This document shows positions 1 to 64,000 of a stretch of DNA of 64,000 bases, piece by piece. Both the position numbers and the translations under genes were made by a program. The DNA comes from Actinomycetota bacterium (GTDB lineage: Bacteria; Actinomycetota; UBA4738). How positions within the stretch are numbered: the first letter of the stretch is position 1; each line of letters opens with the position of its first letter. The notes under the pieces are model-generated. The model was not told the DNA's origin. It saw only the letters and a program-made list of their open reading frames with translations, and did no database searches. Where the stretch lies: positions 2,333-66,332 of the forward strand of contig DATLZQ010000002.1 in the NCBI GenBank assembly GCA_035573915.1. The letters are read 5' to 3'.

Positions 1-738
1 GGCGGGGGCCTGAGCGGGGTCCTCCACCAGGGCCCCGCTCCGCTTCTCGGGGACGGGCTCCACGCCCACCACCTCCTGGGTGGGCCGCACGTCCTCGGGG
101 GAGAGGCCCAGGTCCCGGAGGAAGAGCTGCTCGAAGGGCTTCTGCTTGGCCTGCATGATGCCCTTGAGCGTGGGGTACCGGGGCTCGGCGGCCCCGGCCG
201 TCACCGTCACCAGGGCGGGGAGGGGGCACTCGACCACGTCGTAGCCGGCCTCGGTCTGGCGGTGGACCACGAGGAGCCCGTCCCGGAGCTCCACGTGGCG
301 GGCGAAGGTGAGGCTGGGCACCCCGAGGAACTCGGCCAGGGCGATGGGCATGGTCCCGGTGGACCCGTCGGTGGACTCCACCCCGGCCACCACGAGGTCG
401 AAGGGGCGGCGGCGGATGGCGGCGGCGAGGACCCTGGCCGTGGCCAGGACGTCCGCCCCCCGAAGCGCGTCGTCGGTTACGAGCACGCCGCGGTGCGCCC
501 CCATGGCCAGGGCCCGCCGGACGGCGGCCACGGCCGGCTCGGGCCCCATCGACACCGCGGTCACCTCGCCCCCCGCGTGCTCCACCAGGCGGAGGGCCAC
601 CTCCACCCCCGGTTCGTCGCCCGGGTCGAGGGCCCCCTCGACGCCCTCCCGGCGAAGGCGGAAGTCGGGGCCCAGCTCGGGGACCCCCGAGGGGTTCGGC
701 ACGTACTTGGCACAGACCACGACGTCCACGACCCGCTG
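1..738 (-). CDS. etfB: Electron transfer flavoprotein beta subunit (EtfB/FixA-like), C-terminus runs off window
   Basis: Minus-strand translation from GTG at 738 gives M/VDVVVCAKYVPNPSG..., matching the ETF-beta N-terminus (MKIVVCIKQVPD). GAAGGGGA RBS about 12 nt upstream. No stop before position 1. Not in the ORF track because it is incomplete. Confidence 0.65.
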
Positions 739-986
739 TCTCCCCTTCCGCTCGCCGCAGGGACTCCGAACGGAGCCCGCGGCCGCTCCCTGGCCATCCT
801 ACAGGTCGGGTCCGGGCGCTCTCCGTTCGGTGTCCCGGCGGCCCCGGGCGGCGCCGGCCGGCAGCCCCCTTCCCGGAGCACGACCCCACCCGAGCCGCGG
901 GCCTCGCACGAGCATCACCGGTTCGGATAACCTATGGCGCTGTACCACCGGAGGCGTCGAGGGGGACGGCTCGTGGGGGAGCGGTA

Positions 987-1871
987 GTGTCCACCGCCCA
1001 GGCGGAAGGCGCCCGTCGGGCTCCCCTGGGCTGGGTGGCCCGCCGGAGGGGGGCGGCCGCCCGGAAGGTCGCCGTCTTCATCCTGGTCCTGGGGGCCCTG
1101 TGGGGGCTCTGGGAGCTGGCCCGAGCGCTGGGGGAGGCCTCGGGGCTGAGGCTTGGGGCCTTCGAGGTGAACGACCGGACCATGCCTCACGTCCACGACA
1201 TGCTCCGCCAGTTCGTCCAGCCCTCCCGCCGGAACGGTCCCCTCCTCATTGCGGTCCTACTCCAGGCCGCGGCCTTCACCGCCAAGGAGGCCGTCGTGGG
1301 GTTCCTGATCGGGGCGACCGTGGGCTTCGTCATCGGGGTCCTGCTTTCGAACTTCCGTCTCCTGGAGCGGGGGCTCCTCCCCTACATCGTGGCCTCCCAG
1401 ACCGTCCCCATCCTGGCCATCGCCCCCATGGTCGTGGTCTGGATGGGGGCCGGCCTGTTCTCGGTGGCGGTCATCGCCGCCTACCTCACGTTCTTCCCGG
1501 TGGCCATCAACACCCTGCGGGGACTCCGGTCCGCCGACCCCCGGGCCCACGAGCTCATGGCCTCCTACGCCGCGGACCGGTGGCGGGTGCTCTGGAAGCT
1601 CGAGATCCCCGCCTCCCTCCCGTACCTGTTCACGGCCCTGCGGATCGCGGCGCCGGCCAGCGTGGTGGGGGCCATCATCGGCGAGCTCCCCTCCTCCATC
1701 CAGGGAGGGCTGGCCGGGGCCATCCTCAACTTCAACCAGTACTACGTCTCCAACCCCCCAGCCCTCTGGGCCACCAACATCGTGGCCGCCCTCCTGGGGA
1801 TGGCCTTCTTCGGAGCGGTGGTGCTCCTGGAACGGCTGGTCGTCCACCGGGCCCCGGAGCACGTGGCGTGA
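987..1871 (+). CDS. ABC transporter permease, NitT/TauT (SsuC/TauC-like) family
   Basis: 294 aa, multi-TM, BPD_transp_1-like core (LPYLFTALRIAAP, EIPASLPY). GTG start at 987. Paralogous to the next permease. Confidence 0.8.
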   Translation: MSTAQAEGARRAPLGWVARRRGAAARKVAVFILVLGALWGLWELARALGEASGLRLGAFEVNDRTMPHVHDMLRQFVQPSRRNGPLLIAVLLQAAAFTAKEAVVGFLIGATVGFVIGVLLSNFRLLERGLLPYIVASQTVPILAIAPMVVVWMGAGLFSVAVIAAYLTFFPVAINTLRGLRSADPRAHELMASYAADRWRVLWKLEIPASLPYLFTALRIAAPASVVGAIIGELPSSIQGGLAGAILNFNQYYVSNPPALWATNIVAALLGMAFFGAVVLLERLVVHRAPEHVA

Positions 1872-2728
1872 GCACCAGGACGACCTCCTTGGCCACTGCG
1901 GTCTCCCTTCGCGGGGTGACCAAGCGGTTCGCCGTGCGGGGGGGACCGGCCCTGACGGCGCTTGCCTCGGTCGATCTGGACGTCTACCCGGGGGAGTTCG
2001 TGTCGCTCATCGGGCCCTCGGGGTGCGGGAAGTCGACGCTCCTTCGAATCATTGGCGACCTGGTCCCGCCCACGGAAGGCGAGGTGACGGTGAACGGCAA
2101 GCCCGCCCACCAGGCCCGCCTGGACCGGGACTACGGCGTCGTGTTTCAGGACCCGGTCCTCTACGACTGGCGGACCGTGGCCAGGAACATCGCCCTGCCC
2201 CTGGAGATGATGGGGTGGGACCGGGAGCGGCGGGCCCGGCGGGTCCGGGAGATGCTCGAGCTGGTCGAGCTCAGGGGCTTCGAGCACCACTACCCGTGGC
2301 AGCTCTCCGGGGGCATGCAGCAGCGGGTGTCCATCGCCCGGGCCCTGTCCTTCTCCCCGGCCCTCCTCCTCATGGACGAGCCCTTCGGGGCCCTGGACGA
2401 GATGACGCGGGAGCGGCTGAACATGGAGCTGCTCCGGATCTGGGAGCGGAGCGGCAACACGGTGATCTTCGTGACCCACAGCATCCCGGAGGCGGTGTTC
2501 CTCTCCACCCGGGTCGTCGTGATGTCCGCCCGCCCCGGGCGGATCGCGGGGATCGTGGAGGTGGACCTCCCCCAGCCCCGGACCGCCGAGACCCGGGTCC
2601 AGCCCCGGTTCTTCGAGCTGGTCACCGAGGTCCGCCGCCGCCTGCGGGCGGGCGGGGCCGGGGCCGCGGCCGAGGAGGGGCCCTCCGAGCAGGACCTCCT
2701 GGTGGCCGGGGAGGGACAGGCGCCGTGA
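1868..2728 (+). CDS. ABC transporter ATP-binding protein (NitT/TauT family)
   Basis: GTG at 1868 overlaps the permease stop (GTGA). Walker A GPSGCGKST, signature LSGGMQQRVSIARAL, Walker B LLLMDEPFGALD. Confidence 0.85.
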   Translation: MSTRTTSLATAVSLRGVTKRFAVRGGPALTALASVDLDVYPGEFVSLIGPSGCGKSTLLRIIGDLVPPTEGEVTVNGKPAHQARLDRDYGVVFQDPVLYDWRTVARNIALPLEMMGWDRERRARRVREMLELVELRGFEHHYPWQLSGGMQQRVSIARALSFSPALLLMDEPFGALDEMTRERLNMELLRIWERSGNTVIFVTHSIPEAVFLSTRVVVMSARPGRIAGIVEVDLPQPRTAETRVQPRFFELVTEVRRRLRAGGAGAAAEEGPSEQDLLVAGEGQAP

Positions 2729-3551
2729 GCGCGGTCGTGGAGCCGGTCTCCCGCGGGATGCTGCGGCGGGCCGGCCGCCGGGCCCGGCACTGGGTCCCGG
2801 CCGGGGTGGTGCTGGTGGGGGGGATCGCCGCCTGGCAGGGGCTGGTCACGGCCCTGGATATCCAGAAGTTCCTCCTGCCCAAGCCCACGGAGATCGTGCA
2901 GGCCCTGCGCGAGAACTGGCGGTTCCTCTGGGGGGCGGGGATCGCCACGTTCCAGCAGGCCCTGGGGGGGTTCGCCATCGGCGCCGGGATGGGGGTCCTG
3001 GTGGCCCTGGTCCTCGCCCGCTGGCGGTTCCTGGGGAGCGCCCTCCTCCCCTACGCCATCGCCGCCAACGCCATCCCGATCATCGCCTTCGCCCCGATCT
3101 TCAACAACTGGTTCGGGCTCATCAACCCGGTGTCCAAGATGGCCATCGCCTCCGTCATCTGCTTCTTCCCGGTGATGATCAACGCCCTCCGGGGCCTCAC
3201 CTCGGTCCACCCCTCCTCCATCGAGCTCATGCGGTCCTACGCGGCCGGGGAGGGGCCATCTTCCGGCGGGTGCGGATTCCGAACGCCCTGCCCTACCTGT
3301 TCTCCGGGCTCAAGGTGGCCACGGTCCTCTCCATGATCGGGGCGGTGGTCTCCCAGTACTTCGGGGGGCTCCGGGCCACGTCGCTCGGGCTGTTCATCAA
3401 GGAGCGGGCGGCCCTGGCGTTCTTCGCCGACTCGTGGGCGGCCATCGTCGTGGCCAGCGTCCTGGGCGTGGCCTTCTACCTGGCCGTGGCGGCCGTGGAG
3501 CGGGCCGCGCTCCACTGGCACCCGTCGGTGCGGGGCCGACGGCCGGAGTGA
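2725..3551 (+). pseudogene. Second NitT/TauT-family ABC permease, frameshifted (single-base loss in a G-run near 3252-3255)
   Basis: N-terminal 176 aa in frame 1 (to ...ELMRSYAAGEG) continue as AIFRRVRIPNALPYLFSGLKVA... in another frame (ORF 3270..3551). The junction aligns with the paralog's ELMASYAADRWRVLWKLEIPASLPYLF. GAGGGGCC should be GAGGGGGCC. Confidence 0.6.
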
Positions 3552-3668
3552 GGCCGGAGGGCGAAGGTGCAGGGGAGGCGAACGGTATGCGGAGCACAAG
3601 CGGTGGGGTGGTCGGAGCGGTCGCGGGAGGGGGCGGGAGGGTCTCGCGGACGGAGAAAGGAGGGCCGC

Positions 3669-4802
3669 ATGAGTGGGAAGAGATGGCCCAGGTGGCTCGG
3701 CCTGCTGGCCGTGCTCGGGCTGGTGGCCGCGGCCTGCGGCGGCGGAGCGGAGACGCCCGGGGGCGGCGGGGGGCTGACCCCGGTCCGCGTCCAGCTCAAG
3801 TGGGTGACCCAGGCCCAGTTCGCCGGCTACTACGCCGCCCTGGACCAGGGCTACTACCGTGACGAGGGCCTCGACGTGACCATCCTGCCCGGGGGCCCCG
3901 ACATCACCCCCGAACAGGTGGTGGCGGGGGGCGGGGCCGAGTTCGGCCTGGACTGGCTGCCGAGCCTCCTGGCCCAGCGGGACCAGGGCGTGGACCTGGT
4001 CAACGTCGCCCAGGTGTTCACGCGGGCCGGGATCACCGAGATCGCCTGGAAGGACTCGGGGATCGACTCCATCGACGACCTCGCCGGCAAGCGGGTGGGC
4101 GTGTGGTGCTGCGGGAACCAGTACCAGCTGTTCGCGGCGCTGGTGAAGTTCGGGGTGGACCCAGACCCCACGAACGCCACCAACGTCCAGATCGTGGACC
4201 AGCCCTTCGACATGAACCTGTTCCTCAACCGGGAGGTGGACGCCGCGGCGGCCATGACCTACAACGAGATCGCCCAGGTCCTGGAGCAGGTGGGACCCAA
4301 CGGGGAGTTCCCCCTCTACACGATGGACGACCTCAACGTGATCAAGCTGGCCGACGTGGGCACGGGGATGCTCGAGGACGGAATCTTCGTGCGGGGGGAC
4401 TGGATCCAGGACCCGGCCAACCAGGACATCGCCCGGCGGTTCCTCAAGGCCACGTTCAAGGGGTGGATCTACTGCCGGGACAACTTCGAGGCCTGCGTGG
4501 ACATCGTCCTCAAGAACGGGCCGGCCCTGGGGAAGGGGCACCAGACCTGGATGATGAACGAGATCAACAAGCTCATCTGGCCGGCCCCCCTGGGGATCGG
4601 GATCATGGACCCCGAGCTGTTCAAGGTCACCGCGGATATCGCGCTCCAGTTCGGCGTGATCAAGAACCCCGCGGACCCGTCCGCCTCCTACCGGGACGAC
4701 CTGGCCCGGGCAGCGGTGGACGAGCTCAAGGCGGAAGGGCTGGACGTGTTCGGCAACGACTGGCAGCCGGCCACCGTCCAGGTCACCCCCAACGGCGAGT
4801 AG
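3669..4802 (+). CDS. ABC transporter substrate-binding lipoprotein, NMT1/THI5-like (NitT/TauT family)
   Basis: ATG 3669 after GGAGAAAGGAGGG RBS. Signal peptide with lipobox LVAAAC. About 377 aa periplasmic binding fold. Confidence 0.8.
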   Translation: MSGKRWPRWLGLLAVLGLVAAACGGGAETPGGGGGLTPVRVQLKWVTQAQFAGYYAALDQGYYRDEGLDVTILPGGPDITPEQVVAGGGAEFGLDWLPSLLAQRDQGVDLVNVAQVFTRAGITEIAWKDSGIDSIDDLAGKRVGVWCCGNQYQLFAALVKFGVDPDPTNATNVQIVDQPFDMNLFLNREVDAAAAMTYNEIAQVLEQVGPNGEFPLYTMDDLNVIKLADVGTGMLEDGIFVRGDWIQDPANQDIARRFLKATFKGWIYCRDNFEACVDIVLKNGPALGKGHQTWMMNEINKLIWPAPLGIGIMDPELFKVTADIALQFGVIKNPADPSASYRDDLARAAVDELKAEGLDVFGNDWQPATVQVTPNGE

Positions 4803-4831
4803 ACGAGGACCGGAGGGAGAGGAGCGCACGC

Positions 4832-5827
4832 ATGCTGAGCTTCGGGGTCACCTTCCAGGCCGACCCGCCGGTGCGGCGGGTGGTGGAGACCACGCGGCTG
4901 GCCGAGGAGATGGGGTTCGACTACGCCTGGACCTGGGACTCCCACGTCCTGTGGCAGGAGGTGACCCCCATCTTCGCCCTCCAGGCGGTGAACACGGAGC
5001 GCATCCACATCGGCCCCTGCGTCACCAACCCCGCCACCCGGGACCCCACGGTGGTGGCCAGCTCGCTGGCCACCCTCAACGAGATCTCCGGGGGGCGGAT
5101 GGAGATGGGGATCGGCCGGGGGGACTCGGCCCGCCGGGTGATCGGCAAGCCTCCCGTCAGCATCGAGCGGCTGGAGTGGGCGGCCCGCCTCATCAAGGAC
5201 CTGGCCGAGGGGCGGGAGGTGGACTACGAGGGGACCCGGGTCCGGCTCAAGTGGGCCACGGGGACCCTCCCGGTGTGGGTCGCGGCCTACGGCCCCCGGG
5301 CCCTGCGGGTGGCGGGCCGGGTGGGGGACGGGGTCATCATCCAGCTGGCGGACCCCTATCTCATCGGCTGGTTCCTCCGGTACGTCCGGGAGGGGGCGGA
5401 GGAGGCCGGGCGACGGTTCGAGGACATCAAGGTGATGGCCGCCGCCCCGGCCTACGTGACCCAGCACCTTCCCCGGGCCCGGAAGCTCGTCCGGTGGTTC
5501 CCGGCCCTGGTCTCCAACCACGTGGTGGACCTGGTCAAGCGGTACAACCCCGCCGACCTTCCCCAGCAGCTCGTGGACTACATCCGGGCCCGGGACCACT
5601 ACGACTACCAGGAGCACGGGCGGGTGGGGGCCGAACACGCCGGGTTCGTGACCGACGAGGTGGTGGACCGGTTCTGCGTGATCGGGACGGTGGAGGACGT
5701 CACGGCCAAGCTGAAGGAGCTCGAGTCCGTGGGCGTCCATCAGTTCAACATCTACCTATCCTGGGAGGCGGACGCGGAAGGGGTGATCAGGAGCTTCGGG
5801 GAGCACGTGATCCCGGCCCTCCAGTAG
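4832..5827 (+). CDS. Luciferase-like monooxygenase (LLM) class oxidoreductase, probably F420-dependent
   Basis: ATG 4832 after GGAGGGAGAGGAG. 331 aa TIM-barrel LLM pattern (MLSFGVTFQ..., GFDYAWTWDSH, GRMEMGIGRG). Confidence 0.75.
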   Translation: MLSFGVTFQADPPVRRVVETTRLAEEMGFDYAWTWDSHVLWQEVTPIFALQAVNTERIHIGPCVTNPATRDPTVVASSLATLNEISGGRMEMGIGRGDSARRVIGKPPVSIERLEWAARLIKDLAEGREVDYEGTRVRLKWATGTLPVWVAAYGPRALRVAGRVGDGVIIQLADPYLIGWFLRYVREGAEEAGRRFEDIKVMAAAPAYVTQHLPRARKLVRWFPALVSNHVVDLVKRYNPADLPQQLVDYIRARDHYDYQEHGRVGAEHAGFVTDEVVDRFCVIGTVEDVTAKLKELESVGVHQFNIYLSWEADAEGVIRSFGEHVIPALQ

Positions 5828-5875
5828 GGCCGGGGGCCGGCGCCCCGACGTCGCGGAAAGGAGGTCGAGGCCGCC

Positions 5876-6721
5876 ATGGCCACGGTGCGAGCGGCCGTGA
5901 TCCAGGCCCACGCCAACCTGCCCAAGGAGGAGGCCGTCGAGAAGCACATCGAGCTCATCGGCAAAGCCGCCGCCGAGGGGGCCCAGGTCACGTGCCTGCA
6001 GGAGATCTTCCACGGGCCGTACTTCCCCGCCGAGCAGGATCCCAAGTGGTACGCGACGGCCGAGCCGGACGACGGGCCCATGGTGACCCGGATGCGGGAG
6101 GTGGCCCGCCAGCACCGCATGGTCCTCGTGGTGCCCTTCTTCGAGGAGGCCCAGACCGGCGTGTACTACAACTCGGTGGTGGTCATCGAAGCTGACGGGA
6201 CCGTGGTGGGCAAGTACCGCAAGACCCACATCCCCCACGTGGGACCCTGCTTCTGGGAGAAGTTCTACTTCAAGCCGGGCAACCTGGGCTATCCGGTGTG
6301 GCAGACCTCGGTGGGCCGGATCGGGGTCCTCATCTGCTACGACCGCCACTTCCCGGAGCCCGCTCGGGCCCTGGGGCTCAAGGGGGCTGAGCTCGTGTTC
6401 AACCCCAGCGCCACCGTGGAGTCGCTCTCCAAGTACCTCTGGGAGCTCGAGCAGCCCGCCCACGCCGTGGCCAACGGCTACTGGATCGCGGCCATCAACC
6501 GGGTGGGGACGGAGCCCCCCCTCACCGACCACCGGTTCTACGGCTCCTCCTACTTCTGCAGCCCCCGGGGGAAGATCGTGGCCCAGGCCTCCGACTCCGA
6601 GGACGAGGTCCTCGTCCACGACGTGGACCTGGACATGATCCGGGACGTCCGAAACACCTGGCAGTTCCTGCGGGACCGCCGCCCCGAGACCTACGGCGAG
6701 CTCACGGAGCTGCTGCCGTGA
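5876..6721 (+). CDS. Nitrilase-superfamily C-N hydrolase, beta-ureidopropionase / N-carbamoyl-amino-acid amidohydrolase-like
   Basis: 281 aa carbon-nitrogen hydrolase fold (EIFHGPYF..., VLICYDRHFPE, Cys in LICYD). Context with dihydropyrimidinase and aminotransferase. Confidence 0.8.
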   Translation: MATVRAAVIQAHANLPKEEAVEKHIELIGKAAAEGAQVTCLQEIFHGPYFPAEQDPKWYATAEPDDGPMVTRMREVARQHRMVLVVPFFEEAQTGVYYNSVVVIEADGTVVGKYRKTHIPHVGPCFWEKFYFKPGNLGYPVWQTSVGRIGVLICYDRHFPEPARALGLKGAELVFNPSATVESLSKYLWELEQPAHAVANGYWIAAINRVGTEPPLTDHRFYGSSYFCSPRGKIVAQASDSEDEVLVHDVDLDMIRDVRNTWQFLRDRRPETYGELTELLP

Positions 6722-8094
6722 GCGAGGGGCGGGAGGCTCGCCGGATGGGGCCCGGGGGACACCGGGAGGGCCGGCCCCCCCAGGCGGAGTTCCCGGGCGA
6801 CGCCGCGGAGCTCCTGGAGCGGCACCGCCGGGTGCTGCCCAACTGGCTCCTCCTCTACTACCGGGATCCCATCGAGCTGGTGCGAGGGGAGGGGGCCCGG
6901 GTGTGGGACAGCTCGGGCAAGGAGTACCTGGACTTCTTCGGCGGGATCGTCACCACCATCTCCGGGCACGTGGTCCCCAAGCTCGTCCAGGCCCTCACCG
7001 AGCAGGCCCACCGCATCGCCCACAGCTCCACCGTCTACCTCATCCGGCCCATGGTGGAGCTGGCCGAGCGGCTCACGGACCTGGCCCCGGTGGACCCCCC
7101 CTGCAAGGCCTTCTTCGTGGGCTCGGGGACGGAGGCGGTGGAAGCGGCCCTGCTGTTCGCCACCAACTGGCGGCGGTCCAACGAGGTCATCGCCCTGCGG
7201 AACTCCTACCACGGGCGGTCGTTCGGGGCCCTGGCAGTGACCGGCAACAAGGGGTGGGCGGCGAGCTCGTTCAGCCCCCTCAAGGTGTCCTTCGCCCTCT
7301 CCCCATACTGCTACCGCTGCCCGCTGGGTCTCTCCTACCCGGAGTGCGGGGTGGCCTGCGCGGAGGACCTCCGGGACGTGATCCGCACCACCACCACGGG
7401 GGAGCCGGCGGCCATGATCGCCGAGCCGATCCAGGGGGTAGGGGGCTTCGTCACCCCCCCGCCCGAGTACTTCGGGATCGTCAAGTCCATCCTGGACGAG
7501 TTCGGGATCCCCTTCATCGCCGACGAGGTCCAGACGGGCTTCGGCCGGACCGGGGAGACCTTCTGGGGGATCGAGTCCTACGGGGTCCGCCCCGACGCCA
7601 TCGTCTGCGCCAAGGGCCTGGGGAACGGCATGGCCATCGGGGCGGTGGTGGGGCGGGCGGACATGGTGGACTCCCTCCGGGCCAACTCCATCTCCACCTT
7701 CGGAGGCAACCCCCTGGCCACCACCTACGCCCTCAACAACCTCGATTACATCGAGCAGGAGCGGCTCCAGGAGCGCGCCTACAAGCTGGGCCACGCCCTG
7801 TACCGGGGGCTCAAGGACCTGGAGGACCGGTTCCGGGTGGTGGGGGAGGTCCGGGGCAAGGGGCTCATGGTGGGGGTGGAGCTGGTACGGGACCCCCAAG
7901 ACAAGACCCCCCACCCAGAGGGGGCAGCCCTGGCCATGGAGGTGTGCAAGGAGCGGGGGCTCCTGGTTGGCCGGGGGGGTCTGTACGGAAACGTCCTGCG
8001 GCTGTCGCCCCCGCTCGTGATCACCGAGGAGGACGTGGCCCGGGCGGTGGAGACGCTCAGCGTGGCCTTCGAGGAGGTGGAGCGGCAGACCTGA
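6718..8094 (+). CDS. Class-III (omega) aminotransferase, beta-alanine/4-aminobutyrate:2-oxoacid type
   Basis: GTG 6718 overlaps the upstream stop (GTGA). PLP fold type I motifs (FFVGSGTEAVEAAL, IADEVQTGFGRTG, CAKGLGNG). Confidence 0.85.
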   Translation: MSEGREARRMGPGGHREGRPPQAEFPGDAAELLERHRRVLPNWLLLYYRDPIELVRGEGARVWDSSGKEYLDFFGGIVTTISGHVVPKLVQALTEQAHRIAHSSTVYLIRPMVELAERLTDLAPVDPPCKAFFVGSGTEAVEAALLFATNWRRSNEVIALRNSYHGRSFGALAVTGNKGWAASSFSPLKVSFALSPYCYRCPLGLSYPECGVACAEDLRDVIRTTTTGEPAAMIAEPIQGVGGFVTPPPEYFGIVKSILDEFGIPFIADEVQTGFGRTGETFWGIESYGVRPDAIVCAKGLGNGMAIGAVVGRADMVDSLRANSISTFGGNPLATTYALNNLDYIEQERLQERAYKLGHALYRGLKDLEDRFRVVGEVRGKGLMVGVELVRDPQDKTPHPEGAALAMEVCKERGLLVGRGGLYGNVLRLSPPLVITEEDVARAVETLSVAFEEVERQT

Positions 8095-8157
8095 CGGCCC
8101 CGAGCCACCCGCCTCGGGCGGTCAAGGGTCGGACCGAAGGGACGAGGGGGTGCGAGC

Positions 8158-9534
8158 ATGCGGATCCTCATCAAGAACGGCACGGTGGTGACGGCCGACG
8201 AGGCCACCCGGGCCGACGTCCTGGTCGAGGACGAGAAGGTCAAGCTCATCGGGGTGGACATCGAGGCCACCGTGGACCGGGTGATCGACGCCACCGACCG
8301 CTATGTGATCCCGGGGGGCGTGGACGTCCACACCCACTTCGACCTGCCGTTCGGGGGGAGCTTCTGCTCAGACGACTTCGCCACCGGGACCCGGGCCGCG
8401 GCCTTCGGGGGTACCACCACCTGCGTGGACTTCGCGGTCCAGGACTATGGGGAGCCCCTGCGGGCGGGCCTCGAGCGGTGGTTCGAGAGGGGCCAGAAGG
8501 CCCAGACCGACTACGGGCTCCACATGATCGTCCGGGAGGTGAACGACTCGGTCCTCGAGGAGATGGACCGACTGGTGGAGGAGGGGATCACCTCCTTCAA
8601 GCTGTTCATGGCCTACCCGAACGTGTTCATGCTGGACGACGCCTCGATCTTCCGGGCCATGCAGCGGGCGGCCGACTCCGGGGCCCTCATCATGCTCCAC
8701 GCGGAGAACGGGGGGCCCATCGACGTCCTCGTCCAGCAGTACCTGGCGGAGGGCAAGACCGACCCCGTCTACCACGGCCTGAGCCGGCCGGCAGCCCTGG
8801 AGGGGGAGGCCGTGCACCGGGCCTTCAAGATGGCGGAGCTGGCGGGCTGCCCCGCCTACATCGTCCACCTCTCCTCCCGAGACGCCCTCCTCGCGGTCCA
8901 GGAGGCCCGGGACCGAGGCGTCCCCGCCTACGCCGAGACCTGCCCGCAGTACCTCTACCTCTCCCTGGACGACCTGGCCCGCCCGGGGTTCGAGGGGGCC
9001 AAGTTCGTCTGCTCCCCGCCCCTGCGGCCCAAGGACCACCAGGAGGACCTGTGGAAGGGGCTGGCCCAGGGCGACCTCCAGGTGGTGGCCACGGACCACG
9101 CCCCCTTCAACTACAAGGGCCAGAAGGAGCTGGGCAAGGGGAACTTCGCCAAGATCCCCAACGGGCTTCCCACGGTGGAGGACCGGATGACCCTCATCTT
9201 CCAGCGGGTCCGGGAGGGGAGCCTGAGCCTCACCCGATGGGTCGAGCTGTGCTGCACGAACCCGGCCAAGATGTTCGGCCTCTACCCGCGGAAGGGCACC
9301 ATCGCCCCGGGCTTCGACGCCGACCTCGTGGTGTTCGACCCCAAGGTGGAGCGGGTCATCTCCGCCCAGACCCACCACATGAACGTGGACTACTCCTGCT
9401 ACGAGGGCATGAAGGTCTGGGGCAAGCCCGAGGTGGTCATGCAGCGGGGGGCCATCCTGGTCGAGGGCGACCGGTGGTTCGGGAAGGAGGGGCAGGGCCG
9501 GTTCATCCCCCGCAGCCGCTTCCAGGAGCCCTGA
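8158..9534 (+). CDS. Dihydropyrimidinase / D-hydantoinase (cyclic amidohydrolase)
   Basis: 458 aa. MRILIKNGTVVTAD..., metal ligands GGVDVHTHFDLPF, carboxylated-Lys region KLFMAY. Confidence 0.85.
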   Translation: MRILIKNGTVVTADEATRADVLVEDEKVKLIGVDIEATVDRVIDATDRYVIPGGVDVHTHFDLPFGGSFCSDDFATGTRAAAFGGTTTCVDFAVQDYGEPLRAGLERWFERGQKAQTDYGLHMIVREVNDSVLEEMDRLVEEGITSFKLFMAYPNVFMLDDASIFRAMQRAADSGALIMLHAENGGPIDVLVQQYLAEGKTDPVYHGLSRPAALEGEAVHRAFKMAELAGCPAYIVHLSSRDALLAVQEARDRGVPAYAETCPQYLYLSLDDLARPGFEGAKFVCSPPLRPKDHQEDLWKGLAQGDLQVVATDHAPFNYKGQKELGKGNFAKIPNGLPTVEDRMTLIFQRVREGSLSLTRWVELCCTNPAKMFGLYPRKGTIAPGFDADLVVFDPKVERVISAQTHHMNVDYSCYEGMKVWGKPEVVMQRGAILVEGDRWFGKEGQGRFIPRSRFQEP

Positions 9535-9629
9535 GCGGCGGGCGCCGGGCGGGGCCTCTGACGGGCTCCCGGCTTGACGGGCCCGGGGAGGCGTATGCTT
9601 CCGGGGAGCGTGGAACGAGGAGGGACCCG

Positions 9630-11126
9630 ATGAGCGTCCAGACCGTCCGGAGCTTCGTCGCCGGGAGGTTCCGGGAGTCGAGGTCCGAGGAGGTCCAGGT
9701 CGACCCCATCCCTGATCCCGCCACCGGGGAGACCATCGCCCTGCTTCCCTACTCCACCCGGGAGGAGATCGACGAGGCCGTGCGGGCCGCCCGCGCCGCC
9801 TTCCCCGAGTGGTCGAACACGCCGGTCCCGGACCGGGCCCAGGTGATGTTCCGGTTCAAGCAGCTCCTCGAGGACCACTTCGAGGAGCTGGCCCTCCTGG
9901 TCACCCGGGAGAACGGCAAGACCCTCCCCGAGTCCCGGGGGGAGGTCCGCCGGGCCATCGAGGTGGTGGACTTCAGCTGCGGGGCCCCCACCCTCCTCAT
10001 GGGCACCGCCCTCGATCAGATCGCCGACGGGATCGACGAGGAGCTGGTCCGGTTCCCGGTGGGGGTGGTGGCGGGGATCACGCCCTTCAACTTCCCCAAC
10101 ATGGTCCCCCTGTGGATGATCCCGCTGGCCCTGGTGTGCGGGAACACCTTCGTCCTCAAGCCCTCCCAGCGCACCCCGCTCTCCGCCGTCCGCATCGCCG
10201 AGCTGCTGGTCCGGGCGGGGCTCCCCGACGGGGTGTTCAACGTGGTCCACGGGGCCAAGGACGCGGTGGACGCGCTCCTCACCCACCCAGAGGTGGACGC
10301 CGTCTCCTTCGTGGGCTCGGCCACGGTGGCCCGCTACATCTACGCCACCGGGGCGGCCCACGGGAAGCGCGTGCAGGCCCTGGGCGGGGCCAAGAACCAC
10401 ATGATCGTGATGGAGGACGCCGACCTCGAGCGGACGGTCACGGCCATGGTCTCCTCGGCCTTCGGCAACGCCGGGCAACGGTGCCTGGCGGGCAGCGTGG
10501 CCGTGGGGGTGGGCAAGGTGGGCGATGCCCTGGTCCGGGAGCTGGCCGAGCAGGCCGGCCGGCTGAAGGTGGGCCCGGGGGTGGAGCCCGACACCGACAT
10601 GGGCCCGGTCATCCGCGAGGAGCGGAAGAAGGAGCTCATCTCCTACATCGAGGAGGGCGAGGAAGTGGGGGCGGCCCTGGTGGCCGACGGCCGGGGGATC
10701 GAACGGGCCGACGGCTTCTTCCTGGGCCCCACCATCTTCGACCGGGTGACCCCCGACATGCGGCTGTGGCGGGAGGAGCTGTTCGGCCCCATCCTCTCGG
10801 TGGTGCGGGCCTCCGACGTCGACGAGGCCATCCGGATCATGAACGCCAGCCCCTACGGCAACGCCGCCTCCATCTTCACCACCTCCGGGGCCCACGCCCG
10901 GGAGTTCAAGCGTCGGGCCGAGGCCGGGATGCTGGGCATCAACATCGGGATCCCCGCCCCCATGGCCTTCTTCCCGTTCACCGGGTGGAAGCACTCGTTC
11001 TTCGGGGACCTTCACGCCACAGGGATGGACGGGGTGCGCTTCTACACCCGGCACAAGGTCGTGACCTCCCGCTGGTGGCTGGCCCCCCGACTCGACCACA
11101 CCCAGCCGGAGGGGCGGGGCCACTGA
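9630..11126 (+). CDS. mmsA: CoA-acylating methylmalonate-/malonate-semialdehyde dehydrogenase
   Basis: ATG 9630 after GGAACGAGGAGGGA. ALDH motifs (FPVGVVAGITPFNFP, Cys in GQRCLA, ELFGPI). Confidence 0.85.
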   Translation: MSVQTVRSFVAGRFRESRSEEVQVDPIPDPATGETIALLPYSTREEIDEAVRAARAAFPEWSNTPVPDRAQVMFRFKQLLEDHFEELALLVTRENGKTLPESRGEVRRAIEVVDFSCGAPTLLMGTALDQIADGIDEELVRFPVGVVAGITPFNFPNMVPLWMIPLALVCGNTFVLKPSQRTPLSAVRIAELLVRAGLPDGVFNVVHGAKDAVDALLTHPEVDAVSFVGSATVARYIYATGAAHGKRVQALGGAKNHMIVMEDADLERTVTAMVSSAFGNAGQRCLAGSVAVGVGKVGDALVRELAEQAGRLKVGPGVEPDTDMGPVIREERKKELISYIEEGEEVGAALVADGRGIERADGFFLGPTIFDRVTPDMRLWREELFGPILSVVRASDVDEAIRIMNASPYGNAASIFTTSGAHAREFKRRAEAGMLGINIGIPAPMAFFPFTGWKHSFFGDLHATGMDGVRFYTRHKVVTSRWWLAPRLDHTQPEGRGH

Positions 11127-11143
11127 GCGGTCCGGACCGGGAG

Positions 11144-12229
11144 GTGCCCGGCCGGCGAGCGGTGGGGTCCTCCGGGCGCGGCGCGGGCCCCGGCGACGCT
11201 CCTGACCTGCGGACGCTGGACCTGCGGGCCCTCCCCAAGGTCGAGCTGCACCGCCACCTGGAGGGCTCCCTCCGGCTGGGCACGGTGATCGAGCTCTCCC
11301 GGGCAGCTGGCCTCCAGCTCCCCGCCTGGACCGAGGAGGCGCTGGCTCCCCTGGCTCTGGTCCGGGAGCCCGTCGGGAGTCTTGAGGAGGCCCTTTCGAG
11401 GTTCGCCCTCTTCCAGGGGGCGGTCCGGAGCCTGGAGGCCGTGCGGCGGGTGACCCGAGAGGCCGTCGAGGACCTGGCGGCGGACGGGGTCCGTCTCGCC
11501 GAGCTCCGGTTCTCGCCCCAGTTCCTGTGCGAGCCCGGAGGGCTCGACTGGGACGCCGCGCTGGAGGCCATCCTGCAGGGCCTGGAGGACACCAGGGGCC
11601 AGGACGTGGCCGTGGGGCTGGTGGCCATCGCCAGCCGGGACTACGGGCTGGAGTCGGCCCGGGCCACGGCAGGCTTCGCCCTCCGCCACCGGGAGCACCT
11701 GGTGGGCTTCGACCTGGCCGGCCCGGAGCTCGGCTTCCCTCCGCGCCGGTACCGGGACGTGGTGAACCCCGTCAAGGAGGCGGGGCTGGGCCTCACCGCC
11801 CACTACGGGGAGTCGGGCCCGCCCTCGTACGCGCTGGAGGCGTTGGAGGCGCTGGGCGCGGACCGGCTGGGCCACGGGCTGTCCGTGGCCCGGGACCCCG
11901 AGGCCGTTCGCCGGGTGGCGGAGGCCGGGGTGACGTTGGAGATGTGTCCCACCTCCAACTGGCTCACCGGCGGGGTGGCCCGCCTCGGCGACCACCCAGC
12001 CCGCCGCCTGCTGGGCCAGGGCGTCCGGGTCACGCTGAACTCGGACGACCCAGGGCTCTTCGGGACCGACCTCACCCACGAGTTTGAGGTGGCCCGGGAC
12101 GAGCTGGGGTTCAGCTGGGGCGACGTCCGCGCGGTGACGGCCAACGCCCTGGCCGCCAGCTTCCTGCCGCCGCCGGTGAAGGAGGCGGTGCGGGCCCGGC
12201 ACTTCGGGTGGCTCGGCCCCGCGGACTGA
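11144..12229 (+). CDS. add: Adenosine deaminase (exact start uncertain: GTG 11144 or 11162)
   Basis: ADA signature LPKVELHRHLEGS near the N-terminus, plus HAGE (TAHYGE) and LNSDDP motifs. Start codon not resolved. Confidence 0.7.
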   Translation: MPGRRAVGSSGRGAGPGDAPDLRTLDLRALPKVELHRHLEGSLRLGTVIELSRAAGLQLPAWTEEALAPLALVREPVGSLEEALSRFALFQGAVRSLEAVRRVTREAVEDLAADGVRLAELRFSPQFLCEPGGLDWDAALEAILQGLEDTRGQDVAVGLVAIASRDYGLESARATAGFALRHREHLVGFDLAGPELGFPPRRYRDVVNPVKEAGLGLTAHYGESGPPSYALEALEALGADRLGHGLSVARDPEAVRRVAEAGVTLEMCPTSNWLTGGVARLGDHPARRLLGQGVRVTLNSDDPGLFGTDLTHEFEVARDELGFSWGDVRAVTANALAASFLPPPVKEAVRARHFGWLGPAD

Positions 12230-12230
12230 G

Positions 12231-12807
12231 GTCGAGCCGGGAAGGCGGAGACCGGTGGGAGCGGGGCCCGCCCACGGCCCCGCCGGAGCGAGGGGAGGCG
12301 CCGTGGACCGCGCCGAGTACCGGCAGCGGAGCCTGGAAAGGCGGGAGGGGGCGCCCGGGGCTGGGAGGCCAGGCACGACTTCCTGTGGGAATGCACGCGC
12401 CACGTGGGGGCGTGGCTCGTCGGCCGCCTGGAGTCGAGCGGAACGCCTGGTCGGAGGCCCCGGCCGGCTCCTCGTGCAGCTGGTCCTGGTCCCCGCCCCG
12501 GAGCCGGAGGCGCCCGGACCCTTCGCCCTGGGCGGACCCCGAGCGGGTCCGGGGCCTGGTCCTGGGGGCGGGCTTCGGCGAGCCCCTCGTCGAGGAGCTC
12601 GAGCTGACCTGGCGGTACCCGGACTCCGACCGGTACTGGGAGACGCTGGTGGACCTCTCGCCGGCCCTGGCCGACCTGCCCTCGGCGGCGGAGCGACGGT
12701 CGGTCCGGGAGGCCCTGCGGGAGCGGGTGGCGCCCTTCCGGGTCGGAGCGGAGTACGAGCTCCCCGGGGTCACGTTCTGCGTGTCCACCGACGCGTCCGC
12801 CTCCTGA
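12231..12807 (+). pseudogene. Unresolved or degraded region: no clean ORF; readable C-terminal fragment in one frame (about 12530-12807)
   Basis: Three frames each carry short protein-like stretches (e.g. ...DPERVRGLVLGAGFGEPLVEELELTWRYPDSDRYWETLVDL...VTFCVSTDASAS). No single frame spans the roughly 600 bp gap between add and the FAH gene. Confidence 0.2.
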
Positions 12808-12843
12808 GGGGACCCTGGGCCCCGTGGTGCTAGCGTTCCCCCG

Positions 12844-13809
12844 ATGCGGTGGGCCACCTTCCGGGTCGGGGGCGGCGGGGAGCGGGTGGGGCTCCTCCAG
12901 GGGGACCGGGTCCACGCCCTGGAGCCAGGGGTCCGGCTGGTCGACCTCCTGGGGGACGGCGGCGACCGGCTTCGGGCGGCCGGGGAGCGGGCCCTGCTGG
13001 AGCCCTTCGAGGTCCTGGGGCTGGAGGAAGTGAGGCTCCTGCCCCCGGTCCCCCGCCCCCCCTCCATCCGGGACTTCTACGCCTTCGAGCAGCACGTCCG
13101 CACGGCCCGCCAGCGCCGGGGGCTCGAGATGGACCCCGGCTGGTACGAGCTGCCGGTCTTCTACTTCAGCAACCCCGCCGCTGTGATGGGCCCGGGGGAC
13201 GACGTCCCCATGGCCCCCGGCTCCACCGAGGTGGACTACGAGCTGGAGGTGGCCGCGGTGGTGGGACGGGAGGGGTCCAACCTGGACCCGGCCGAGGCCG
13301 AATCGTACATCGCGGGCTTCTGCGTGATGAACGACTGGAGCGCCCGGGACCTCCAGCGTCGGGAGATGAAGCTCTCGCTCGGGCCCGCCAAGGGAAAGGA
13401 CTTCGCCACGAGCCTCGGGCCCGTGCTCGTCACCCCGGACGAGCTCGAGCCCTACCGGCGGGGACGGGCCTACGACCTCGAGATGACGGCCTCCGTGAAC
13501 GGACGGGAGTACAGCCGGGGCAACCTGGCCGACATCTACTGGAGCTTCGGGGAGATGCTGGCCTACGCTTCCCGGGGGACGCGGGTGGTGCCCGGCGACG
13601 TGATCGGGTCGGGGACCTGCGGGACAGGCTGCATCCTGGAGCTCTCCCTGGTCCACGGGGAGGAGCGCTACCCCTGGCTGAAGCCGGGGGACGAGGTGGT
13701 ACTCGAGGTGGAGCAGCTGGGACGGCTGGCCAACCGGGTGGTGGCGGGGCCCCCGGTCAAGCCGCTGCGCCCGGGCCCGGGCGGCCCTCCGGGGAGGGGG
13801 CGTCCCTGA
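12844..13809 (+). CDS. Fumarylacetoacetate hydrolase (FAH) family protein
   Basis: 321 aa. FAH-fold signatures (GFCVMNDWSARDLQ, GKDFATSLGP, PGDVIGSGT). Confidence 0.8.
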   Translation: MRWATFRVGGGGERVGLLQGDRVHALEPGVRLVDLLGDGGDRLRAAGERALLEPFEVLGLEEVRLLPPVPRPPSIRDFYAFEQHVRTARQRRGLEMDPGWYELPVFYFSNPAAVMGPGDDVPMAPGSTEVDYELEVAAVVGREGSNLDPAEAESYIAGFCVMNDWSARDLQRREMKLSLGPAKGKDFATSLGPVLVTPDELEPYRRGRAYDLEMTASVNGREYSRGNLADIYWSFGEMLAYASRGTRVVPGDVIGSGTCGTGCILELSLVHGEERYPWLKPGDEVVLEVEQLGRLANRVVAGPPVKPLRPGPGGPPGRGRP

Positions 13810-14360
13810 TGGAGCTCGACCCCGCCGCCCGGTTCGCCTCCCGCCTGGCTCGCCTCGCGCCTCGCCTCTCTCGTCACGCCCGGGCCTCGCCCCCGGTGGG
13901 CCTCACCGACCCCGACCCGGACACGGGGGAACGGTGGGACTGGGGCCAGGTGTGGGCCCACCTGGCCGAGTTCGTGCCGTACTGGCTGCGCCAGGCCCGC
14001 TCGGTCCTGGCGGCGGGGGCCGAGGAGCCCGTGCCCTTCGGCCGGACCAAGGCCGACCCGGACCGGGTGGCCGCCATCGAACGGGACCGGCGCACCCCTC
14101 CCCTCGAGCTGTGGGAACGGCTCGAGGGCCACCTGGCCGACCTCCGGGTGTTCCTCGAGCACGTCCCCCCGGAGGGCTGGGCGTGCCGGGGCCTCCACCC
14201 CACGCTGGGGGTCATGGAGCTGGCGGAGGTCGTGGAGCGGTTCCTCGTGGGCCACCTCGAGGAGCACCTGGTCCAGCTGGACCGGCTGGCCGCTGAGGGC
14301 GGGGCTTCCCCTGGGGTCAGTCCACCAGGATCCGGTTCGAGGCGAGGAAGTCCTCGGTGA
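13809..14360 (+). CDS. DinB_2/mycothiol-maleylpyruvate-isomerase-N-like (TIGR03083-type) hypothetical protein
   Basis: ATG overlaps the FAH stop (TGATG). About 180 aa with HLAEF...HL pattern. C-terminal low-complexity tail overlaps the convergent gene by about 44 nt. Confidence 0.5.
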   Translation: MELDPAARFASRLARLAPRLSRHARASPPVGLTDPDPDTGERWDWGQVWAHLAEFVPYWLRQARSVLAAGAEEPVPFGRTKADPDRVAAIERDRRTPPLELWERLEGHLADLRVFLEHVPPEGWACRGLHPTLGVMELAEVVERFLVGHLEEHLVQLDRLAAEGGASPGVSPPGSGSRRGSPR

Positions 14361-15168
14361 GGTAGAAGACCTCCCGGGTGAGGGCCCGGGTCTTGCGGCT
14401 GAAGATGACGGCCAGCTCCCGGCGGCCGTCCCAGTAGTGGAGGTAGACCTTCATGGTGGAGGCGTCCACCTGGATCTCGTTCCAGGAGGGCGGGGTGAGG
14501 CCCCGGATCCGGCGGGTGGCCGCGGTCCCCGAGTTGCACACCAGGATCCCGTTGAGCCCCCAGAAGTAGGGGACGTGCTTGTGGCCGGAGAGGACCAGGT
14601 CCACGTCCAGGCGGGTGAGCTCGGCCAGGAGGTCGCCGGCGTCGGTGATGATGTTGCGCTCCCTGCCGGTGCCGGGGATCGACACCAGGTGGTGGTGGAT
14701 GGCGAACACCTTGACGTCGTCGGGCTCATCGAACTGCTCGCGGATCCAGGGGTAGCGCTCCCGTCCCACGTGCCCCTCGTCCAGGTCGGGCTGGGAAGAG
14801 TCCACCCCCACCACCGTGAAGCCCGTGGCCTGGAGCCGCTCGGCCCGGACCGGGTCGAAGGCCTGCCGGTAGCGGGAGAACCGGTCCCCGAAGAACCGCC
14901 GGAAGTGGATGTAGCCCACGTTGCGGGAGTCGTGGTTGCCGGGGATGACGACCTTGGGGGCCTCGACCTTCTCCAGCCACCGGGCGGCCTGCTCGAACTC
15001 CCACTCGTAGCCGGCGGCGGTGAGGTCCCCGCACACCACCACGACGTCGGGCCGGATCCGGTTGACCCGCTCGACGATGGCGCCCATGACGTCGGGCTGG
15101 AAGGTGGGCTCGCCGCAGTGCAGGTCGGAGATCTGGACGATGCGGAGCGGCAGGCTGGCGATGGTCAC
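14317..15168 (-). CDS. Metallophosphoesterase (calcineurin-like)
   Basis: GTG at 15168 preceded by GAAGGAGGA. IVQISDLHCGE, GDLT, GNHD, HHH motifs. The longer ORF (to 15393) would overlap the divergent gene. Confidence 0.7.
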   Translation of the reverse strand: MTIASLPLRIVQISDLHCGEPTFQPDVMGAIVERVNRIRPDVVVVCGDLTAAGYEWEFEQAARWLEKVEAPKVVIPGNHDSRNVGYIHFRRFFGDRFSRYRQAFDPVRAERLQATGFTVVGVDSSQPDLDEGHVGRERYPWIREQFDEPDDVKVFAIHHHLVSIPGTGRERNIITDAGDLLAELTRLDVDLVLSGHKHVPYFWGLNGILVCNSGTAATRRIRGLTPPSWNEIQVDASTMKVYLHYWDGRRELAVIFSRKTRALTREVFYLTEDFLASNRILVD

Positions 15169-15220
15169 GCGGTCCTCCTTCGGGTGACCGAACGGTGAGG
15201 CGGCCTGTCCCCTACGATAC

Positions 15221-15688
15221 TTGGGGATGGAGGACGTGAGGGCCAGCTCGCCGGTCACGCACAGCCTGGTCAAGGCCCTCCGGTCCGTGCCCGACTTCGC
15301 CGCGCTGGACGACCGGACCCTGCTCCGGATCGTGGGGGCCTCGACCAACCTGGTGTGGAAGGCGGGCAGCACGATCTTCGAGAAGGGAAGCACCTCCGAC
15401 GCCCTCTACGTGGTCCTCTCTGGGCTGGTCCGGGTGTTCGACCTCGACGACGGACGCGAGGTGGACGTGGCCCGCCTGGGCCCGGGGGAGTCGTTCGGGG
15501 AGCTCTCCCTGCTCCTGCACACCGTGCACTCCAAGAGCGCCCAGGCTGTCGAGGACAGCGAGCTCCTGGTGGTCCCCAGGGAGTCCTTCGAGGAGGTCCT
15601 GGCGAGCAGCCCCGAGCTGGCCGCCCACTTCCGGCGCCGGCTCCAGGAGCGGCTGGCGGTCAGGGGCCAGGTCAGCGAGTCGGCCTGA
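15221..15688 (+). CDS. Cyclic-nucleotide-binding (cNMP/Crp-like effector) domain protein
   Basis: 155 aa single cNMP-binding domain (GESFGELSLL). No HTH. Confidence 0.7.
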   Translation: MGMEDVRASSPVTHSLVKALRSVPDFAALDDRTLLRIVGASTNLVWKAGSTIFEKGSTSDALYVVLSGLVRVFDLDDGREVDVARLGPGESFGELSLLLHTVHSKSAQAVEDSELLVVPRESFEEVLASSPELAAHFRRRLQERLAVRGQVSESA

Positions 15689-15694
15689 GCAGCG

Positions 15695-16437
15695 GTGGGG
15701 CCAGTCGGGCGGGGGGTCACGGAGGAGGTCTGCGCGGTCGCCGCCTACGCCCGGAGCGTGTCGGCCCGGGTGCTGGAGGCTGGCCCCGAGGGCGTGGTCC
15801 TGGACCGCACGGTGTTTTACGCCCGGGGCGGCGGCCAGCCCGGCGACACGGGCTGGCTGCGGTGAGACGACGGCCGGGTCCGGGTGGCGGACACCGTCCG
15901 GCGCCACGGAGTCCCGCTCCACGTCGTTGAGGGCCTCCCACCGCCCGTGGGGGCCGAGGTCACGGCGGAGCTCGACTGGGACCGGCGGTACCTCCTGATG
16001 CGGACCCACACCGCCCTTCACCTGCTGTCCGGGATCGTCTGGCGGGACTGCGGGGCGAAGGTAACCGGGGGGAACATGGAGCGGGGCAGGCCCGGATGGA
16101 CTTCGAGCTCGAGCGAATGTCGGCCGAGTTCGGCCGGGAGGTCGAGGCCGAGCTGCGGGAGGCGGTGGCCGCCGATCGGCCGGTGCGGGTCCTGTTCCTG
16201 CCCCGGGCCCAGGGCCTGACCGACCCCTACCTCATCCGGACCAAGGTGAGCCTCCTCCCTCCGGAAGTCGACCCCATCCGGGTCATCGACATCGAGGGGG
16301 TCGACCGGCAGGCCGATGGAGGGACCCACGTGCGCTCCACGGTGGAGGTGGGGGAGGTGCGGGTGGTGAGGACCGAGAGCAAGGGGCGGGCTTTCAAGCG
16401 GATGCGCATCGCCGTCGGGGATCTGGCTGGACCGTGA
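15695..16437 (+). pseudogene. AlaX-like Ala-tRNA(Ala) editing/deacylase domain protein, disrupted by an in-frame TGA (15863-15865) and a frameshift (about 16083-16086)
   Basis: Pieces read ...VLDRTVFYARGGGQPGDTGWLR*DDGRVRVADTV...IDWDRRYLLMRTHTALHLLSGIV...GGNMERG | ARMDFELERMSAEF...GGTHVRSTVEVGEVRVV... HxxxH and GGTH zinc motifs of the AlaX/AlaRS editing domain. Frameshift sits in a GCGGGG run. Confidence 0.55.
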
Positions 16438-16512
16438 CCAGGGCCTCGGGTCGGGACGGCGCTCGGGTCTCGGGCGGACGGAGCGGACGGGCCGATCGGG
16501 TAGACTGGGCCC

Positions 16513-16602
16513 GGAGAGGTCGCCTAGCCTGGTCTATGGCGCCGGTTTGCTAAACCGGTTGGGGCGGTAAGCCCCTCGCGGGTTCGAATCCCGCCCTCTC
16601 CG
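16513..16602 (+). tRNA. tRNA-Ser (anticodon GCT)
   Basis: Acceptor GGAGAGG/CCTCTCC. Anticodon loop TTGCTAA. Long variable arm. T-loop GTTCGAATC. 90 nt. Confidence 0.85.
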
Positions 16603-16606
16603 CCGC

Positions 16607-16683
16607 GCGCCCGTAGCTCAACTGGACAGAGCGTCTGACTACGGATCAGAAGGTTGGGGGTTCGAGTCCCTCCGGGCGCACCA
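16607..16683 (+). tRNA. tRNA-Arg (anticodon ACG), CCA encoded
   Basis: Acceptor GCGCCCG/CGGGCGC. Anticodon loop CTACGGA. T-arm GGGGGTTCGAGTCCCTC. 4 nt after tRNA-Ser. Confidence 0.85.
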
Positions 16684-16750
16684 CCCGCGAACCGCCTCCC
16701 CGGCCTGGGTCGAGTCGAGGTCTCGACCACTAGACCGCCCGTCGGCTCTG

Positions 16751-17197
16751 GTGGCGACCTCTTCGCCAGGCAGTGTCGGCCCCCTGCGACGCTTCGATCC
16801 GTGGCCGAAGAGATCGAGGCCACCGAGGTGCCGCTCGAGTTCCTGCAGGGCAGGGCCTACGTTCTCCTGGCGGAGCCGGGCCTGGTGGCCCTGGACGGGG
16901 AGGTGGACGTGGCGGTGCCGGTCCGGACCGGAGAGGAGGAGCCTCACCGAGAGGCTCACCGTCCTCGTGGGGACCAAGAACCGCCTGTACCCGAAGGACG
17001 TGGCGGCCTGGGCCAGCTGCGCGGGGTCCGAGGGGTTCCGGGAACGCCTGGCCGCGGCGGGCCTGTCCGGACCGTACCTCGTCTACGCCTTCGGCCGTCG
17101 GGTGTACCCAGGCGTCCGGGAGGCGGCCGAGACGGCCGGGGTGGGGGTGCTCAACCCACGAGGGGAGCAGGTGGCGCCCCGTCCGGTGGAGGCCTGA
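16751..17197 (+). CDS. Hypothetical protein, possibly frameshift-disrupted, adjacent to the tRNA pair
   Basis: Protein-like ...LTVLVGTKNRLYPKDVAAWASCAGSEGFRERLAAAGLSGPYLVYAFGRRVYPGVREAAETAGVGVL. An upstream frame reads ...VPLEFLQGRAYVLLAEPGLVALDGEVDVAVPV..., suggesting one broken ORF. No family recognised. The 3' end overlaps the GGDEF-EAL tail. Confidence 0.25.
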   Translation: MATSSPGSVGPLRRFDPWPKRSRPPRCRSSSCRAGPTFSWRSRAWWPWTGRWTWRCRSGPERRSLTERLTVLVGTKNRLYPKDVAAWASCAGSEGFRERLAAAGLSGPYLVYAFGRRVYPGVREAAETAGVGVLNPRGEQVAPRPVEA

Positions 17198-19676
17198 AGG
17201 CCCCCTGGGGAAAGGGCCAAGGCGGAGCCGGCCGCCGGTCCGAGCAGATCCTCCACCTGGTCCGCCTCCAAGGGGAGCCCGAACAGGAACCCCTGGGCGA
17301 GTTCGCACCCCAGCTGCCTGAGCTCAATGTGCTGCAAGGGTGACTCCACGCCCTCCGCCACGGGGGTCTTGCGGAGGGTGTGGGCCAGCTCGACGAGGGC
17401 CCGGGCGAAGCGCGAGTCTCGCTCGGTCTCGGCCACCCCCTCCACAAACGAGCGGTCGATCTTGAGGATGTCCGCTGGGAAGTGCTTGAGGTAGCGGAGC
17501 GAGGAATACCCCGAACCGAAGTCGTCGATGGCGATCTGGACCCCGAGGAGCTTGATCTCCTGGATCCACCGAAGGGCCGCCTCCACGTTGTCGATGAGCA
17601 CCCCTTCGGTGATCTCGATGATCAGCCGCTCGGAGGGCAGGCCGGAGGCCCGGAGGGCGTCGGCCACCGCTCGCACGGACTCCGGTCTCTCGAGCTCCCA
17701 GCCGGAGAAGTTCACGCTCACGGACAGGTCCGGGGCCCGCTCCTGCCACTCACGCACCTGGCGGCAGGCCCGGTGCAGCACCCACCGGTCGATGGCCATG
17801 ATGAGGCCGGTCTCCTCGGCCAGGGGGAGGAAGTCCGCCGGGGAGAGGACGCCCCTCGTGGGGTGGCGCCAGCGGACCAGGGCCTCGAACCCGGAGACCG
17901 TCCCGGTTTCGAGGTCCACGATGGGCTGGTACCGGACGGCGAGTTCGCCTCGCTCCACCGCCCGCTCGAGGTCGGACCGGAGGCTGGGTCGGTCCACCGC
18001 TCCGGTCCCCGCGGGGACCGAGGTCGGGACCGGGCCCCCGGGTCCCGTACCGGGCTGTGGCTCGTCGCCCCAGAGGTCGCCCGCGAGGGAGACCCGGTTG
18101 CGCCCGGCGGCTTTGGACCGGTAGAGGGCTTCGTCGGCCGCGCGGACCAGGGAGTCGGCGTCGGCCCCGTGCGTGGGGTAGATGGCCACCCCCACGCTCA
18201 CCGTGAGGCCCCCTGGGACGTCCAGGCCGGCCACGGCTGCCCGGACGCGCTCCGCGGCGGCGAGCGACTCGGACCAGGGGCACATGGGCAGGATGACGGC
18301 CAGCTCCTCGCCCCCGTAGCGGGCCACGGTGTCGAAGGCCCGACACGCGGAGACCAAGGCCTGGGCCACCGCCCGCACGGCCTCGTCCCCGGCCTGGTGC
18401 CCGTGGCGGTCGTTGAAGGCCTTGAAGTGGTCGATGTCCACGAGCAGCAACGTGAGCTCGGTCCCGGTCCGCTGGGCTCGGGACAGCTCCCGCTCCAGGG
18501 CGTGCTCGAAGGCCCGGCGGTTGGCCACGCCCGTGAGGGGGTCGGTCTCGGAGATCCTGGTGATCGTCTCGAGGAGCCAGGCGTTGCGCAGGGCCATGGC
18601 CGCGTAGGAGGCGAACTGCCCCACGACCGAGAGCACCCGGCGTTCCACCCGGGACCGTAGGCGGCTCGCGTGTTCGAGGACCAAGGCCCCGAGCGGGTAG
18701 TCGTCGGCAACCAGGGGGACGACCACCACGTTGCGAGCCCCGCGGAGGAGGCCGGCCAGCTGGGGGCTGGTCTCGAGGTTCACCGTGGGCACCAGGAGAG
18801 GGCGGCGCTCCTCCCAGGCCCGGCGGACCAGGGCGTCCACGCCTCCCGGCAGCTCGGTGAGGGCCGGGACCCCCCGCGCCCCGGCCACGGCGAACCGCCC
18901 CTCCGAGGCCGCGATGACCAGGGCCCGTCTGAACCCGAGCGCGTCCCGCACCGCGTCGAGGAGGGTGTCCGCCACCGTCCGGGCGTCCTTGGCCCGGTCG
19001 AGCTCGGAGGCCAACCGGGCCAGGGCCTCGACGTGGCGCTTGCGGCGGTGGAGCTCCCGCTCGTTGGCGGCGGAGAACGTAGCCGTCCCTCCCGCCACCG
19101 CCCAGATGGTGACCACCGTGAGCAGGAACGGTCGCCCCTGCAGGGTGGCGCCGGTCGCCACGGGGGACAGGAGGCCGTTGGCCTGCCCCCACCCCGCCGC
19201 CACGAGCAGCAGGCAGTGCCACGCGGCCAGCTTGAGCCCGGTCCGCCAGGAGGTCAGGATCGTGACCGCCACCAGGTGGACGTAGACGAGGACCAGGAGG
19301 GTGCTCTCGGTCCACCCCGAGCGGTAGACGGCCCATTCCAGGTACAGGCCGTCGAGGAACACGAGGGCCAGGATGACCGGGAGCCCCCGCCGGCCCGACC
19401 CCGCGCGAACGGCCTCCAGGGCAAGGGCGACCCCGAGGTAGGTCACGGTGGGCAGGACCAGTCGGGACGAGGGGACCCGGACCAGCGTGGGGGCGAGCAG
19501 GCCCGAGCCCAGCACCGCCAGGGCGAACCCCACCCGGAGGACCTGGAGGTGCCCCATCCGGAGAGCCAGCGAGGCCAGCTCCTCCTGGCTCCAGAACGCG
19601 GCCTGTCGGCGGCTCGGGTTCGGGGCCTCTGCCTTGGCATTCGAGCCGTCCTCCCGGGACGGGCGTCGGTCGGTCA
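17083..19676 (-). CDS. Membrane-anchored GAF-GGDEF-EAL protein (c-di-GMP turnover)
   Basis: ATG 19676 after CAGGAGCGCGCG. About 6 TM helices, GAF-like region, GGDEF domain (RYGGEEL), EAL domain (GFEALVRWRHP, DDFGSGYSSL). Confidence 0.85.
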
Positions 19677-19869
19677 TCGCGCGCTCCTGGGGGCGGCCGC
19701 TACCGGGAACGGGGTAAGTCTGCGTGGCCAGGAGGGGGGACCGCATCGGCCGTTCGGGCATACCTCGATCGACCGACCGTCCCCTGGTCCGGCCCGTCCG
19801 GGTGACGACCTTGGTCGGAGTTTGGTGGGACCGGGGGGCGCGGGCGGGCCTGCCGTCCTGCGGCCCCGC

Positions 19870-20895
19870 CTACCGAGGGGCCAGCTCGGCGCGGACGCCC
19901 AGGAGCCGGACGGGACGGTCCAGCTGGAACCGGTCTAGGGCGGCGAGCGCCGCCGCCTCGATGGCTCCGGGGTCGAGGCTCGGCGTCAGGAGGGGCACGC
20001 CGTGGGTGTGGGTGTCGAAGGGGGCGAAGCGGACCTTGACCACCACGCGGAGGACCGGCCGGCCCTCCTCCCCGAGCTCCCGGGCGAGCTCCGTGGCCAT
20101 GGCGGCTACCTGCCGGCGGACCTCGACCGGGTCGGCGATGTCCTCCTGGTAGGTCCGCTCCCGCCCTCGGCCCTTGGGGACCGGGGGCTCGTCGGACACG
20201 GGGGAGGCGTCCTCGCCGGTGGCGAGCTGCCGCAGCCACGGCCCCACCATGGGCCCGAACCGCCGGGCCAGCCGCTCGGGGTCGGCCGCCGCCAGCTCTC
20301 CCACGGTCCGGATCCCGAGGCCGGCGAGCTTCCGGGCCGTCTTGGTGCCGATCCCCCACAGGGCGTCGGTGGGGAGGCCGTCCATGACCTCCGCCCAGTT
20401 CTCCCTGGTCAGCCGGAACACCCCGGCCGGCTTGGCGAAGCCGCTGGCCAGCTTGGCCCGGAGCTTGTTGTCCCCCACCCCCACGGAGCACCACAGCCGG
20501 GTCCGCTCCAGGACGGCCCGCTGCACCTGGCGGGCGAGCCCCTCCGGGTCGTCGGTCTCCACGGCCATGAAGGCCTCGTCCCACCCCGCCACCTCCACCA
20601 CCGCGGGGAACGACCGGAGGGTGGCCATGACCTCCCGGGACGCGGCCAGGTAGGTCTCGGCGTCCACCGGCAGGAACACGGCCTCCGGACACCGTCGGTA
20701 GGCGGTGCGCAGCGGCATCCCGGAGCGGATGCCGTACTTCCGGGCCTCGTAGTTGGCGGTGGACACCACGCCCCGCTTGGTGGGATCGCCGGTGCCTCCT
20801 ACCACCACGGGTCGGCCCCGCAGCTCGGGCCGGCGCAGGAGCTCCACCGCGGCGATGAACTCGTCGAGGTCCACGTGGAGGACGAACCGCCCCAC
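19870..20895 (-). CDS. dinB: DNA polymerase IV (Y-family, DinB)
   Basis: MGRFVLHVDLDEFIAAVE..., SIDEAF-like WDEAFMAV, helix-hairpin-helix and little-finger regions. 341 aa. Confidence 0.85.
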   Translation of the reverse strand: MGRFVLHVDLDEFIAAVELLRRPELRGRPVVVGGTGDPTKRGVVSTANYEARKYGIRSGMPLRTAYRRCPEAVFLPVDAETYLAASREVMATLRSFPAVVEVAGWDEAFMAVETDDPEGLARQVQRAVLERTRLWCSVGVGDNKLRAKLASGFAKPAGVFRLTRENWAEVMDGLPTDALWGIGTKTARKLAGLGIRTVGELAAADPERLARRFGPMVGPWLRQLATGEDASPVSDEPPVPKGRGRERTYQEDIADPVEVRRQVAAMATELARELGEEGRPVLRVVVKVRFAPFDTHTHGVPLLTPSLDPGAIEAAALAALDRFQLDRPVRLLGVRAELAPR

Positions 20896-20982
20896 GGGCC
20901 CAGCGTAGACCGGCCCTGGCCGGCGGTGGGAGCGGGGCGCCGCCTCCTCACCGGCGGTGGCGGGCCGGAGAGCGGGGGCCCC

Positions 20983-21726
20983 TCAGAGGGTCCCCGCCTC
21001 CCGCAGGAGGGCCCGGAACCGGCGGGCGTCCTCGAGCATGGCGAGGTTGTTGAACAGGACGTACACGGGAGCGCGGCCCGCCTCCAGCGCCTCGCGGCAC
21101 CGGCCCAGGAGGGCCCGGAGGTCGTCGTCGGTGTAGCGGTACCGGTAGCCGCCCACTCCGTGCAGCCGCCAGTAGGCGAAGCCCCCGTGGACCTCTCGCC
21201 CCGAGAACGGGTCCACGCAGTGGACCAGGTCCAGCTCGACGCAGAGCTCCCGGACCAGCTCCGGGGGCCAGCCACCCCTCGGTTCCCAGGCCAGGGCCAG
21301 GCCGTCGCGAGGGGCCCGCTCGAAGAACCCGCGGAGGTCGGCCACGTGCCGTTCAGTGGGTCGAAAGCTGGCGGGGCACTGGAAGACCACCACCCGAGCC
21401 TCGAGGGCCAGGGCGACCTCCAGGGTCCGCCGCCAGGCCTCCTGGACCTCGGGGGTGGGGCGGAACGAGCCGTAGGCGTCGGGGGACCCGCGCAGGGGCT
21501 CCCGGAGGCGGCGGTAGGTGGGGCTGGCGGGGCTGTGGGTGATGAGTTGCCAGGCCTTCATGGTGTGGACGAACCCGGGAGGTGCCTGGTCTCGCCAGCG
21601 CCGGGCCGTCGAGACGCTGGGGAGCTGGTAGAAGGTCTGCTGGACTTCCACCACCGGGAACTCCGCCACGTAGGCGTCCCGACGGACCGGGAACCCGCAG
21701 CAGCCCACCAGGACCAGCTCACGCAC
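20983..21726 (-). CDS. DUF72 (YecE-like) family protein
   Basis: GTG at 21726 (VRELVLVGCCGFP...). The longer ORF to 21945 has an Arg/Pro-rich non-protein-like lead. DUF72 pattern (GCCGF, FYQLP, VFQCP). Confidence 0.65.
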   Translation of the reverse strand: MRELVLVGCCGFPVRRDAYVAEFPVVEVQQTFYQLPSVSTARRWRDQAPPGFVHTMKAWQLITHSPASPTYRRLREPLRGSPDAYGSFRPTPEVQEAWRRTLEVALALEARVVVFQCPASFRPTERHVADLRGFFERAPRDGLALAWEPRGGWPPELVRELCVELDLVHCVDPFSGREVHGGFAYWRLHGVGGYRYRYTDDDLRALLGRCREALEAGRAPVYVLFNNLAMLEDARRFRALLREAGTL

Positions 21727-21800
21727 CGACCACCACCGCCCCGTCGTGCACGTTGCGCCGACAGGATGTATTCCTATGGAAGCGGAAAGGAGGTGAGGGC

Positions 21801-22184
21801 ATGGACGAAGGGCTGAGGGACCGGATGGAGGGGTTCGGCCCGGAGGAGCCCGTCGAGGCGAGTGGAGCGGGGCCCGAGACCGAGGTCCCCGCCCCCGGTC
21901 CGGAGATGCCGCCCGTCCCGGAGGCCGGGCCTGCCCCGGAGGCACCGCCGGAACGGCCGCCGGCCCCGAAGAAGCCGGCCGCGCCTAAGAAGCCCGCCGC
22001 GAAGAAGCCGGCGGCCAAGAAGAAGGCGGTGGCCAAGAAGAAGCCGGCAGCCAAGAAGAAGGCCGTGGCCAAGAAGCCCGCGGCCAGGAAGCCGGCGACG
22101 AAGAAGGCCGCCGCCAGGAAGACCGCCTCCAAGCCCGCGGTCTCCAAGCGGGCCGGGGCCGGGACCTCCACCCGGAGGCGCTGA
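21801..22184 (+). CDS. Lys/Ala/Pro-repeat histone-H1-like DNA-binding protein
   Basis: ATG 21801 after GGAAAGGAGGTGAGGGC. 127 aa. N-terminal acidic region, then (P)AAKKPAAKKKAVAKK repeats. Confidence 0.65.
   Translation: MDEGLRDRMEGFGPEEPVEASGAGPETEVPAPGPEMPPVPEAGPAPEAPPERPPAPKKPAAPKKPAAKKPAAKKKAVAKKKPAAKKKAVAKKPAARKPATKKAAARKTASKPAVSKRAGAGTSTRRR
21965..22130 (+). repeat. Imperfect tandem nucleotide repeats (about 30 nt units, GCCAAGAAGAAGGC(G/C)GTGGCCAAGAAG...) encoding the AKKP tail
   Basis: Direct inspection. Coding repeat, not CRISPR (no unique spacers, in-frame). Confidence 0.6.
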
Positions 22185-22227
22185 CCCCGAGGCCCGGCCG
22201 GGGGCCACCGGGACCAGGGCGAGGTCG

Positions 22228-22707
22228 CTACAGGTAGCGAAAGCTCTCGGGTTCCTGTTCCTTGCGCTCCTCTTTCTGGGGAGCGCGCTGGGGGAGAGCG
22301 CGTCGTCGCATGGCCTCGAACTGGGCCTGGGCCTGCATCTGCTGGGCCCACAGGGCGGCCTGGATGCCGTGGAAGAGGCCCTCCAGCCACCCCACCAGCT
22401 GCGCCTGGGCCACCCGGATCTCCGCGTCGGTGGGGGCCTCCTCCAGCCTGGGGACCAGAGCGTCCAGCTCCCGCTGGAGGTCGTCCGACAGCACCTCCTT
22501 GAGCTCCCGGAGGGACGCGTCGTAGATCTCCCGGAGCCGCTCCCGTCCCCGCTCGTCCAGGGGGGCCTGCCTGGCCTCCTCGAGGAGGTGGCGGGCCATG
22601 GAGGCGATGCGGAGGAGCTTGGCCGGCTGGTCGATGCGGTCGCCCCGCTCCTCGTCCGGCGTCTCCCGGACCACGATGAGCTTGCCTCGTTCCTCGATCT
22701 CGGCCAT
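22228..22707 (-). CDS. bpa: Bacterial proteasome activator Bpa (PafE)
   Basis: Strong similarity to Mtb Rv3780 core (QPAKLLRIASMARHLLEEARQAPLDE...AEIRVAQAQLVGWLEGLFHGIQAALWAQQM). Ends ...ESFRYL; Rv3780 ends GQYL. Confidence 0.8.
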   Translation of the reverse strand: MAEIEERGKLIVVRETPDEERGDRIDQPAKLLRIASMARHLLEEARQAPLDERGRERLREIYDASLRELKEVLSDDLQRELDALVPRLEEAPTDAEIRVAQAQLVGWLEGLFHGIQAALWAQQMQAQAQFEAMRRRALPQRAPQKEERKEQEPESFRYL

Positions 22708-22853
22708 GGGTCCTCCTCGTCACGTCGTCGGGTGGGCGGTCCCTCCTTGGGCTCCGGCTCACCCTGAGGGCGCCCTGGCCCGGGGGGCCGCCCGGGCGTC
22801 CGCGGCCATCCCTCTTACCCTACTCCGGCCCGGCGCCACCGGCCCAGGTCAGA

Positions 22854-23321
22854 ATGCTGGGTGTGAACCTCCCCGAGGCGGACGAGCGGTTCATGGGGCT
22901 GGCCCTGGAGGAGGCCCGCCGGTGCCTGGAGTGGGGGGACGTCCCGATCGGGGCCGTCGTGGTCCGGGCCGGGCAGGTGGTGGCCCGGGCCGGCAACCAG
23001 CGAGAGCTCCGGGCCGACCCCACGGGCCACGCGGAGGTCCTGGCCCTCCGGGAGGCCGGGGCCAGGCTGGGCACCTGGAGGCTGGACGGCTGCACGGTCT
23101 ACGTCACGCTCGAGCCCTGCGCCATGTGCGCCGGGGCCCTGGTCCTGGCCCGCGTGGACCGGCTGGTGTTCGGGACCCGGGACCCGAAGGCCGGCTTCGC
23201 GGGCTCCCTCGGGAACCTGGTCCAGGATCCCCGTCTCAACCACCGGCTGAAGGTCAGGGAGGGCGTGCGGGCGGAGGAGGCCTCTCAGCTCCTGCGGTCG
23301 TTCTTCGCCGGCCACCGGTGA
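22854..23321 (+). CDS. tadA: tRNA adenosine(34) deaminase
   Basis: CDA fold HAEVLALREAG...TLEPCAMCAGAL. 155 aa. Confidence 0.85.
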   Translation: MLGVNLPEADERFMGLALEEARRCLEWGDVPIGAVVVRAGQVVARAGNQRELRADPTGHAEVLALREAGARLGTWRLDGCTVYVTLEPCAMCAGALVLARVDRLVFGTRDPKAGFAGSLGNLVQDPRLNHRLKVREGVRAEEASQLLRSFFAGHR

Positions 23322-23343
23322 GGGCGGGGGAGGGCGGAGGCCC

Positions 23344-23370
23344 GACCCCGGGGTTTTCCCCTTGCGGGTC
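23344..23370 (+). terminator. Possible hairpin after tadA (GACCCCGGGGTTTTCCCCTTGCGGGTC)
   Basis: Nested inverted repeats (GACCC/GGGTC outer, GGGG/CCCC inner). No clear U-tract. Confidence 0.25.
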
Positions 23371-23446
23371 CTCATCCCTCTGCCCTAGGCTGGCCCCTGG
23401 CCCCGGAGCTGGACCGGGGGAGGCTCGACCCAGGAGAGGGGGGCGG

Positions 23447-23761
23447 ATGGCACACGTGGGGAACGTCTACACGTCGGCCGCCTGGCTGGTGAAGGCCGGC
23501 AACGAGGAGGACTTCGTCCTGGCCTGGGAGAGCTTCGCCCAGTGGTGCATGAAGCACGGCTGGGGCGCCGAGCCTCCCCTGCTCCTCCGCAACCTCGCCG
23601 ACCGGCGCTACTTCGTCTCGTTCGGCCAGTGGGAGGACCGGGAGCGGGTGGAGGAGTGGCGGCGGCTGCCGGAGTTCCAGGACTTCCTGGCCCGGGCCCG
23701 GGAGCTCTGCGAGGAGATCCGCCCGGGCACGTTCGAGGTGGCCGCCCACCCCACCCCCTAG
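23447..23761 (+). CDS. Small ABM/Dabb-like (antibiotic biosynthesis monooxygenase fold) protein
   Basis: ATG 23447 after GGAGAGGGGGG. 104 aa (...FVLAWESFAQW...YFVSFGQWEDRERVEEW). Confidence 0.55.
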   Translation: MAHVGNVYTSAAWLVKAGNEEDFVLAWESFAQWCMKHGWGAEPPLLLRNLADRRYFVSFGQWEDRERVEEWRRLPEFQDFLARARELCEEIRPGTFEVAAHPTP

Positions 23762-23812
23762 GGCCGGGAGCCGCGCCGGGCCCGCCGGTACAATGGGTCT
23801 TCGGTAGGGTCG

Positions 23813-23901
23813 CCTAGTCTGGCCGAGGGCGGCGGTCTCGAAAACCGCTAGGGGAGCAATCCCCTCGTGGGTTCGAATCCCACCCCTACCGCTCGTTTGG
23901 G
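23813..23901 (+). tRNA. tRNA-Ser (anticodon CGA)
   Basis: Acceptor GGTAGGG/CCCTACC. Anticodon loop CTCGAAA. Long variable arm. T-loop GTTCGAATC. Confidence 0.85.
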
Positions 23902-24208
23902 GCGAGGGGTACCCGCTCAGCCATCCGTTCCGAAGATTGCCGTCTCGGGGAAGAAGCTCGCCCAGTCGAACCAGAAGCTCTTCACGGAGACGATGACGCC
24001 GTCGTCGCGCTCGACGCTCTCGGCGGGAAGGAGGCGCAGGCACCGAGGACAGAGGGAGCTCATCTGGCCGAGCCTGCGGGCCGAGAGGTCGTCGCGGTCG
24101 ACAGCCTCACCTTTCACCATCGTGAGGTGGGACGCCGGACCGGGACCTCCGATTCCCCGACCGCCTTGGGCCCGGGTGCGCCGCCTACAATCGAGGCCGG
24201 AGGGATGC

Positions 24209-24294
24209 CCGAGCGGACGAAGGGGCACGCCTGGAGAGCGTGTAGGCGGGTAACCGTCTCCGGGGTTCAAATCCCCGTCCCTCCGCTCCCCTGA
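24209..24294 (+). tRNA. tRNA-Ser (anticodon GGA)
   Basis: Acceptor GGAGGGA/TCCCTCC. Anticodon loop CTGGAGA. Long variable arm. T-loop GGGGTTCAAATCCCC. Confidence 0.85.
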
Positions 24295-24431
24295 AGGCCG
24301 GCGTGTCGAGTCCCGGCCGTCATCGTGCGTTGGGCCGTCCCCGCTCCCCGCGTATGATCGGGAGGCCGCCGGCCGTCCCCCGGGCCTCCCCGGCCGTCCG
24401 AACAGGTCCTCGTCCCTGAGGAGCGCCACCC

Positions 24432-26189
24432 GTGACCGAGCAGGAAAGCATCGCCAGACGCGGCCTGCGCGTCCTGGCCTCCTACGTGGCCACCCACCCC
24501 GTGCCCTTCGCGGTGGCCGTCACCGGGGCCACTGTCTACGCGGCCATGACCGTGGCCGGCTCGTTCGTCCTGGGCCGGATCACCGACCGGGTGCTGGTCC
24601 CCGCCTTCGGGCGGGACGTGGGCCCGGGGGCCATCCTCTGGGCCGTCGGGGTCCTCCTGACGGTGGGCGTGGTGCGGGCGGGGGGCGTGGTCACCCGCCG
24701 GTACTTCGCCGCGATGACCGGCGGGCGCCTGCGGGCCACCCTCACCGCCCACGTGGTGGACCGGTACCAGCGGCTGCCCCTCGCCTACCACCGGGCCCGG
24801 CCCACGGGCGAGCTCATCGCCCACGCGGAGGCCGACGTCCAGGCCGCCATCGACGTCGTCCACCCGCTGCCCTGGTCGCTGGCCGTGGTCCTCCTGGTGG
24901 CCTTCGCCACGGTGGCGTTGTTCCTCACCGACCTCTTCCTGGCCGTCGTCGGGTTGGTGGTCCTGCCGGGGCTGGCCCTGCTCAACCGGGCCTACAGCCG
25001 GAGGATCGAGGAGCCCGCGGCCCGGGCCCAGGAGCACATCGCGGAGGTCTCGGCGGTGGCCCACGAGAGCATCGACGGGGCCCTCATGGTCAAGACCCTG
25101 GGTCGGGAGGAGGCGGAGGTGGCCAGGCTCCGGGACCGGGTCCTGGCCCTGCGGGACGCCCGGGTCCGCCTGGGGGCCTTGCGGGCGAGCTTCGAGCCGG
25201 CCTTCGAGGCCCTGCCGGCCCTGGGGATCGTCGTGCTCATCGCCGTGGGCGCCTGGCGGGCGTCCACGGGGGCCATCACCGTGGGAACCCTGGTCCAGTT
25301 CGTGAGCCTCTTCGAGCTGCTGGCCTCCCCCATCCGGCTCATCGGCTACGTCCTCTCCGACCTCCCCCGCTCCGTGGTGGGCCGGGAGCGGCTGGAGCGC
25401 GTGTTCACGGAGCCCATCGCGCTCCGCACCCCGCCCCCCGGCGACGGCCTCCCGCTCCCCCCAGGGTCCCTGGGGCTGTCCGTCCGCTCCGTGGCCTTCT
25501 CCTACGAGGGCACCCGGGTCCTCGACGAGGTCACGTTCGACGTCGGACCCGAGGAGTCGGTGGCCCTGGCCGGCCCCACGGGGTCGGGGAAGAGCACCCT
25601 GGCCCACCTCCTGGTGCGCCTGGCCGACCCCGAGGCCGGGTCGGTCCTCCTGGGAGGGGTGGACCTCCGCCAGGTGGACCCGGGGGAGCTCCGCCGGGCT
25701 GCGGCCATCGCCTTCCAGGAGAGCTTCCTCTTCGCCTCCTCGGTCCGGGACAACATCCTCCTGGGCTGGGAGGAGAGCGAGGAGGACGTGGTGTGGGCGG
25801 CCCGGCTGGCCCAGGCGGACCGCTTCGTCCGAGCCCTCCCGCAGGGCTACGACACGCCCCTGGGCGAGCGGGGAGTGAACCTCTCCGGAGGCCAGCGACA
25901 GCGCCTGGCCCTGGCCAGGGCCCTCGTCCGCCGGCCCCGCCTGCTCGTGCTGGACGACGCTCTCTCGGCGGTGGACCCCAGGGTCGAGGCAGCCATCCTT
26001 GAGGGGCTGCGGCGGGAGGTCCGCGCCACGCTCGTGGTGGTGGCCTACCGGGTCTCCACGATCGCTCTGGCCGACCGGGTCCTCTACCTCGACGGAGGGC
26101 GGATCGTGGCGGAGGGGACCCACGACGCGCTCATGGCCCACCCGGGATACCGGGCCATGATCACCGCCTACCGACGGGGGGCGGCGTGA
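24432..26189 (+). CDS. ABC exporter, fused permease-ATPase (half-transporter 1 of a heterodimer)
   Basis: 585 aa. 6-TM ABC_membrane domain plus NBD (GPTGSGKSTL, LSGGQRQRLALARAL, LVLDDALSAVD). Confidence 0.8.
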   Translation: MTEQESIARRGLRVLASYVATHPVPFAVAVTGATVYAAMTVAGSFVLGRITDRVLVPAFGRDVGPGAILWAVGVLLTVGVVRAGGVVTRRYFAAMTGGRLRATLTAHVVDRYQRLPLAYHRARPTGELIAHAEADVQAAIDVVHPLPWSLAVVLLVAFATVALFLTDLFLAVVGLVVLPGLALLNRAYSRRIEEPAARAQEHIAEVSAVAHESIDGALMVKTLGREEAEVARLRDRVLALRDARVRLGALRASFEPAFEALPALGIVVLIAVGAWRASTGAITVGTLVQFVSLFELLASPIRLIGYVLSDLPRSVVGRERLERVFTEPIALRTPPPGDGLPLPPGSLGLSVRSVAFSYEGTRVLDEVTFDVGPEESVALAGPTGSGKSTLAHLLVRLADPEAGSVLLGGVDLRQVDPGELRRAAAIAFQESFLFASSVRDNILLGWEESEEDVVWAARLAQADRFVRALPQGYDTPLGERGVNLSGGQRQRLALARALVRRPRLLVLDDALSAVDPRVEAAILEGLRREVRATLVVVAYRVSTIALADRVLYLDGGRIVAEGTHDALMAHPGYRAMITAYRRGAA

Positions 26190-28234
26190 GCGCGCGGGAG
26201 CGGGCCCGGCTGGTCGGGCGTCGCCTGGGGCGGGCCCTGGACCGGGCCAGCCCGCGCCGGGCCCGCGAGCCAGAGGACGCGGTCCGAAAGGAGCTGGTCC
26301 CGCCGGGGGCCGTGGAGGGGCCCGTCCCCAGCGAGCCGGCCGAACCGTCCGAGGCCGAGCTCGGCGGGGGCGCCCTCCGCCTCCTGCGGCGGGGGCTGCG
26401 GGAGACCCCCGAGCTGCGGGCGGGCCTCGGCTTCACGGTGGTCATGGCCCTGGCCCTCACGGCGGGCCGGGTCCTCGTCCCGGTCCTCGTCCAGCAGACC
26501 CTGGACCGGGGGCTGGCCGGTCCGGGCGGCTTCCGTCCCCGCCTGGTGTATACGGCCGCCGCCGGGGCGGCCGTCCTGGTGGGCCTCCTCTACCTCGTGG
26601 GGCGGGCCACCTACCTCCGGCTGGTGCAGCGGGCCGAGGCGGCCTTGGCCGCGCTGCGGGTCCGGGCCTTCGAGCACATCCACCGGCTCTCCATCGCCGA
26701 GCAGACCGCCGAACGCCGGGGGACCTTCGTGGCGCGGGTCACGGCCGACGTGGACGCCCTGGTCCAGTTCCTGGACTGGGGCGGGATCCAGTGGATCACG
26801 GCCTCCGCCCTCATGCTGGGAGCGGCCGGGGCCATGGTGGCGTACTCCTGGCGGTTGGCCCTGGTGGTGTTGCCCGTGGTGGTGCCGCTGTTCTTGCTCA
26901 TGCGGCGGATGCAGCGGGGGATGCTCGCGGCGTACGACCGGGTGCGGACCCGAGTGGGGGAGACCCTCGCCCAGGTCTCCGAGAGCCTCATGGGGGCGGC
27001 CGTGGTCCGGGCCTACGGCCTGGAGGAGCGGGTGAACCGCCGGCTCCGGGAGGCCATCGGGCGACGGTACCGGGCGGAGATGCGGGCCGCCAGGTACATG
27101 GCCACCATCTTCCCCATGGCCGACCTGTTCGGCACCCTGACCGTGGCCGCCGCGGTGGGCGTGGGGGCCTGGTTCGGCCCGGGGTGGGGGCTGTCCGTGG
27201 GTCGGCTGGTGGCGTTCGCCTTCCTGGTGAACATGTTCGTCCAGCCCCTCTCGGAGCTCTCGGAGACTTTCGACCAGACCCAGCAGGCCATCGCGGGGTG
27301 GCGGAAGGTCCTGGGGGTCCTGGACCTCCCGGTGGACCTCCCCGAGCCCTCCTCTGGGGTGGACCTCCCCGCGGGGGCCCTCTCCGTCCGGGTGGAGGGG
27401 GTGACCTTCGCCTACCGCGACGGAGGAGGCCTCGTGCTCGGGGGGATCGACCTCGAGGTCCCGGCCGGGGCCCACGTGGCGGTGGTGGGCGAGACCGGCT
27501 GCGGGAAGACCACCTTCGCCAAGCTCCTGGGCCGCCTGGCCGACCCCGTCTCCGGCCGGATCCTCGTGGGCGGGGTCGACCTCCGGGAGGTCTCTCCGGC
27601 TTCCAGGCGCCGGGCCATCCGGATGGTCCCCCAGGACGGGTTCCTGTGGGACACGACGGTCCGAGAGAACGTCCGGTTCGGGCGGGCGGGGGCCACCGAC
27701 GAGGAGGTCGAGGCGACCTTCCGGTCCCTGGGGCTGGAGGCGTGGGTGCGGAGCCTGCCCCTCGGGCTGGACACCCCCGTCGGCGAGCGGGGCGAGAGCC
27801 TGTCCGTGGGCGAGCGGCAGCTCGTGGCGCTGGCCCGGGCCCAGCTCGCCGACCCCGGGCTGCTCATCCTAGACGAGGCCACGAGCGCGGTGGACCCCGA
27901 GACCGAGAGGGCCCTGTCCCGGGCCCTGGCCCGGCTGTCGGAGGGCCGGACCACGGTCACCATCGCCCACCGGCTGTCCACCGCCGAGGCGGCCGACGAG
28001 GTCCTGGTCTTCGACCGGGGCAGGGTCGTGGAGCGGGGGACCCACGCCGAGCTCGTGGCCCGGGGCGGGGTGTACGCCTCCCTTTACCGGAGCTGGCTCG
28101 GCAACGTCGAGGCGGGGGAGGCCGGGCCCGGCTCGGTCCACCCCGGGCACCTCGACGGGCGGGTCCGCCTGGGCGGCTCCCCCACGGCCTCCAACCCCCG
28201 GCGGACGTCCTCGAACGTCTCCCAGGGGCGGTAG
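26186..28234 (+). CDS. ABC exporter, fused permease-ATPase (half-transporter 2); C-terminal 45 aa tail doubtful
   Basis: GTG overlaps the upstream stop. NBD motifs GETGCGKTT, LSVGERQLVALARA, LILDEATSAVD. Low-complexity tail after ...LYRSWLGN overlaps the convergent HAD gene by about 150 nt. Confidence 0.75.
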   Translation: MSARERARLVGRRLGRALDRASPRRAREPEDAVRKELVPPGAVEGPVPSEPAEPSEAELGGGALRLLRRGLRETPELRAGLGFTVVMALALTAGRVLVPVLVQQTLDRGLAGPGGFRPRLVYTAAAGAAVLVGLLYLVGRATYLRLVQRAEAALAALRVRAFEHIHRLSIAEQTAERRGTFVARVTADVDALVQFLDWGGIQWITASALMLGAAGAMVAYSWRLALVVLPVVVPLFLLMRRMQRGMLAAYDRVRTRVGETLAQVSESLMGAAVVRAYGLEERVNRRLREAIGRRYRAEMRAARYMATIFPMADLFGTLTVAAAVGVGAWFGPGWGLSVGRLVAFAFLVNMFVQPLSELSETFDQTQQAIAGWRKVLGVLDLPVDLPEPSSGVDLPAGALSVRVEGVTFAYRDGGGLVLGGIDLEVPAGAHVAVVGETGCGKTTFAKLLGRLADPVSGRILVGGVDLREVSPASRRRAIRMVPQDGFLWDTTVRENVRFGRAGATDEEVEATFRSLGLEAWVRSLPLGLDTPVGERGESLSVGERQLVALARAQLADPGLLILDEATSAVDPETERALSRALARLSEGRTTVTIAHRLSTAEAADEVLVFDRGRVVERGTHAELVARGGVYASLYRSWLGNVEAGEAGPGSVHPGHLDGRVRLGGSPTASNPRRTSSNVSQGR

Positions 28235-28866
28235 GGCACCCCTTCCGCCCAGCACAGCTCCGCCAGCTGGTCCTTGGCGAACACGAGGTCGGCGTAGAGG
28301 GCGCCGTAGCGGTCGGAGTGGCCCTCGCCCACGAAGGCCACCGGGCCCAGCCGCTCCCGGCGGTCGAGGACGGCCCGCATCTTGCAGGTCCCGCACCCCA
28401 CGCACGCCTCGTGGGCGTGAGGGAAGGCGAACCGCGGGCCTTCGGGCTCGAACCGCACCTCGTTGGTGAGGACCGGGACCCAGGCCAGGCCGGCACGCCG
28501 CAGCATGGGCTCGACGTAGAACCCCATCCCGTCGCTGGCCACGACCAGCTCCAGCCCGCGCCCCCGGGCCCACTCGGCGAAGGGCCGGAAGGTCGGGTCC
28601 AGAGGGAAGCGCTCCAGGGCGAAGGCCAGCATCTCCTCCTGCGTGGCCCGCACCATCCGGGCCTGGCGGACCAGGCACTCCCGGGACCCCACCTCGCCCC
28701 GCTGGAAGGCGAGGTCCACCTCCCACCAGCCGGGCTCGGCGAAGGCCCCCAGGAGCTCCTCCGAGACGTCCTTGGGGCAGACGGTCCCGTCGAAGTCCAC
28801 GACGACGGCGGCCACGGGCAGCGGCGTCACGGGAGCAGCGTGGCGGAACGGGGCCCGGGGTGGCAA
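28084..28866 (-). CDS. HAD-superfamily phosphatase, subfamily IB (MtnX-like)
   Basis: VVVDFDGTVC motif I, CVGCGTCK pair, EGHSDRY region. TTG/GTG start uncertain. Confidence 0.6.
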   Translation of the reverse strand: MPPRAPFRHAAPVTPLPVAAVVVDFDGTVCPKDVSEELLGAFAEPGWWEVDLAFQRGEVGSRECLVRQARMVRATQEEMLAFALERFPLDPTFRPFAEWARGRGLELVVASDGMGFYVEPMLRRAGLAWVPVLTNEVRFEPEGPRFAFPHAHEACVGCGTCKMRAVLDRRERLGPVAFVGEGHSDRYGALYADLVFAKDQLAELCWAEGVPYRPWETFEDVRRGLEAVGEPPRRTRPSRCPGWTEPGPASPASTLPSQLR

Positions 28867-28877
28867 CCTCTTGCCTC

Positions 28878-29618
28878 ATGGACGTGCGGGGGAGGACGGC
28901 CCTGGTCACCGGGGCCTCCGGGGGCATCGGGCGGGCCACGGCCCTCGAGCTGGCCCGGCTGGGGGCCTTCGTCAAGCTGACCGGCCGGGCCGAGGCCGCC
29001 CTGCGGGAGGCGGCCCGGGCCACGGGGGGCACCTACCTCGTGGCCGACCTGGCCCGTCCCGAGGAGGTGGACCGCCTGGCGGCCTGGGCCGGGGACGTGG
29101 ACGTCCTCGTCAACAACGCGGGGGTGGGGTGGGCCGGGCGGTTCGCGGAGATGCCCCCGGAGCGGGCCGAGGAGGTCGTGGCCGTGAACCTCCTGGCCCC
29201 CCTCCGGCTCACCCGGGCCCTGCTCCCCGGCATGCTGGCCCGGGGCCGAGGCCACGTGGTGAACGTGGCCTCTATCGCCGGCCACGTGGGCCCCGGGGAG
29301 GAGGCGGTGTACGCGGCCACCAAGGCCGCCCTCATCGCGTTCAGCGAGAGCCTCCGCTACGAGCTGGCCGGGACGGGGGTGGGGGTGAGCGTGGTCTCGC
29401 CCGGGGTGGTCCGGACGGCCTTCTTCGACCGGGAGGGAAGTCCCTACGCCCGCCGCTTCCCGCGCATGGTCGGCCCTGAGGTGGTGGCCCGGGCGGTGGT
29501 CCGGGCCGTTCGGGAGGAGCGGGCGGAGGTCTTCGCCCCTCGCTGGTTCGCCCTCCCCGCCTGGCTGCGGGGGGCGTTCCCGGGCCTCTACCGGCGGCTG
29601 CAGGGGCGATTCGGCTGA
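28878..29618 (+). CDS. Short-chain dehydrogenase/reductase (SDR) family oxidoreductase
   Basis: TGASGGIG Rossmann motif, NNAG, catalytic YAATK. Confidence 0.8.
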   Translation: MDVRGRTALVTGASGGIGRATALELARLGAFVKLTGRAEAALREAARATGGTYLVADLARPEEVDRLAAWAGDVDVLVNNAGVGWAGRFAEMPPERAEEVVAVNLLAPLRLTRALLPGMLARGRGHVVNVASIAGHVGPGEEAVYAATKAALIAFSESLRYELAGTGVGVSVVSPGVVRTAFFDREGSPYARRFPRMVGPEVVARAVVRAVREERAEVFAPRWFALPAWLRGAFPGLYRRLQGRFG

Positions 29619-29727
29619 CGGGCGGGCTCGCCCCGGCTGCCGGCCGCCGCCGGCTCAGGCTCCCTGCCGGCCGGAAGGTCAGGCCCCGGGCTGCCGGCCG
29701 GAGGGTCAGGCCCCTCTCCGGCGGTGG

Positions 29728-30498
29728 TCAGGCCCCCGGGGCGCCCGCTCCCTCCGCCCAGCGGCGGAGGACGGCCGCCACCTCCGCCGGGCCCGCGGCC
29801 AGGGCGTCCGCCGCCGTCCCTTCGGGCGGTGGGCCGTCCCGGACCACCCGCACCGTCCGCATGCCGAGGGCCCGCGCGGGGGCGATGTCGTCCCGCTCCG
29901 AGTTGCCCACCATGACGCAGGCTTCTGGGGGAGCGCCGGCCACCCGGAGGGCCGACTCGAACACGGCCCGGTGGGGCTTGCGGAGCCCCACGTCCACCGA
30001 GGTGACGGCCCCGTCCAGCAGGGCCCGCAGCCCGAACCGCTCGAAGTCCTCCAGGTACTCGGCCCCGGTCCGCAGGTAGGTGTTCGACACGAGGACGGCC
30101 CGGAGGCCCAGCCGGCGGACCTCCCGCAGGAGCTCCGGGACCCCGGGGAACAGGTAGTCGGGGGAGGCGGGGACGATCAGGGCCCGGCGGAGGGCGTCCA
30201 GCCCCGCGGGGGGCGGCTCCAGGCCGAGGGCCCGGAGGGCCGCCGCCAGCTCGCCCTGGGTGTCCTGGGCGAGGTCCTCCGGGGCGCCGGGCCCCTCGTA
30301 GCGGCGCTGGAAGCGGGCGTGGACCTCGCGGATGAGGGCCCGGGCGAGGTCGGCGGACAGGCCCGGCAGGGCCCGGCGGACCGCCTCCACCTGGTGGTCG
30401 CCCTCGGCCCCCGGCAGGGGGAACCCGTCGGGCCACAGCGTCCCCCCGACGTCGAGCAGGACGGCCCGCGGGGGGGAGGCCGGCGGACGGTTCGACAC
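29728..30498 (-). CDS. HAD-family hydrolase
   Basis: LLDVGGTLW motif I, VSNT motif II, K...GNSERDD motif III/IV. GTG start at 30498 assumed. Confidence 0.65.
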   Translation of the reverse strand: MSNRPPASPPRAVLLDVGGTLWPDGFPLPGAEGDHQVEAVRRALPGLSADLARALIREVHARFQRRYEGPGAPEDLAQDTQGELAAALRALGLEPPPAGLDALRRALIVPASPDYLFPGVPELLREVRRLGLRAVLVSNTYLRTGAEYLEDFERFGLRALLDGAVTSVDVGLRKPHRAVFESALRVAGAPPEACVMVGNSERDDIAPARALGMRTVRVVRDGPPPEGTAADALAAGPAEVAAVLRRWAEGAGAPGA

Positions 30499-30514
30499 GG
30501 CCGGGGGTGTGGCC

Positions 30515-32071
30515 TCAGGCCCCGGCCGGGAGCGCCGCCAGGCCACCGGCCAGGCTGTAGGCCTGGTACCCTCGGGCCCGGAGCTCCCTGGCCAGGACCT
30601 CCGAGCGCACCCCTGCCGTGCAGACCAGGACGTAGGTGCGGTCGCGGTCCAGCGTCTCCAGGGAGTCCAGGGCCGTGCTGAACGGAAGCCGCAGGTCCCC
30701 CACCGGCGGCCCCTCGTGAGGCTCCCGCACGTCCACCACCACCGCGTCCCGCGGCACCCGGTCCACCACGTGCTCGGGGAGGCCCGACCGCTCCCACCGC
30801 CGGAGCGAGACCACCCACCGCCGGTCCACGGCCCCCCGAATCCAGGCCTCGGACAGGGGGTGGGAGGCGTCCCCGGCCTCGGCCTCCGCGAGGGGCCGCC
30901 CCTCCGGGCCCAGGTCAGGCTGGGGCAGGCGCTCCGCCGCCCGGACCTCCTCCAGCGCCGCCCAGGTCTCCACGGGCCCCGTGGCGATCGAGCAGTGCTC
31001 CTGGACGGCGGCGGAGGCGGCGAACGTCCCGATGGCCCGGGCCGTGGCCATGATCTCCTCCTTGTCCATCCCCACCAGCGGGCGGAGGACAGGCACCGTG
31101 GCGGCCTCCTCGCACACGGCCAGGTTGCGCAGGGTCTGGGTGGAGACCTGGCCCAGCGACTCCCCGGTGACCACGGCCTCCGCCCCCAGGAGCTCGGCCA
31201 GGCGGCTGGCCGCGCGGTACATGGCCCGCTTGAGCAGGACCTGCCGCAGCCTGGGCGGGACCCGCCGGATGAGCTCGAGGACCACCGGGGTGAGGTCCAC
31301 CACGTGGGCCCGGACCTCGACCCCGGGGGCCCACCGGAGGGCCAGCTCCCGCGCCACGGTCAGGGCCTGGTCCAGCTCGCCGCAGCCCCCCAGGTCGCAG
31401 TGGAGAAGGTCCACCCGCACCCCGCGCCGCATGACCCGCCAGGCGGCCACGGGAGAGTCGAAGCCCCCGGAGAAGAGCACCACGGCCCGCCCGCCGGAGC
31501 CCAGGGGCAGCCCGCCCGGGCCAGGCACGGAGTCGAGGACGGCGAAGGCCCGGTCGTCCACGACCTCCACCGCCACCGTGACCTCGGGCTGCTCGAGGTC
31601 CACCCGGGAGGCGAACGGGAGCAGGGCCGCCCCCAGCTCCACCGCCACATCTTGGGAGGTGAAGTCGTGCCGCCCCTGGCGGCGGGCCCGGACGGCGAAC
31701 GACCGCCCGGCCACCCGGTCCCGGTACAGGGGGGTCAGGGCCTCCACCAGGGAGGCCAGGGAGTCGAACCGGACCTCCAGGACCTCGTCCACCGAATGCA
31801 CCCCGAACACCCGGGAGAGGACGTCGCGGGCCGCTGGGAGGTGGGCGGCGTTCACGAGGAGGCGGCTCCACTCGGGACGGACGGACCCCCTCACCCCCGC
31901 CGCCTCCAGGGCCAGCCGGGCGTTGCGGGCGAGGACCCGCAGGAACCGGCGGCGGGTCCGGGTCGACTTCGTGCCGATCTCGCCGGCCAGCCGGACGAAC
32001 AGCCGCCGTCCGACCACGTGGGCCGGCCGCGAGCCAAGAACTTCCGTTCGGGCCTCTTCGCGCGCTTCCAT
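30515..32071 (-). CDS. thiI: tRNA 4-thiouridine synthase ThiI with C-terminal rhodanese domain
   Basis: THUMP region, PP-loop LFSGGFDSPVAA, C-terminal rhodanese with CTAGVRS active-site Cys loop. Confidence 0.8.
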   Translation of the reverse strand: MEAREEARTEVLGSRPAHVVGRRLFVRLAGEIGTKSTRTRRRFLRVLARNARLALEAAGVRGSVRPEWSRLLVNAAHLPAARDVLSRVFGVHSVDEVLEVRFDSLASLVEALTPLYRDRVAGRSFAVRARRQGRHDFTSQDVAVELGAALLPFASRVDLEQPEVTVAVEVVDDRAFAVLDSVPGPGGLPLGSGGRAVVLFSGGFDSPVAAWRVMRRGVRVDLLHCDLGGCGELDQALTVARELALRWAPGVEVRAHVVDLTPVVLELIRRVPPRLRQVLLKRAMYRAASRLAELLGAEAVVTGESLGQVSTQTLRNLAVCEEAATVPVLRPLVGMDKEEIMATARAIGTFAASAAVQEHCSIATGPVETWAALEEVRAAERLPQPDLGPEGRPLAEAEAGDASHPLSEAWIRGAVDRRWVVSLRRWERSGLPEHVVDRVPRDAVVVDVREPHEGPPVGDLRLPFSTALDSLETLDRDRTYVLVCTAGVRSEVLARELRARGYQAYSLAGGLAALPAGA

Positions 32072-32166
32072 GGGGAGGAACCGTGGGCCGGTCGGGCTTC
32101 GTTCGGGCCCTGAACGACCCTAGCACACCGGCCCCGGTCCTCCCGGGCCTCGCCCTGGCGCCGGGC

Positions 32167-33546
32167 TCAGCGGGCGGGCGTGCCGCTCGGCTCCAGCTCG
32201 GCCCACGGGCCGGCCTCCTGGTCAGGCTCGGGCGGTGCGCCGCGGTCCGGCTCCGAGGGAGCCGCCCGCTCCGGCCCCGGGGCCCCGACCAGGCCCTCGC
32301 CCCCGTGCACCCCGGCCACGGCCGCCGGGGCGAGGTGGTAGCCGACCTCCCGATGCTGCGAGACGTCGAGGCCCGCCGTCTCCTCCTCCTCGCTCACCCG
32401 CAGGCCGAGGAGGGCGTCGCAGGCCCGGGCCAGGAGCAGCGTGACCAAGAACGAGTAGGCCCCGGTGGCGGCCACGGCCCCCGCCTGCCGTCCCACCTGG
32501 GCCACGCTCCCGTCGGCCCCGGTCGGGTTGACGGCGAGGCTCGCGAAGGCGCCCGTGAGGAGGGCCCCCACCAGGCCGCCCACCAGGTGGACCCCCACCA
32601 CGTCCAGGGAGTCGTCGTAGCCCAGGCGGCCCTTGACGTCGACCGCGGCGAAGCAGACCACCCCGGCGGTGAACCCGATGGCCAGGGCCCCCCAGGGGCC
32701 CACGAAGCCCGAGGCCGGGGTGATGGCCACGAGCCCTGCCACGGCCCCGGTGGCCGCGCCCACCGTGGTGGGCCGACCATGGCGGAGCCACTCGGGCAGC
32801 AGCCATCCGAGCATGGCGGCGGCCGCCCCGAGGTGCGTCACGCTGAAGGCGGTGGCGGCCAGGCCGCTCGCCGTGAGGGCGCTCCCGGCGTTGAACCCGA
32901 ACCATCCGAACCAGAGGATGCCGGCCCCCAGCACCACCAGGGGCACGTTGTGAGGGACGAAGGCCTCCTGACCGTACCCCCGGCGCCGGCCCAGGTACAG
33001 GGCCATGGCCAGGGCGGCCGCCCCCGCGTTCACGTGGACGACAGTCCCCCCGGCGAAGTCGAGGGCCCCCAGCCCGGCCGGGCCCAGGAACCCTCCGCCC
33101 CACACCCAGTGGGCCACGGGGGCGTACACGAAGAGGGACCACAGGGCGAGGAACAGGAGGTAGCCCGAGAACCTCATCCGCTCGGCGAAGGCCCCGGTGA
33201 TGAGGGCCGGGGTGATGACGGCGAACATGAGCTGGAAAGCCATGAAGGCCTGGGCGGGCACGGTGGGGGCGAGGGGGCTCGGTTCGGCCCCCACCCCGGA
33301 CAGCCCGACGAAGTCCAGCCTCCCGATCACCCGGCCCAGGTCCGGCCCGAAGGCCAGCGTGTAGCCGAGGAGCATCCAGAGGACGCTCACCACGGCCAGG
33401 GCCACGAAGGACTGCATGATGGTGGCCAGGACGTTCTTGGCCCGGACCAGCCCCCCGTAGAAGAGCGCCAGGCCGGGCGTCATGAACATGACCAGCGCGG
33501 CCGCGGCCAGAAGCCACGCCGTGTCGCCCGTGTCGACCGCAGGCAT
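32167..33546 (-). CDS. amt: Ammonium transporter (Amt family)
   Basis: 459 aa, 11 TM. Signature DFAGGTVVHVNAGAAALA, twin-His region. Confidence 0.85.
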   Translation of the reverse strand: MPAVDTGDTAWLLAAAALVMFMTPGLALFYGGLVRAKNVLATIMQSFVALAVVSVLWMLLGYTLAFGPDLGRVIGRLDFVGLSGVGAEPSPLAPTVPAQAFMAFQLMFAVITPALITGAFAERMRFSGYLLFLALWSLFVYAPVAHWVWGGGFLGPAGLGALDFAGGTVVHVNAGAAALAMALYLGRRRGYGQEAFVPHNVPLVVLGAGILWFGWFGFNAGSALTASGLAATAFSVTHLGAAAAMLGWLLPEWLRHGRPTTVGAATGAVAGLVAITPASGFVGPWGALAIGFTAGVVCFAAVDVKGRLGYDDSLDVVGVHLVGGLVGALLTGAFASLAVNPTGADGSVAQVGRQAGAVAATGAYSFLVTLLLARACDALLGLRVSEEEETAGLDVSQHREVGYHLAPAAVAGVHGGEGLVGAPGPERAAPSEPDRGAPPEPDQEAGPWAELEPSGTPAR

Positions 33547-33651
33547 CCCGCACCTCCCGTCGTCGGCTCGTCGTTGCGGCAGGTTGTAGCCGACGGAGGT
33601 TTCGGGCCGATTTCGGGGGTGTTTCCGACCGGTTAATTCCCGGACGGGTGG

Positions 33652-34080
33652 TCAGGCCGGGGGGGAGGCGGCTCGCTGCTCCAGGCCGCTCTTGAGCAGC
33701 CAGGCCTGGACGATCACGTCGTGGATGAGCTTCGCCGGGGACCCCTTGAGCAGGTAGGCGTAGGCCTCGACCTCGGCGGCGCTGCGCTCGGGGAGGGGCC
33801 CCTCGTAGGCGGTGAGGATGACCACCTGGGTGAAGGGGAGGGAGGCCCGGATGGCCCGCGTGGCCTCGAACCCGCCCATCCCGGGAAGCCGGAGGTCCAT
33901 GAGGACCACGTCCGGACGACGCTCCAGGGCCAGCCGCACTCCCTCCTCGCCGTCGGCGGCCTCCCCCACCACCGCCATCCCCTCCGCCTCCAGGAGCTCG
34001 CGCAACAGCGCGCGCTCGGTGGGGTCGTCCTCCACGAGCAGCAGGCGGGGAGATCGGTGGGTGTGCACTGGAGGGCTCAT
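33652..34080 (-). CDS. Single-domain response regulator (CheY-like receiver)
   Basis: ATG 34080 after GAGGGA. LLLVEDDP, D in VVLMDLRLPGMGG, T/K region ILTAY...K. Confidence 0.7.
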   Translation of the reverse strand: MSPPVHTHRSPRLLLVEDDPTERALLRELLEAEGMAVVGEAADGEEGVRLALERRPDVVLMDLRLPGMGGFEATRAIRASLPFTQVVILTAYEGPLPERSAAEVEAYAYLLKGSPAKLIHDVIVQAWLLKSGLEQRAASPPA

Positions 34081-34306
34081 CCGATCGGTCCCTCGTATCT
34101 TCCGACCCCCGACCGGCGCCCGCATCGGACCTTCGACCTAACTTGGCGGTGACGGCCACGAGGCCGGCTCCCGGGGCCGCCCGGGGTGGCCCGCTCCTTG
34201 AATTCGCTGGCAGCGGCCCCTATCCTTGCGGTGGCTTCCCCTGAGGTCGGCTTCGGAGCCGCCTTGCCCGGGGCGCGCTCCAGGCCCCGAGCGGAAAGGA
34301 GCGTGC

Positions 34307-35800
34307 ATGGCCACCTGGGCACCGCCGCGCCCTGCCACGGCCGGCGAGAACTTCCTCGACCGCTACTTCCGGATCTCGGAGCGGGGGTCGACGGTCCGCA
34401 CGGAGCTCATCGCCGGTGCGGCCACGTGGCTCACCATGGCCTACATCATCTTCGTCAACCCCTCCATCCTGGGCACCATCCCGGACCGGCTGGGGAACTT
34501 CGTCTCCGGCGGGCCCCAGTTCGAGGCGGGGAAGGTGGCCGCGGCCACCGCCCTGGTGGCCGGGGTCCTGACCCTGCTCATGGGGGTCTACGCCAATTAC
34601 CCCTTCGCCATGGCCGCCGGCCTGGGCCTCAACGCCTTCGTCACCTTCACCCTGGTGGGGACGTTCCAGCTGACCTGGCCCCAGGCCATGGGGGTCATCG
34701 TGTGGGAGGGGCTCATGATCACCCTCCTCGTCCTCACCCGGTTCCGCGAGTACGTGATGGACGCCATCCCCATGGACCTCAAACGGGCCATCGGCGTGGG
34801 GATCGGGGCGTTCATCGCCTTCATCGGGCTGGTCAACGCCGGGATCGTCGTCCACCCGGAAGCCGGGCCCATCGTCACCCTCAACCCCGACCTCCGAAGC
34901 CTCAAGATCCTGGTCTTCGTCATTGGCCTGGCCATCACGATGATCCTGGTGGCCCGCCGGGTGAAGGGGGCCCTGCTCGGGGGCATCGTCCTCACCACCG
35001 TCGTGGCGGCCATCATCAACGTGGGCTTCACCGGCTCCACTCTGTACCCGCCCGGGGTGGCCGAGCTCCCGGAGCGGATCGTCTCCGTCCCCGACCTGTC
35101 CATCGTCGGGAACTTCTCCCTGAACCTTCAGGGCATCGCCATCGGGACGGCCATGGCCCTGGTCATCTCGGTCATGCTGTCCGACTTCTTCGACACGATG
35201 GGGACCGTGGTGGGGATTGCGGGGGAGGCCGGGCTCCTGGACCGGGAGGGCAAGCTCCCGGGGATCCAGCGGGTCCTGCTGGTGGACTCGCTGGGAGCGG
35301 CCGCGGGCGGCGCCGCCTCGGTCTCCTCCAACACCACCTACATCGAGAGCGCGGCCGGCGTCTCCGAGGGCGGCCGGACCGGCCTGACCTCCGTGGTGAC
35401 GGCGGTCCTGTTCTTCGCCGCCCTGTTCCTGGCCTCCCTGGCCGGTACCATTCCCTCGGAAGCCACGGCCCCAGTCCTCATCATGGTGGGCTACTTCATG
35501 ATGACCATCGTGAAGGACATCAACTGGTCCGACGCCGCCCTGGGGATCCCGGCCCTCGTCACCATCCTCATGCAGCCCCTCACGTTCAGCATCACCAACG
35601 GGGTGGGAGCGGGGTTCATCGCCTACACTGTGATCCGGCTCCTCCAGGGGGACGGGGTCCGGGATACGGCCTTCTTCCTCGGGGCCCTGGCCCGTGGGCG
35701 GTGGGCCGAGCTGCGGGACCGGCAGTGGCGCCTCCACCCGATCATGCTGCTCGTGTCGGGTATCTTCGGCTGGTACTTCTGGAAGGGACTGCTGGCCTGA
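34307..35800 (+). CDS. NCS2-family purine permease (AzgA-like adenine/guanine/hypoxanthine permease)
   Basis: ATG 34307 after GAAAGGAGCG. 497 aa, about 13 TM, AzgA-type N-terminus [18 protein letters not shown]. Confidence 0.8.
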
Positions 35801-35816
35801 GGCGCCGAGACCCGGG

Positions 35817-35851
35817 GACGGAAGGGGGCGCCTCCGGGCGCCCCTTCCGTC
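35817..35851 (+). terminator. Strong stem-loop (16/15-nt arms, loop TCCG) between permease and next gene
   Basis: GACGGAAGGGGGCGCC tccg GGCGCCCCTTCCGTC. Near-perfect inverted repeat immediately after the permease stop. No U-tract. Confidence 0.45.
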
Positions 35852-35876
35852 TGAACCGAACGAAACGGAGGACCGG

Positions 35877-37385
<1,509 letters not shown>

Positions 37386-37674
37386 GCCGGTCCCCGGCCC
37401 GCGCTACGCCCGGCCCCCGGGGCCGTCCTCCAGCTCGACCCTGGTGACGACCTTGGTGGCCCCTCGGGCGAAGGCCACCCGGTGCACCCGGTCCAGCAGG
37501 GCCAGGACGTCCTCGAGGGGCCCCCGCACGGTGGTCCCCAGGGGCCCCACGTCCGCTTCCAGACCCGAACGCCGGGTCTCTTCCAGGGCCGCCTGCACGT
37601 AGGGCTCCAGCCGCTCGGTGACGAAGGGGTAGATCGTGAACTCCCCCACGGCCACCGGGTCCCGCCGGCCCATC

Positions 37675-40036
37675 TCAGTCCGCCTCCTCCGTCGGTTCGC
37701 GATGCGGCCTGGCCGGCCCGCCCAGCCAGGAGACCAACTCGTCGACGGTGAGCGCCGGGGAGACATCTGGCCACAGGGCCATGGAGAGCGACACGACTGC
37801 GGGGGGCTCGAGGCTCGCCCGCTTCAAGAGTTCGCAGTCGGCGAGAACCACGCGGGGGTCGCCGTCCGCTTCGAGCGTTCCATCCCGCATCACCAGGACC
37901 CGTGTCGCGAACTCCGCCGCCAGCTCCAGGTCGTGGCTCACCACGAGCAGGGCCAGCCCCAGCCGCTCTCGGAGCTCCTCGAGCTCCTCGAACAGGTGTC
38001 TGGTCTCCCGTTCGTCGAGACCGGCGGTGGGCTCGTCCAGGATGAGGACCGTGGGATCCATGGTAAGGAGGGCGGCGATCGCCAGCCGACGGGCCTCAGA
38101 CCGGGTCATCGCCAATGGGTTCGCCTCGAGGCTGAGACGGAAGCGCGACGCCTCGCGTTCCACAGCCTCCTCGACGCGGTCCTCCTGCCAGCCAAGGTTC
38201 CGCGGCCCGAAGGCCAGTTCCTCCCGGACGGTAGGGGCGATTACCTGGAGCGTCGGTTCCTGAAACACGTACCCGACCCTCACCCCGTCCCCACGCCACA
38301 CCGAGCCACTTTCTGGGTCCAAGGCGTCGGCGAGGAGCAGGCTCAATGTCGTCTTCCCAGACCCGTTGGCTCCGAGGAGGAAGCAGAACTCGTGTGAGCG
38401 GAGGTCCAGGGTGACCCCACGGACCGCGGGCGGGCCACCGGGGTAGCGAAAGGTGAGCCGTTCGCAACGAAGCAGGAGGGTACCGTCCCGACGGTTGCGG
38501 AGTTCGGGGACGGGCCGGGTGCCAGCCCTCGATGCGAGGACCCGAGCGGCCTCGGCAGGCGTGAGCGGGAGGTCGAGGTGCAGAGCGGCTCCAATCCTCT
38601 TGAGCTGAGGGATGCGGGCGCGGGCGATGTCCATCCAGTGAGTCTCACGGAGCCCCTCTCCGTCCAGGGACGCGACCAGGCGTCCGCGGTCGAGCAGGAT
38701 GGCCTCGTCCAGGGCCTGCTGGAACTCAGCGACGCTCGGGTCGGTGAGCAGGACCGTGCGCTGCTCACGGGCGCCCAGTCGGCTGTGGACCATCTCGAGC
38801 GCCTGCGTCACTTCTCGGCGGCCCTGGGGATCCAGGTGAGCTGTGGGCTCGTCCAGCAGGAGGAGAGCCGGGCGGCTGGCGAGGGCAGAGGCGAGCTGGA
38901 CCCGTTGCATTTCCCCTCCAGACAGTTTGAGGGTCGACCGCCCGAGGAATGTCGCGTCCAGGCCGACCAGCTCCAGCGCCTCGGCGGCGCCGGTCCGGTC
39001 GCTCATGGCGAAGGGGTTGACGGCGTGTTCGAGCTCGTCCCGGACGGTCAGCCCGACCAAGCCGTGTACGGGATCCGGGAAGACGTACCTGGCCACCTGA
39101 GCGAGCTCGGCCATCGTCCGCCGTCGGGTATCGTGGCCACCAACGAGCACACGCCCGCGCATTCGACCGAGGCCGTGAGGAACGAGCCCGCTGGCGGCCA
39201 GGAGGAGCGTGGTCTTACCGGCATCGGTGGGCCCGGCCACCAACACGGTCCGGCCCCACGGAATGCTCAGGGAGAGACTGTCGATGGCCAGCCGCTCCGG
39301 GGGGTCTTCCTCGCTGTACGTGACCGACAGATCCTCGACGCGGAGCGCCTCGAGGCCCGACACGGAGATCCTTGAGCCTCGGCCCAGGATGCCTCTGCTG
39401 TCGACTGCCAGCGCCTGGGTGTGGACACGGTTGATGAGGCGAGCCATGAGCGGCATGGCCAGGGTTCCGTAGCCACGGATCCGACGGAGCACCGGCCCCC
39501 GGTCCAGTGCCAACCCTCTGACCCGCAGCGCCCGGACGGCCGTCTCGAATTCGAAAGCGAAGATATCGATGTAGCGCAGGACCACCATGACGTAGAGGAC
39601 GACCTTCCGCGGGGCGCCCAGTCCGCGGACGCCGGCCAGGATGTCCTCCTTCGTGGTTACCGCGATATAGGCGATCGACACGAGCATCATCGCGGCGATG
39701 CGGGCGGCGAGCAGGCCTCCCCGTTCGAAGCTGGTGGCGGAGACACGGAAGATGCCGTACGGGCGGGCCTCCGGGCCGGCAGCGGTGAGAGCGTTGCTTG
39801 CAAGGGTCAGGAGCGCGGTGACCAAGCATCCGACCAGGAGGACCCGGGGGTATCGGCGGCCGGTGAGCAGCAAGAGTGCGCCGATCCCCAAGGCGGTCAG
39901 GACCCAAGGCCAGTTGAAGGCCAACGCGGCAAAGATGCTCAGGACGACGTAGACGAGAAGGCGGGGAGCTGGAGGAAGCCTCCCGAGCCCCCCGGCCCTG
40001 AGTCGCGCGGAGTTCAGCTCGCTGTCGGGCCTCAAT
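37675..40036 (-). CDS. ECF transporter energizing module: fused T (EcfT/CbiQ-like) + two ATPase (EcfA-like) domains
   Basis: TTG start at 40036 overlaps the S-component stop (TTGA). About 230-aa multi-TM T domain, then NBD1 (GPTDAGKTTL, LSGGEMQRV, LLLDEPTAHLD) and NBD2 (GANGSGKTTL, ...LILDEPTAGLD). Confidence 0.7.
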
Positions 40037-40817
40037 CCACCGGCCTCCAGACCAGCCGGAGGCGCTTCATCTCGCGGTGGAATGCCCACAGGACCGCAAT
40101 CCCGAGGCTCCCTGCCACCGTGTCCCCCAGGAACCAACCGGGGAAGACGAGGGAGAAGGCCGCCCGGTACCCCATCCCTCCAACCGTGGCCCAGGCCACC
40201 GCGCCGAGGATCGCGCTGGCCAGGCTGGAGAGCACCACCGCGAGGACCGCCAGGACGATGTCCCGGTTCACGGTGAGGTTGCGGGCGCCGAGGAGGTAGA
40301 GGAGCCCCCAGCCGACCAAGGTGAGGCCGAAGGCGACCGCGTAGCCCCAGCGTCCCAACACCGGACCGACCAGGTAGCCGCCAACCATGGTGATGACGAT
40401 GCTGGCGACGACGGCGAGGATCCCGAGGAGCACCTTGGCGCTTGGAACGCCGGAGGCACCGCCGCCCACGCGCACTCGGAAGAGCCTGAACAGCGCCCAG
40501 GCGAGGAGGGTATTGCCGAAGAAGGCCGGAATGGGGTTTTGCGCGAAGTTGATAGCCAGGGCGCTCCCGGCGAGCGCTCCCCCGAGGAACGTCCCGACGG
40601 CTGCTGCCAGCCACCCGTACGGGCCGAGCCAGATGGCGCCCGTGACCATGAAGATCTGGGGAAGCCAGAAGAAGCTTGCCCCGAAGGCCCCCGGGATGGA
40701 GAGGAACTGGCTGGAGAGCCAGGCGGCGGGGACGATGGCCGCCGCCCAGAGGGCCGAGGCCACGAACAGCCTGGTTTGGTTCGTGGGGCCACTGTAGTCG
40801 TACTGGGCCGTTGCCAT
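40032..40817 (-). CDS. ECF transporter S (substrate-capture) component, substrate unknown
   Basis: ATG 40817 after GAAGGGAGG. 261 aa, about 6 TM, small hydrophobic integral membrane protein directly upstream of the T-A-A gene. Confidence 0.6.
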   Translation of the reverse strand: MATAQYDYSGPTNQTRLFVASALWAAAIVPAAWLSSQFLSIPGAFGASFFWLPQIFMVTGAIWLGPYGWLAAAVGTFLGGALAGSALAINFAQNPIPAFFGNTLLAWALFRLFRVRVGGGASGVPSAKVLLGILAVVASIVITMVGGYLVGPVLGRWGYAVAFGLTLVGWGLLYLLGARNLTVNRDIVLAVLAVVLSSLASAILGAVAWATVGGMGYRAAFSLVFPGWFLGDTVAGSLGIAVLWAFHREMKRLRLVWRPVD

Positions 40818-40877
40818 TGCCTGCCTCCCTTCACTTGCCGACCACTCCACCGCGCCTGCAGCGGGACTGTGATCCGA

Positions 40878-41684
40878 TCATCTCTTTGGCGCCCGCAGTT
40901 CGGTCAGCTCTCTGAGTGGAGGGATCCGCTCCACCATGCCGGGTTCCAGCAGCTCCCAGTTGATTCCGCTGGGCTTCTCATGCGTGAGCGGGGGCCGGAG
41001 GACCCGCGTGGGGGTAACGATCACGTCCACGACCGTGTCGAAGGGCCGGGGTTGAACGTCGACGTCGACCACTTGACAGTCGTGCACAATGGCGACGACG
41101 GGTGTGTCGTCGGCAACCAGCCCCACCTCGCGGAACATGCCCCACTCGAGGTCGAAGTATCCGTGGCCCTTTCCGAAGCGGAGCCCGCCGGTGCTGATCG
41201 CCGCAGCGCCCGTGAGGAGCAAATCCAGCCGTGGGCCCGAGGCGAGCTCGCGCAGGCTGACGGGGTGGCCCACGTAGTCGAGCCCGTCCAGGGTGGCGGC
41301 ATACGGAACGCGCGACGGCTCCACGCTCCCGGTCGGTACGAAGAGGAACCCGCGTTCGATCCCGTAGGTAGAGACCAGGAGGTCCTTCCCGTCCTCCATG
41401 CACAACTGACGGATCAGGGTGAGACCGTTGTCCGGGGTGACGAAGACGACCCGGGCGCGCCGGTACTCGGGTAGGTCTCTCACGGCCTGCGCGCACCGGT
41501 CACTGCCCTCGAAGTCGGGGATGAACTCGCTAAAATTCCAGTGGAAGCGGGAGTCGGGACGGGCCACCCGCATGAGTTCCGACCAGACTCGCTGACGCAC
41601 GAGTTCCTTCTCCTCCCGGTCCCTGATGTCCGGGGGACTCGGAGTCCGGTCAGTCCCAGTCATCGTCTTTCCACCTCGCTTCAT
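40878..41684 (-). CDS. 5-formyltetrahydrofolate cyclo-ligase (5-FCL/MTHFS)-like family protein, stand-alone
   Basis: GKGHGYFDLEW, VTPDNGL, paralogous (about 50% identity) to the C-terminal domain of the upstream GntR fusion. ATG overlaps the upstream stop (ATGA). Confidence 0.7.
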   Translation of the reverse strand: MKRGGKTMTGTDRTPSPPDIRDREEKELVRQRVWSELMRVARPDSRFHWNFSEFIPDFEGSDRCAQAVRDLPEYRRARVVFVTPDNGLTLIRQLCMEDGKDLLVSTYGIERGFLFVPTGSVEPSRVPYAATLDGLDYVGHPVSLRELASGPRLDLLLTGAAAISTGGLRFGKGHGYFDLEWGMFREVGLVADDTPVVAIVHDCQVVDVDVQPRPFDTVVDVIVTPTRVLRPPLTHEKPSGINWELLEPGMVERIPPLRELTELRAPKR

Positions 41685-42691
41685 CCGGACAGGGCCCGGG
41701 CCCAGGAGGACCCGAGCAGGGCGAAGTACGTCCCAGGCTTGACGAGGTCCGGGGGGATCCGGTCCCAGAAGATGCCGTCGGGCTTGGGGAGCGGCGGCTC
41801 GCAGCGGAGTACTCGGGTCGGGGTGACGATGACGTCAACCGTCACGTCGTAGGGAGCGTGCGCCACGGCCTGGTCGATGACCTGGCAGTCGTGGACGGAC
41901 ACGATGACGGGTGTGCGCTGACTCACGAGGTCGAGTTCGCGGAGCAGCGCCCACTCGAGGTCCAGGAAGCCGTGGCCCTTTCCGAAGTGGACACCCTCCC
42001 TCGTCACGGCGGCCGCCCCGCTCACCACCGCGTCGACTCTCCCCAGTCGGACCAGCCGCTCGAGGGAGAGGTACGTTCCGAACCGCTCCATGGCGTCCAG
42101 CGTCGCGGCGAGCTCAAGGGCGCTCGGACGCAGGCGACGAGGGTCGAGGAGGACGAACCCACGGCGCATGGCGTAGGTAGCGACCACGAGGCGCTTTCCG
42201 TCAGCCAGCGCCTGGTGTCGGAACTGCTCCAGGTTGTTGTCGGGGGCCACGAACAGAAGGGACGCGGAGCGGTACTCCGGCAGTCGCCTGAGGGTTCGGG
42301 TGCACCGGTCGCTGCCCTCGAAGTCGGGGATGAATTCCCGGAAGTCGAAGTCGAAGCGGGAGTCGGGACGGGCAACCGCTCTGAGCTTGCTCCACACCGC
42401 CCTGCGCAGCTTCGCGGCCGGGTTGACGAACGTCCCGCGCCCCGGCTCTCGCCACAGGAGGCCTTCGCGTTCGAGTTCTGCCAGAGCTCGCCGCACCGTC
42501 CCCCGGCTCACCCGGAAGCGCTGGACCAGACTCCACTCGGCCGGGAGGGGGCGGTCGTCCTCCAGGGGGGACTCCAGGATTGCACGCTCGAGCTCGCGGG
42601 CCACGCGCACGTAGAGCGGGAGCCGTCGGGTGTCGGCACCAGGGTCGCTCCCGGTCAGGGGCACCGCTCTCCACCGCCGAGGGAGAGGCAT
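41681..42691 (-). CDS. GntR-family transcriptional regulator with C-terminal 5-FCL-like effector domain
   Basis: N-terminal wHTH (LPLYVRVARELERAILESPLEDDRPLPAEWSLVQRFRVSRGTVRRALAELEREGLL). C-terminal 5-FCL fold (FGKGHGFLDLEW). ATG at 42691 has no SD and sits in an AT-rich patch (possibly leaderless). Confidence 0.7.
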   Translation of the reverse strand: MPLPRRWRAVPLTGSDPGADTRRLPLYVRVARELERAILESPLEDDRPLPAEWSLVQRFRVSRGTVRRALAELEREGLLWREPGRGTFVNPAAKLRRAVWSKLRAVARPDSRFDFDFREFIPDFEGSDRCTRTLRRLPEYRSASLLFVAPDNNLEQFRHQALADGKRLVVATYAMRRGFVLLDPRRLRPSALELAATLDAMERFGTYLSLERLVRLGRVDAVVSGAAAVTREGVHFGKGHGFLDLEWALLRELDLVSQRTPVIVSVHDCQVIDQAVAHAPYDVTVDVIVTPTRVLRCEPPLPKPDGIFWDRIPPDLVKPGTYFALLGSSWARALSG

Positions 42692-42713
42692 GTTTAGACA
42701 TTCATACACATGT
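42690..42713 (-). promoter_or_regulatory. Candidate GntR operator overlapping the gntR-like start: ATGT-N4-ACAT (42690-42701) plus ACATGT palindrome (42708-42713); TATGAAT -10-like element
   Basis: Matches the GntR GT-N-AC inverted-repeat pattern. Lies in the only AT-rich stretch of an 80-bp intergenic region directly at the regulator's start codon. Confidence 0.35.
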
Positions 42714-42771
42714 ACCCGGTCCCGCGCAAGCGGCAAGGAACGATACGCCGTGAGCCCCGGTACGGTGACCT

Positions 42772-44535
42772 TCAGGCCTCGAGGGGGACGAGCTCGAAGC
42801 GGACCGTGTCCACCAGGCCCCGGTCCGTGATCTTGAGCTCGGGGATCACCGACAGGGCCAGGAACGACATGGCCATGAACGGGGAGGGCAGGGTGACGCC
42901 GAGGCCCCGGGCGGCCTCCTCCAGGTGCTCCACCGCCGCGGCCACCTCCTCGGCGGGCCGGTCCGAGAGGAGCCCCCCGATGGGGCAGCGCACCTCTCCT
43001 ACGACCTGCCCCCCGGCCACCGCCACCTGCCCCCCGCCCACCCGGGCCAGGTGGTTGACGGCGGCCGCCATGTCGGCCTCGTCCACCCCTACCACCACCA
43101 CGTTGTGGGCGTCGTGGGCGTGCGTGGAGGCCAGGGCGCCCCGGCGGAGCCCGAACCCCGTGACGAATCCCAAGCCCACCCGCCCCGTCCCCCGGTGGCG
43201 TTCGACCACCGCGATCTTGGCCAGGTCGCGGCCGGGGTCGGCCACGGCCTGCCCGTCCCGCCGGGCCGGCTCGGCCACCAGGGCCCGGGTCACGATCTGC
43301 CCCGGCTCCACCCCGATCACCCGGACCCGGCCGTCGGCCCGGACGGAGAAGGCCTCCGCCATGAGCTCGGGCACCCGGACGCTCCCCCGCATCCAGGCTG
43401 GCGCCTCCACCCTGGGCACGCCCAGGGCCACCCCGTCCCGCGCCACCAGCCGCCCTCGCTTCCAGACGAACCGTGGCCGGAAGGACGAGAGGTCCGGGAC
43501 CGCCACGATGTCTGCCAGGTACCCGGGGGCCACGGCCCCGTGTCGCCACAGGCGGTGGTAGCGGGCCGCGTTCAGGGTCCCCAGGGCCACGGCCACCTCG
43601 GGCGGGCAGCCCAGGGCCACGGCCCTTCGGACCACGTCGTTGACGTGCCCCTCCCGCAGGAGCTGGTCGGGCTCGCGGTCGTCGGTGCAGAGGAGGCAGT
43701 TGGTGGACCCGTACCGGAGGACCAGGGGGAGGAGGGCCTCGAGGTTCCGGGCGGCGGAGCCCTCCCGGATCATGATCCACATCCCCAGCCGGCGCTTCTC
43801 CAGGGCCTCCTCGAACGTGGTGCACTCGTGGTCGCTGCTCACCCCCCCCGCGAGGTAGGCGTTGAGGGCCTTGCCGGACAGCCCCGGGGCGTGGCCGTCC
43901 ACGTGACGGTCCCCGGCCCGGCGGGCGGCCTCGATCTTGGCCAGGATGGCCTCCTCCCCGGCCACGGCGTTGGGGTAGTCCATGAGCTCGGCCAGGCCCA
44001 GGGCCCGCCGCTCCTCGGCCAGGAACCGCTCGATGTCCGGGGCCTCCACCGTGGCCCCGTTGGACTCGAAGGGGCTGGCCGGGACGCAGGAGGAGACCAT
44101 CACGTAGTAGTCGAGGGGGACCCCCTCGGCCAGGCGGAGCAGGGCCTGCACCCCCTCCAGCCCGAAGACGTTAGCCACCTCGTGGGGGTCCAGGACGACC
44201 GTGGTCGTCCCCCAGGGGAGGACGGCCCGGGCGAACTCGTCCACCATGAGCTTGGTGGACTCGAGGTGCATGTGGCCGTCGATGAACCCGGGCAACAGGA
44301 CCAGGCCGGAGGCGTCCACCGTCTCTCGCCCCTCGTAGCGGCCGAGCCCAGCCACGTACTCCCCGGCCACGGCCACGTCGGCCTCAAGGAGCTCGCCCGT
44401 GAAGACCGAGAGGACCCGGGCGCCTTTGATGACCAGGTCGGCCGGCTCGTCCCCCCGGGCCACGGCCAGCCGATGGGCGAGGTCCCTCGTCTCCTCCGCG
44501 CCGCTCACGTCCCCACCGTCCTGGTTGGCAGACAT
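42772..44535 (-). CDS. ade: Adenine deaminase (amidohydrolase superfamily)
   Basis: ATG 44535 after GGGAGGGGA. 587 aa. FIDGHMHLESTKL metal-binding motif typical of Ade. Confidence 0.8.
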   Translation of the reverse strand: MSANQDGGDVSGAEETRDLAHRLAVARGDEPADLVIKGARVLSVFTGELLEADVAVAGEYVAGLGRYEGRETVDASGLVLLPGFIDGHMHLESTKLMVDEFARAVLPWGTTTVVLDPHEVANVFGLEGVQALLRLAEGVPLDYYVMVSSCVPASPFESNGATVEAPDIERFLAEERRALGLAELMDYPNAVAGEEAILAKIEAARRAGDRHVDGHAPGLSGKALNAYLAGGVSSDHECTTFEEALEKRRLGMWIMIREGSAARNLEALLPLVLRYGSTNCLLCTDDREPDQLLREGHVNDVVRRAVALGCPPEVAVALGTLNAARYHRLWRHGAVAPGYLADIVAVPDLSSFRPRFVWKRGRLVARDGVALGVPRVEAPAWMRGSVRVPELMAEAFSVRADGRVRVIGVEPGQIVTRALVAEPARRDGQAVADPGRDLAKIAVVERHRGTGRVGLGFVTGFGLRRGALASTHAHDAHNVVVVGVDEADMAAAVNHLARVGGGQVAVAGGQVVGEVRCPIGGLLSDRPAEEVAAAVEHLEEAARGLGVTLPSPFMAMSFLALSVIPELKITDRGLVDTVRFELVPLEA

Positions 44536-44570
44536 TATGCGCGATCCCCTCCCGCTGGGTGACGGCCGGC

Positions 44571-45566
44571 TCAGGCGTACCCGCCCATGGTCAGGGCCAT
44601 GAGCGCCTTGCCCGTGTGCAGCCGGTTCTCGGCCTCGTCGTAGACGACGGACTGGGGCCCGTCGATGACCTCGTCGGTGACCTCGTGGCCCCGGTCCGCG
44701 GGCAGGCAGTGCATGTACAGGGCGTCCGGCCTGGCCAGGGCCATGCGCCGGGCGTCGCAGATCCAGTCCCGGTGGCGCTCCGAGGTGGCCAGGGCCGCCC
44801 GCTCGTCGGCGAAGAGGTCCAGCCGCCCCCAGGACTTGGGGTAGACGACGTCGGCCTCCCGGAAGGCCTCGTCCATGTCGTGGACGACCGTCACGCCCCC
44901 CCCTCCCTCCTCCGCTGCCCGCCGGGCCTTGTCCATGGCCTCCGGCATGAGGTCCCAGCCCTCCGGGTAGGCGAGGACCACGTCCACCCCGAACCGGGGG
45001 AGCAGCATGGCTAGGCCCTGGGGGACGGACAGGGGCTTGGCGTAGGAGGGGGCGTAGGCCCAGGAGACGGCCACCCGCAGTCCGCGCAGGTCCTGTCCCC
45101 GCTTCTCCCGGATCGTCATGAGGTCGGCCAGGGTCTGGGTGGGGTGGTCCACGTCGCACTGGAGGTTGATCACGGGGACCTCGGCCCACCGGGCCACCTC
45201 CCGCATGTAGGCGTTGCCCTCGTAGGGCACGAGGTCGTGGCGGATGGCGATCCCGTGGCCGTAGCGGGAGAGGATGATCCCCATGTCCTTCGGGCTCTCC
45301 CCGTGGGCCACCTGCGTCTTCTCGGCGTCCAGGTAGTGGGCGTGGCCCCCCAGCTGGGTCATGCCGGCCTCGAAGGCGTTGCGGGTGCGGGTGGACTTGT
45401 CGAGGAACAGCATGAACAGGGTCTTGTCCGGGAGGAGCCGGTGGGGCTCCCCCCGGCGGAACTTCTCCTTGAGCTCGACGGAGACCGCCAGGGCCTCCTC
45501 GATCTCCTCCACCGTCCAGTCGAAGGTCTCGATGTAGTCCCGCCCGGCCAGGGCCCTGCGGTCCAC
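44571..45566 (-). CDS. ygeW: YgeW-like knotted carbamoyltransferase (OTCase/ATCase superfamily), substrate unknown
   Basis: Collinear similarity to E. coli YgeW (FLDKSTRTR, GNAYMREV, VINLQCDVDHPTQ, WAYAPSYAKPLSVPQG, ALYMHCLPAD). Start assigned to the GTG at 45566 after a perfect AGGAGGTGA SD; N-terminus uncertain. Confidence 0.75.
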   Translation of the reverse strand: MDRRALAGRDYIETFDWTVEEIEEALAVSVELKEKFRRGEPHRLLPDKTLFMLFLDKSTRTRNAFEAGMTQLGGHAHYLDAEKTQVAHGESPKDMGIILSRYGHGIAIRHDLVPYEGNAYMREVARWAEVPVINLQCDVDHPTQTLADLMTIREKRGQDLRGLRVAVSWAYAPSYAKPLSVPQGLAMLLPRFGVDVVLAYPEGWDLMPEAMDKARRAAEEGGGGVTVVHDMDEAFREADVVYPKSWGRLDLFADERAALATSERHRDWICDARRMALARPDALYMHCLPADRGHEVTDEVIDGPQSVVYDEAENRLHTGKALMALTMGGYA

Positions 45567-45631
45567 TTCCGTCACCTCCTCCGGGTCGTTCGCGGGCTCG
45601 CTCTCCTCGGCAATCTGGGTCCGGACCGGGG

Positions 45632-48031
45632 TCAGCCGTGGCGGGCCACGGCGCCCAGGCCCACGTACTCGGGGACGGGCCGCTGGCCCGGGACCCGCGG
45701 CGACGGCGGCCACGGCTGGCGGGGCCGGACGGGGCCCGACAGCCCCACCAGGTCGTCGGGGCGGACCGGGATCCGGTTCAGCTCTCGCCCCGTGGCCGCC
45801 CGCAGGGCGGCCACGACGGCCGCAGGGGCCACGATGGTGGAGGGCTCGCCCACGCCCTTGGCCCCGAACGGCACCCCCGGCTCCGGCTCCTCCACGAGCG
45901 ACGAGCGCACCGGCGGCATGTCCAGGATGGTGGGGATGAGGTAGTCGGTGAAGGACGCGTTGCGGATCCTCCCCCCGTCGAGCTGGAGCTCCTCCATGAG
46001 CGCCAGGCCCAGGCCCATGGCCGAGCCCCCTTCCACCTGGCCCTCGACCATCTGCGGGTTGATGGCCCGGCCCACGTCCTGGGCCACCGCCAGCTCCACC
46101 ACCCGCACCAGCCCCAGCTCCTCGTCCACCTCGACCACGGCCCGGGCCGCGGCGAAGGTGAACGTCACGTGGATGTCCCCCTGGCCCTCCTCGTCGAAGG
46201 TCGTGGTGGGCCGGTGGTGGTACTCGCGGGTGGCCTCGATGGGCTCCCCCAGGAACTCGGCCACCGGGGCCACGGGCACCCCGTCCGCCATGAGCTCCCC
46301 GTCGGCCACCGTGAGCTCGGCCCCCTCCAGGTCGGGCCGGGCCTGGCGGGCCCTGGCCACGAGCTCCTCCAGGACCGCCCGACAGGCCGCCTCCACCGCG
46401 CCCCCCGTCATCATGGTCTGGCGGGAGGCGGAGCTCGACCCAGCCGAGCCCACCAGCGTGTCCGGCGGGTGGAGGACCACGTCCTCCACCCCCAGGACCG
46501 TGCGGGCCACCTGGACCACCACGGTGTGGACCCCCTGCCCGACCTCGGCGGCGGCGGTGTGGACCTCCGCCACCGGCCGGCCGTCGGACCCCAGGGAGAG
46601 CCGGACCCGGGCCGTGGAGTAGTCGTCGAACCCCTCGCTGTAGCCCACGTTCTTGTAGCCTGCGGCGTAGCCCACCCCACGGCGGAGCCCCTCCCCTCGG
46701 CCCACGTTGCCCGCCACCCCGCCGGGCAGCGTGATGGGGTCCCGGCGGCCCCGGGCGTCCACCGGTTCGGGCTGAGGGAGGGGGGCGGCCCGCACCCGCT
46801 CCAGGAGCTCCCGCACTGGGGCCGTGCCCCGGATCACCTGTCCGGTGGGGAGGACCGACCCCGTGCCCACGGCGTTGCGCAGCCTGAGCTCCACGGGGTC
46901 CAGCCCCAGTTCCCGGGCCAGCTTGTCCATCTGGGCCTCGTGGGCGAAGGCGGCCTGGACGGCCCCGAACCCTCGCATGGCGCCGCAGGGCGGGTTGTTC
47001 GTGTAGACGGCCGTCCCCTCGATGAAGGCGTTGGGGACCTCGTACGGCCCGCAGGCGAAGGTGGAGGCGTTGGCGATCACGAACGGCGAGGAGGACGTGT
47101 AGGCCCCACCGTCGATGAGGAACCGGCAGCGCACCGCCACCAGCCGCCCGTCCCGGGTGGCCCCCGTCCGCATCCAGATCCGGGCCGGGTGGCGGTGGAC
47201 GTGGCCGAAGAAGGACTCCTCCCGCCCGTAGGACATCTTGACCGGTTTCCCGGTGTGGAGGGCCAGGAGGCAGGCGTGGATCTGCATATGGACGTCCTCC
47301 CGGGACCCGAAGGCCCCGCCCACCCCGGCCAGGTGCAGGCGGACCTTCTCCTCGGGGAGGCCCAGCACGGGGGCGATCTGCTGGCGGTCCACGTGGAGCC
47401 ACTGGGTGGCCACGTACAGGTCGACCCCGCCGTCCTCCGCCGGGACCGCCAGCCCAGCCTCCGGCCCCAGGGGAGCCTGGTCCTGCATGCCGGTCTCGTA
47501 GTAGCCCTCCACCCAGACGTCGGCCCGGGCGTCGGGGTGCCCGTGCACGATGCGCACGTGGCGCACCACGTTGCCGAACTCGTGGACCTGGGGGGCGCCA
47601 GGTTCGAGGGCCTCCTCCATGTCGGTCACGGCCGGCAGGGGCTCGTAGACGACCCGGATGCGCTCCGCGGCCCGGCGGGCCTGTTCAGGGTGCTCGGCCG
47701 CCACCAGGGCCACGGGCTCCCCGGCGTAGCGGACCCGGTCCCAGGCCAGGACCGGCTGGTCGGGGTAGTCGAGGCCGAAGGTCTTCCGCCCCGGGATGTC
47801 CGAAGCGAGCAGGACGGCGTGGACCCCCGGGGCCGCCAGGGCCTCCGAGATGTCCACCGAGACGATGCGGGCGCTGGGGTGGGGGCTACGGAGCGTGTGG
47901 CCCCAGAGCATGCCCTCCGCCCACAGGTCGCTCCCGTAGGCGAAGGCCCCCTTGACCTTGGGGACCCCGTCCACCCGCCGGACGCTCTCCCCGACCCCCA
48001 GCCGCGCCCGTTCGGCGACCCGCTCGCTCAC
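45632..48031 (-). CDS. Xanthine-dehydrogenase-family molybdopterin-binding large subunit (XdhB/CoxL-like)
   Basis: GTG 48031 after GGAGGGAGG overlaps the upstream stop (GTGA). About 800 aa with Ald_Xan_dh_C/C2 signatures (GGAFGSRED, TNNPPCGAMRGFG). Confidence 0.85.
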   Translation of the reverse strand: MSERVAERARLGVGESVRRVDGVPKVKGAFAYGSDLWAEGMLWGHTLRSPHPSARIVSVDISEALAAPGVHAVLLASDIPGRKTFGLDYPDQPVLAWDRVRYAGEPVALVAAEHPEQARRAAERIRVVYEPLPAVTDMEEALEPGAPQVHEFGNVVRHVRIVHGHPDARADVWVEGYYETGMQDQAPLGPEAGLAVPAEDGGVDLYVATQWLHVDRQQIAPVLGLPEEKVRLHLAGVGGAFGSREDVHMQIHACLLALHTGKPVKMSYGREESFFGHVHRHPARIWMRTGATRDGRLVAVRCRFLIDGGAYTSSSPFVIANASTFACGPYEVPNAFIEGTAVYTNNPPCGAMRGFGAVQAAFAHEAQMDKLARELGLDPVELRLRNAVGTGSVLPTGQVIRGTAPVRELLERVRAAPLPQPEPVDARGRRDPITLPGGVAGNVGRGEGLRRGVGYAAGYKNVGYSEGFDDYSTARVRLSLGSDGRPVAEVHTAAAEVGQGVHTVVVQVARTVLGVEDVVLHPPDTLVGSAGSSSASRQTMMTGGAVEAACRAVLEELVARARQARPDLEGAELTVADGELMADGVPVAPVAEFLGEPIEATREYHHRPTTTFDEEGQGDIHVTFTFAAARAVVEVDEELGLVRVVELAVAQDVGRAINPQMVEGQVEGGSAMGLGLALMEELQLDGGRIRNASFTDYLIPTILDMPPVRSSLVEEPEPGVPFGAKGVGEPSTIVAPAAVVAALRAATGRELNRIPVRPDDLVGLSGPVRPRQPWPPSPRVPGQRPVPEYVGLGAVARHG

Positions 48032-49430
48032 CCCGACCTCCCTCCGCCCCTCGGCCGGATCTCCAGCCCGGCGATGCGGCGGGCCACCCTCCGGCCCTCC
48101 TGGGCGATGGTCTCCTCGTCGGCCGTGACGAGGTGGCCGTCCCGGACCACCGGGCATCCCTCCACGAACAGGTGGCGGACCCGCCGGGGCGCGCAGTGGA
48201 GGAGGGCCGCCACCGGGTCGGTCTCGGCGCCCGCGAACTCCAGCCCCTCCACGGAGAACAGGGCCACGTCGGCCCGCTTCCCCGGCTCCAGCGAGCCGAG
48301 GTCGTCCCGGCCCAGGCAGGCCGCCCCGCCCCGGGTGGCCACCCGGAGGGCGGCCCGGGCGTCCAGGGCCCCGGGGTCGCCCCCGGCCCGGGCCACGAGC
48401 ATGCCCACGCGGGCCTCAGCCAGCAGGTGGCCGGCGTCGTTGGAGGCGGAGCCGTCCACCCCCAGGCCCACGGTGGCCCCCGCGTCCAGCAGGTCCCGGG
48501 CCCGGGCCACGCCCGCCCCCAGCCGGAGGTTGGAGGTGGGGCACCACGCCACCCCGGCCCCGGCCTCCGCGACCCTTCGGACGTCCCGCTCGTCCAGGTG
48601 CACGCAGTGGGCCAGCCAGACGTCGGGGCCCAGGAACCCGAGGTCCTCGAGGAGCTCAAGGGGCCGGCGCCCGAACCGCTCCCGGCAGTAGGCCTCCTCG
48701 TCCCGGGTCTCGGCGACGTGGGTGTGGAGGCGGACCCCCAGCCGCCGGGCCAGCTCCGCCGACTCCTTCATGAGGCGCTCCGTGGCCGAGAACGGCGAGC
48801 AGGGGGCCACCGCCACCCGGAGCATGGCCCCCGGGGACGGGTCGTGGTAGCGGGCCACGGCGGTCTCGGTCTCGGCCAGGACCCGGTCGGTGTCCTCCAC
48901 CACGGAGTCCGGAGGGAGACCGCCCCGGGAGGCCCCCAGGTCCATCGAGCCCCGGCAGGGGTGGAACCGCAGCCCCACCTGCCGGGCCGCGTCCATCTCG
49001 GCCTCCAGCAGGCCCGACACGCCGGGGGGGAAGACGTAGTGGTGGTCGGCGGTGGTGGCGCACCCCGAGAGGGCCAGCTCGGCCAGGCCCACCGCGGCCG
49101 CGGCCCGCTCCCACTCCGGGTCCAGCCCGGCCCACACCGGGTACAGCTCGGTGAGCCACCCGAACAGCCCCTTGGTCTGGGCCCGGACCCGGGTGAGGCA
49201 CTGGTAGAGGTGGTGGTGGGCGTTGACCAGGCCCGGGAGGGCCACCGTCCCCCGGCCGTCCACGTGTTCGGCCTCCTCCGCGCCCGGCGGCTGGCCCGTC
49301 CCCACCCAGGCCACCTGCCCGTCCCGCAGGAGGAGCGACCCGCCGGGGAGCTCGGTACCCCGGTCGTCCATGGTCACGACCACCTCGCACCCCTCGATGA
49401 GGACGGGCCGGGCCCGCGGTTCGCCCACGC

Positions 49431-49434
<4 letters not shown>
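48028..49434 (-). CDS. Amidohydrolase, COG0402-type (guanine/8-oxoguanine/cytosine deaminase-like)
   Basis: GTG overlaps the FeS-subunit stop (GTGA). LVNAHHHLYQ metal site, HTHVAET, GVDGSASND. Confidence 0.75.
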
Positions 49435-49895
<461 letters not shown>

Positions 49896-49907
49896 CCCAC
49901 CCCTCCC

Positions 49908-50792
49908 TCAGGCCCCGGTGCCTTCCCCGGCCCACCGCCGGTCCTCCAGGGCCCAGCGCAGGGCCCTCCGGGCCAGGACGGCCACGGCGTGGCGCCGGTA
50001 GGCGGCCGTGCCCCGGACGTCGTCGATGGGCCGAGCAGCCTCCGCCGCCAGGCGTCCGAACTCCTCGAGGGCCTCCTCGGGGACGGGCGCCCACGGGTCG
50101 TCCCACGCCCCGGCCTCGGCCAGGGCCTCCCGGGCGAAGGCCTCGGCCTCCCGGGCCCGGACGATGGTGGGGGCCACCGAGCCCAGGGCCACCCGGACCT
50201 CCCGGGCTCCGTCGTCCAGCTGGAGGCAGAGCCCGGCCACGGAGATCACCATGGCGTTGCGGGTCCCTACCTTCGAGAACGACCCGGGCCCCCGGACCGC
50301 CCGCCACCGGGCCCCCAGGATGAGCTCGTCGGGCTCCAGGGCGTTGCGTTTGGGCCCCAAAAGGAAGCGGTCCCAGGGGAGGGTCCGCACCGCCCCCGCC
50401 CGGGCCAGGACCACCTCGGCGTCGTAGGCGGCCAGGACCGGCAGGGCGTCCCCGGCCGGGGAGGCCGTCCCCAGGTTCCCCCCCAGCGTGCCCCGGTTCC
50501 GGATCTGGGGGGAGCCCACGGTGCGGGAGGCCTGGACCAGGGCCGTGAACTCGGGGAGCTCGCGCATGATCCGGGTGTAGGTCACCCCAGCCCCGAGGAA
50601 GACCTGGCCGTCCTCCCGCCGCCACTCGGCCAGCTCGGGCAGGCGGGAGACGTCGAGGAGGGCGGGGGGGCGGCGTCGGTCGAAGTTGAGCTCCACCATG
50701 ACGTCCGTCCCCCCGGCGATGGGGAGGGCCTCGGGCCGACGGGCCTTGAGCTCCAGGGCCTCCTCGAGCGAGCGAGGCAGCAGGACGTCCAT
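49908..50792 (-). CDS. Xanthine-dehydrogenase-family FAD-binding medium subunit (CoxM/YgfM-like)
   Basis: ATG 50792 overlaps the upstream stop (TGATG). AGGTDVMVEL, NRGTLGGNL FAD-binding motifs. Confidence 0.8.
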   Translation of the reverse strand: MDVLLPRSLEEALELKARRPEALPIAGGTDVMVELNFDRRRPPALLDVSRLPELAEWRREDGQVFLGAGVTYTRIMRELPEFTALVQASRTVGSPQIRNRGTLGGNLGTASPAGDALPVLAAYDAEVVLARAGAVRTLPWDRFLLGPKRNALEPDELILGARWRAVRGPGSFSKVGTRNAMVISVAGLCLQLDDGAREVRVALGSVAPTIVRAREAEAFAREALAEAGAWDDPWAPVPEEALEEFGRLAAEAARPIDDVRGTAAYRRHAVAVLARRALRWALEDRRWAGEGTGA

Positions 50793-51817
50793 CAGAACTT
50801 CCCCCCGGCGAAGGCATCGATCATGGCCCGCACGTCGTCCCCCAGAGGGTAGAGGATGGGGCAGGTGCAGCCAGCCTCCACGTACTCCCGGACCTTGGCC
50901 CGGCACTCCTCCGCTGTTCCCGAGGCCGTGAGGAGCTGGACCACCTCGTCGGGGACCAGGCGCATGGCCCGCCGGATCTCCTCGGGGCCCGCAGGCCAGG
51001 TGAGGACCCTGCCGATCTCCTCGAGGAGGGAGGGGTCCACCCCGCTGGCCTTCATGATGTGGGGCTGCTGGCCCAGGTACTGGGTGACGAGCTCCCGGGC
51101 CCGGTCCAGGGCTACCTCCCGGTCCTCGTCCAGGGAGCACACCACGAGCTGGGGGCGGTCCAGGTCGTCCACGGTCCGGCCGGCGCGGGCCGCCCCCTCG
51201 GCCAGGGCGGCCAGGGCCTCCCGGTTGTAGGCCGGGCTCACCAGGTAATTGAGGACCACGCCGTCGGCCAGTTCCCCGGCCAGCTCCATCATCCGCATCC
51301 CCGTGGCCCCGATGTAGATGGGGACGTTGCGCGGCTCCCGCCGGCCGTGGACCACGTCGATCTCCACGTCCGTGAGGTGGACGAACTCCCCGTGGTACGT
51401 GACGCGCTCCATGGCCAGGAGGCGCCGGGTGGCCTCCACTGTCTCCCGCATGGCCTGGAGGGGGCGGCGACGGCGGATGCCCACCTTGGAGGCCAGGGGG
51501 TCCCACCAGGCCCCGATCCCCAGGATGACCCGGTCGGGGGCCAGGTCGTCCAGGGTGACGAAGGTGGCCGCCAGCAGGCCCACGTTGCGGGTCCAGCAGT
51601 TCACCACCCCCGAGCCCACCTTGAGCCGCTCGGTGACGGCGGCGTAGGCGGCCATGGGGACGGTGGCCTCCCGGACCAGGCGGCTCTCGGCCTGCCAGAC
51701 CGCCTCGAACCCCCGCTCCTCCGCGTAGCGGGCGTAGGCCATGCCGTCCCGGATGGGGTGCTTGTCCTGGAGGTACAGGGCCACCCGTCCCTGGCCGGTC
51801 ACCGCCACCTCAGCCAC
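50792..51817 (-). CDS. Luciferase-like monooxygenase (LLM) class oxidoreductase, probably F420-dependent, embedded in the hydroxylase operon
   Basis: 341 aa LLM TIM-barrel pattern (...GFEAVWQAE..., GIGAWWDP). GTG start at 51817 (an in-frame GTG 5 codons in is also possible). Confidence 0.7.
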
Positions 51818-51838
51818 CTCCCACGTGCCGCCTCCGTC

Positions 51839-53191
51839 TCACGCCGTGGCCGGGACCCCCGCCGGCACGAAGGGGTGCTCGTCGAGCTCGTCCAGCCTCC
51901 CCCAGAGCCGCTCGGCTGCCCGGCGAGCCCGCGCGGCCACCTCCGCCGGGTCCACCCGGGTGGGGCGGCGGTCCCGGACCACGAGCTCGCCCCCCACCAC
52001 GACGTCCCGGACGTGGCGGGCGGAGAGGCCGAAGACCCAGTGGGCGGCCAGGGTCTCGGGCTCGAGAGGGGTCGGCGGGTCGTACTCCAGCACCACCAGG
52101 TCGGCCGGAGCCCCCGGCTCCAGGGCGCCGAGGAGGGGCTCCCCGAAGGCCCGCCCGGCGAACCGGGCGGACTCCGCCAGCCGCTCCAGGACCCAGGGCG
52201 GGCCCACCCTGGGGTCCGCCTCCCGGGCCCGCCAGTAGGCGGCACGGGACTCGGCGAACAGGTCCCCGTCGATCCCGTCCGTGCCCAGGGCCAGCCGCCG
52301 GAAGGCTCCCACCGGGGCGTGCCCCACCCGGTTGTTCATGTTGGAGCGGGCGTTGTGGACGACCGTAGCCCCCCGTGCGTGGATGGCCTCCACCTCGCCC
52401 TGGTCCACGTGCACGCAGTGGGCGAGGAGGGCTCGCTCGTCCAGGGCCCCCGCCCGGTCCAGCCGGTGGATCACCCGGGTCCCGAAGCGGGCCAGGCAGT
52501 CGGCCTGGTCGGTCGCGTCCTCGGCCACGTGGACGTGGAGGCCGACCTGGAACTCCCTGGCCAGCTCCACGCAGGCGGCCAGGGTGTCCTCGGAGAGCGT
52601 GAAGCTCGCGTGGGCCCCCACCATGCCCCGGGTGCGCTCCCGGGGCCGCTCGAGGAAGGCCCGCTGGAGCTCGAGGCCGGCCCGGGCCACGTCCGGTCCG
52701 TCCCGGTCGCTCACCTCGTAGCACAGGACCGAGCGCAGCCCGAGCTCCTCCAGGGCCGAGGCCACGAGCTCCAGGCAGCCGGGCCCGGCGACGCTCGGCG
52801 AGGCGTGGTGGTCGACGACCGTGGTGGTCCCGGCCAGGAGGGCCTCCAGCCCTCCCAGGGCGGCCGAGGCCCGGACCGTGTCCTCGTCCAGGGCCCGGTC
52901 CAGCCGCCACCACACGCGGCGCAGGACCTCCACGAAGGTCCGGGGCGGCGGGAGGCGGTAGGGCATCCCCCGGGCCAGGGCCGAGTACAGGTGGTGGTGG
53001 GCGCAGACGTTGCCCGGGATGACCACGCAGCCCGAGCAGTCCAGACGGGGAGCCCCGGTGGGGAGCCCGGCGTCGCCAGGCTCGGCCACCCGGCCGTCCC
53101 TGACCAGCAGGTCGGCCCGGGCCAGGCGGGGCGGGGAGAGGGAGGTGACCACGGTCCCCCCGGTGAGGGCCAGGGCCCCTCCTCCCCTCAC
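51839..53191 (-). CDS. ssnA: SsnA-like amidohydrolase (chlorohydrolase-type)
   Basis: Collinear with E. coli SsnA (VCAHHHLYSALARGM, WWRLDRALDED, VHNARSNMNNRVGH, LALGTDGIDGD). GTG overlaps the upstream stop (GTGA). Confidence 0.75.
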   Translation of the reverse strand: MRGGGALALTGGTVVTSLSPPRLARADLLVRDGRVAEPGDAGLPTGAPRLDCSGCVVIPGNVCAHHHLYSALARGMPYRLPPPRTFVEVLRRVWWRLDRALDEDTVRASAALGGLEALLAGTTTVVDHHASPSVAGPGCLELVASALEELGLRSVLCYEVSDRDGPDVARAGLELQRAFLERPRERTRGMVGAHASFTLSEDTLAACVELAREFQVGLHVHVAEDATDQADCLARFGTRVIHRLDRAGALDERALLAHCVHVDQGEVEAIHARGATVVHNARSNMNNRVGHAPVGAFRRLALGTDGIDGDLFAESRAAYWRAREADPRVGPPWVLERLAESARFAGRAFGEPLLGALEPGAPADLVVLEYDPPTPLEPETLAAHWVFGLSARHVRDVVVGGELVVRDRRPTRVDPAEVAARARRAAERLWGRLDELDEHPFVPAGVPATA

Positions 53192-54435
53192 CCCTGGACG
53201 ACCTCCCGGACCGCGGCCAGGGCCGGCGCCACCCGATGGGGCTGGCGGCCGGCGGCCCGGGCGGCCTCGGTGGCCGCCCGGACGTCCTTGAGGCCGCTTC
53301 CCGTGACCACGCAGAGGACCCGGTCCCCCGGCCCGACCAGGCCCTCCTCCCGGGCCCGCCGGAGCCCGGCCAGGCTGGCCGCGGCGGCCGGCTCGGCGAA
53401 GACCCCGTGGGCCGCGAGCTCCCGCTCGGCGGCCAGGATCTCCTCGTCGCTCACGGCGAGGAGCGCCCCGCCCGACTCCCGGACGGCCCGCAGGGCCTTG
53501 ATGCCGTTGCGGGGCTCGGCCACGGAGATGGAGTCGGCCACGGTGTGCGCCTCCCGGACCTCCCAGGACTCCGTCCCCCGCTGGAAGGCGTCCACCAGAG
53601 GGGATGCCCCCTGGGCCTGGGTCCCCAGGAGCCTGGGGAGCCGGTCGATGACCCCGAACCGCCGCATCTCCTTGAGGCCCTTCCAGACCCCGGCCACGGT
53701 GCAGCCGTCCCCCACCGAGACGCTCACCCAGTCCGGGAGGGCGTCGCCGAACTGCTCGGCGATCTCCAGCCCCGCCGTCTTCTTCCCCTCCACCGGGACG
53801 GGGTTGATGGCGGCGCTGCGGTTGTACCAGCCGAAGGCCGCGGCGGCCCGGCTGCACAGCTCGTAGGCGTCCCGGTAGCTCCCCTCCACCACGAACACGG
53901 TGGCCCCGAAGATGAGGAGCTGGGCCACCTTGGCCTCCGGGGCCACCTCGGGCACGAAGATGAAGGCCCGCAGCCCGAGCTGGGCGGCGAAGCCGGCCAG
54001 GGAGGAGGCGGCGTTGCCCGTGGAGGCGCAGCAGACGGTGTCGAACCCGAGCTCCCGGGCCTTGACGGCGGCCACGGAGGAGGCCCGGTCCTTGAACGAG
54101 GCCGTGGGGTTGCGCCCCTCGTCCTTGACCCAGAGCTCGGCCACCCCGAGGGAGCGGGCCAGCCCTGGGAGGGGGAAGACCGGCGTCCAGCCGACCGGGA
54201 CCGGAGGGACCTCCGCCCCGTCGCCGATGGGGAGCAGGTCCCGGTACCGCCACTGGGTGCGCTCGGGGTCGGCGGCCAGGCGCTCCGGCCCGAAGCCCTC
54301 CCGGGCGAGGGCGTCGTAGTCGTAGCGGACGTCCAGGATGCCGGTGGGCCCGCAGTGGGGGCAGGTGTAGAGGACCTCCCCCTCCGCATAGGACCGGTCG
54401 CACTTCACGCAGACCAGGGCCTGGACCTTGCCCAC
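53188..54435 (-). CDS. Threonine-synthase-like PLP enzyme (fold type II) with N-terminal zinc ribbon
   Basis: CVKCD...CPHCG ribbon. PLP-Lys motif NPTASFKDR. CASTGNAASSLA glycine loop. 415 aa. Confidence 0.75.
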   Translation of the reverse strand: MGKVQALVCVKCDRSYAEGEVLYTCPHCGPTGILDVRYDYDALAREGFGPERLAADPERTQWRYRDLLPIGDGAEVPPVPVGWTPVFPLPGLARSLGVAELWVKDEGRNPTASFKDRASSVAAVKARELGFDTVCCASTGNAASSLAGFAAQLGLRAFIFVPEVAPEAKVAQLLIFGATVFVVEGSYRDAYELCSRAAAAFGWYNRSAAINPVPVEGKKTAGLEIAEQFGDALPDWVSVSVGDGCTVAGVWKGLKEMRRFGVIDRLPRLLGTQAQGASPLVDAFQRGTESWEVREAHTVADSISVAEPRNGIKALRAVRESGGALLAVSDEEILAAERELAAHGVFAEPAAAASLAGLRRAREEGLVGPGDRVLCVVTGSGLKDVRAATEAARAAGRQPHRVAPALAAVREVVQG

Positions 54436-54452
54436 GGTGCCGCTCCGGTGCC

Positions 54453-57083
54453 TCAGCCGCCGGGCTCGCGGCCCCGGGCGGCCCCGGCCAGCCTGGGGTG
54501 GGCGGCCCGGGCCGCCGGGGAGTCCCGCATGGGCAGCCGGGTCCGCCGGACCCCGTCGTAGGCGTACAGAGCCCCGGCCACGGCCGAGGCCGTTGGGACC
54601 AGGGCGATCTCCCCCACCCCCTTGGCCCCGTAGGGCCCCTCGGGCTGGGGCTCCTCCACGAAGATGCACTCCACTTTGGGCATGCCCGTGGGGGGGATGA
54701 TCCCGAGGGACTTGAGGGTGGTGGTCACGGGCACGGCCCCTTCCACCACGAACTCCTCGGTGAGCGCGTGGCCCAGGCCCATGTGGACAGCGCCTTCGAC
54801 CTGCCCCTCCAGGAGCGTGGGGTTGATGACCTTGCCCACGTCGTGGGCGGCCACCACCTTCTCGATCCTCCCCTCCTCGTCGAGGACGACCACCTGAGTG
54901 GCCCACCCGTAGGCGAAGTGGGTGGCCGCGCCGTCCGGGCCCTCGCCCGGCTTGTAGGTCCAGTCCACCTTGACCTCGCCGTAGAACTCCTGGCCCGCTA
55001 GGTCCTCGAGGCGCCTCCCGTCGAGGGCCGCCTTGAGCTTGCGGGCCGCCTCGATCACGGCCCGGCCCCCGAGGACCGTGGACCGTGAGGCCGTGGTCTG
55101 TCCCGTGTCGAGCTCTCGCGCCGTGTCCACCACCACCCGGACCCGGTCCGCAGTGAGGCCCAGCTCCTCGCAGGCGATCTGGAGGAGGGCCGTGTGCACC
55201 CCCTGGCCCATCTCGGTCCAGGAGTGCAGGAGGGTGACGGTCCCGTCCGCCTCGGGCCGAAGGATGGCCCGGCCGTACTCCACGATGCCGTTGCCCACGC
55301 CCGTGTTCTTGGCAGCGCAGGCGATCCCCACGGCCTTCCCTTCCGCCCGGGCCCGGTCGTAGGCCTCCTTCACGGCGAGGAGGGTCTTCTTGATCCCCAC
55401 CCCCGGGCCCAGCACCTGCCCGGTGCCGAACCGGTCCCCCACGTCCACGGCGTTGCGCCAGCGCATCTCCCAGGGGTCCAGCCCCACCTTCTCCGCGAGG
55501 ATGTCGATCATCCCCTCGATGGCGAAGTTGGCCTGGTTCGAGCCGAACCCCCGCATGGCCCCGGCCGGGGGGTTGTTCGTGTAGACGGCGTAGGCCTCCA
55601 CGTCCACGTTGGGCACCCGGTAGACGCTGCAGGCGTGTCCGGCGGCCCGCTCCAGGACCTTGTCGCCCACGCTGGCGTAGGCCCCGGTGTCCCCCACGAT
55701 CCGGGCCCGGACGGCCGCCAGACGCCCCTCCTCGTCGCAGCCCACCGTGTACTGGAGGGTCATGGGGTGGCGCTTGGTGTGGAAGCGGATGCTCTCCTCC
55801 CGGCTCAGCGTGATCCGGACCGGACGGCCGGTGCGGAGGGCCAGGAGGGAGGCGTGGCACTGGACGTTGAGGTCCTCCTTGGCCCCGAAGGCCCCCCCGT
55901 TCGACACCTGGGTGACCCGGACCTGCTGCGGGGGGACGCCGAGGAAGGAGGCGACCTGCCGACGGTCCTCCCACACCCCCTGGCCCTGGGAGTACACGTG
56001 GACCAGAACCCCCTCCTCGGGGTGGGGGACGGCCAGGGAGGACTCGGGCTCGAGGAAGGCGTGCTCGATGAACTGGGTCCGGAAGGTCTGGGTGGCCACG
56101 TGGGCGGCGGAGGCCAGGGCGGCGTCCACGTCGCCCCGCTTCACCTTGGACACCGAGAGGACGTTGCCGTTGGGGTGGAGCCTGGGGGCGTCGGGCCTCA
56201 TGGCCTCGAAGGGGTCGGTCACGGGCTCCAGGACCTCGTACTCCACCTCGACCAGGCGGGCGGCCTCCCGGGCCGCCTGACGGGTCTCGGCGGCCACCGC
56301 CGCCAGGACATCCCCCACGTAGGCCGTGACCTCCCCCTCCGCCACAAACTGCCGCCAGTCGCGGGTGATGAGCCCCTGGCTCCGCTCGCCCGGGACGTCC
56401 TTCCAGGTGACCACGGCCACCACCCCGGGGTAGGCCTCGGCCTTGGAGGTGTCGATCCGGAGGACTCGGGCCCGGGGGTGGTCGGAGAACCGGAGGGCCC
56501 CGTGGAGCATCCCCGGGACCTCCATGTCGTTGATGTAGGGCTTGTCGCCCAGGGCCAGCTCCTCCCCCTGGTACCGGGCGGTACGGGTCCCCACCCGGCC
56601 GCTCCGGTCGGGGGCCGGTAGGGGCTCGCCCCGCCGGGCCCGGGCGGCGAGCTCGATGGCGTCGATGATCTTCACGTAGCCCGTGCACCGGCAGAGGTTC
56701 CCGGCCAGCGCCCGGGCGATCTCCTCCCGGGAGGGCTCGGAGTTGCGGGCCAGGAGCGAGTGGGCCTTCATGACGATGCCCGGGGAGCAGAACCCGCACT
56801 GCGAGGCCCCGGCCACCACGAAACAGGTGGCCCACAGGGCCCGGTCCTCCGGGGAGAGGCCCTCCTGGGTGAGGACGCTCCGCCCGGCGGCGCGGGCCGC
56901 GGGCTGGGCGCAGGAGACCACGGCCTTCCCGTCCACGAGGACGGTGCAGGCCCCGCACGACCCCTCCGGCGCGCAGCCGTCCTTGACCGAGACCAGCCCG
57001 CAGGTCTCCCGGAGGAGCTCCAGGAGGGTCTGCCCCTCCCGGACCTCCACCGAGACGGGTCGTCCGTTCAGTGTGAACTCCAT
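54453..57083 (-). CDS. xdhD: Fused [2Fe-2S]-molybdopterin-binding molybdenum hydroxylase subunit (XdhD-like)
   Basis: ATG 57083 after GAGGAGGTGGG. N-terminal 2Fe-2S domain (CAPEGSCGACTV; QCGFCSPG...CRCTGY) fused to an about 720-aa Mo-cofactor domain (GGAFGAKED, TNNPPAGAMRGFG). Confidence 0.85.
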   Translation of the reverse strand: MEFTLNGRPVSVEVREGQTLLELLRETCGLVSVKDGCAPEGSCGACTVLVDGKAVVSCAQPAARAAGRSVLTQEGLSPEDRALWATCFVVAGASQCGFCSPGIVMKAHSLLARNSEPSREEIARALAGNLCRCTGYVKIIDAIELAARARRGEPLPAPDRSGRVGTRTARYQGEELALGDKPYINDMEVPGMLHGALRFSDHPRARVLRIDTSKAEAYPGVVAVVTWKDVPGERSQGLITRDWRQFVAEGEVTAYVGDVLAAVAAETRQAAREAARLVEVEYEVLEPVTDPFEAMRPDAPRLHPNGNVLSVSKVKRGDVDAALASAAHVATQTFRTQFIEHAFLEPESSLAVPHPEEGVLVHVYSQGQGVWEDRRQVASFLGVPPQQVRVTQVSNGGAFGAKEDLNVQCHASLLALRTGRPVRITLSREESIRFHTKRHPMTLQYTVGCDEEGRLAAVRARIVGDTGAYASVGDKVLERAAGHACSVYRVPNVDVEAYAVYTNNPPAGAMRGFGSNQANFAIEGMIDILAEKVGLDPWEMRWRNAVDVGDRFGTGQVLGPGVGIKKTLLAVKEAYDRARAEGKAVGIACAAKNTGVGNGIVEYGRAILRPEADGTVTLLHSWTEMGQGVHTALLQIACEELGLTADRVRVVVDTARELDTGQTTASRSTVLGGRAVIEAARKLKAALDGRRLEDLAGQEFYGEVKVDWTYKPGEGPDGAATHFAYGWATQVVVLDEEGRIEKVVAAHDVGKVINPTLLEGQVEGAVHMGLGHALTEEFVVEGAVPVTTTLKSLGIIPPTGMPKVECIFVEEPQPEGPYGAKGVGEIALVPTASAVAGALYAYDGVRRTRLPMRDSPAARAAHPRLAGAARGREPGG

Positions 57084-57096
57084 GGGGCCCACCTCC

Positions 57097-58317
57097 TCAT
57101 GGCCCTCGGTGGCCGGCGGCGGCCAGGTAGGCTTCGGGGAAGGCGGCGTACCAGGCGGCCGCCACCGGCAGGTGCTCGATTGGGCACTGGTCGTCCGGGC
57201 TGTGGGCGTAGACCTCGTTGGCCGGGCCGAACCCGATGGTCGGGATCCCCAGGCGCCCCGCGCTGGACACCCCGTTCGTGGAGAACACCCACCGGCCCAC
57301 CTGGGGCGTGCGGCCCAGGGCCCGGCGGGCCGTCTCCACCCCCGCCTGCACGGCCGGGTGGTCCTCGGGGAGGACCCAGGTGGGGAAGTACTTGTCGATG
57401 GAGAGGGTGAGGCCTGTGTAGGCCGTGCCCTCGTAGCGGAGGAGCTCCACGGTGGCCTCGCCCGACTGGACGGCGGGGAGGGCCTCCAGCTCGGCCCGGG
57501 CGGACTCCACGGTCTCCCCGATGGTGAGCCGCCGGTCAAGGTAGATCGTGCAGCCGTCGGGCACGGCGTTGAGGGAGGGGGTCTGGACCTCCACTTTGGA
57601 GACCACGACCGTCCCCTTGCCAAGGAAGGGGTCGGCCGCGAGGCGCTCGTTCAGGGCCTCCACCTGCTGGATGATGGGGGCCATCCGGTAGACGGCGTTC
57701 ACCCCCCGCTCCGGGGCGGAGGCGTGGGCCGCCCGGCCCCTTGTGTGGATGGCGAACTCCGCCCGCCCTCGGTGCCCGCGGTACACGTCCAGGTCCGTGG
57801 CCTCCCCCAACACCACCACGTCCGGGCGTGGGATCCCGTTGGTGAGGAGGTACTCGAGGGCCAGCCCGTCGCAGTCCTCCTCCTGGACCGTTCCCACCAC
57901 GTAGAGGGTGAACGCGGAGGCGTCCACACCCAGGCGCTTGAGCAGGGCTCCCCCGTAGACCATGGAGGCGGTGGCGGCCTTGTTGTCCGAGGCCCCCCGC
58001 CCGTAGAGGATCCCGCCCTTGACCTCCGGGGTGAAGGGGTGGGTCCTCCAGGAGGCGGGGTCCCCCACGTCCACCGTGTCGATGTGGCTGTCGAAGACGA
58101 TGCGGACGGGGCCGTCCCCGATCCGTCCCACCACGCTCCCGAAGGGGTCCACGGTGACCTCGTCGTAGCCCAGGGCGGTCATCTCGTCCCCGATCCGCTG
58201 CACCACCTCGCGCTCCCGCCTGGACAGGCTGGGGGTGGCGATGAGGTCCTCGAAGAAGCGGCCCATCCGCTCCTCGAGCCGGCGGGCCTCCTCCAGGAAC
58301 CGCTCGTCGGTCTTCAC
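57097..58317 (-). CDS. ygeY: YgeY-like M20/DapE-ArgE family metallohydrolase
   Basis: GTG 58317 after GGGAGGGAGG. Collinear with E. coli YgeY (HIDTV, GRGASDNK, VQEEDCDGL, GEATDLDVYRGHRGR, SAPERG). Confidence 0.85.
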   Translation of the reverse strand: MKTDERFLEEARRLEERMGRFFEDLIATPSLSRREREVVQRIGDEMTALGYDEVTVDPFGSVVGRIGDGPVRIVFDSHIDTVDVGDPASWRTHPFTPEVKGGILYGRGASDNKAATASMVYGGALLKRLGVDASAFTLYVVGTVQEEDCDGLALEYLLTNGIPRPDVVVLGEATDLDVYRGHRGRAEFAIHTRGRAAHASAPERGVNAVYRMAPIIQQVEALNERLAADPFLGKGTVVVSKVEVQTPSLNAVPDGCTIYLDRRLTIGETVESARAELEALPAVQSGEATVELLRYEGTAYTGLTLSIDKYFPTWVLPEDHPAVQAGVETARRALGRTPQVGRWVFSTNGVSSAGRLGIPTIGFGPANEVYAHSPDDQCPIEHLPVAAAWYAAFPEAYLAAAGHRGP

Positions 58318-58966
58318 GGTCCTCCCTCCCCGGGCCGGGGCTCGGCCCGATTCGACTCGTCCAGGTAGTTGTAGATCGTGAAGCGGCTCACCCCGAGCCG
58401 GGCCGCCACCCGCTCCACCGCCTTCTTGATGAGGAAGGCTCCCCGTTCGTCCAGGTATCGGACCACCTGCTGCTTCTGACGCCGCGACATCTCCTCGACG
58501 GGCACCCCCACGGCGTCGGCCGCCGCGTCCAGCATGCGGTCCAGGGCGTCCCCCAGGTGGTCGGTGGGGGGCTGGGGCTCGGCGCCGTCCGGCTCGGCCA
58601 GAGAGGCCAGGAGGCGGGCGGCCCGGGAGAGGGCCGCGGTGTCCACCTCGATGGCCACGGCCAGCCCGTCCCCGGGCTCCGGGCCGGGGAGGGGGAGCAC
58701 GCTGATCCTGGTCCCCCCGCCTACGGACCGGTTGACCACCGGCTCCCCAAAGGCGAGCAGAGGGAGGACCGGGTCGGCTCCACCGCGACCCCTGGCCCTG
58801 GCCGGCCGGCCCCACGAGTCCACTCGCCGCGGAGGGCGGAGCTCGTAGAGGCTGACCCGGAACGGAGGCCCCAGCGTGCGGGCCAGGGCTCGGCAGAAGT
58901 CCAGGGCCGGGGAAAGGTCGTCCTCGGGCCGGCTCGACGGTTCCACGCGTCCCTCCTCGACCATTG
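58314..58966 (-). CDS. Transcriptional regulator with C-terminal HTH (YheO/PucR-like)
   Basis: C-terminal ...VERVAARLGVSRFTIYNYL. ATG 58966 lacks SD and lies in an AT-rich patch. Stop overlaps ygeY start. The longer ORF (to 59120) has an implausible Pro/Cys-rich lead. Confidence 0.5.
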
Positions 58967-59075
58967 AACAACAAACTGTGGAACTCTTGCAACAGGACGG
59001 TGAGCCCCAGCACCCCGGCCGGGGCCGAGCCGGCGACCCGCCGGCCGGTCCGTCTGGGGTTTGGGCTAGGCTCGG

Positions 59076-60602
59076 GTGCAGGAAGTGTTCTCGCCGTCCG
59101 TGGCCCGCCCGGGTGCCCATCGCCGGCTGCTCACCCTCCTCGCCGCCGTCCTAGTCGGAGTGGGGGGGTCGGCCGTCGCTTTGCTCGCCTTCGGGCGCTG
59201 GTCGGTGTGGGTGGGTCCCTTCCAGGTCCAGCTGGCCTGCCGGTTCGGCAGGGGGGCCACGGACGTGGCCCTGCCTCCCCTGGGGCGGCTGACCGCCCGG
59301 ACGCACCTGGCGCCCCTGCGGTTCTCGGCCACCCTCCAGGACGTCCGGGTCCCCGAGCTCACCGAGATGGTGAGCACCCGTGGGCTGACCGGGCTCGTCT
59401 CGGTGGTGGAGCGGGAGGTGCTGGAGGACGTCCCGGCGTTCGCCATCCGGGTCCTCGGGATCGGGGTGGCCGGGGCCGCGGTCCTGGCCGGGCTGGTCTT
59501 CCGACGCCGGTGGCGGCCCGTGGTCGCCGCCGTCGTGGCTGCCCTCGTCGCGCTGGGGGGAAGCGGGGCGGCCGCGTGGCGCACCTACGACCCCGCCGCC
59601 CTCCTGACCCCCACCTACTCCGGCTCCCTCACGCTGGCGGCCCGGCTCATCGGACCGGCCCGCACGGCCCTGGACCGCATCGACCAGTTCCGGGCCCAGC
59701 TCTCGCGGATCGTGGCCGGGGCGGCCCGCGTGTACGGCGAGATCCAGGCCAGGCCCCTGGGGCCCGCCGACGAGGTCCGGGTCCTGCACATCTCGGACCT
59801 CCACCTCTCGCCCCTAGGGTTCAGCTTCGCCCGGGAGCTGGCGAGGTCGTTCGACGTGGAGCTCGTAATCGACACCGGCGACCTCACCTCGTTCGGGACC
59901 CCCGCCGAGGCCTTCGTGGTCCGGGAGGTGGCCTCCATGGGCGTCCCGTACGTCTTCGTGCGGGGTAACCACGACTCCTCGGGCCTGGAACGCAGGCTCC
60001 GCAGACGGGGGGTCATCGTGGCCAACGGCGGGGTGGTGGAGGTGGCTGGCCTGCGCATCCTGGGCTACCCTCACCCCGTCTTCACCCCCGACCGACGGGT
60101 GGTGCGCAGCGACGAGGCCATCAGGAGGCTGGTCCTGGACGCGGGGGAGCGCATCGCCGCGCAGATCCGGACCCAGCCCCGCCCCCCGGACGTCCTGGCG
60201 GTCCACGACGACCGGATGGCCGAGGCCTCGGCGGGACTGGTGCCCCTGGTGGTCTCGGGGCACTTCCACGAGTCGGGCGCCCGGGTGGTGAACGGGACCC
60301 TGTTCCTGCGGGTCGGGTCCACCGGGGGAGCCGGGGCGGAGGTGTTCAGCCGGGAGGGCGGGGTCCCCCTGGAGGCGGAGATCCTCTACTTCCAGCGGGG
60401 GGACCCTCCCACACTGGTCGCCTTCGACGTCGTTCAGCAGCTTCCCGAGACGGGGAGCCTCACGCTCACCAGGCATCTCGTGGAGGAGGAGTTCGGGACC
60501 CTGGTCCCCTCGCCCAGCTCCTCGCCCAGCCCCTCGCCTCCCAGCCCCTCGCCGGAGGCCGCCAGCCCCAGGCCCTCGCCATCGGGCGCCGACAGCGGGT
60601 GA
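59076..60602 (+). CDS. Membrane-anchored metallophosphoesterase (calcineurin-like) with Ser/Pro-rich C-terminal tail
   Basis: N-terminal TM helices, then VLHISDLHLSP, GDLTSFG, GNHD, GHFHE motifs. PSPSSSPSPSPPSPSP tail. Confidence 0.7.
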   Translation: MQEVFSPSVARPGAHRRLLTLLAAVLVGVGGSAVALLAFGRWSVWVGPFQVQLACRFGRGATDVALPPLGRLTARTHLAPLRFSATLQDVRVPELTEMVSTRGLTGLVSVVEREVLEDVPAFAIRVLGIGVAGAAVLAGLVFRRRWRPVVAAVVAALVALGGSGAAAWRTYDPAALLTPTYSGSLTLAARLIGPARTALDRIDQFRAQLSRIVAGAARVYGEIQARPLGPADEVRVLHISDLHLSPLGFSFARELARSFDVELVIDTGDLTSFGTPAEAFVVREVASMGVPYVFVRGNHDSSGLERRLRRRGVIVANGGVVEVAGLRILGYPHPVFTPDRRVVRSDEAIRRLVLDAGERIAAQIRTQPRPPDVLAVHDDRMAEASAGLVPLVVSGHFHESGARVVNGTLFLRVGSTGGAGAEVFSREGGVPLEAEILYFQRGDPPTLVAFDVVQQLPETGSLTLTRHLVEEEFGTLVPSPSSSPSPSPPSPSPEAASPRPSPSGADSG

Positions 60603-60649
60603 GGAGGCCGGGCCTCCCCGCCGTGGTGCACCATGTCCCGGGACCGACG

Positions 60650-62170
60650 ATGGAAGGCGGAGAGGGGGCTCGGCCCGGGGGGACAGCCCGGGCGTTCCAC
60701 GAGGGGACCAAGCACTCGTGGGAGAGCGTCCGACGCCGGGGGCACTTCCTCGACTGGGCCAACCGCCCTCACCCGTTCAAGCGCTATGAGGACCTCGAGC
60801 GGGTCCCCCTGCCCCACCCCGTGAGGTTCGGGCGGCCGGCTCTGGAAGCCCTCCTGGCCGAGGGAGGCGACGGGCGGGGCGTCCTGGACGCTTCCCTCCT
60901 GGCGGGGCTGCTCTTCGTCTCTGCCGGCGTGGCGAGGCGCCGCCGGCTGGACGGGGAGGAGTTCCACTTCCGCACCTACGCCTCGGCGGGCGCCCTGTAC
61001 CCGGTCGAGGTCTACGTGGCCTGCGGCGACCTCGGGGCGGTCCCGGCCGGCGTCTACCACTTCGACCCCTTGGGTTTCGAGTTGGTCAGGCTCCGGCCCG
61101 GGGACCACCGCCCGTCCCTCGTGCGGGCCGCAGCGGCCGAGACCTCGGTGGCCCAGGCCCCCGCGGTCCTCGTCTTCACCGGCGTCCCCTGGAAGACGGC
61201 CTGGAAGTACACCGAACGGGGCTACCGGCACCTCTTCTGGGACGCGGGGATGATGCTCGCCAACCTCCTGGCGGGGGCCAGGGCCGCCCACCTCCCCGTG
61301 CGGGTGGTGCTCGGGTTCGCCGACCGTGAGGTGGAGGACCTCCTGGGGCTGGACGGGGTCCGGGAGTTCCCCCTGTGCCTGGTGGCGGTGGGCCGGGGGG
61401 AGGCGGTGGCCCCGGCGTCCGCCCCACCCCACCCCGCCCGCTTCCCCGAGCGTCCGTTCTCGCGACGGGAATTCACCTTCCAGGCCATCCGGGAGGTCAA
61501 CGACGCCGGCCGGCTGGACGTGGAGGCCGTGCAGGCCTGGCGGGCTCGGGCCGGCGCCCTCGCCCCCGGCCCCTCCCGCCCGCCGGCCGAGCCCTTCCGC
61601 GAGGACCTGCCGCGGGACTCGGTGGACGACGTGGTCCGCCGGCGGGGGTCGGCCCGTTTCTTCGCCCCCGGGGCGCTCCCGCTGGAGGTCCTCCGGACGG
61701 TCCTCTCCGCGGCGACCCGGGGAGCCCCCACCGACTACGCCCTGGAAGGGTCGTCCCTCGTCCAGCCCTACCTGGTGGTCAACGCCGTCCGTGGGATGGT
61801 CCCTGGGGCCTACGTGTGGGAGCGGGGCCAGCTCCACCTGCTCCAGGAGGGGCGGTTCGCCGCGCAGGCGGGCTACCTCTGCCTGGAACAGCGCCTGGCC
61901 ATGGACGCCTCGGTCACGGCCTTCCTCATGGCCCCCCTGGACCGCGTCCTGGACGTGGCGGGGGACCGGGGGTACCGGCTGGCCCAGCTGGAGGGCGGCG
62001 TGGCCGGAGGGTTCATGTACCTCGGGGCCTACGCCCACCGGTTCGGGGCCACCGGGCTCACCTTCTACGACGACGACGTGACCGGGTTCTTCTCGCCCCA
62101 CGCCGCCGGGAAGGCCTGCCTGCTCGTGGTGGCGGTGGGCGAGAGCCCGAGGCTGCGCCGGGGGGCCTGA
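60650..62170 (+). CDS. SagB-type dehydrogenase / tandem nitroreductase-fold protein
   Basis: About 506 aa. FHEGTKHSW N-terminal motif and two nitroreductase-like halves typical of the SagB-type dehydrogenase domain family. Confidence 0.65.
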   Translation: MEGGEGARPGGTARAFHEGTKHSWESVRRRGHFLDWANRPHPFKRYEDLERVPLPHPVRFGRPALEALLAEGGDGRGVLDASLLAGLLFVSAGVARRRRLDGEEFHFRTYASAGALYPVEVYVACGDLGAVPAGVYHFDPLGFELVRLRPGDHRPSLVRAAAAETSVAQAPAVLVFTGVPWKTAWKYTERGYRHLFWDAGMMLANLLAGARAAHLPVRVVLGFADREVEDLLGLDGVREFPLCLVAVGRGEAVAPASAPPHPARFPERPFSRREFTFQAIREVNDAGRLDVEAVQAWRARAGALAPGPSRPPAEPFREDLPRDSVDDVVRRRGSARFFAPGALPLEVLRTVLSAATRGAPTDYALEGSSLVQPYLVVNAVRGMVPGAYVWERGQLHLLQEGRFAAQAGYLCLEQRLAMDASVTAFLMAPLDRVLDVAGDRGYRLAQLEGGVAGGFMYLGAYAHRFGATGLTFYDDDVTGFFSPHAAGKACLLVVAVGESPRLRRGA

Positions 62171-62247
62171 GCCTGGACGGCCGAGTTGGCGGCGGGGCCC
62201 GGGTCGCGGTAATACTCGACCCGAAGCCAGGACCGACGGGGGACGCG

Positions 62248-62454
62248 ATGGTTGGCAAGGTAGGAGACCGGATCATCGTTGAGTCCGAGAAGGTCAACAC
62301 CCCGAGCCGCGAGGGGGAGATCCTTGAGGTGATCTCGGGGGCCTCCGGGGTGAGCTACCGGGTCCGCTGGTCGGACGGACACGAGAGCGTGTTCCGGCCC
62401 GCCGTGGGCAGCGCCCGGATCGTCCCGGCCGAGGGCGAGCAGAAGTCAGCGTAG
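62248..62454 (+). CDS. DUF1918-domain small protein
   Basis: 68 aa (GDRIIVESEKVNTPSREGEILEV...YRVRWSDGHESVFRP...). Confidence 0.6.
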   Translation: MVGKVGDRIIVESEKVNTPSREGEILEVISGASGVSYRVRWSDGHESVFRPAVGSARIVPAEGEQKSA

Positions 62455-62517
62455 GCGGGTCCCGTCCTCCGTGGGCCCGGCCGTGGGGCCCGTGGTGGGC
62501 ATCCCTGGGGGAGGGCG

Positions 62518-62922
62518 GTGCGCCGTTCCGTCGACTACGTGATCCTCTACGTGAGCGACCTCGCCCGGTCCGTCGCCTTCTACCGTGACGTGGTGGGCCT
62601 CACCCTCAAGTTCCAGGAGTCGGGGTACGCGGAGTTCGCGTCGGGGCCCGTGAAGTTCGCCCTCTACGAGCGGGCCCGCCTGCCCCAGCTCATCGGCAGA
62701 GAGGCGGTGCCCGGAGGCCCCGCTGTCGAGGTGGTCTTCCTGGTGGAGGACGTGGACGCCGAGGCCGACCGGCTGCGGGGGGCGGGGGCCGAGGTGCTGG
62801 CGGGGCCCGTGGACCGCCCCTGGGGCCACCGGACCCTCCACGTCCTCGACCCCGACGGCCAGGTCGTCGAGTTCGCCCAGGAGATCCCCCGGGGCCGGGC
62901 CCGGCCGGCCGAGGCTCCCTGA
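62518..62922 (+). CDS. VOC-family (glyoxalase/bleomycin-resistance fold) protein
   Basis: 134 aa (VDYVILYVSDLARSVAFYRDVVGL...HVLDPDGQVVEF). Confidence 0.75.
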   Translation: MRRSVDYVILYVSDLARSVAFYRDVVGLTLKFQESGYAEFASGPVKFALYERARLPQLIGREAVPGGPAVEVVFLVEDVDAEADRLRGAGAEVLAGPVDRPWGHRTLHVLDPDGQVVEFAQEIPRGRARPAEAP

Positions 62923-62975
62923 CCCGGCCCGGCCTTCGGAAGTACATTTGGAGGAGAGCGCACGGAGGTGTTCCG

Positions 62976-63560
62976 ATGGCCACCTACGACCGCAAGACCG
63001 CGCTGGTCGTGGTCGACGTCCAGAACGACTTCGCCCACCCCAAGGGCAGCCTCTACGTGCGGGGGGGCGAGGAGGTGGTCCCGGTCGTCAATCGGGAGGT
63101 GGAACGGGCCCTCGAGGCCGGGGCCCTGGTCGTCTACACGCAGGACTGGCACCCCGAGACCACCCCCCACTTCGAGAAGGACGGGGGGATCTGGCCGGTC
63201 CACTGCGTGCAGAACACGTGGGGGGCCGAGTTCCACCCGGACCTCAAGGTGGTGGGAGAGGTCGTCCGCAAGGGCACCGGCGGCGAGGACGGGTACTCCG
63301 GCTTCACCATGCGCGACCCCCGCAGCGGGGAGACCGGGGGGACCGAGCTCGAGCCGCTCCTCCGAAGGCATGGGGTGGCGCGGCTGGTGGTGGCGGGGAT
63401 CGCCACGGACTACTGCGTGAAGGAGACCGTCTTGGACGGGCTCCGCAAGGGGTTCGACGTCACGGTCCTCACGGAGGGCATCCGGGCCGTGAACCTCCAG
63501 CCGGACGACGGCAGGCGGGCCCTGGAGGAGATGGAGCGGGCCGGGGCCCACCTGGAGTGA
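62976..63560 (+). CDS. Isochorismatase-family cysteine hydrolase (nicotinamidase/PncA-like)
   Basis: TALVVVDVQNDF, K in VVRKGTG, Cys in ATDYCVKET. Confidence 0.8.
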   Translation: MATYDRKTALVVVDVQNDFAHPKGSLYVRGGEEVVPVVNREVERALEAGALVVYTQDWHPETTPHFEKDGGIWPVHCVQNTWGAEFHPDLKVVGEVVRKGTGGEDGYSGFTMRDPRSGETGGTELEPLLRRHGVARLVVAGIATDYCVKETVLDGLRKGFDVTVLTEGIRAVNLQPDDGRRALEEMERAGAHLE

Positions 63561-63567
63561 GGCCGGC

Positions 63568-64000
63568 GTGCTCCGCCTGGCCCTGGCCGGAGACACCATG
63601 CTCGGGCGGGGCGTGGCCGAGCGGCTGGCCGTGGTCGAGCCCCACTGGCTCTTCGACCCCGCCCTCGTGGAGGCGTGCCGGGAGGCGGACCTCTTCGTCC
63701 TGAACCTGGAGTGCTGCATCTCCGAGCGGGGTTCCCCCTGGCCGCGGCCGGGGAAGCCCTTCTTCTTCCGGGCCCCTCCGGTGGCCGTGCGGGCCCTCGC
63801 CCACATCGGCGTGGACTGCGTCACCCTGGCCAACAACCACGCCCTGGACTTCGGGGAGGAGGCCCTCCTCGACACCCTGCGGCTCCTCGAGGAGGCGGGC
63901 ATCGCCGCCGTGGGGGCCGGCGCCGACGTGGAGGCCGCCCGCCGGCCGGCCGTGCTCGAGGCCCGGGGGTTCCGGCTGGCCGTGCTGGGGGTCACCGACC
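63568..64000 (+). CDS. CapA-family (PGA_cap) metallophosphatase-like protein, 3' end outside window
   Basis: GTG 63568. LALAGDTMLGRGV..., LECCIS..., ANNHALDFG motifs. No stop before 64000. Confidence 0.6.
   Translation, partial: MLRLALAGDTMLGRGVAERLAVVEPHWLFDPALVEACREADLFVLNLECCISERGSPWPRPGKPFFFRAPPVAVRALAHIGVDCVTLANNHALDFGEEALLDTLRLLEEAGIAAVGAGADVEAARRPAVLEARGFRLAVLGVTD

What the first reader, a model, noticed from the sequence alone, without database searches (positions are those of the whole stretch)
987..11126. Reductive pyrimidine/beta-alanine catabolic cluster lacks PydA; an F420-type LLM oxidoreductase sits in its place
The cluster encodes a dedicated ABC importer (987-4802), a beta-ureidopropionase-like C-N hydrolase, a beta-alanine-type aminotransferase, dihydropyrimidinase and CoA-acylating malonate/methylmalonate-semialdehyde dehydrogenase. 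That is every step of the reductive pyrimidine pathway except dihydropyrimidine dehydrogenase (PydA, an FeS/FMN/FAD/NADPH enzyme). No PydA-like gene is present. The only unassigned enzyme, in the right operon position directly after the binding protein, is a luciferase-like (LLM) oxidoreductase of the class that commonly uses F420H2 in Actinobacteria (4832-5827). An F420H2-dependent uracil/thymine reductase would be a biochemically distinct first step.
Basis: partly seen in the sequence, partly recalled or inferred. Interest (0 to 1): 0.75.

Follow-up and report, generated by a model that had tools for sequence, protein, structure and literature searches.

The report
F420-type reductase replacing dihydropyrimidine dehydrogenase
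A uracil/thymine breakdown operon has every enzyme of the reductive pathway except the usual iron-sulfur first enzyme; a small F420-type luciferase-like reductase sits there instead, an arrangement conserved across five bacterial phyla that points to an undescribed first step.

Summary
Window 987-11126 is one co-directional gene row with these parts:
- a NitT/TauT-type ABC importer
- an LLM oxidoreductase
- an N-carbamoyl-amidase-type C-N hydrolase
- a GABA/beta-alanine-type aminotransferase
- dihydropyrimidinase
- CoA-acylating (methyl)malonate-semialdehyde dehydrogenase

No PreT/PreA (PydA) homologue occurs anywhere in the 64 kb.

The LLM is a clear member of NCBIfam TIGR03842, a family of unknown function. 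Its nearest characterised relative is F420-dependent Mer, but Mer's catalytic Glu is replaced.

In 80 related loci from five phyla, the LLM lies next to the C-N hydrolase in 49 of 55 assessable loci and near dihydropyrimidinase in 44 of 55. None of the 80 loci has PreT/PreA. In 31 loci an NCS1 nucleobase permease replaces the ABC importer.

A Deinococcus plasmid carries the homologous importer and dihydropyrimidinase with PreT-PreA where this window has the LLM. Alphaproteobacterial family members sit at the end of cofGHDCE-npdG (F420 biosynthesis) operons.

Best reading (about 0.6): an F420H2-dependent uracil/thymine reductase that non-homologously replaces PydA. I found no description of this in the searchable literature. 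Biochemistry and genome-wide absence of PydA remain untested.

The same window also holds a reductive uric-acid-type cluster with a second LLM in the equivalent position.

The parts
987..1871 (+). ABC importer permease 1 (NitT/TauT type)
   Evidence: Pfam BPD_transp_1 at 4e-21. It is 43% identical to a permease in the Deinococcus PreTA-DHP cluster.
1868..2728 (+). ABC importer ATPase
   Evidence: Pfam ABC_tran at 3.8e-33. It is 64% identical to the ATPase inside the canonical Deinococcus Pyd cluster.
2725..3551 (+). ABC importer permease 2, interrupted by a 1-base deletion at about 3253-3258
   Evidence: The two halves match BPD_transp_1 profile positions 5-94 and 102-181 in different frames. 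Orthologues read AAGEAATFRRV straight through the site.
3567..4802 (+). Solute-binding protein of the NMT1/THI5/ThiY (pyrimidine-binding) family
   Evidence: Pfam NMT1 at 3.2e-38. The closest solved structures include the formylaminopyrimidine-binding protein 3IX1. It is 38% identical (E 8e-64) to the binding protein of the Deinococcus PreTA cluster.
4832..5827 (+). LLM1: TIGR03842-family luciferase-like oxidoreductase, proposed F420H2-dependent uracil/thymine reductase
   Evidence: TIGR03842 scores 430 bits against a cut-off of 295. The best PDB relative is Mer (2e-41). The AF2 model has pLDDT 87 and a TM-score of 0.77-0.81 to Mer-F420. Synteny is conserved.
5876..6721 (+). C-N hydrolase of the N-carbamoyl-amidase branch (beta-ureidopropionase-like, PydC role)
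   Evidence: Pfam CN_hydrolase at 4.7e-67. PDB relatives are N-carbamoylputrescine amidase (1e-58), fly and human beta-ureidopropionase (about 1e-48 to 1e-49) and D-carbamoylases. It is adjacent to the LLM in 49 of 55 loci.
6718..8094 (+). Class-III aminotransferase (GABA/beta-alanine type, PydD role)
   Evidence: Pfam Aminotran_3 at 1.8e-94. GabT/PuuE at about 1e-70 are among the closest solved relatives, just behind two amino-acid racemases.
8158..9534 (+). Dihydropyrimidinase (PydB)
   Evidence: TIGR02033 scores 583 bits against a cut-off of 393. A homologue is present in 44 of 55 LLM loci.
9630..11126 (+). CoA-acylating malonate/methylmalonate-semialdehyde dehydrogenase
   Evidence: TIGR01722 scores 637 bits against a cut-off of 448. 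A homologue is present in 24 of 55 LLM loci.
11162..12229 (+). Adenosine deaminase, probably co-transcribed; not a conserved part of the cluster
   Evidence: TIGR01430 scores 253 bits against a cut-off of 216. It starts 36 bp after MMSDH. A homologue occurs in only 1 of 80 loci.

Best explanation
The operon encodes a complete reductive pyrimidine (uracil/thymine) degradation route. The usual first enzyme is dihydropyrimidine dehydrogenase (PydA, or PreT/PreA: FMN, FAD and several 4Fe-4S clusters). Here it is replaced by an unrelated TIM-barrel luciferase-like enzyme of family TIGR03842.

Proposed sequence of steps:
1. The NMT1-type ABC importer takes up the nucleobase.
2. LLM1 binds F420H2 and transfers its C5 hydride directly to C6 of the pyrimidine. 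C5 is protonated from the active site, giving 5,6-dihydrouracil or 5,6-dihydrothymine.
3. Dihydropyrimidinase opens the ring.
4. The C-N hydrolase removes the carbamoyl group, releasing NH3 and CO2.
5. The aminotransferase converts beta-alanine or beta-aminoisobutyrate to (methyl)malonate semialdehyde.
6. MMSDH yields acetyl- or propionyl-CoA.

Shown here: the gene identities, the family membership of LLM1, its conserved linkage to the Pyd genes and to nucleobase importers, the lack of PydA in the window and in 80 related loci, and the F420 linkage of the family.

Inferred: the substrate, the direction of the reaction, the hydride mechanism, and F420 use in this particular organism.
For: 1. 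Every other step of the pathway has a gene, and LLM1 is the only unassigned enzyme.

2. LLM1 scores 430 bits on TIGR03842. Its 14 best NCBIfam hits are F420 families. Its closest solved relatives are Mer, FGD, fHMAD and Adf, all F420 enzymes. Mer, fPKR and LxmJ form the 'reductase' clade of F420 TIM barrels (PMC8518648).

3. Positions at the Mer F420 site are kept across 78 family members: Val64 (the non-prolyl cis-peptide position), Asp98 and Gln171 are invariant. Mer's catalytic Glu6 is Thr, Cys or Ser in all 78. The cofactor site is therefore conserved and the substrate chemistry has changed.

4. Synteny in 80 loci from Actinomycetota, Chloroflexota, Dormiibacterota, Acidobacteriota and Bacillota: 49 of 55 assessable loci have the C-N hydrolase within 4 kb, 44 have DHPase and 42 have both. 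PreA/PreT hits number zero.

5. LLM1 is next to the importer in three different architectures. In this window the ABC importer lies upstream. In 31 loci an NCS1 cytosine/purine/uracil permease lies immediately upstream. In Paracoccus an ABC importer lies downstream.

6. Non-orthologous displacement. Deinococcus actinosclerus CP029777 has PreT-PreA-DHPase followed by the homologous importer (ATPase 64% identical, binding protein 38% identical), a PydC-type hydrolase and an aminotransferase.

7. F420 linkage. Paracoccus and Leisingera carry cofG-cofH-cofD-cofC-cofE-npdG-TIGR03842 operons. The phyla that hold the family match those reported to carry F420 genes (PMC8498797).

8. Chemical precedent. 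LxmJ, an F420H2-dependent LLM, reduces the C=C of dehydroalanine, an alpha,beta-unsaturated amide like uracil C5=C6-C4=O (PMC8498797).

9. A parallel in the same window. A second LLM occupies the YgfK/UacX slot of a reductive uric-acid cluster. That replacement was already hypothesised for Chloroflexota in PMC12507026.
Against: - There is no enzymology or genetics for any TIGR03842 member.
- Only 64 kb of this genome is visible, so a PydA elsewhere and the presence of fbi/cof genes cannot be checked.
- The alphaproteobacterial members (42-44% identity) are not near Pyd genes.
- Three Acidobacteria loci pair the LLM with an XDH-family molybdoenzyme instead of DHPase and the C-N hydrolase. One metagenome locus has only the LLM plus the C-N hydrolase within 10 kb.
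- The tightest partner is the C-N hydrolase (step 3), not DHPase (step 2).
- No acid residue for C5 protonation has been identified.
- The 80 loci are the closest relatives out of 585, so more distant members may differ.
Confidence: 0.6

Rival explanations
1. The cluster degrades a different imported N-heterocycle, such as a substituted pyrimidine or a hydantoin precursor. LLM1 reduces that compound to a dihydro ring, which the hydantoinase/dihydropyrimidinase then opens. Uracil and thymine would not be the physiological substrates.
For: - D-hydantoinase/dihydropyrimidinase enzymes (TIGR02033) are broad in specificity.
- The binding protein's nearest solved relatives bind thiamine-type pyrimidines.
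- Some Acidobacteria loci add an XDH-family hydroxylase.
- The alphaproteobacterial members lack Pyd neighbours.
Against: - The downstream beta-alanine-type aminotransferase and MMSDH fit the C3 and C4 products of uracil and thymine.
- The homologous importer sits in a bona fide PreTA cluster in Deinococcus.
- NCS1 nucleobase permeases replace the importer in 31 loci.
Confidence: 0.15
2. A canonical PydA is encoded elsewhere in the genome. LLM1 has another role in or beside the pathway, for example F420-dependent reduction of malonate semialdehyde to 3-hydroxypropionate (a PydE/RutE-like detoxifying step) or another alcohol/aldehyde redox reaction.
For: - Several F420 LLMs are alcohol or sugar dehydrogenases: Adf, FGD and fHMAD.
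- Only 64 kb of the genome is visible.
- Extended Pyd pathways with a semialdehyde reductase are known from the literature (own knowledge: Yin et al. 2019, J Biol Chem).
Against: - LLM1 is closest to the reductase clade (Mer), not the dehydrogenase clade.
- MMSDH already disposes of the semialdehyde.
- The LLM persists in many loci that have only the C-N hydrolase and DHPase, with no MMSDH found in the retrievable flank.
- No PreA/PreT was found in about 1.2 Mb of neighbourhoods.
- The LLM is adjacent to the importer.
Confidence: 0.1
3. LLM1 is a RutA-like flavin monooxygenase that opens the uracil ring oxidatively to ureidoacrylate. The adjacent C-N hydrolase then removes the ureido group.
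For: - RutA is also a luciferase-like enzyme acting on uracil (own knowledge).
- The LLM and C-N hydrolase form the most conserved gene pair (49 of 55 loci).
Against: - No RutA model appears among the NCBIfam hits at E<=1e-10, and the 14 best hits are all F420 families.
- No flavin reductase gene is in the cluster.
- F420 is an obligate hydride carrier (PMC8518648).
- Dihydropyrimidinase, which needs a reduced ring, is conserved in 44 of 55 loci.
- The cof-operon linkage points to F420.
Confidence: 0.05
4. LLM1 is a true methylene-tetrahydromethanopterin (or folate) reductase that merely happens to lie next to the Pyd genes.
For: Mer is the closest characterised homologue, at about 31-35% identity with E 2e-41.
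Against: - The Mer equivalog models score far below their cut-offs: 170 against 349, and 177 against 276.
- The catalytic Glu6 is absent in all 78 family members.
- The linkage to Pyd genes is conserved across five phyla.
Confidence: 0.02

Closest known systems
Dihydropyrimidine dehydrogenase: PydA, PreT/PreA (NAD(P)H-dependent) and the ferredoxin-dependent PydAc (PMC7332683)
   Same: It has the same proposed reaction (uracil/thymine to the 5,6-dihydro form). It occupies the same pathway and the same operon slot, next to dihydropyrimidinase and the homologous NMT1-type ABC importer, as seen in Deinococcus CP029777.
   Different: There is no sequence or fold relationship. LLM1 is a 331-aa TIM barrel with no Fe-S, FMN or FAD domains. 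The reductant would be F420H2, delivered by direct hydride transfer rather than through an FAD / 4Fe-4S / FMN electron wire. No PreA/PreT similarity is detectable.
F420-dependent methylene-H4MPT reductase (Mer; PDB 8QPL, 1Z69)
   Same: It is the closest characterised homologue, with the same fold and conserved loops at the F420 site (GPxVTNP, GIGxGD, Gln171).
   Different: - It scores below the Mer equivalog cut-offs.
- The catalytic Glu6 is replaced by Thr, Cys or Ser.
- The helical substrate subdomain has diverged.
- The genomic context is pyrimidine catabolism, not C1 metabolism.
Putative F420-dependent luciferase-family 'yanthine reductase' of Chloroflexota uric-acid clusters (PMC12507026)
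   Same: The logic is the same: an LLM stands where a DPD-like reductase (YgfK/UacX) stands in other bacteria. An example, LLM2 at 50792-51808, lies in this same window.
   Different: It belongs to a different LLM subfamily. LLM1 and LLM2 are 27% identical, and LLM2 does not reach the TIGR03842 cut-off. It acts in a purine pathway, not a pyrimidine pathway. It too is only predicted.
LxmJ, F420H2-dependent dehydroalanine reductase (LLM/LLHT family)
   Same: It is an F420H2-dependent LLM of the reductase clade. It reduces a C=C conjugated to an amide carbonyl (PMC8498797, PMC8518648).
   Different: Its substrate is a peptide in a secondary-metabolite pathway. No close sequence relationship to LLM1 was tested.
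RutA pyrimidine monooxygenase
   Same: It has a luciferase-like fold and a uracil substrate (own knowledge).
   Different: It is FMN- and O2-dependent, cleaves the ring and needs a flavin reductase. LLM1 shows no RutA-model hit.

Membership tests
NCBIfam TIGR03842 (LLM class F420-dependent oxidoreductase, CPS_4043 family; function unknown) | Full-length HMM score above the curated cut-off | tested here: met
   430.1 bits against a cut-off of 295.45, covering profile positions 2-329 of 329.
F420-dependent luciferase-like hydride transferases (cofactor class) | Conserved F420-site architecture: a non-prolyl cis-peptide bulge after beta3, the GIGxGD loop after beta4 and a carboxamide after beta6 | tested here: met
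   Val64, Asp98 and Gln171 are invariant in 78 sequences. They align to Mer Val62, Asp96 and residue 178. The Foldseek best hits are Mer-F420 complexes, with TM-scores of 0.77-0.81.
F420-dependent luciferase-like hydride transferases (cofactor class) | Occurrence together with F420 biosynthesis | tested here: inconclusive
   Family members in Paracoccus and Leisingera end cofGHDCE-npdG operons. Streptomyces rimosus carries the cluster. No F420 biosynthesis gene lies in this 64-kb window, and the rest of the genome is not available.
F420-dependent luciferase-like hydride transferases (cofactor class) | Demonstrated F420 binding or turnover | not testable with these tools
   This requires purified protein.
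Mer (EC 1.5.98.2) | Equivalog HMM score above the cut-off | tested here: not met
   TIGR03555 scores 170 against 348.7, and NF002619 scores 177 against 276.
Mer (EC 1.5.98.2) | Catalytic Glu6. The Glu6Gln variant retains 0.4% of kcat (PMC11094777). | tested here: not met
   The aligned position 7 is Thr in 57 sequences, Cys in 19 and Ser in 2, out of 78.
Dihydropyrimidine dehydrogenase PydA / PreT-PreA (homology family) | DHO_dh-like FMN domain with 4Fe-4S domains, plus a GltD-like FAD/NAD(P) subunit | tested here: not met
   LLM1 matches only PF00296. tblastn with PreA and PreT finds nothing in the window or the 80 loci at E<=1e-3. The positive control detects PreA at 38-44% identity in other phyla.
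Reductive pyrimidine degradation (Pyd) gene cluster | Dihydropyrimidinase (PydB) | tested here: met
   TIGR02033 scores 583 bits against a cut-off of 393.
Reductive pyrimidine degradation (Pyd) gene cluster | Beta-ureidopropionase (PydC) | tested here: inconclusive
   The C-N hydrolase falls in the N-carbamoyl-amidase branch. PDB hits are carbamoylputrescine amidase (1e-58) and animal beta-ureidopropionases (about 1e-48 to 1e-49). No equivalog model was passed, and substrate specificity was not tested.
Reductive pyrimidine degradation (Pyd) gene cluster | Dihydropyrimidine dehydrogenase (PydA) in the cluster | tested here: not met
   It is absent from the window and from all 80 related loci. 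This is the feature that the LLM is proposed to replace.
Reductive pyrimidine degradation (Pyd) gene cluster | Downstream beta-alanine aminotransferase and (methyl)malonate-semialdehyde dehydrogenase (extended pathway) | tested here: met
   The class-III aminotransferase has E. coli GabT/PuuE at about 1e-70 among its closest solved relatives, just behind two amino-acid racemases. TIGR01722 scores 637 bits. Amino-donor specificity was not tested.
RutA pyrimidine monooxygenase | Match to the RutA model and a partner flavin reductase | tested here: not met
   There is no RutA hit among the NCBIfam matches at E<=1e-10, and no flavin reductase gene in the cluster.

The most novel reading that the evidence does not exclude
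TIGR03842 enzymes are a third, non-homologous and iron-sulfur-free class of dihydropyrimidine dehydrogenase. They would use F420H2 to reduce uracil and thymine directly. This organism would then run both reductive nucleobase pathways on F420-dependent luciferase-like reductases: pyrimidines via LLM1, and uric acid/'yanthine' via LLM2. That would give coenzyme F420 a role in central nitrogen and nucleotide catabolism across Actinomycetota, Chloroflexota, Dormiibacterota and Acidobacteriota. It might also explain why some Alphaproteobacteria keep a plasmid-borne F420 operon that ends in this gene.
Probability: 0.5. Interest if true: 0.78.

Novelty: new variant of a known kind. Interest (0 to 1): 0.68.

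Why it matters
If true, it would have four consequences.

1. It would assign a function to a large orphan family. TIGR03842 is labelled 'hypoth_equivalog'. The big protein collection holds at least 8,000 90%-identity clusters at E<=1e-20 (the search's scoring cap), and 585 matches were confirmed among GTDB species representatives.

2. It would add a cofactor-distinct first step to a textbook pathway. NAD(P)H-dependent and ferredoxin-dependent forms are already known.

3. It would give F420 a housekeeping catabolic role. The 2021 F420 review lists no role in pyrimidine catabolism, and it says no experimental work has addressed F420 function in bacteria outside Actinobacteria.

4. It would correct pathway reconstructions that call soil Actinomycetota, Chloroflexota and Acidobacteriota unable to degrade pyrimidines because they lack PydA.

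A small, oxygen-tolerant enzyme with no Fe-S clusters that acts on uracil or 5-fluorouracil would also be of biocatalytic interest. The hypothesis can be tested directly in Streptomyces rimosus, which carries the cluster and is an F420 producer (own knowledge).

Tried and rejected
**Literature**
Queries paired F420 with dihydropyrimidine dehydrogenase/uracil, dihydropyrimidinase, hydantoinase, pyrimidine degradation and dihydrouracil. Others covered TIGR03842, luciferase-like plus reductive pyrimidine, and M. smegmatis nitrogen regulon.
- None described an F420 or LLM uracil reductase.
- The M. smegmatis GlnR paper lists only an M20 carbamoylase and hydA.
- The Haloferax paper was irrelevant.
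- The Mer-F420 structure paper PMC2253363 is not held.

**Source of the window**
- An exact-sequence look-up of LLM1 found nothing on record, so the source genome could not be identified.

**Regulation**
- Rfam found no riboswitch, only three tRNAs.
- The promoter scan found nothing, and the terminator-like sites found in the cluster region are all on the minus strand and no more than chance.

**Genes considered and set aside**
- The ETF-beta gene at 1-729 was considered as an electron partner. It was rejected because it is divergent and absent from all 80 loci.
- The adenosine deaminase was considered as part of the pathway. It was rejected as a conserved part because a homologue occurs in only 1 of 80 loci.

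**Readings rejected on family scores and residues**
- Mer and RutA identities were tested and rejected.

**Partial or incidental checks**
- Searching PreA against the plasmid collection to look for PydA in the large Streptomyces replicons was uninformative. Streptomyces is not among the ten most frequent genera, and 34 further genera are not itemised. It did serve as a sensitivity control.
- The Bacillus cereus PreTA locus has no Pyd neighbours and was not useful.
- One Pfam call failed on a wrong frame.

Full report
**What is in the sequence**

The window is 73% G+C. I called genes by third-position GC and annotated them with Pfam and NCBIfam. From 987 to 12229 there is one co-directional gene row. 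Gaps between genes run from -4 to 96 bp, and no terminator-like site lies on that strand. The genes are:

| Coordinates | Gene | Evidence |
|---|---|---|
| 987-1871 | ABC permease | BPD_transp_1 |
| 1868-2728 | ABC ATPase | ABC_tran |
| 2725-3551 | second permease | BPD_transp_1, split across two frames |
| 3567-4802 | NMT1/THI5-like binding protein | Pfam NMT1 |
| 4832-5827 | luciferase-like oxidoreductase (LLM1) | TIGR03842 |
| 5876-6721 | C-N hydrolase | CN_hydrolase |
| 6718-8094 | class-III aminotransferase | Aminotran_3 |
| 8158-9534 | dihydropyrimidinase | TIGR02033, 583 bits, cut-off 393 |
| 9630-11126 | CoA-acylating methylmalonate-semialdehyde dehydrogenase | TIGR01722, 637 bits, cut-off 448 |
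| 11162-12229 | adenosine deaminase | TIGR01430, 253 bits, cut-off 216 |

The second permease carries a 1-base deletion near 3253-3258, where orthologues read straight through. The adenosine deaminase gene probably belongs to the same transcript.

**Is PydA missing?**

tblastn with E. coli PreT and PreA (fetched) finds nothing at E<=1e-3 anywhere in the 64 kb. Pfam annotation of the other called genes shows no DHO_dh-type protein. The same PreA query finds homologues at 38-44% identity in Deinococcus, Bacillus and Burkholderia plasmids, so the search was sensitive enough. The rest of this genome cannot be seen. The exact LLM1 protein is not on record, and its nearest relative is 90% identical.

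**What the LLM is**

- LLM1 scores 430 bits on TIGR03842, against a cut-off of 295. This is an F420-class family whose function NCBI leaves open ('hypoth_equivalog').
- The next-best models are Mer, and they score far below their cut-offs.
- The closest solved proteins are all F420 enzymes: Mer (2e-41), FGD, fHMAD and Adf.
- An AlphaFold model (pLDDT 87) superposes best on Mer-F420 complexes, with TM-scores of 0.77-0.81.
- I used the Mer residues defined in PMC11094777 and a 78-sequence family alignment. The F420-site positions are invariant: Val64 at the non-prolyl cis-peptide, Asp98, and Gln171. Mer's catalytic Glu6 is Thr, Cys or Ser in every member.

So LLM1 keeps the deazaflavin site and has a different substrate chemistry. 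It is not a Mer. No RutA model matched.

In the classification of PMC8518648, Mer groups with fPKR and LxmJ in the 'reductase' clade. LxmJ reduces the C=C of dehydroalanine with F420H2 (PMC8498797). That reaction is chemically close to reducing C5=C6 of uracil.

**Is the family really tied to F420?**

On plasmids of Paracoccus alcaliphilus and Leisingera species, RefSeq-annotated TIGR03842 genes (42-44% identical to LLM1) are the last gene of cofG-cofH-cofD-cofC-cofE-npdG operons. This is direct genomic linkage to F420 biosynthesis and to the F420:NADPH oxidoreductase.

The phyla that carry close relatives of LLM1 are Actinomycetota, Chloroflexota, Acidobacteriota, Bacillota and Dormiibacterota. 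They overlap those reported to encode F420 biosynthesis (PMC8498797). No F420 biosynthesis gene lies in this window, so F420 use by this organism is inferred.

**Is the LLM tied to pyrimidine catabolism?**

A scan of GTDB species genomes with a family alignment found 585 confirmed relatives. I analysed the best 80 loci, at 55-78% identity and with up to 10 kb of flank on each side. Among the 55 loci with at least 3 kb on both sides of the LLM:
- 49 have the C-N hydrolase within 4 kb, usually as the next gene
- 44 have dihydropyrimidinase
- 42 have both
- 24 have MMSDH
- none of the 80 has a PreA or PreT match

Unbiased clustering of all ORFs in these loci revealed one further conserved neighbour. 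[quoted passage not shown] Streptomyces rimosus and Streptomyces sp. BHT-5-2 have C-N hydrolase, aminotransferase, dihydropyrimidinase and LLM together, with the LLM at 49-50% identity.

**Non-orthologous displacement**

Deinococcus actinosclerus plasmid CP029777 carries a canonical cluster in this order:
1. PreT
2. PreA
3. a small ORF
4. dihydropyrimidinase (42% identical to the window's)
5. ABC ATPase (64% identical)
6. two permeases
7. NMT1-type binding protein (38% identical, E 8e-64; mis-annotated there as 'myristoyl transferase')
8. M20 hydrolase
9. PucR regulator
10. class-III aminotransferase

The same importer and ring-opening enzyme therefore occur with PreTA in one lineage and with the LLM in this window. 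This also supports a uracil/thymine-type ligand for the importer. Its nearest solved relatives include the pyrimidine-binding ThiY.

**The other enzymes**

The C-N hydrolase belongs to the N-carbamoyl-amidase branch of the nitrilase superfamily. Its solved relatives are carbamoylputrescine amidase (1e-58), fly and human beta-ureidopropionases (about 1e-48 to 1e-49) and D-carbamoylases. The aminotransferase's closest solved relatives are two amino-acid racemases, followed by GabT/PuuE. Both fit the PydC and PydD roles, but their specificity is not proven.

**Most likely mechanism (confidence about 0.6)**

1. The importer takes up uracil or thymine.
2. LLM1 transfers the hydride of F420H2 to C6, and C5 is protonated, giving the dihydropyrimidine.
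3. Dihydropyrimidinase and the carbamoyl-amidase release NH3 and CO2 and give beta-alanine or beta-aminoisobutyrate.
4. The aminotransferase and MMSDH feed the carbon into acetyl- or propionyl-CoA.

F420 has a redox potential similar to NAD(P) (PMC8518648 abstract), so the reduction should be as feasible as with NADPH. That last step is inference.

LLM1 is the only unassigned enzyme, and it sits next to the importer in three different architectures. It also persists in many clusters for which no MMSDH was found in the retrievable flank. These points argue that it acts early in the pathway, not on the semialdehyde.

**Rivals**

| Rival reading | Confidence | Notes |
|---|---|---|
| A different heterocycle is the true substrate | 0.15 | Supported by the non-Pyd context of the alphaproteobacterial members and by three Acidobacteria loci where the LLM is followed by an XDH-family molybdoenzyme |
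| PydA is elsewhere and the LLM has an accessory redox role, such as semialdehyde reduction | 0.10 | Only 64 kb of the genome is visible |
| RutA-like oxidative ring opening, with the C-N hydrolase acting next | 0.05 | Would explain why LLM and C-N hydrolase form the tightest pair; contradicted by the F420 class, the lack of a flavin reductase and the conserved dihydropyrimidinase |
| A genuine Mer | 0.02 | Rejected on scores and on the catalytic residue |

**Comparison with what is known, and novelty**

Known first enzymes of the pathway are NAD(P)H-dependent PydA and PreTA, and the ferredoxin-dependent PydAc (PMC7332683). All of them are homologous Fe-S flavoproteins.

Ten full-text searches found no report of an F420 or LLM enzyme in pyrimidine degradation. 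The 2021 F420 review never mentions uracil, and mentions pyrimidine only in the context of photolyase and FO synthesis.

The nearest published idea is a remark in PMC12507026. It notes that Chloroflexota uric-acid clusters carry a putative F420 luciferase-family reductase in place of YgfK/UacX.

I therefore rate the finding as a new variant of a known kind. It is predicted, not demonstrated. Subscription-only literature could not be searched.

**A related observation in the same window**

On the minus strand, 42772-58317 holds a gene set resembling that reductive uric-acid pathway:
- selenium-dependent XDH/XdhD-like: TIGR03311, 1000 bits
- pucD-type XDH with Fe-S and FAD subunits
- SsnA-like amidohydrolase: 400 bits, just under the cut-off
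- YgeY: 496 bits
- YgeW-like carbamoyltransferase
- a PALP enzyme
- 8-oxoguanine deaminase and adenine deaminase

A second Mer-like LLM at 50792-51808 sits between the SsnA-like gene and the FAD-subunit gene. It is only 27% identical to LLM1 and fits no named NCBIfam subfamily. In locus L066 an LLM2 homologue (65% identical) and an SsnA-like gene lie beside LLM1 and the C-N hydrolase.

So this organism appears to use luciferase-like F420-type reductases in place of DPD-like reductases in both nucleobase pathways. This strengthens the reading of LLM1 by analogy. It is not independent proof.

**Limits**

- There is no biochemistry.
- Only 64 kb of the genome is visible.
- The 80 loci are the nearest relatives and are mostly MAG contigs.
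- Family members below about 50% identity may have other substrates.

Noticed in passing
window 42772-58317 (minus strand), LLM2 at 50792-51808: A second catabolic cluster resembles the reductive uric-acid pathway of PMC12507026. It has an XdhD-like Se-dependent XDH, a pucD-type XDH with Fe-S and FAD subunits, SsnA-like and YgeY proteins, a YgeW-like carbamoyltransferase, a PALP enzyme, and 8-oxoguanine and adenine deaminases. A second Mer-like LLM, 27% identical to LLM1, stands where YgfK/UacX stand in E. coli and C. difficile. The window's bacterial proteasome activator gene and its best database hits suggest an actinobacterial host, whereas the paper reported this variant for Chloroflexota.
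   Followed up: partly
window 3253-3258 (within the second permease gene, 2725-3551): There is a one-base deletion in a GGGGCC run. It splits the second ABC permease into two frames (2725-3336 and 3270-3551). Orthologues in L006, L010 and L019 read through the site. It is either a sequencing or assembly error, or a recent pseudogene.
   Followed up: yes
L083 (Paracoccus alcaliphilus plasmid) 4587-11002; L084 (Leisingera caerulea plasmid) 4510-11002: In these Alphaproteobacteria a TIGR03842 gene is the last gene of a plasmid-borne cofG-cofH-cofD-cofC-cofE-npdG operon. No Pyd genes lie within 10 kb. In Paracoccus a NitT/TauT-type ABC importer follows. The F420 operon there may exist to serve this one enzyme.
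   Followed up: partly
L065 5290-8920; L076 11102-15567; L079 11505-15073: In three Acidobacteria loci LLM1 is followed by a three-subunit XDH-family molybdoenzyme (31-34% identical to the window's XDHs) instead of DHPase and the C-N hydrolase. MMSDH lies further downstream in two of them. This may be a variant pathway or a different substrate.
   Followed up: partly
L079 6297-9666: A type I restriction-modification methylase/specificity gene and an IS200-type transposase lie between the C-N hydrolase (903-1754) and the LLM (10001-10984). This looks like a mobile insertion that split the usual gene pair.
   Followed up: no
L066 10001-16764: A Blastocatellia locus has LLM1, the C-N hydrolase, an LLM2 homologue (65% identical) and an SsnA-like amidohydrolase side by side. 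Parts of the pyrimidine and purine reductive sets are joined there.
   Followed up: no
window 37404-42610 (minus strand): This stretch holds a fused CbiQ plus double-ATPase ECF-type transporter protein (37675-40035) and a small thiamine-binding-protein-like gene (37404-37673). It also holds two 5-formyltetrahydrofolate cyclo-ligase-family genes, one of them fused to a GntR DNA-binding domain (41681-42610). The regulator fusion is unusual.
   Followed up: no
window 59076-62170: A metallophosphoesterase-domain protein (508 aa) is translationally coupled to a 523-aa SagB-type (nitroreductase-fold) peptide dehydrogenase. This may be part of a RiPP maturation system. I did not look for a precursor peptide.
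   Followed up: no
L087 14858-15919 (Deinococcus actinosclerus CP029777): The NMT1-type binding protein of the canonical Pyd-cluster importer is annotated as 'myristoyl transferase', and the ATPase as 'sulfonate ABC transporter'. These are probably annotation artefacts of the NMT1 family name that hide a pyrimidine importer.
   Followed up: partly
window 32167-35800: An ammonium transporter (32167-33546) with an adjacent response regulator (33652-34068), and a xanthine/uracil-family permease (34307-35800), lie between the two nucleobase clusters. The region looks like a nitrogen-scavenging island.
   Followed up: no

What the first reader, a model, noticed from the sequence alone, without database searches (positions are those of the whole stretch)
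37675..42713. GntR regulator with 5-FCL-like effector domain, a 5-FCL-like paralog and an ECF transporter (S component plus fused T-A-A): candidate undescribed regulon
Four tightly coupled minus-strand genes: (1) a GntR wHTH fused to a 5-formyltetrahydrofolate-cyclo-ligase-like domain (41681-42691); (2) a stand-alone paralog of that same domain, about 50% identical (ATGA overlap); (3) an ECF S-component; (4) a single polypeptide with EcfT-like TM domain plus two EcfA ATPase domains (TTGA overlap with the S gene). A 5-FCL fold used as the ligand-sensing domain of a GntR regulator, next to its duplicated catalytic-type paralog and a dedicated vitamin-type ECF importer, suggests sensing and import or salvage of a folate- or thiamin-related metabolite. 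5-FCL paralogs have been linked by comparative genomics to a cryptic role in thiamin metabolism.
Basis: partly seen in the sequence, partly recalled or inferred. Interest (0 to 1): 0.8.

Follow-up and report, generated by a model that had tools for sequence, protein, structure and literature searches.

The report
Sensor-controlled importer with 5-FCL-like enzyme
A five-gene actinobacterial operon joins a vitamin-type (ECF) importer to an enzyme from a widespread family of unknown function (relatives of human MTHFSD) and to a repressor that senses its signal with a disabled copy of that enzyme, which gives a practical way to find out what the family does.

Summary
There are five tightly coupled minus-strand genes, not four: a GntR regulator fused to a 5-FCL-fold domain, a stand-alone paralog (52% identical), a membrane protein with an ECF S-component fold but no known family, a fused EcfT-EcfA-EcfA' protein, and a missed 89-aa Thiamine_BP (PF01910) gene.

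The 5-FCL-like proteins are not folate enzymes. They belong to the MTHFSD/COG0212 paralog clade, whose function is unsolved.

In 21 of 21 HTH-fused copies the arginine matching human MTHFS R145 is histidine. Every stand-alone copy scored keeps arginine. So the regulator looks like a pseudo-enzyme sensor.

A conserved HutC-type palindrome (AAnGTnTAnACnTT; window 42689-42702) sits at the regulator's start in 17 or more loci.

Among 57 related loci with adequate flanks, 52 place the enzyme next to a transporter of one of six interchangeable types. Seventeen of 111 loci also carry an adenine or adenosine deaminase. No TPP riboswitch was found in 44 loci.

The substrate is probably an aminopyrimidine or purine-type base. 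A thiamin-pyrimidine substrate is possible; a folate is unlikely.

This is a new variant of known kinds, and a good experimental entry point.

The parts
42689..42702 (-). Candidate operator AATGTCTAAACATG. It has a HutC-type GT-N-TA-N-AC core (42692-42699) and overlaps the regulator's ATG (42691).
   Evidence: It is the only intergenic GTNTANAC in the 64-kb window. The same 14-bp palindrome, AAnGTnTAnACnTT, lies just upstream of the orthologous regulator gene in 17 or more loci from GC-rich genomes. In L025 and L028 it lies upstream of the SBP gene that heads the operon. Binding has not been tested.
41681..42691 (-). Regulator: a GntR winged helix-turn-helix (residues about 26-89) fused to a 5-FCL-fold, MTHFSD/COG0212-type domain (about 95-320). 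The catalytic Arg is replaced by His235.
40878..41684 (-). Stand-alone 5-FCL-like enzyme of the MTHFSD/COG0212 paralog clade. It keeps Arg30, the invariant PDN motif (84-86), Arg169, G-K-G-H-G and Asp178.
   Evidence: PF01812 4e-16. It is 52% identical to the regulator domain. The closest named eukaryotic relatives are 'methenyltetrahydrofolate synthase domain-containing protein'. The start may instead be ATG 41663, which is preceded by GAGGTGGA.
40032..40850 (-). Substrate-capture (S) component of the ECF transporter. It belongs to a new family (here 'S_long'); the likely start is ATG 40817 (261 aa).
37675..40035 (-). Fused energising module EcfT-EcfA-EcfA' (786 aa). The signature motif of the second ATPase domain is degenerate.
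   Evidence: CbiQ 6e-17 and two ABC_tran domains. ECF_ATPase_2/_1 models score 5e-87 and 7e-77. The fusion is conserved in L007, L009 and L011. LSGGQ is replaced by MTRSE/LSPAQ in domain 2 of all four proteins.
37404..37673 (-). Small cytoplasmic ligand-binding protein of the Thiamine_BP / MTH1187-YkoF-like superfamily (89 aa).
   Evidence: PF01910 E 7.6e-14, 51.9 bits against a cut-off of 24.9. TIGR00106 scores 36.6 bits, below its cut-off of 54.7. There is a one-base gap after the T-A-A stop, and GGAGGAGG lies upstream. No relative of it was detected in any of the other loci screened by tblastn/blastp.
42772..44541 (-). Adenine deaminase, 80 bp upstream on the same strand. It is a likely functional partner, though not shown to be co-transcribed.
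   Evidence: TIGR01178 'ade' scores 589.6 bits against a cut-off of 472.5. Pfam gives Adenine_deam_C 1e-64. ADE-type or NF006850-type deaminases sit in or next to the enzyme-transporter operon in 17 of 111 loci, across the NCS1, NMT1-ABC and ECF transporter types.

Best explanation
This is a substrate-inducible uptake-and-conversion operon for a small heteroaromatic base of the aminopyrimidine or purine type.

Proposed mechanism:
1. A dedicated group-I ECF transporter imports the compound. It consists of a new S component and a single EcfT-EcfA-EcfA' polypeptide.
2. A small Thiamine_BP-fold protein probably holds the compound in the cytoplasm.
3. The stand-alone 5-FCL-like enzyme (MTHFSD/COG0212 clade) transforms it in an ATP-dependent step. 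That step is chemically related to formyl activation and ring closure by 5-FCL.
4. The neighbouring adenine deaminase probably acts in the same route.
5. Expression is controlled by the GntR protein. Its HutC-like winged helix binds the palindrome AATGTCTAAACATG over its own start and promoter and represses the operon.
6. Its effector domain is a duplicate of the enzyme. It keeps the whole ligand and nucleotide pocket but has the catalytic Arg (human MTHFS R145) changed to His. It therefore binds the substrate, with or without ATP, without turning it over, and releases the DNA.

Shown here: gene content, folds, family placement, the R-to-H switch, operator conservation and the transporter and deaminase associations.

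Inferred: repression, ligand-induced release, ATP dependence, the direction of transport and the chemical identity of the substrate.
For: Anatomy and coupling.

Family placement: phmmer over 1.84 billion representatives finds 1537 clusters. The named animal hits are MTHFSD-like, and full-length alignment shares the hallmark motifs. Solved 5-FCLs match only weakly by sequence (E 0.15 to 0.004).

Pseudo-enzyme sensor: about 50 columns are conserved at 85% or more in both 16 enzymes and 38 regulators. Inside the domain only one differs: R169 in the enzymes (100%) against H235 in the regulators (97%). That column aligns with human MTHFS R145. R145Q abolishes MTHFS activity (PMC10910211). In the census, stand-alone copies have R, and 21 of 21 HTH-fused copies have H.

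Operator. The DNA-binding domain is closest to NagR/YvoA and DasR.

Enzyme-transporter module: 52 of 57 loci with at least 2.5 kb of flank on each side have a transporter within 5 kb. The types are NCS1 (23), NMT1/THI5-like SBP ABC (12), S_long ECF (6), QueT-like short-S ECF (6), SSF (4) and YkoE-type ECF (3).

Base or nucleoside theme: adenine deaminase (TIGR01178) or NF006850 adenosine-deaminase-family genes lie in or next to the operon in 17 of 111 loci, across three transporter types. IU-nucleoside hydrolase, PfkB kinase and ADP-ribosylglycohydrolase recur. Two phosphoribosyltransferases lie upstream in a Patescibacteria locus. The window itself sits in a purine-catabolism neighbourhood.
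Against: - No ligand, activity or DNA binding has been measured.
- His in place of Arg might retain some catalysis.
- The census is biased. Its loci were seeded from this window's proteins, and the 80 metagenome loci are those most similar to the window's enzyme. The frequencies therefore describe this bacterial subfamily only.
- The Thiamine_BP gene, YkoE-type S components, NMT1/THI5-like SBPs and NCS1 permeases all have thiamin-pyrimidine members, so a thiamin-related substrate is not excluded.
- No sigma-70-like promoter or intrinsic terminator was detected by the simple scans, so the transcript boundaries are inferred from gene spacing.
- The adenine deaminase is upstream of the operator in the window, so its co-regulation there is uncertain.
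Confidence: 0.65

Rival explanations
1. Thiamin-pyrimidine salvage. The operon imports HMP, formylamino-HMP (FAMP) or a thiamin breakdown product, as ykoFEDC, cytX and thiXYZ do. The 5-FCL-like enzyme processes it, and the regulator senses it.
For: The Thiamine_BP gene is in the operon. The three main transporter families next to the enzyme each include a predicted or proven HMP/FAMP carrier. NCS1 includes CytX and PLUTO (PMC5874261). The NMT1/THI5-like SBPs appear. YkoE-type S components (PF09819) occur in some loci. [quoted passage not shown] PLUTO is co-expressed with COG0212.
Against: No TPP riboswitch was found in the window or in 44 related loci, about 550 kb in total, including the YkoE-, NMT1- and NCS1-type loci. 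No thiamin biosynthesis or salvage enzyme family recurs in 4 or more of 111 neighbourhoods, whereas adenine and adenosine deaminases and nucleoside enzymes do. The window's S component is not YkoE, ThiT or ThiW. From my memory of Pribat et al. 2011, direct assays with thiamin-related substrates were negative.
Confidence: 0.25
2. Folate salvage. The stand-alone protein is a true 5-formyl-THF cycloligase, the regulator senses 5-formyl-THF, and the ECF system imports a folate.
For: There are Pfam PF01812 matches. Databases annotate the proteins as '5-formyltetrahydrofolate cyclo-ligase'. The phosphate-binding G-x-G-x-G-Y/F-x-D loop and the Arg residues are conserved.
Against: The NCBIfam MTHFS_bact equivalog scores 27 bits against a cut-off of 84.9. 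phmmer against solved 5-FCLs gives E 0.15. The segment that holds the pterin-binding residues in human MTHFS (around E61; PMC10545881) is replaced by an invariant P-D-N motif. The clade groups with MTHFSD/COG0212, which is reported to lack 5-FCL activity. None of the six transporter types is a folate carrier family. The S component is not FolT.
Confidence: 0.03
3. Bifunctional enzyme-repressor. The fused protein is still catalytically active, as BirA or NadR are, and the stand-alone copy is a second isozyme or a partner subunit. In that case the R-to-H change alters specificity rather than killing activity.
For: All other pocket residues, including the Mg/ATP-binding Asp and the Gly-rich loop, are retained in most regulators. 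Relatives often carry two enzyme copies or a tandem-fused double (531-538 aa), which suggests hetero-oligomers.
Against: The single systematic change is at the residue whose mutation inactivates human MTHFS. A sub-group of regulators also alters the loop, from GKGHG to GGGDG. A stand-alone Arg-bearing copy accompanies the regulator in every locus mapped far enough downstream except L027 and L016, where the regulator is followed directly by an ABC ATPase (L027) or a deaminase gene (L016).
Confidence: 0.15
4. Export or detoxification. The transporter and enzyme remove or neutralise a toxic base analogue rather than salvage a nutrient.
For: From my memory of Pribat et al. 2011, a salvage or detoxification role was proposed for COG0212. 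The degenerate second ATP site is reminiscent of some exporters.
Against: ECF transporters, NCS1 symporters and SBP-dependent ABC systems are importers by architecture, and the presence of an SBP implies uptake. Downstream catabolic or salvage enzymes (deaminases, PRTases, nucleoside hydrolases) also fit import.
Confidence: 0.05

Closest known systems
COG0212 / MTHFSD paralogs of 5-formyltetrahydrofolate cycloligase (Pribat et al. 2011, Funct Integr Genomics 11:467; Arabidopsis At1g76730; animal MTHFSD)
   Same: The stand-alone enzyme aligns end to end with animal and protist MTHFSD-like proteins (31-34% identity, E about 1e-30). It shares the hallmark motifs R-x-x-x-W, (R/F)IP(N/D)F-x-G, PD, G-x-R-x-GKG-x-G-x-x-D-L-E and VHD-x-Q. 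As reported for that family, it clusters with transporter families that have thiamin-pyrimidine members.
   Different: This bacterial subfamily has its own RPDSRFH insert and an invariant PDN motif. It is fused to a GntR DNA-binding domain in Actinomycetota. Here its strongest enzyme association is with adenine or adenosine deaminases, not thiamin enzymes. No function is known for any member of the family.
MocR-type GntR regulators (GabR, PdxR): a GntR wHTH fused to an enzyme-fold effector domain
   Same: The design principle is the same. A GntR winged helix is fused to a domain descended from an enzyme (an aminotransferase in MocR), which binds the metabolite but no longer carries out the normal reaction.
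   Different: The effector fold here is 5-FCL (NagB/RpiA/CoA-transferase-like superfold), not fold-type I PLP. The catalytic paralog is encoded immediately downstream. The DNA-binding domain and operator are HutC-like.
HutC subfamily of GntR (NagR/YvoA, DasR, PhnF)
   Same: These are the best matches to the wHTH (E 1e-13). The operator core GT-N-TA-N-AC and its palindromic architecture also match.
   Different: The defining UTRA effector domain (PF07702) is absent and is replaced by the 5-FCL-like domain. L008 shows the alternative arrangement: an ordinary GntR-UTRA regulator in front of the same enzyme-ECF module.
ykoFEDC HMP/thiamin ECF system of Bacillus and Thermotoga TM0483-0486
   Same: Both are dedicated ECF transporters with duplicated ATPase domains and a small YkoF/MTH1187-superfamily binding protein in the operon.
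   Different: The S component is not YkoE (PF09819). T, A and A' are fused into one protein. The binding protein is of the PF01910 type. There is no TPP riboswitch; a protein regulator is used instead. A 5-FCL-like enzyme is present.
QueT (PF06177), the ECF S component for queuosine precursors
   Same: A shorter S family found next to the same enzyme in 11-12 census loci gives a weak QueT match (E 3e-5, below the cut-off). That family is related to the window's S family (hhalign probability 93.6%).
   Different: The window's S protein has no QueT match itself and is about 70-90 residues longer, with extra helices.
DeoR/SorC regulators, whose sensor domains use the same ISOCOT superfold
   Different: The DNA-binding domain family is different (GntR). 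The sensor is specifically a 5-FCL/MTHFSD-type domain that retains a nucleotide-binding loop.

Membership tests
GntR superfamily of transcription factors | N-terminal winged helix-turn-helix matching PF00392 | tested here: met
   PF00392 E 2.2e-17, 62.9 bits against a cut-off of 27, full model 1-64.
HutC subfamily of GntR | C-terminal UTRA effector domain (PF07702) | tested here: not met
   There is no UTRA hit. The C-terminal domain is PF01812 with a 5-FCL fold.
HutC subfamily of GntR | Palindromic operator with a GT-N-TA-N-AC core | tested here: met
   GTCTAAAC lies at 42692-42699. The same core is conserved upstream of orthologues in 17 or more loci. This is sequence conservation only; binding was not tested.
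Canonical 5-formyltetrahydrofolate cycloligase (EC 6.3.3.2, MTHFS/YgfA) | Scores above the curated equivalog cut-offs (TIGR02727 MTHFS_bact; NF007661) | tested here: not met
   The stand-alone protein scores 27.0 bits against 84.9 and 22.3 against 343. The regulator scores 26.2 against 84.9.
Canonical 5-formyltetrahydrofolate cycloligase (EC 6.3.3.2, MTHFS/YgfA) | 5-FCL three-dimensional fold | tested here: met
Canonical 5-formyltetrahydrofolate cycloligase (EC 6.3.3.2, MTHFS/YgfA) | Phosphate/ATP-site residues (human R14, R145, G147/149/151, D154) | tested here: met
   This applies to the stand-alone enzyme, where R30, R169, G171/173/175 and D178 are invariant. In the regulator the R145 equivalent is His in 97% of sequences, so this feature is not met there.
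Canonical 5-formyltetrahydrofolate cycloligase (EC 6.3.3.2, MTHFS/YgfA) | Pterin-binding segment (human L56-S57-M58 to E61) | tested here: not met
   An invariant P-D-N occupies these columns. The E61-equivalent position is variable in the enzymes (T/S/E). The alignment is at low identity, so this is moderately secure.
Canonical 5-formyltetrahydrofolate cycloligase (EC 6.3.3.2, MTHFS/YgfA) | 5-formyl-THF cycloligase activity | not testable with these tools
   This needs an enzyme assay or ygfA complementation.
MTHFSD / COG0212 5-FCL paralog clade | Closer to named MTHFSD/COG0212 proteins than to canonical 5-FCL, over the full domain | tested here: met
   Animal 'methenyltetrahydrofolate synthase domain-containing protein-like' sequences P0400 and P0430 match at E about 1e-30 to 5e-29 over residues 22-263. 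By contrast, E is 0.15 to YqgN. The alignment shows shared motifs. No Arabidopsis or Haloferax reference sequence was available to me.
ECF (energy-coupling factor) transporter, group I (dedicated) | EcfT (CbiQ) transmembrane component | tested here: met
   PF02361 E 6.2e-17, residues 19-216 of the fused protein.
ECF (energy-coupling factor) transporter, group I (dedicated) | Two EcfA-type ATPase domains | tested here: met
   There are two ABC_tran domains. TIGR04521 and TIGR04520 score 291.5 and 258.5 bits, below the single-protein cut-offs of 330 and 315. The signature motif of domain 2 is degenerate.
ECF (energy-coupling factor) transporter, group I (dedicated) | S component with the six-helix S fold, encoded next to T and A | tested here: met
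Any described S-component family (ThiT, YkoE, ThiW, FolT, RibU, BioY, QueT, ...) | Match to the family's profile | tested here: not met
   None of the 22 members hits an S-component family at E up to 10 in Pfam; the only recurrent hit is a weak MASE1 match. NCBIfam gives no hit for the window protein.
ykoFEDC-type thiamin/HMP system | TPP (THI-box) riboswitch upstream | tested here: not met
   There is no Rfam hit at gathering threshold, or at E up to 5, in 37000-43200. None was found in 44 related loci.
ykoFEDC-type thiamin/HMP system | YkoF/MTH1187-superfamily binding protein in the operon | tested here: met
   PF01910 scores 51.9 bits against 24.9. The score is below the NCBIfam TIGR00106 cut-off (36.6 against 54.7).

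The most novel reading that the evidence does not exclude
The MTHFSD/COG0212 enzymes may be ATP-dependent formamidopyrimidine cyclo-ligases. They would re-close ring-opened purines, such as 4,6-diamino-5-formamidopyrimidine (FapyAde) to adenine, by the same chemistry that 5-FCL applies to 5-formyl-THF. That chemistry is phosphorylation of the formamide oxygen followed by attack of the neighbouring amine. 5-formyl-THF is itself an N5-formylated 5-aminopyrimidine.

On this reading the operon imports a Fapy-type base, converts it to adenine and hands it to adenine deaminase or to phosphoribosyltransferases. The GntR pseudo-enzyme senses the Fapy base.

The idea would explain four observations:
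- two non-homologous adenine/adenosine deaminase families are exchanged in the operon;
- nucleobase-type transporters accompany the enzyme;
- one GTP-cyclohydrolase-II-5FCL-like fusion exists (P0392);
- the family occurs in all domains of life, as expected for a damage-salvage enzyme.

None of this has been tested. It rests on gene context and chemical analogy only.
Probability: 0.12. Interest if true: 0.9.

Novelty: new variant of a known kind. Interest (0 to 1): 0.68.

Why it matters
The MTHFSD/COG0212 paralog of 5-FCL occurs in bacteria, archaea, plants and animals. From my memory of Pribat et al. 2011, it is embryo-essential in Arabidopsis. Human MTHFSD is an RNA-binding protein studied in connection with ALS (PMC5773659, listed; not read). 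The family has had no known reaction since it was singled out in 2011.

This locus gives a direct experimental handle. The regulator carries an almost unchanged copy of the enzyme's pocket and has a defined 14-bp operator. The unknown substrate can therefore be sought by ligand-dependent DNA release or thermal shift, rather than by guessing a reaction.

The work also yields four further results:
- a GntR effector-domain type not in the usual list (FadR, HutC, MocR, YtrA, AraR, PlmA, DevA);
- an ECF S-component family with no profile in Pfam or NCBIfam;
- a fused T-A-A' module with one degenerate ATP site;
- evidence that the 'thiamin' association of this family may really be an association with aminopyrimidine or purine-base transport and adenine deamination.

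Tried and rejected
- Riboswitch control was looked for in the window with Rfam at gathering threshold and at E up to 5, and in 44 related loci. Nothing relevant was found. The only hits were tRNAs and an unrelated c-di-AMP riboswitch 7 kb away in L065 and L072.
- Sequence searches of solved structures with the 5-FCL-like proteins gave only marginal 5-FCL hits, so no close structure exists.
- The Pribat et al. 2011 paper could not be read. What I say about its 19% clustering figure, the Haloferax TMP phenotype and the negative assays comes from memory.
- Pfam on 20 long fusion proteins of the family was meant as a Rosetta-stone test. Most have no second domain. The exceptions are one RRM (animal MTHFSD), one amine-oxidase N-terminus and one GTP cyclohydrolase II.
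- The simple sigma-70 promoter and intrinsic terminator scans found nothing.
- Neighbourhood clusters present in only 2-3 loci were inspected by eye. They were aldehyde dehydrogenase, thiolase, LysR, a histidine kinase and an AdoHcy-hydrolase-like protein, with no thiamin genes. They were not run through Pfam.
Only its 3' 14 bp are conserved.

Full report
**1. What is in the sequence**

The window is about 72% G+C. The regulator is 100% identical to a protein annotated from an Actinomycetota metagenome-assembled genome (P0001).

Between 37404 and 42702 the minus strand carries five genes with almost no spacing.

- The regulator (41681-42691) has a GntR winged helix (PF00392, E 2e-17) followed by a PF01812 '5-FTHF_cyc-lig' domain (E 1e-10).
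- Its TGA overlaps the ATG of a 268-aa PF01812-only protein (40878-41684, E 4e-16).
- After a 27-60 nt gap comes a 261-272-aa polytopic membrane protein with no Pfam or NCBIfam match (40032-40850; the likely start is ATG 40817, behind GGGAGG).
- Its TGA overlaps the TTG of a 786-aa protein with CbiQ/EcfT and two ABC_tran domains (37675-40035).
- One base after that stop, behind GGAGGAGG, an 89-aa gene (37404-37673) matches Thiamine_BP (PF01910, E 7.6e-14).
- The fused domain and the stand-alone protein are 52% identical over 226 residues.

**2. Folds**

An AlphaFold model of the regulator was built on 38 homologues (pLDDT 89.9, pTM 0.85).

- Next come other members of the same superfold (eIF2B, RpiA, CoA-transferases, DeoR-C) and the GntR wHTH structures.

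The membrane protein model has pLDDT 85 and pTM 0.82.

- Foldseek found nothing for it.
- It is an S component by fold and by position, but of a family that no profile library describes.
- The family has 59 homologues, all 'hypothetical'.

**3. Which 5-FCL-like family**

By sequence the proteins are far from true 5-FCL. The MTHFS_bact equivalog scores 27 bits against a cut-off of 84.9. phmmer to YqgN gives E 0.15, and a family profile reaches solved 5-FCLs only at E 0.004-0.008.

An exhaustive phmmer search of 1.84 billion cluster representatives found 1537 clusters at E 1e-3 or better, and 798 at 1e-10 or better. The named eukaryotic members among the strong hits are 'methenyltetrahydrofolate synthase domain-containing protein-like', that is MTHFSD, one of them with its RRM domain.

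They align with the window's enzyme over the whole domain. The shared motifs are R-x-x-x-W, (R/F)IP(N/D)F-x-G, PD, G-x-R-x-GKG-x-G-x-x-D-L-E, VHD-x-Q and P-x-GI-x-W.

This is the 'COG0212 paralog of 5-FCL from all domains of life'. The literature lists it as not a 5-FCL, lacking detectable 5-FCL activity, and linked to thiamin by comparative genomics (PMC3223725; PMC5041015; PMC4120688). I found no later paper that assigns it a reaction.

**4. The regulator is a disabled copy of the enzyme**

I aligned 16 stand-alone enzymes from five phyla, 38 regulators and human MTHFS. The human sequence was recalled from memory and then checked. It is 203 aa long, and all 11 residue identities named in PMC10545881 and PMC10910211 matched.

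- About 50 columns are conserved at 85% or more in both groups.
- Inside the domain exactly one differs: Arg169 in 100% of enzymes against His235 in 97% of regulators.
- This column is human MTHFS R145. Its R145Q substitution causes enzymatically confirmed MTHFS deficiency (PMC10910211).
- In a motif census of all fetched loci, every stand-alone copy scored had Arg and 21 of 21 HTH-fused copies had His. The two apparent exceptions are regulators truncated by contig ends.
- The N-terminal Arg (human R14), the Gly-rich loop, the Mg-binding Asp (human D154) and the family-specific PDN and RPDSRF motifs are all retained in the regulators.

The simplest reading is a pseudo-enzyme sensor. It keeps the enzyme's pocket and so its ligand specificity, and it lacks turnover.

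**5. The operator**

The wHTH is most similar to HutC-subfamily proteins NagR/YvoA and DasR. Upstream regions of 17 orthologous regulator genes from different actinobacterial MAGs (58-72% G+C) each contain an AT-rich 14-bp palindrome, AAnGTnTAnACnTT, just before the start codon. Examples are AACGTCTAGACGTT, AATGTCTATACATT and AAGGTTTAAACCTC. The site is often duplicated eight bases upstream.

The window's site is AATGTCTAAACATG at 42702-42689. Its GT-N-TA-N-AC core is the only intergenic match in the 64 kb.

In L025 and L028 the regulator is the second gene of the operon, and there the site moves to the front of the first gene. This is good phylogenetic footprinting for autoregulation. The position over the start and the -10 region suggests repression. 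Binding itself is inferred.

**6. What is conserved around it**

Three sets of loci were collected.

- The look-up of encoding contigs and a scan of one genome per GTDB species gave 37 loci.
- Three alphaproteobacterial loci (two from isolate genomes, one from a metagenome contig) were added.
- A metagenome scan added 80 more.

After removing duplicates, 111 loci carry a 5-FCL-like gene of this subfamily.

The exact window arrangement recurs only in L007 (66-73% identity). Two sub-modules are widespread.

(a) Regulator, then one or two enzyme copies (often fused into a 531-538-aa tandem), then a transporter. This occurs in about 20 actinobacterial loci. The transporter is usually an NCS1 permease. 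In Sphaerisporangium and a Mycobacterium MAG it is instead an NMT1/THI5-like SBP with an ABC ATPase and a double permease.

(b) Enzyme, then S, then T-A-A. This occurs in cyanobacteria, Patescibacteria and others.

Of the 57 loci with at least 2.5 kb on both sides, 52 (91%) have a transporter within 5 kb. The types are:

- NCS1: 23
- NMT1-SBP ABC: 12
- the window's S family: 6
- a shorter, QueT-like S family: 6
- SSF: 4
- YkoE-type S: 3

The window's S family and the short family are related (hhalign 93.6%). Such free exchange of six transporter types next to one enzyme is the signature of an import-then-convert module.

Regulators are exchanged as well. L008 has GntR-UTRA, and the alphaproteobacteria have a divergent RpiR/SIS gene.

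**7. What the substrate might be**

*For thiamin pyrimidine:*

- The Thiamine_BP gene is in the operon.
- NCS1 (CytX, PLUTO), NMT1/THI5-like SBPs (ThiY) and YkoE all have HMP or FAMP carriers among their members (PMC5874261; the ThiY and YkoE roles are from my own knowledge).

*Against thiamin pyrimidine:*

- No TPP riboswitch was found in the window or in 44 loci covering all transporter types, about 550 kb.
- No thiamin enzyme family is among the recurrent neighbours.

*What recurs instead:*

- Adenine deaminase occurs in 4 loci including the window, all above the TIGR01178 equivalog cut-off.
- An adenosine-deaminase-family enzyme occurs in 13 loci. All four that were tested score above the NF006850 cut-off.
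- These deaminases are placed as the last gene of the operon or divergently, and they accompany the NCS1, NMT1-ABC and ECF versions alike.
- Also recurrent are IU-nucleoside hydrolase (5 loci), PfkB kinase (6) and ADP-ribosylglycohydrolase (4).
- Two phosphoribosyltransferases lie upstream in the Patescibacteria locus.
- The window's own neighbours are an adenine deaminase, a carbamoyltransferase, a molybdenum hydroxylase, a PLP enzyme and a xanthine/uracil permease. This looks like a purine-catabolism neighbourhood.

Two unrelated deaminase families replacing each other argues that adenine, or a close analogue, lies on the pathway.

I therefore place the substrate in the class of 4-aminopyrimidine or purine-type bases, which includes HMP-like compounds. 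I do not commit further. A folate is unlikely (section 3).

The census is biased toward relatives of this window's proteins. It says nothing about the archaeal or eukaryotic members of the family.

**8. Mechanism proposed**

Steps and their status:

- Import by the S/T-A-A' ECF complex. The architecture is shown; the direction is inferred from the family.
- Cytoplasmic capture by the Thiamine_BP-fold protein. Inferred.
- ATP-dependent conversion by the Arg-bearing enzyme. The conserved phosphate site is shown; the chemistry is inferred.
- Possible deamination of the product or precursor by adenine deaminase. Inferred from context.
- Repression by the GntR pseudo-enzyme at the palindrome, relieved when the same compound fills its pocket. 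Site conservation and the R-to-H change are shown; the rest is inferred.

**9. Comparison with what is known, and novelty**

The nearest known designs are:

- MocR-type GntR regulators, for the principle of an enzyme-fold effector domain;
- HutC-type regulators, for the DNA-binding domain and operator;
- ykoFEDC, for the dedicated ECF transporter with a small binding protein;
- the COG0212-transporter clusters noted in 2011.

The new elements are the GntR-5FCL-like fusion with its single catalytic-site switch and defined operator, an S-component family with no profile in Pfam or NCBIfam, the fused T-A-A' with a degenerate second signature motif, and the deaminase association.

I rate it a new variant of known kinds.

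Its value is practical. It turns the open question 'what does MTHFSD/COG0212 bind and do?' into a ligand screen on a DNA-binding sensor.

Noticed in passing
window 37675-40035 (second ATPase domain, about residues 640-650); also L007:7113-9497, L009:7887-10196, L011:7866-10223: In all four fused EcfT-A-A' proteins the ABC signature motif of the second ATPase domain is degenerate (MTRSE, VSPAE, LPPAQ or LSPAQ instead of LSGGQ), while that of the first is canonical (LSGGE). In the cyanobacterial and Patescibacteria proteins the first domain also has Walker A Lys changed to Arg and DD instead of DE after Walker B. This implies one consensus and one degenerate ATP site, which is unusual for ECF transporters.
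   Followed up: partly
window 42772-48157 (minus strand) and 34304-37385 (plus strand): The operon lies in what looks like a purine-catabolism neighbourhood. It holds adenine deaminase (42772-44541), an aspartate/ornithine-carbamoyltransferase-family gene (44571-45560), a large ORF that by eye resembles a xanthine-dehydrogenase molybdenum subunit (45632-48157; not profiled), a convergent 502-aa PLP-dependent enzyme (35877-37385) and a xanthine/uracil permease (34304-35800).
   Followed up: partly
window 42604 versus 42691: The public annotation of the identical protein (P0001, 307 aa) starts at GTG 42604. That start removes the first four residues of the Pfam GntR domain and the conserved 'PLY-x-x-V' N-terminus seen in all homologues. 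The real start is further upstream: ATG 42691, possibly leaderless, or GTG 42664.
   Followed up: yes
L001:9035-10642, L004:9041-10636 and proteins P0009, P0013, P0017, P0018, P0025, P0034: Many actinobacterial relatives carry a 531-544-aa protein made of two tandem 5-FCL-like domains in place of one or two separate genes. L008 has two adjacent separate copies. This suggests the enzyme works as a (pseudo)heterodimer.
   Followed up: partly
protein P0392 (570 aa, Logan contig of 1929 bp): This is a single fusion of GTP cyclohydrolase II (PF00925, E 4.5e-34) with a C-terminal 5-FCL-like domain. From my own knowledge (not checked here), GTP cyclohydrolase II works through a formamidopyrimidine intermediate, which is suggestive for the substrate chemistry. 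It is only one cluster, of unknown origin.
   Followed up: no
protein P0301 (1810 aa; member P0449 from a MMETSP protist transcriptome): A eukaryotic protein with seven matched stretches to the 5-FCL-like domain, that is, a multi-repeat array of this domain.
   Followed up: no
alignment A1 (S-component family): Eleven of 22 members give weak Pfam MASE1 (membrane sensor domain) hits, best E 1e-3. This may hint at a remote relationship between MASE1 and ECF S components, or it may be compositional noise.
   Followed up: no
L038:5927-6787, L039:6056-6904, L104:7032-7880, L106:3349-4203: In alphaproteobacterial versions of the enzyme-NMT1-ABC operon the divergent regulator is RpiR-type (HTH_6 + SIS). 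That family usually senses phosphosugars. A phosphosugar or ribosylated intermediate may therefore be involved in those lineages.
   Followed up: no
L065:1011-1147 and L072:1121-1256: c-di-AMP riboswitches (RF00379, 105 and 99 bits) lie about 7 kb upstream of the 5-FCL-like/SSF loci. They are probably unrelated to the module.
   Followed up: no
window 16513-16680 and 23803-23891: Three tRNA genes. These are the only Rfam matches in the whole window at gathering threshold.
   Followed up: no

Follow-up and report, generated by a model that had tools for sequence, protein, structure and literature searches.

An actinobacterial purine-catabolic gene cluster and a predicted F420-type variant of reductive urate degradation

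Introduction

What pathway is encoded by a compact set of purine-related genes in an uncultured, high-GC actinobacterium, and how closely does it follow the E. coli ygeW-xdhD region that it resembles? The locus in question lies on contig DATLZQ010000002.1 (assembly GCA_035573915.1), within a 64,000-nucleotide stretch that was analyzed as a whole and is referred to here as the window. An initial sequence-only reading regarded the pathway behind such genes as biochemically undefined, a view that is now outdated. Two 2025 studies demonstrated urate degradation via 2,8-dioxopurine (yanthine) by these genes, and the reductive route, known from gut bacteria, has been reconstituted (PMC12507026; bioRxiv 10.1101/2025.04.24.650524) and discussed in a commentary (PMC12990295). 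Taken together with the gene content of the locus, this pathway leads us to read the cluster as a variant in which a luciferase-like (LLM-class) oxidoreductase stands in for YgfK and other pyridoxal phosphate (PLP) enzymes stand in for YgeX. We favor, with moderate confidence, a model in which the operon funnels purines to urate and then uses a reductive 2,8-dioxopurine route with F420-dependent ring reduction. The roles proposed for the upper part rest on family membership, while those for the lower part are drawn from the 2025 biochemistry on homologues; we infer every substrate, the electron donor of the XdhAC-type enzyme, and how the final steps follow one another.

Organization of the cluster

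The roughly 16-kb purine cluster proposed earlier is real. It is made up of 12 tightly packed genes called on the basis of GC3, all on the minus strand from 42772 to approximately 58946, with intergenic gaps of at most 65 nt. Coupling of the genes through overlaps was likewise borne out, as there are five overlapping junctions: 4 nt each for regulator/YgeY, ThrC-like/SsnA, FeS/amidohydrolase, and amidohydrolase/PucD, and 1 nt for LLM/FAD. Family calls were judged against curated NCBIfam cutoffs, with Pfam scans of the called genes alongside. For comparison, 80 loci from other species (~1.3 Mb in total) were retrieved with the LLM protein as query.

At the head of the cluster is the expected HTH regulator, a 210-aa protein with an HTH_22 domain (58314..58946, minus strand; PF13309, 87.7 bits). 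Its longest open reading frame reaches 59120, and the GTG start was chosen from the rise in GC3, the GAGGAGG ribosome-binding site that precedes it, and a 210-aa gene call in locus L001. The last 4 nt of this gene overlap the start of ygeY, and the regulator is kept upstream of ygeY in locus L003. The YgeY-family M20 hydrolase (57097..58317, minus strand), 47% identical to E. coli YgeY, passes its own models as had been claimed (NF009555, 495.8 bits against a cutoff of 321; TIGR03526, 487 against 321.5). With YgeY passing its model, an SsnA-like protein, a carbamoyltransferase with YgeW motifs, and molybdenum hydroxylases, the sequences support a cluster for purine catabolism whose gene content is related to that of the E. 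coli ygeW-xdhD region. The list of E. coli counterparts drawn up earlier holds in part: YgeY stands, SsnA falls just below its cutoff, the YgeW candidate fails its models while keeping the motifs, and XdhD and YgfM do not hold. Synteny does not hold either, as the gene order differs from that of E. coli and the sole shared adjacency is that of the ring reductase and ssnA.

From purine bases to urate

The last gene of the operon encodes the predicted adenine deaminase (42772..44508, minus strand; TIGR01178, 589.7 bits against 472.5; Pfam Adenine_deam_C), which would convert adenine to hypoxanthine. Oxidation of hypoxanthine to xanthine and then urate would fall to a split xanthine dehydrogenase, whose three subunit genes are present as the earlier reading had it. 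The PucD-type molybdopterin subunit (45632..48031, minus strand; TIGR03196, 862.2 bits against 783.65) contains Ald_Xan_dh_C and MoCoBD_1/2 domains in Pfam, and the 2Fe-2S small subunit (49431..49895, minus strand; PF01799, PF00111) scores 161 to 193 bits with XdhC/PucE-type models, under their equivalog cutoffs. The XdhB/PucC-like FAD-binding subunit (49908..50792, minus strand; PF00941, PF03450) reaches 155.9 bits against a cutoff of 310 with the XdhB model. Its assignment as YgfM-like was rejected, as TIGR03312 gives 50.8 bits against 241.5 and the XdhB model scores higher. A separate YgfM-like subunit had been claimed in addition, but this single XdhB-like gene is the only FAD subunit gene in the cluster, so the fused molybdenum enzyme described below has no separate YgfM partner.

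Between the FeS and Mo subunit genes, with 4-nt overlaps on both sides, lies the second COG0402 amidohydrolase that had been noted (48028..49434, minus strand). It belongs to the 8-oxoguanine-deaminase family (NF006055, 628.4 bits against 532), and its position is conserved in loci L003, L007, L014, and L018. This enzyme may bring oxidized guanine bases into the urate pool, supplying it from 8-oxoguanine or guanine-type bases.

Removal of the C6 oxygen and ring reduction

The first reductive step is assigned to a FAD-less fused 2Fe-2S and molybdopterin hydroxylase of the XdhAC type (876 aa; 54453..57083, minus strand), which passes TIGR03311 with 1007 bits against 830. Pfam finds Fer2_2, Ald_Xan_dh_C, and MoCoBD_1/2 domains and no FAD domain. 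The earlier description of an XdhD-like fused FeS-Mo subunit was right about the fusion; the likeness to XdhD was rejected (TIGR03313, 271 bits against 1102). By analogy with DOPDH, this enzyme would act as a urate to 2,8-dioxopurine reductase that removes the C6 oxygen of urate. Glu606 of XdhD has been suggested to orient urate (Li et al. 2025), and in the fused protein the corresponding position lies within a loop that cannot be aligned. Homologues of at least 52% identity adjoin the SsnA-LLM pair in about 32 of the 80 related loci.

The gene next to ssnA, 30 nt away on the side of the FAD subunit gene, encodes a 338-aa Mer-like LLM-class oxidoreductase (50792..51808, minus strand; PF00296, 239.9 bits). 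We propose from its context that this protein is an F420H2-dependent 2,8-dioxopurine reductase substituting for YgfK/UacX, in which a hydride from F420H2 would dearomatize the ring. An alternative for this protein is that it is an FMN-dependent monooxygenase or reductase using flavin and oxygen on the purine ring, in the manner of RutA on uracil, with F420 uninvolved. The luciferase-like fold is indeed common to FMN monooxygenases, the protein lies under the cutoff of every curated F420 family, and a few homologues come from metagenome-assembled genomes labeled as phyla not known for F420, for example Pseudomonadota, Clostridia, and cyanobacteria. However, its best NCBIfam matches are F420-dependent families throughout, with Mer at 1e-50 against E-values of about 1e-10 or worse for FMN-dependent families. 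The best sequence matches in the PDB are Mer, FGD, and Adf, with 140 bits for Mer and 29 bits for the first FMN enzyme. The AF2 model (pLDDT 85) indicates an F420-type fold: the top 30 Foldseek matches are F420 enzymes only, and Mer with bound F420 gives a TM-score of 0.85. Gene neighborhoods agree, as cofC, cofD, cofE, and npdG lie beside the gene in Chloroflexota and in both cyanobacterial loci. Of the 13 Chloroflexota loci whose flanks are complete, 12 have cofD, 11 cofC, 9 cofE, and 10 npdG (NADPH:F420 oxidoreductase) flanking the LLM gene. We therefore consider an FMN enzyme highly improbable. F420 biosynthesis genes are absent from the 64-kb window. The F420-type protein passes no curated F420 family cutoff and so falls into a subfamily without a name; the substrate proposed for it is guessed from the surrounding genes. 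At least 571 stretches taken from species-representative genomes encode homologues that are 70 to 85% identical.

The F420-dependent reduction that we favor would be unfavorable by itself, and hydrolytic ring opening of dihydro-2,8-dioxopurine by the adjacent SsnA-like amidohydrolase would draw it forward. This role is assigned by analogy: YgfK activity is detectable only in coupling to SsnA, and ygfK and ssnA are co-localized in many organisms (Li et al. 2025). The SsnA-like protein (450 aa; 51839..53191, minus strand), whose start was corrected to a GTG that overlaps the ThrC-like stop, is 35% identical to E. coli SsnA across 436 aa. The claim of an SsnA orthologue is partly upheld, since SsnA is the best family for this gene by a wide margin (runner-up, 161 bits) while the cutoffs are missed (NF005540, 400 bits against 444; TIGR03314, 385 against 455.5). 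In most Actinomycetota loci the SsnA-like gene is directly upstream of the LLM gene. The sequence-only reading had mentioned F420 enzymes, as an oddity of the organism, but did not place the F420-type protein in the pathway.

The selenium question

It is possible that the cluster is an orthologue of the selenium-dependent molybdenum hydroxylase system of E. coli and Firmicutes, with SelD, YqeB, and YqeC installing a labile selenium cofactor that both molybdenum enzymes need. Such a reading is about the cofactor and is compatible with the F420 urate pathway. In its favor, the fused enzyme passes an equivalog named "selenium-dependent xanthine dehydrogenase," the name that an identical 876-aa protein carries at NCBI. 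DOPDH of C. sporogenes from a selD mutant was inactive once purified, and SelD with YqeB/YqeC was found in all gut strains with the cluster (bioRxiv 10.1101/2025.04.24.650524). The co-occurrence of these families with YqeB/YqeC, invoked earlier, is indeed published, the YqeB phylogenetic profile ranking YgeY, SsnA, and YgeW high (PMC2276186). Nevertheless, the TIGR03311 name stems from genomic context in Firmicutes and not from a selenium sequence signature. In E. coli and E. faecalis the selenium markers share a cluster with genes of the pathway. Here, tblastn with E. coli SelD, YqeB, YqeC, and MocA queries gave no match in the 64-kb window. Among the 80 related loci there was no match to SelD and no credible YqeB; the Chloroflexota "YqeB" matches score as generic XdhC-family maturation factors rather than TIGR03309, and yqeC or mocA matches of 27 to 31% occur in two loci. 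The selenium link is thus unsupported in the window and in these loci, and we regard it as doubtful.

The lower pathway

After ring opening, a hydantoinase encoded elsewhere would yield 2,3-diureidopropionate. HyuA, carbamate kinase, and YgeX orthologues are absent from the cluster, which leaves gaps in the lower pathway as drawn. Of the flanking genes that had been named for a search together with the selenium markers, a dihydropyrimidinase/hydantoinase was found in a separate operon (8158..9534, plus strand; TIGR02033, 583 bits against 393). It is 43% identical to E. coli HyuA across 465 aa and is the only HyuA-like gene of the window; 11 of the 80 loci have a homologue no more than 10 kb from the LLM gene. 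Its product is a possible shared hydantoin-ring opener.

One ureido group of 2,3-diureidopropionate would then be removed by phosphorolysis to carbamoyl phosphate, a role assigned by analogy to the short YgeW-like carbamoyltransferase (331 aa; 44571..45566, minus strand). Its best PDB match is E. coli YgeW (3Q98, 226.8 bits, compared with 221 for ornithine carbamoyltransferase, OTC). The protein fails the YgeW models (250 bits against 453; 237 against 500), contrary to the claim of a YgeW orthologue, as well as the OTC models (254 against 306), but it keeps the YgeW motifs NLQCDxDHPTQ, SWAYxPSYxKPLSVPQG, YPKSW, and HCLPAD. YgeW is 396 aa long, and the cluster protein lacks three insertions found in it. 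YgeY, in the role it has in the urate pathway (PMC12507026), would hydrolyze the remaining ureido group.

In place of YgeX, a ThrC-like enzyme, a nearby CysK-fold protein (PALP2), or both would release pyruvate and ammonia from the C3 amino acid. The ThrC-like fold-type-II PLP enzyme is present as claimed (53188..54435, minus strand; PRK08197, 317.7 bits against 303; PALP, 263 bits) and matches solved ThrC structures with about 225 bits. Its translation has an N-terminal CxxC...CxxC zinc ribbon and an SFKDR lysine. The gene is conserved in L003 (80%) and, at about 50%, in Chloroflexota and cyanobacterial loci adjoining PALP2 and SsnA, and its product may be part of the YgeX replacement. PALP2 is a divergent CysK/CBS-fold PLP enzyme encoded outside the cluster (502 aa; 35877..37385, plus strand), with an invariant K112 and an STGNY loop; both proteins retain their PLP lysines and substrate loops. 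The AF2 model of PALP2 (pLDDT 84.8) gives cysteine synthase, CBS, and beta-cyanoalanine synthase as top Foldseek matches, and its relatives carry the source names "cysteine synthase A" and "pyridoxal-phosphate dependent enzyme." PALP2 is found within 10 kb of the LLM gene in 40 of the 80 loci, and in L003 it directly adjoins the adenine deaminase gene. It probably belongs to the pathway, as a candidate C-N lyase for 2,3-diaminopropionate or a mono-ureido derivative. Beside it is a xanthine/uracil-permease family transporter (34307..35800, plus strand; PF00860, 94.3 bits), 33% identical to E. coli GhxQ across 456 aa, which probably imports purine bases.

Conservation across species

The families and their linkage, conserved across species, are directly observed. 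Within 10 kb of the LLM gene, SsnA is found in 50 of 80 loci, an XdhAC-like or other molybdenum enzyme in 43, and the short YgeW-like transferase in 34; there are loci in which the LLM gene directly adjoins both SsnA and the molybdenum enzyme. Actinomycetota loci with full flanks contain SsnA in 19 of 24 cases and a molybdenum enzyme in 21.

This conservation bears on a more conventional explanation, ordinary purine salvage or oxidative catabolism. Both molybdenum enzymes would then be xanthine or purine dehydrogenases working in the oxidative direction, and deamination of bases would be the function of the SsnA-like and the 8-oxoguanine-deaminase-like protein. The ThrC-like protein, the carbamoyltransferase, and the M20 hydrolase would be amino acid enzymes unrelated to the rest, and the LLM protein would have another substrate. 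Each protein alone does carry a generic superfamily annotation, SsnA and the carbamoyltransferase miss their specific cutoffs, and the organism is probably aerobic while the known pathway is reported from anaerobes and facultative anaerobes only (PMC12990295). However, Pfam and NCBIfam scans of the called genes found no uricase, HIU hydrolase, allantoinase, or allantoicase; YgeY passes its specific model, and no other family comes close to SsnA for the gene assigned to it. Moreover, the set of SsnA, LLM, molybdenum enzyme, transferase, and PALP2 recurs in Actinomycetota, Chloroflexota, and other phyla, which would be unexpected of unrelated neighbors, and L003 keeps the ThrC-like gene and YgeY in the same positions. 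We consider ordinary purine catabolism unlikely and retain the reductive urate route.

The end of this route is less uniform. Of the 80 related loci, just 4 contain YgeY and 10 the ThrC-like gene, and most Actinomycetota relatives instead encode a second PALP enzyme together with an ATCase-like transferase and a carbamate kinase. The terminal steps are thus clearly not the same in all variants, and they may depart from those of E. coli.

Comparison with known systems

An F420 variant is not without precedent. For Chloroflexota, an F420-dependent yanthine reductase has been proposed from gene neighborhoods alone, and the same study lists SsnA in Actinomycetota (Li et al. 2025), making the present combination in a GC-rich organism with F420 enzymes less unusual than first claimed. 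Relative to the E. coli ygeW-xdhD region, the gene content is related and the order differs, the reductase-ssnA adjacency excepted. The ring-reductase role is filled by YgfK in E. coli and by UacX in Clostridioides, and is predicted to be filled here by the Mer-like LLM protein. Compared with the known urate pathway, the predicted replacements are this protein for YgfK and two other PLP enzymes for YgeX.

Composition of the purine gene cluster

The window comes from an uncultured Actinomycetota MAG, where it lies on a contig 82,263 bp long. The G+C content of the window, 68-77%, crowds raw ORF lists with shadow ORFs, and genes were called by third-position GC (GC3). This call gives twelve co-directional genes on the minus strand, running from 58946 down to 42772 with intergenic gaps of no more than 65 nt and five overlapping junctions, four of 4 nt and one of 1 nt. 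The sequence-only reading had described a purine-hydroxylase cluster syntenic with the E. coli ygeW-ygeY-ssnA-ygfM-xdhD locus, and its coordinates and general picture stand on the basis of the gene call and the family scores, which are given here as bits obtained vs the curated NCBIfam cutoff. The cluster opens with an HTH_22 regulator (58314-58946; PF13309, 87.7 bits), whose start is most likely 58946, where an RBS and the GC3 rise are found, in agreement with an independent 210-aa gene call. This is followed by a YgeY M20 hydrolase (57097-58317) that passes both of its models (496 vs 321 for NF009555 and 487 vs 321.5 for TIGR03526) and by a fused 2Fe-2S/Mo hydroxylase (54453-57083). With its start set at 57083 the latter has 876 aa and agrees exactly with the NCBI protein, both in length and in sequence; it passes TIGR03311 (1007 vs 830) and fails the XdhD model TIGR03313 (271 vs 1102), so that the XdhD claimed earlier is not found. 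Next come a ThrC-like PLP enzyme with an N-terminal zinc ribbon (53188-54435; PRK08197, 318 vs 303) and an SsnA-like amidohydrolase (51839-53191). The ssnA start was set at 53191, a GTG overlapping the preceding stop; moving it 39 nt upstream to this GTGA overlap left the SsnA score at 400 bits both ways. With either start codon the protein stays somewhat below the SsnA cutoffs (400 vs 444 for NF005540 and 385 vs 455.5 for TIGR03314), and the next best family scores 161 bits.

The gene beside ssnA, which the sequence-only reading did not place, encodes a luciferase-family oxidoreductase resembling Mer (LLM, 50792-51808). Its start was set at 51808, giving a 338-aa protein identical to P0001, and its top matches are all F420 families, none over cutoff. 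Downstream lie an FAD subunit (49908-50792; PF00941 and PF03450) and a 2Fe-2S subunit (49431-49895; PF01799 and PF00111), both of which pass Pfam cutoffs and remain below equivalog cutoffs. The FAD subunit is XdhB-like (156 bits) and is the only one in the cluster; at 51 vs 241 on the YgfM-type model, it leaves no separate YgfM-like subunit of the kind proposed before. Then follow an amidohydrolase of the 8-oxoguanine-deaminase family (48028-49434; 628 vs 532, passes) and PucD (45632-48031; 862 vs 784, passes). All parts of a PucABCDE/XdhABC-type xanthine dehydrogenase, the Mo subunit and separate FAD and 2Fe-2S subunits, are thus found in the cluster. The last two genes encode a 331-aa carbamoyltransferase (44571-45566), which fails both the OTC (254 vs 306) and YgeW (250 vs 453) models, and an adenine deaminase (42772-44508; 590 vs 472, passes).

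A consensus scan for promoters and terminators gave nothing over shuffle background, and an Rfam scan returned tRNAs only, with no purine, MoCo or guanidine riboswitch. The four tRNA genes are on the plus strand at 16513-16683 (Ser-GCT and Arg-ACG, adjacent), 23803-23892 (Ser-CGA) and 24199-24286 (Ser-GGA); ARAGORN finds all four and Rfam, at gathering score, three.

Fit to the reductive urate pathway

The pathway to which such genes belong had been called biochemically undefined, a statement that is now out of date. In 2025 the E. coli and C. difficile enzymes were reconstituted (Li et al. 2025, PMC12507026), and genetics and isotope tracing were carried out in C. sporogenes (Liu et al., bioRxiv 10.1101/2025.04.24.650524); a commentary has also appeared (PMC12990295). 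According to this work, urate is reduced to 2,8-dioxopurine by XdhD-YgfM or XdhAC, and the ring is then dearomatised by YgfK or, in some organisms, UacX. SsnA opens the ring to give ureidomethylhydantoin, which HyuA converts to 2,3-diureidopropionate. One ureido group is removed through phosphorolysis by YgeW, with YqeA regaining ATP from the carbamoyl phosphate, and the other is hydrolysed by YgeY to leave 2,3-diaminopropionate, from which YgeX forms pyruvate and ammonia. The pathway is described as selenium-dependent and as confined to anaerobes, obligate or facultative, most of them from the gut.

By function, the locus is most likely a 2,8-dioxopurine pathway joined to an upstream purine-to-urate module, with substrates that we infer by analogy. 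When its proteins are held against the published components, the Mo enzyme and YgeY qualify, SsnA is narrowly under cutoff, and YgfK/UacX, YgeW, YgeX and YqeA fail. With the E. coli pathway proteins as tblastn queries against the window, YgeY is matched at 47% identity, YgeW at 39%, SsnA at 35% and XdhD at 26%, while YgeX finds only the ThrC-like gene (28% over 140 aa), which also scores poorly on the DAP ammonia-lyase model NF006058 (52 vs 276). HyuA matches at 43% a dihydropyrimidinase at 8158-9534 (TIGR02033 pass), the sole HyuA-like gene in the window, which lies in a different, pyrimidine-type operon; there is none in the cluster. YgfK, YqeA, YqeB, YqeC and MocA have no tblastn match in the 64-kb window. 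YgfK also has none in 80 related loci from other species, discussed below, and no PF01180 protein is encoded among the cluster genes. Carbamate kinase, without a match in the window, is found in about 15 related Actinomycetota loci.

The fused Mo enzyme and the selenium question

Public annotation names the fused Mo enzyme a "selenium-dependent xanthine dehydrogenase" because it passes TIGR03311, and this name derives from the Firmicutes context. The set of selenium markers consists of SelD together with YqeB, YqeC and YgfJ/MocA (Haft & Self 2008). None of SelD, YqeB (TIGR03309), YqeC (TIGR03172) and YgfJ/MocA (TIGR03310) was found in the 64-kb window by tblastn and family scans, and tblastn found no SelD in the 80 related loci, about 1.3 Mb of sequence. 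For YqeB, tblastn had suggested 16 of these loci, whose proteins proved by NCBIfam to be generic XdhC-family maturation factors and not TIGR03309 members. The selenium link drawn in the sequence-only reading is weakened by these absences, and the locus makes one ask whether selenium is required at all by XdhAC-type enzymes outside Firmicutes. To our knowledge, there is no established sequence signature for a selenium cofactor in the Mo subunit. The XDH active-site motif GGxFGxKE was considered as a discriminator; it is present in both Mo subunits of the window and separates nothing. Glu606 of XdhD, which has been proposed to orient urate (Li et al., PMC12507026), falls in a gapped variable loop when XdhD, XdhA, both Mo subunits of the window and eight homologues are aligned with MAFFT, which makes the position uninformative.

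A candidate F420-dependent ring reductase

The F420-type LLM sits where, in known systems, the ring reductase gene adjoins ssnA. It belongs to PF00296 (240 bits), and among solved structures its closest sequence match is Mer (140 bits), then FGD and Adf, with FMN enzymes at about 29 bits. The AF2 model (mean pLDDT 85) gives a similar picture, as the best 30 Foldseek matches are all F420 enzymes and Mer with bound F420 is first (TM 0.85). Judged by its scores, LLM is an unnamed subfamily that falls in no curated F420 family (Mer, 170 vs 276; TIGR03841, 134 vs 214; TIGR04024, 121 vs 345). Its predicted dependence on F420 is well supported by the sequence and Foldseek matches and by the cof and npdG neighbours of its relatives; the window itself contains no cof or fbi genes. 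Ring reduction has to be coupled to SsnA hydrolysis (Li et al., PMC12507026), and from this coupling and the position of LLM beside SsnA its substrate would be 2,8-dioxopurine. Alternatively, LLM could be a methylene-folate reductase linked to two nearby 5-formyl-THF cyclo-ligase-like genes. This possibility was dropped, as those genes are missing from all 80 related loci.

The window holds a second F420 LLM at 4832-5827 (TIGR03842, 430 vs 295), only 27% identical to the first. It is part of an operon on the plus strand, 1035-12229, that resembles reductive pyrimidine degradation with an F420 enzyme in the place of PydA and that parallels the purine cluster. Besides this LLM, the operon encodes an ABC transporter, a CN-hydrolase (beta-ureidopropionase-like), a class-III aminotransferase, the dihydropyrimidinase (583 vs 393), a methylmalonate-semialdehyde dehydrogenase (637 vs 448) and an adenosine deaminase.

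The carbamoyltransferase and the PLP enzymes

The carbamoyltransferase is not a member of the YgeW family by score (237 vs 500 for TIGR03316 and 250 vs 453 for NF005538) and lacks the three YgeW insertions and the C-terminal tail. It does keep the motifs that tell YgeW from OTCases, NLQCDxDHPTQ, SWAYxPSYxKPLSVPQG, YPKSW (DxxxSMG in OTCases) and HCLPAD, and its best solved relative is YgeW (3Q98), narrowly over OTC. With the motifs kept and the models failed, it is treated as YgeW-like in function and outside the YgeW equivalog; this putative enzyme may work as YgeW does.

A further PLP enzyme, PALP2, is a 502-aa protein of the CysK/CBS fold encoded at 35877-37385 on the plus strand, outside the cluster and beside a purine permease gene. 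It is present in 40 of the 80 related loci and directly adjoins the adenine deaminase gene in L003, the closest relative. Across phyla PALP2 is about 70% conserved; public annotation names it "pyridoxal-phosphate dependent enzyme" or "cysteine synthase A". Its CysK-like core is extended by roughly 100 aa at both the N and the C terminus, Lys112 within an AHK motif is invariant, and the STGNY loop is of the CysK type. In its AF2 model (pLDDT 84.8), the core is matched by cysteine synthase, CBS and beta-cyanoalanine synthase. In the ThrC-like protein the SFKDR lysine is retained, and the zinc ribbon is as in archaeal-type ThrC and cysteate synthase. Enzymes of the CysK/CBS family carry out beta-elimination or beta-replacement on beta-substituted alanines, and both 2,3-diaminopropionate and albizziin are beta-substituted alanines. 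For this reason, PALP2, the ThrC-like enzyme or both would replace YgeX.

In the window, PALP2 and the adenine deaminase gene are split by a 5.4-kb stretch of lower G+C (0.68) on the minus strand, 37404-42610. It encodes a ykoF-type thiamine-binding protein, a 979-aa ORF that fuses an ECF T component (CbiQ) to two ABC ATPase domains, one ORF without a family match, and the two 5-formyl-THF-cyclo-ligase-like proteins, one of them fused to a GntR HTH. A weak AbiEii/AAA_21 match had suggested a defence island at 37.4-40.6 kb; this region is accounted for by the thiamine-binding protein and the fused ECF transporter. On the other side of the cluster and divergent from it, at 59181-63999 on the plus strand, a 473-aa metallophosphoesterase is translationally coupled to a SagB-type dehydrogenase (TIGR03605, 131 vs 78). 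These are followed by a DUF1918 protein, a glyoxalase/Fos-like protein, a nicotinamidase-like isochorismatase and a PGA_cap protein weakly matching the lasso-peptide epimerase MslH, and the region may be a peptide-modification locus.

Related loci in other genomes

LLM is extremely well conserved, its best 120 metagenomic matches being 81-100% identical. A scan of one genome per species found relatives of at least 70% identity in at least 571 stretches, the best 80 of which (LLM 70-85% identical) were fetched with 10-kb flanks. Their sources are Actinomycetota (Thermoleophilia, Gaiellaceae, Acidimicrobiia, Nitriliruptorales, Streptosporangiaceae, Nocardioides and Microthrixaceae), Chloroflexota, and, in a few cases, MAGs assigned by their label to Acidobacteriota, cyanobacteria or another phylum. 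The window proteins were run against these 80 loci by tblastn, with matches counted within 10 kb of LLM. SsnA is present in 50 loci, and in those of Actinomycetota it ends a few bases ahead of the LLM start. A fused Mo enzyme is found in 43, a short YgeW-like transferase in 34, the FAD and FeS subunits in about 40 and PucD in 25. About 32 of the fused Mo enzymes are at least 52% identical to the XdhAC type of the window; the remainder are 31-37% identical and best matched by the XdhD/XdhA models. In six loci (L012, L032, L043, L053, L054 and L071), this LLM and SsnA are accompanied by a fused Mo enzyme closest to the XdhD and XdhA models, that of L071 scoring 697 bits on TIGR03313 and 686 on XdhA, both under cutoff. 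By tblastn, four of the six (L012, L032, L043 and L071) have a YgfM-like FAD subunit, and four (L012, L053, L054 and L071) have an XdhC-family maturation gene. Through such loci, both known types of 2,8-dioxopurine-forming enzyme are combined with the F420 reductase.

All ORFs of the loci were also clustered de novo, and the neighbours obtained differ by phylum. In the 13 Chloroflexota loci with full flanks, LLM is flanked by cofD (12 of 13), cofC (11), an FbiB-type nitroreductase domain (11), npdG, the NADPH:F420 oxidoreductase (10), and cofE (9). The same F420 module of npdG, cofE, FbiB-type nitroreductase domain, cofC and cofD surrounds LLM in the two cyanobacterial loci, and in both groups it lies downstream of the ThrC-like gene, PALP2 and SsnA (L046, L053, L054, L059, L061, L066, L076, L081 and others). 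It is possible that the whole LLM unit could bring its own cofactor-tail biosynthesis when moving between genomes.

Most Actinomycetota loci, counted over the 24 with full flanks, contain three genes missing from the window: a 450-aa PLP enzyme, PALP3 (19 of 24), an ATCase-like carbamoyltransferase (15; TIGR00670, 244 vs 237) and carbamate kinase (11). PALP2, PALP3, the ATCase-like transferase and carbamate kinase occur as a module in L007, L009, L014-L018, L029, L030, L050, L083 and others. The presence of this module suggests that these relatives release both ureido groups in the form of carbamoyl phosphate, with a possible gain of two ATP. YgeY (4 of 80 loci) and the ThrC-like gene (10 of 80) are minority components, and the ThrC-like gene is found where PALP3 is missing. 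Since these two are rare and the transferase and kinase module is common, the window represents a "hydrolytic" sub-variant using YgeY; judged by gene content, most relatives appear able to shed both ureido groups by phosphorolysis.

Implications

We propose, tentatively and as a possibility that still invites more doubt than belief, that soil and sediment Actinomycetota, Chloroflexota and some other phyla may have a reductive urate pathway that is driven by F420H2, selenium-free and oxygen-tolerant. In this pathway the Mer-like LLM would be the 2,8-dioxopurine reductase, and unrecognised PLP lyases of the CysK and ThrC folds would replace YgeX and, in most relatives, HyuA and YgeY too. If true, the pathway would no longer belong to gut-type anaerobes alone, as had been supposed, and would extend to major environmental phyla, and coenzyme F420 would gain a new central catabolic role. 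Taken with its relatives, the locus suggests that the pathway is far more widely distributed in the environment. The redox cofactor would here be a different one, F420, and the last steps look rewired: two PLP enzymes are new, and many relatives have a pair of carbamoyltransferases together with a carbamate kinase. The locus also gives a specific, well-conserved candidate for an F420-dependent 2,8-dioxopurine reductase.

The F420 substitution was foreshadowed for Chloroflexota in one sentence (Li et al. 2025, PMC12507026), and no further description or test of it was found in the literature searched. The central idea, as a whole a prediction, is partly anticipated. As far as the literature searched shows, the links to PALP2, PALP3/ThrC-like enzymes, the ATCase-like transferase, carbamate kinase and cofCDE/npdG are first described here. 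Three points are worth noting: the distribution is broad, the gut-type selenium machinery is likely not needed, and the PLP components are new. In public annotation these genes go under the names "selenium-dependent xanthine dehydrogenase", "methylenetetrahydromethanopterin reductase", "cysteine synthase" and "threonine synthase", each of which probably misleads here.

Comparison with known systems

The E. coli system (PMC12507026) shares with the window a YgeY orthologue (47% identical and over model cutoff), an SsnA-like amidohydrolase (35%) whose gene adjoins that of the ring reductase, a carbamoyltransferase with YgeW motifs (39%), a Mo hydroxylase and purine-feeding enzymes nearby. However, the Mo enzyme of the window is of the TIGR03311/XdhAC type, 26% identical to XdhD and without a YgfM partner. 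The window has the F420-type LLM in the place of YgfK, and it has the ThrC-like and CysK-fold PLP enzymes but no YgeX. HyuA and YqeA are missing from the cluster, as are yqeB, yqeC and mocA from the window, the regulator is HTH_22 rather than the sigma-54 YgeV, and the gene order differs.

The cluster of C. sporogenes and C. difficile likewise has a fused 2Fe-2S/Mo enzyme of about 850-880 aa that is FAD-less and without a dedicated flavin subunit. A principle common to both is that different lineages can use different ring reductases (YgfK or UacX). The window enzyme is placed in the C. sporogenes DOPDH family by TIGR03311, and placements of the Mo domain and transferase in clades are approximations from HMM scores. 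In contrast to the window, where none of these was seen, the clostridial enzymes need SelD and the strains have YqeB/YqeC. The clostridial reductase is a PydA-like FMN enzyme rather than an LLM, and one ureido group is probably lost here by YgeW-like phosphorolysis, not by UacY hydrolysis.

A further precedent is the putative F420-dependent luciferase-family yanthine reductase near SsnA in Chloroflexota (Li et al. 2025, PMC12507026; Fig. 3c, Discussion), again a PF00296 protein beside SsnA replacing YgfK/UacX. That proposal is a neighbourhood observation in Chloroflexota only, made without sequence analysis or assay. The LLMs of the Chloroflexota loci recovered here are 70-77% identical to that of the window. 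Their fused Mo proteins, best matched by the XdhD/XdhA models, are only 31-37% identical to the window's, whereas the window LLM is paired with an XdhAC-type enzyme, and the Chloroflexota loci lack both YgeY and the YgeW-like transferase of the window.

Finally, Mer is the closest relative of LLM in both solved structure and sequence, at 28% identity. In the Mer reaction, a carbon that is bonded to ring nitrogens receives a hydride from F420H2, a chemistry that resembles the reduction of a purine C=N bond. LLM is nevertheless well under the Mer equivalog cutoffs (160 vs 349, as well as 170 vs 276), and it is found inside a purine cluster, in bacteria without methanopterin metabolism.
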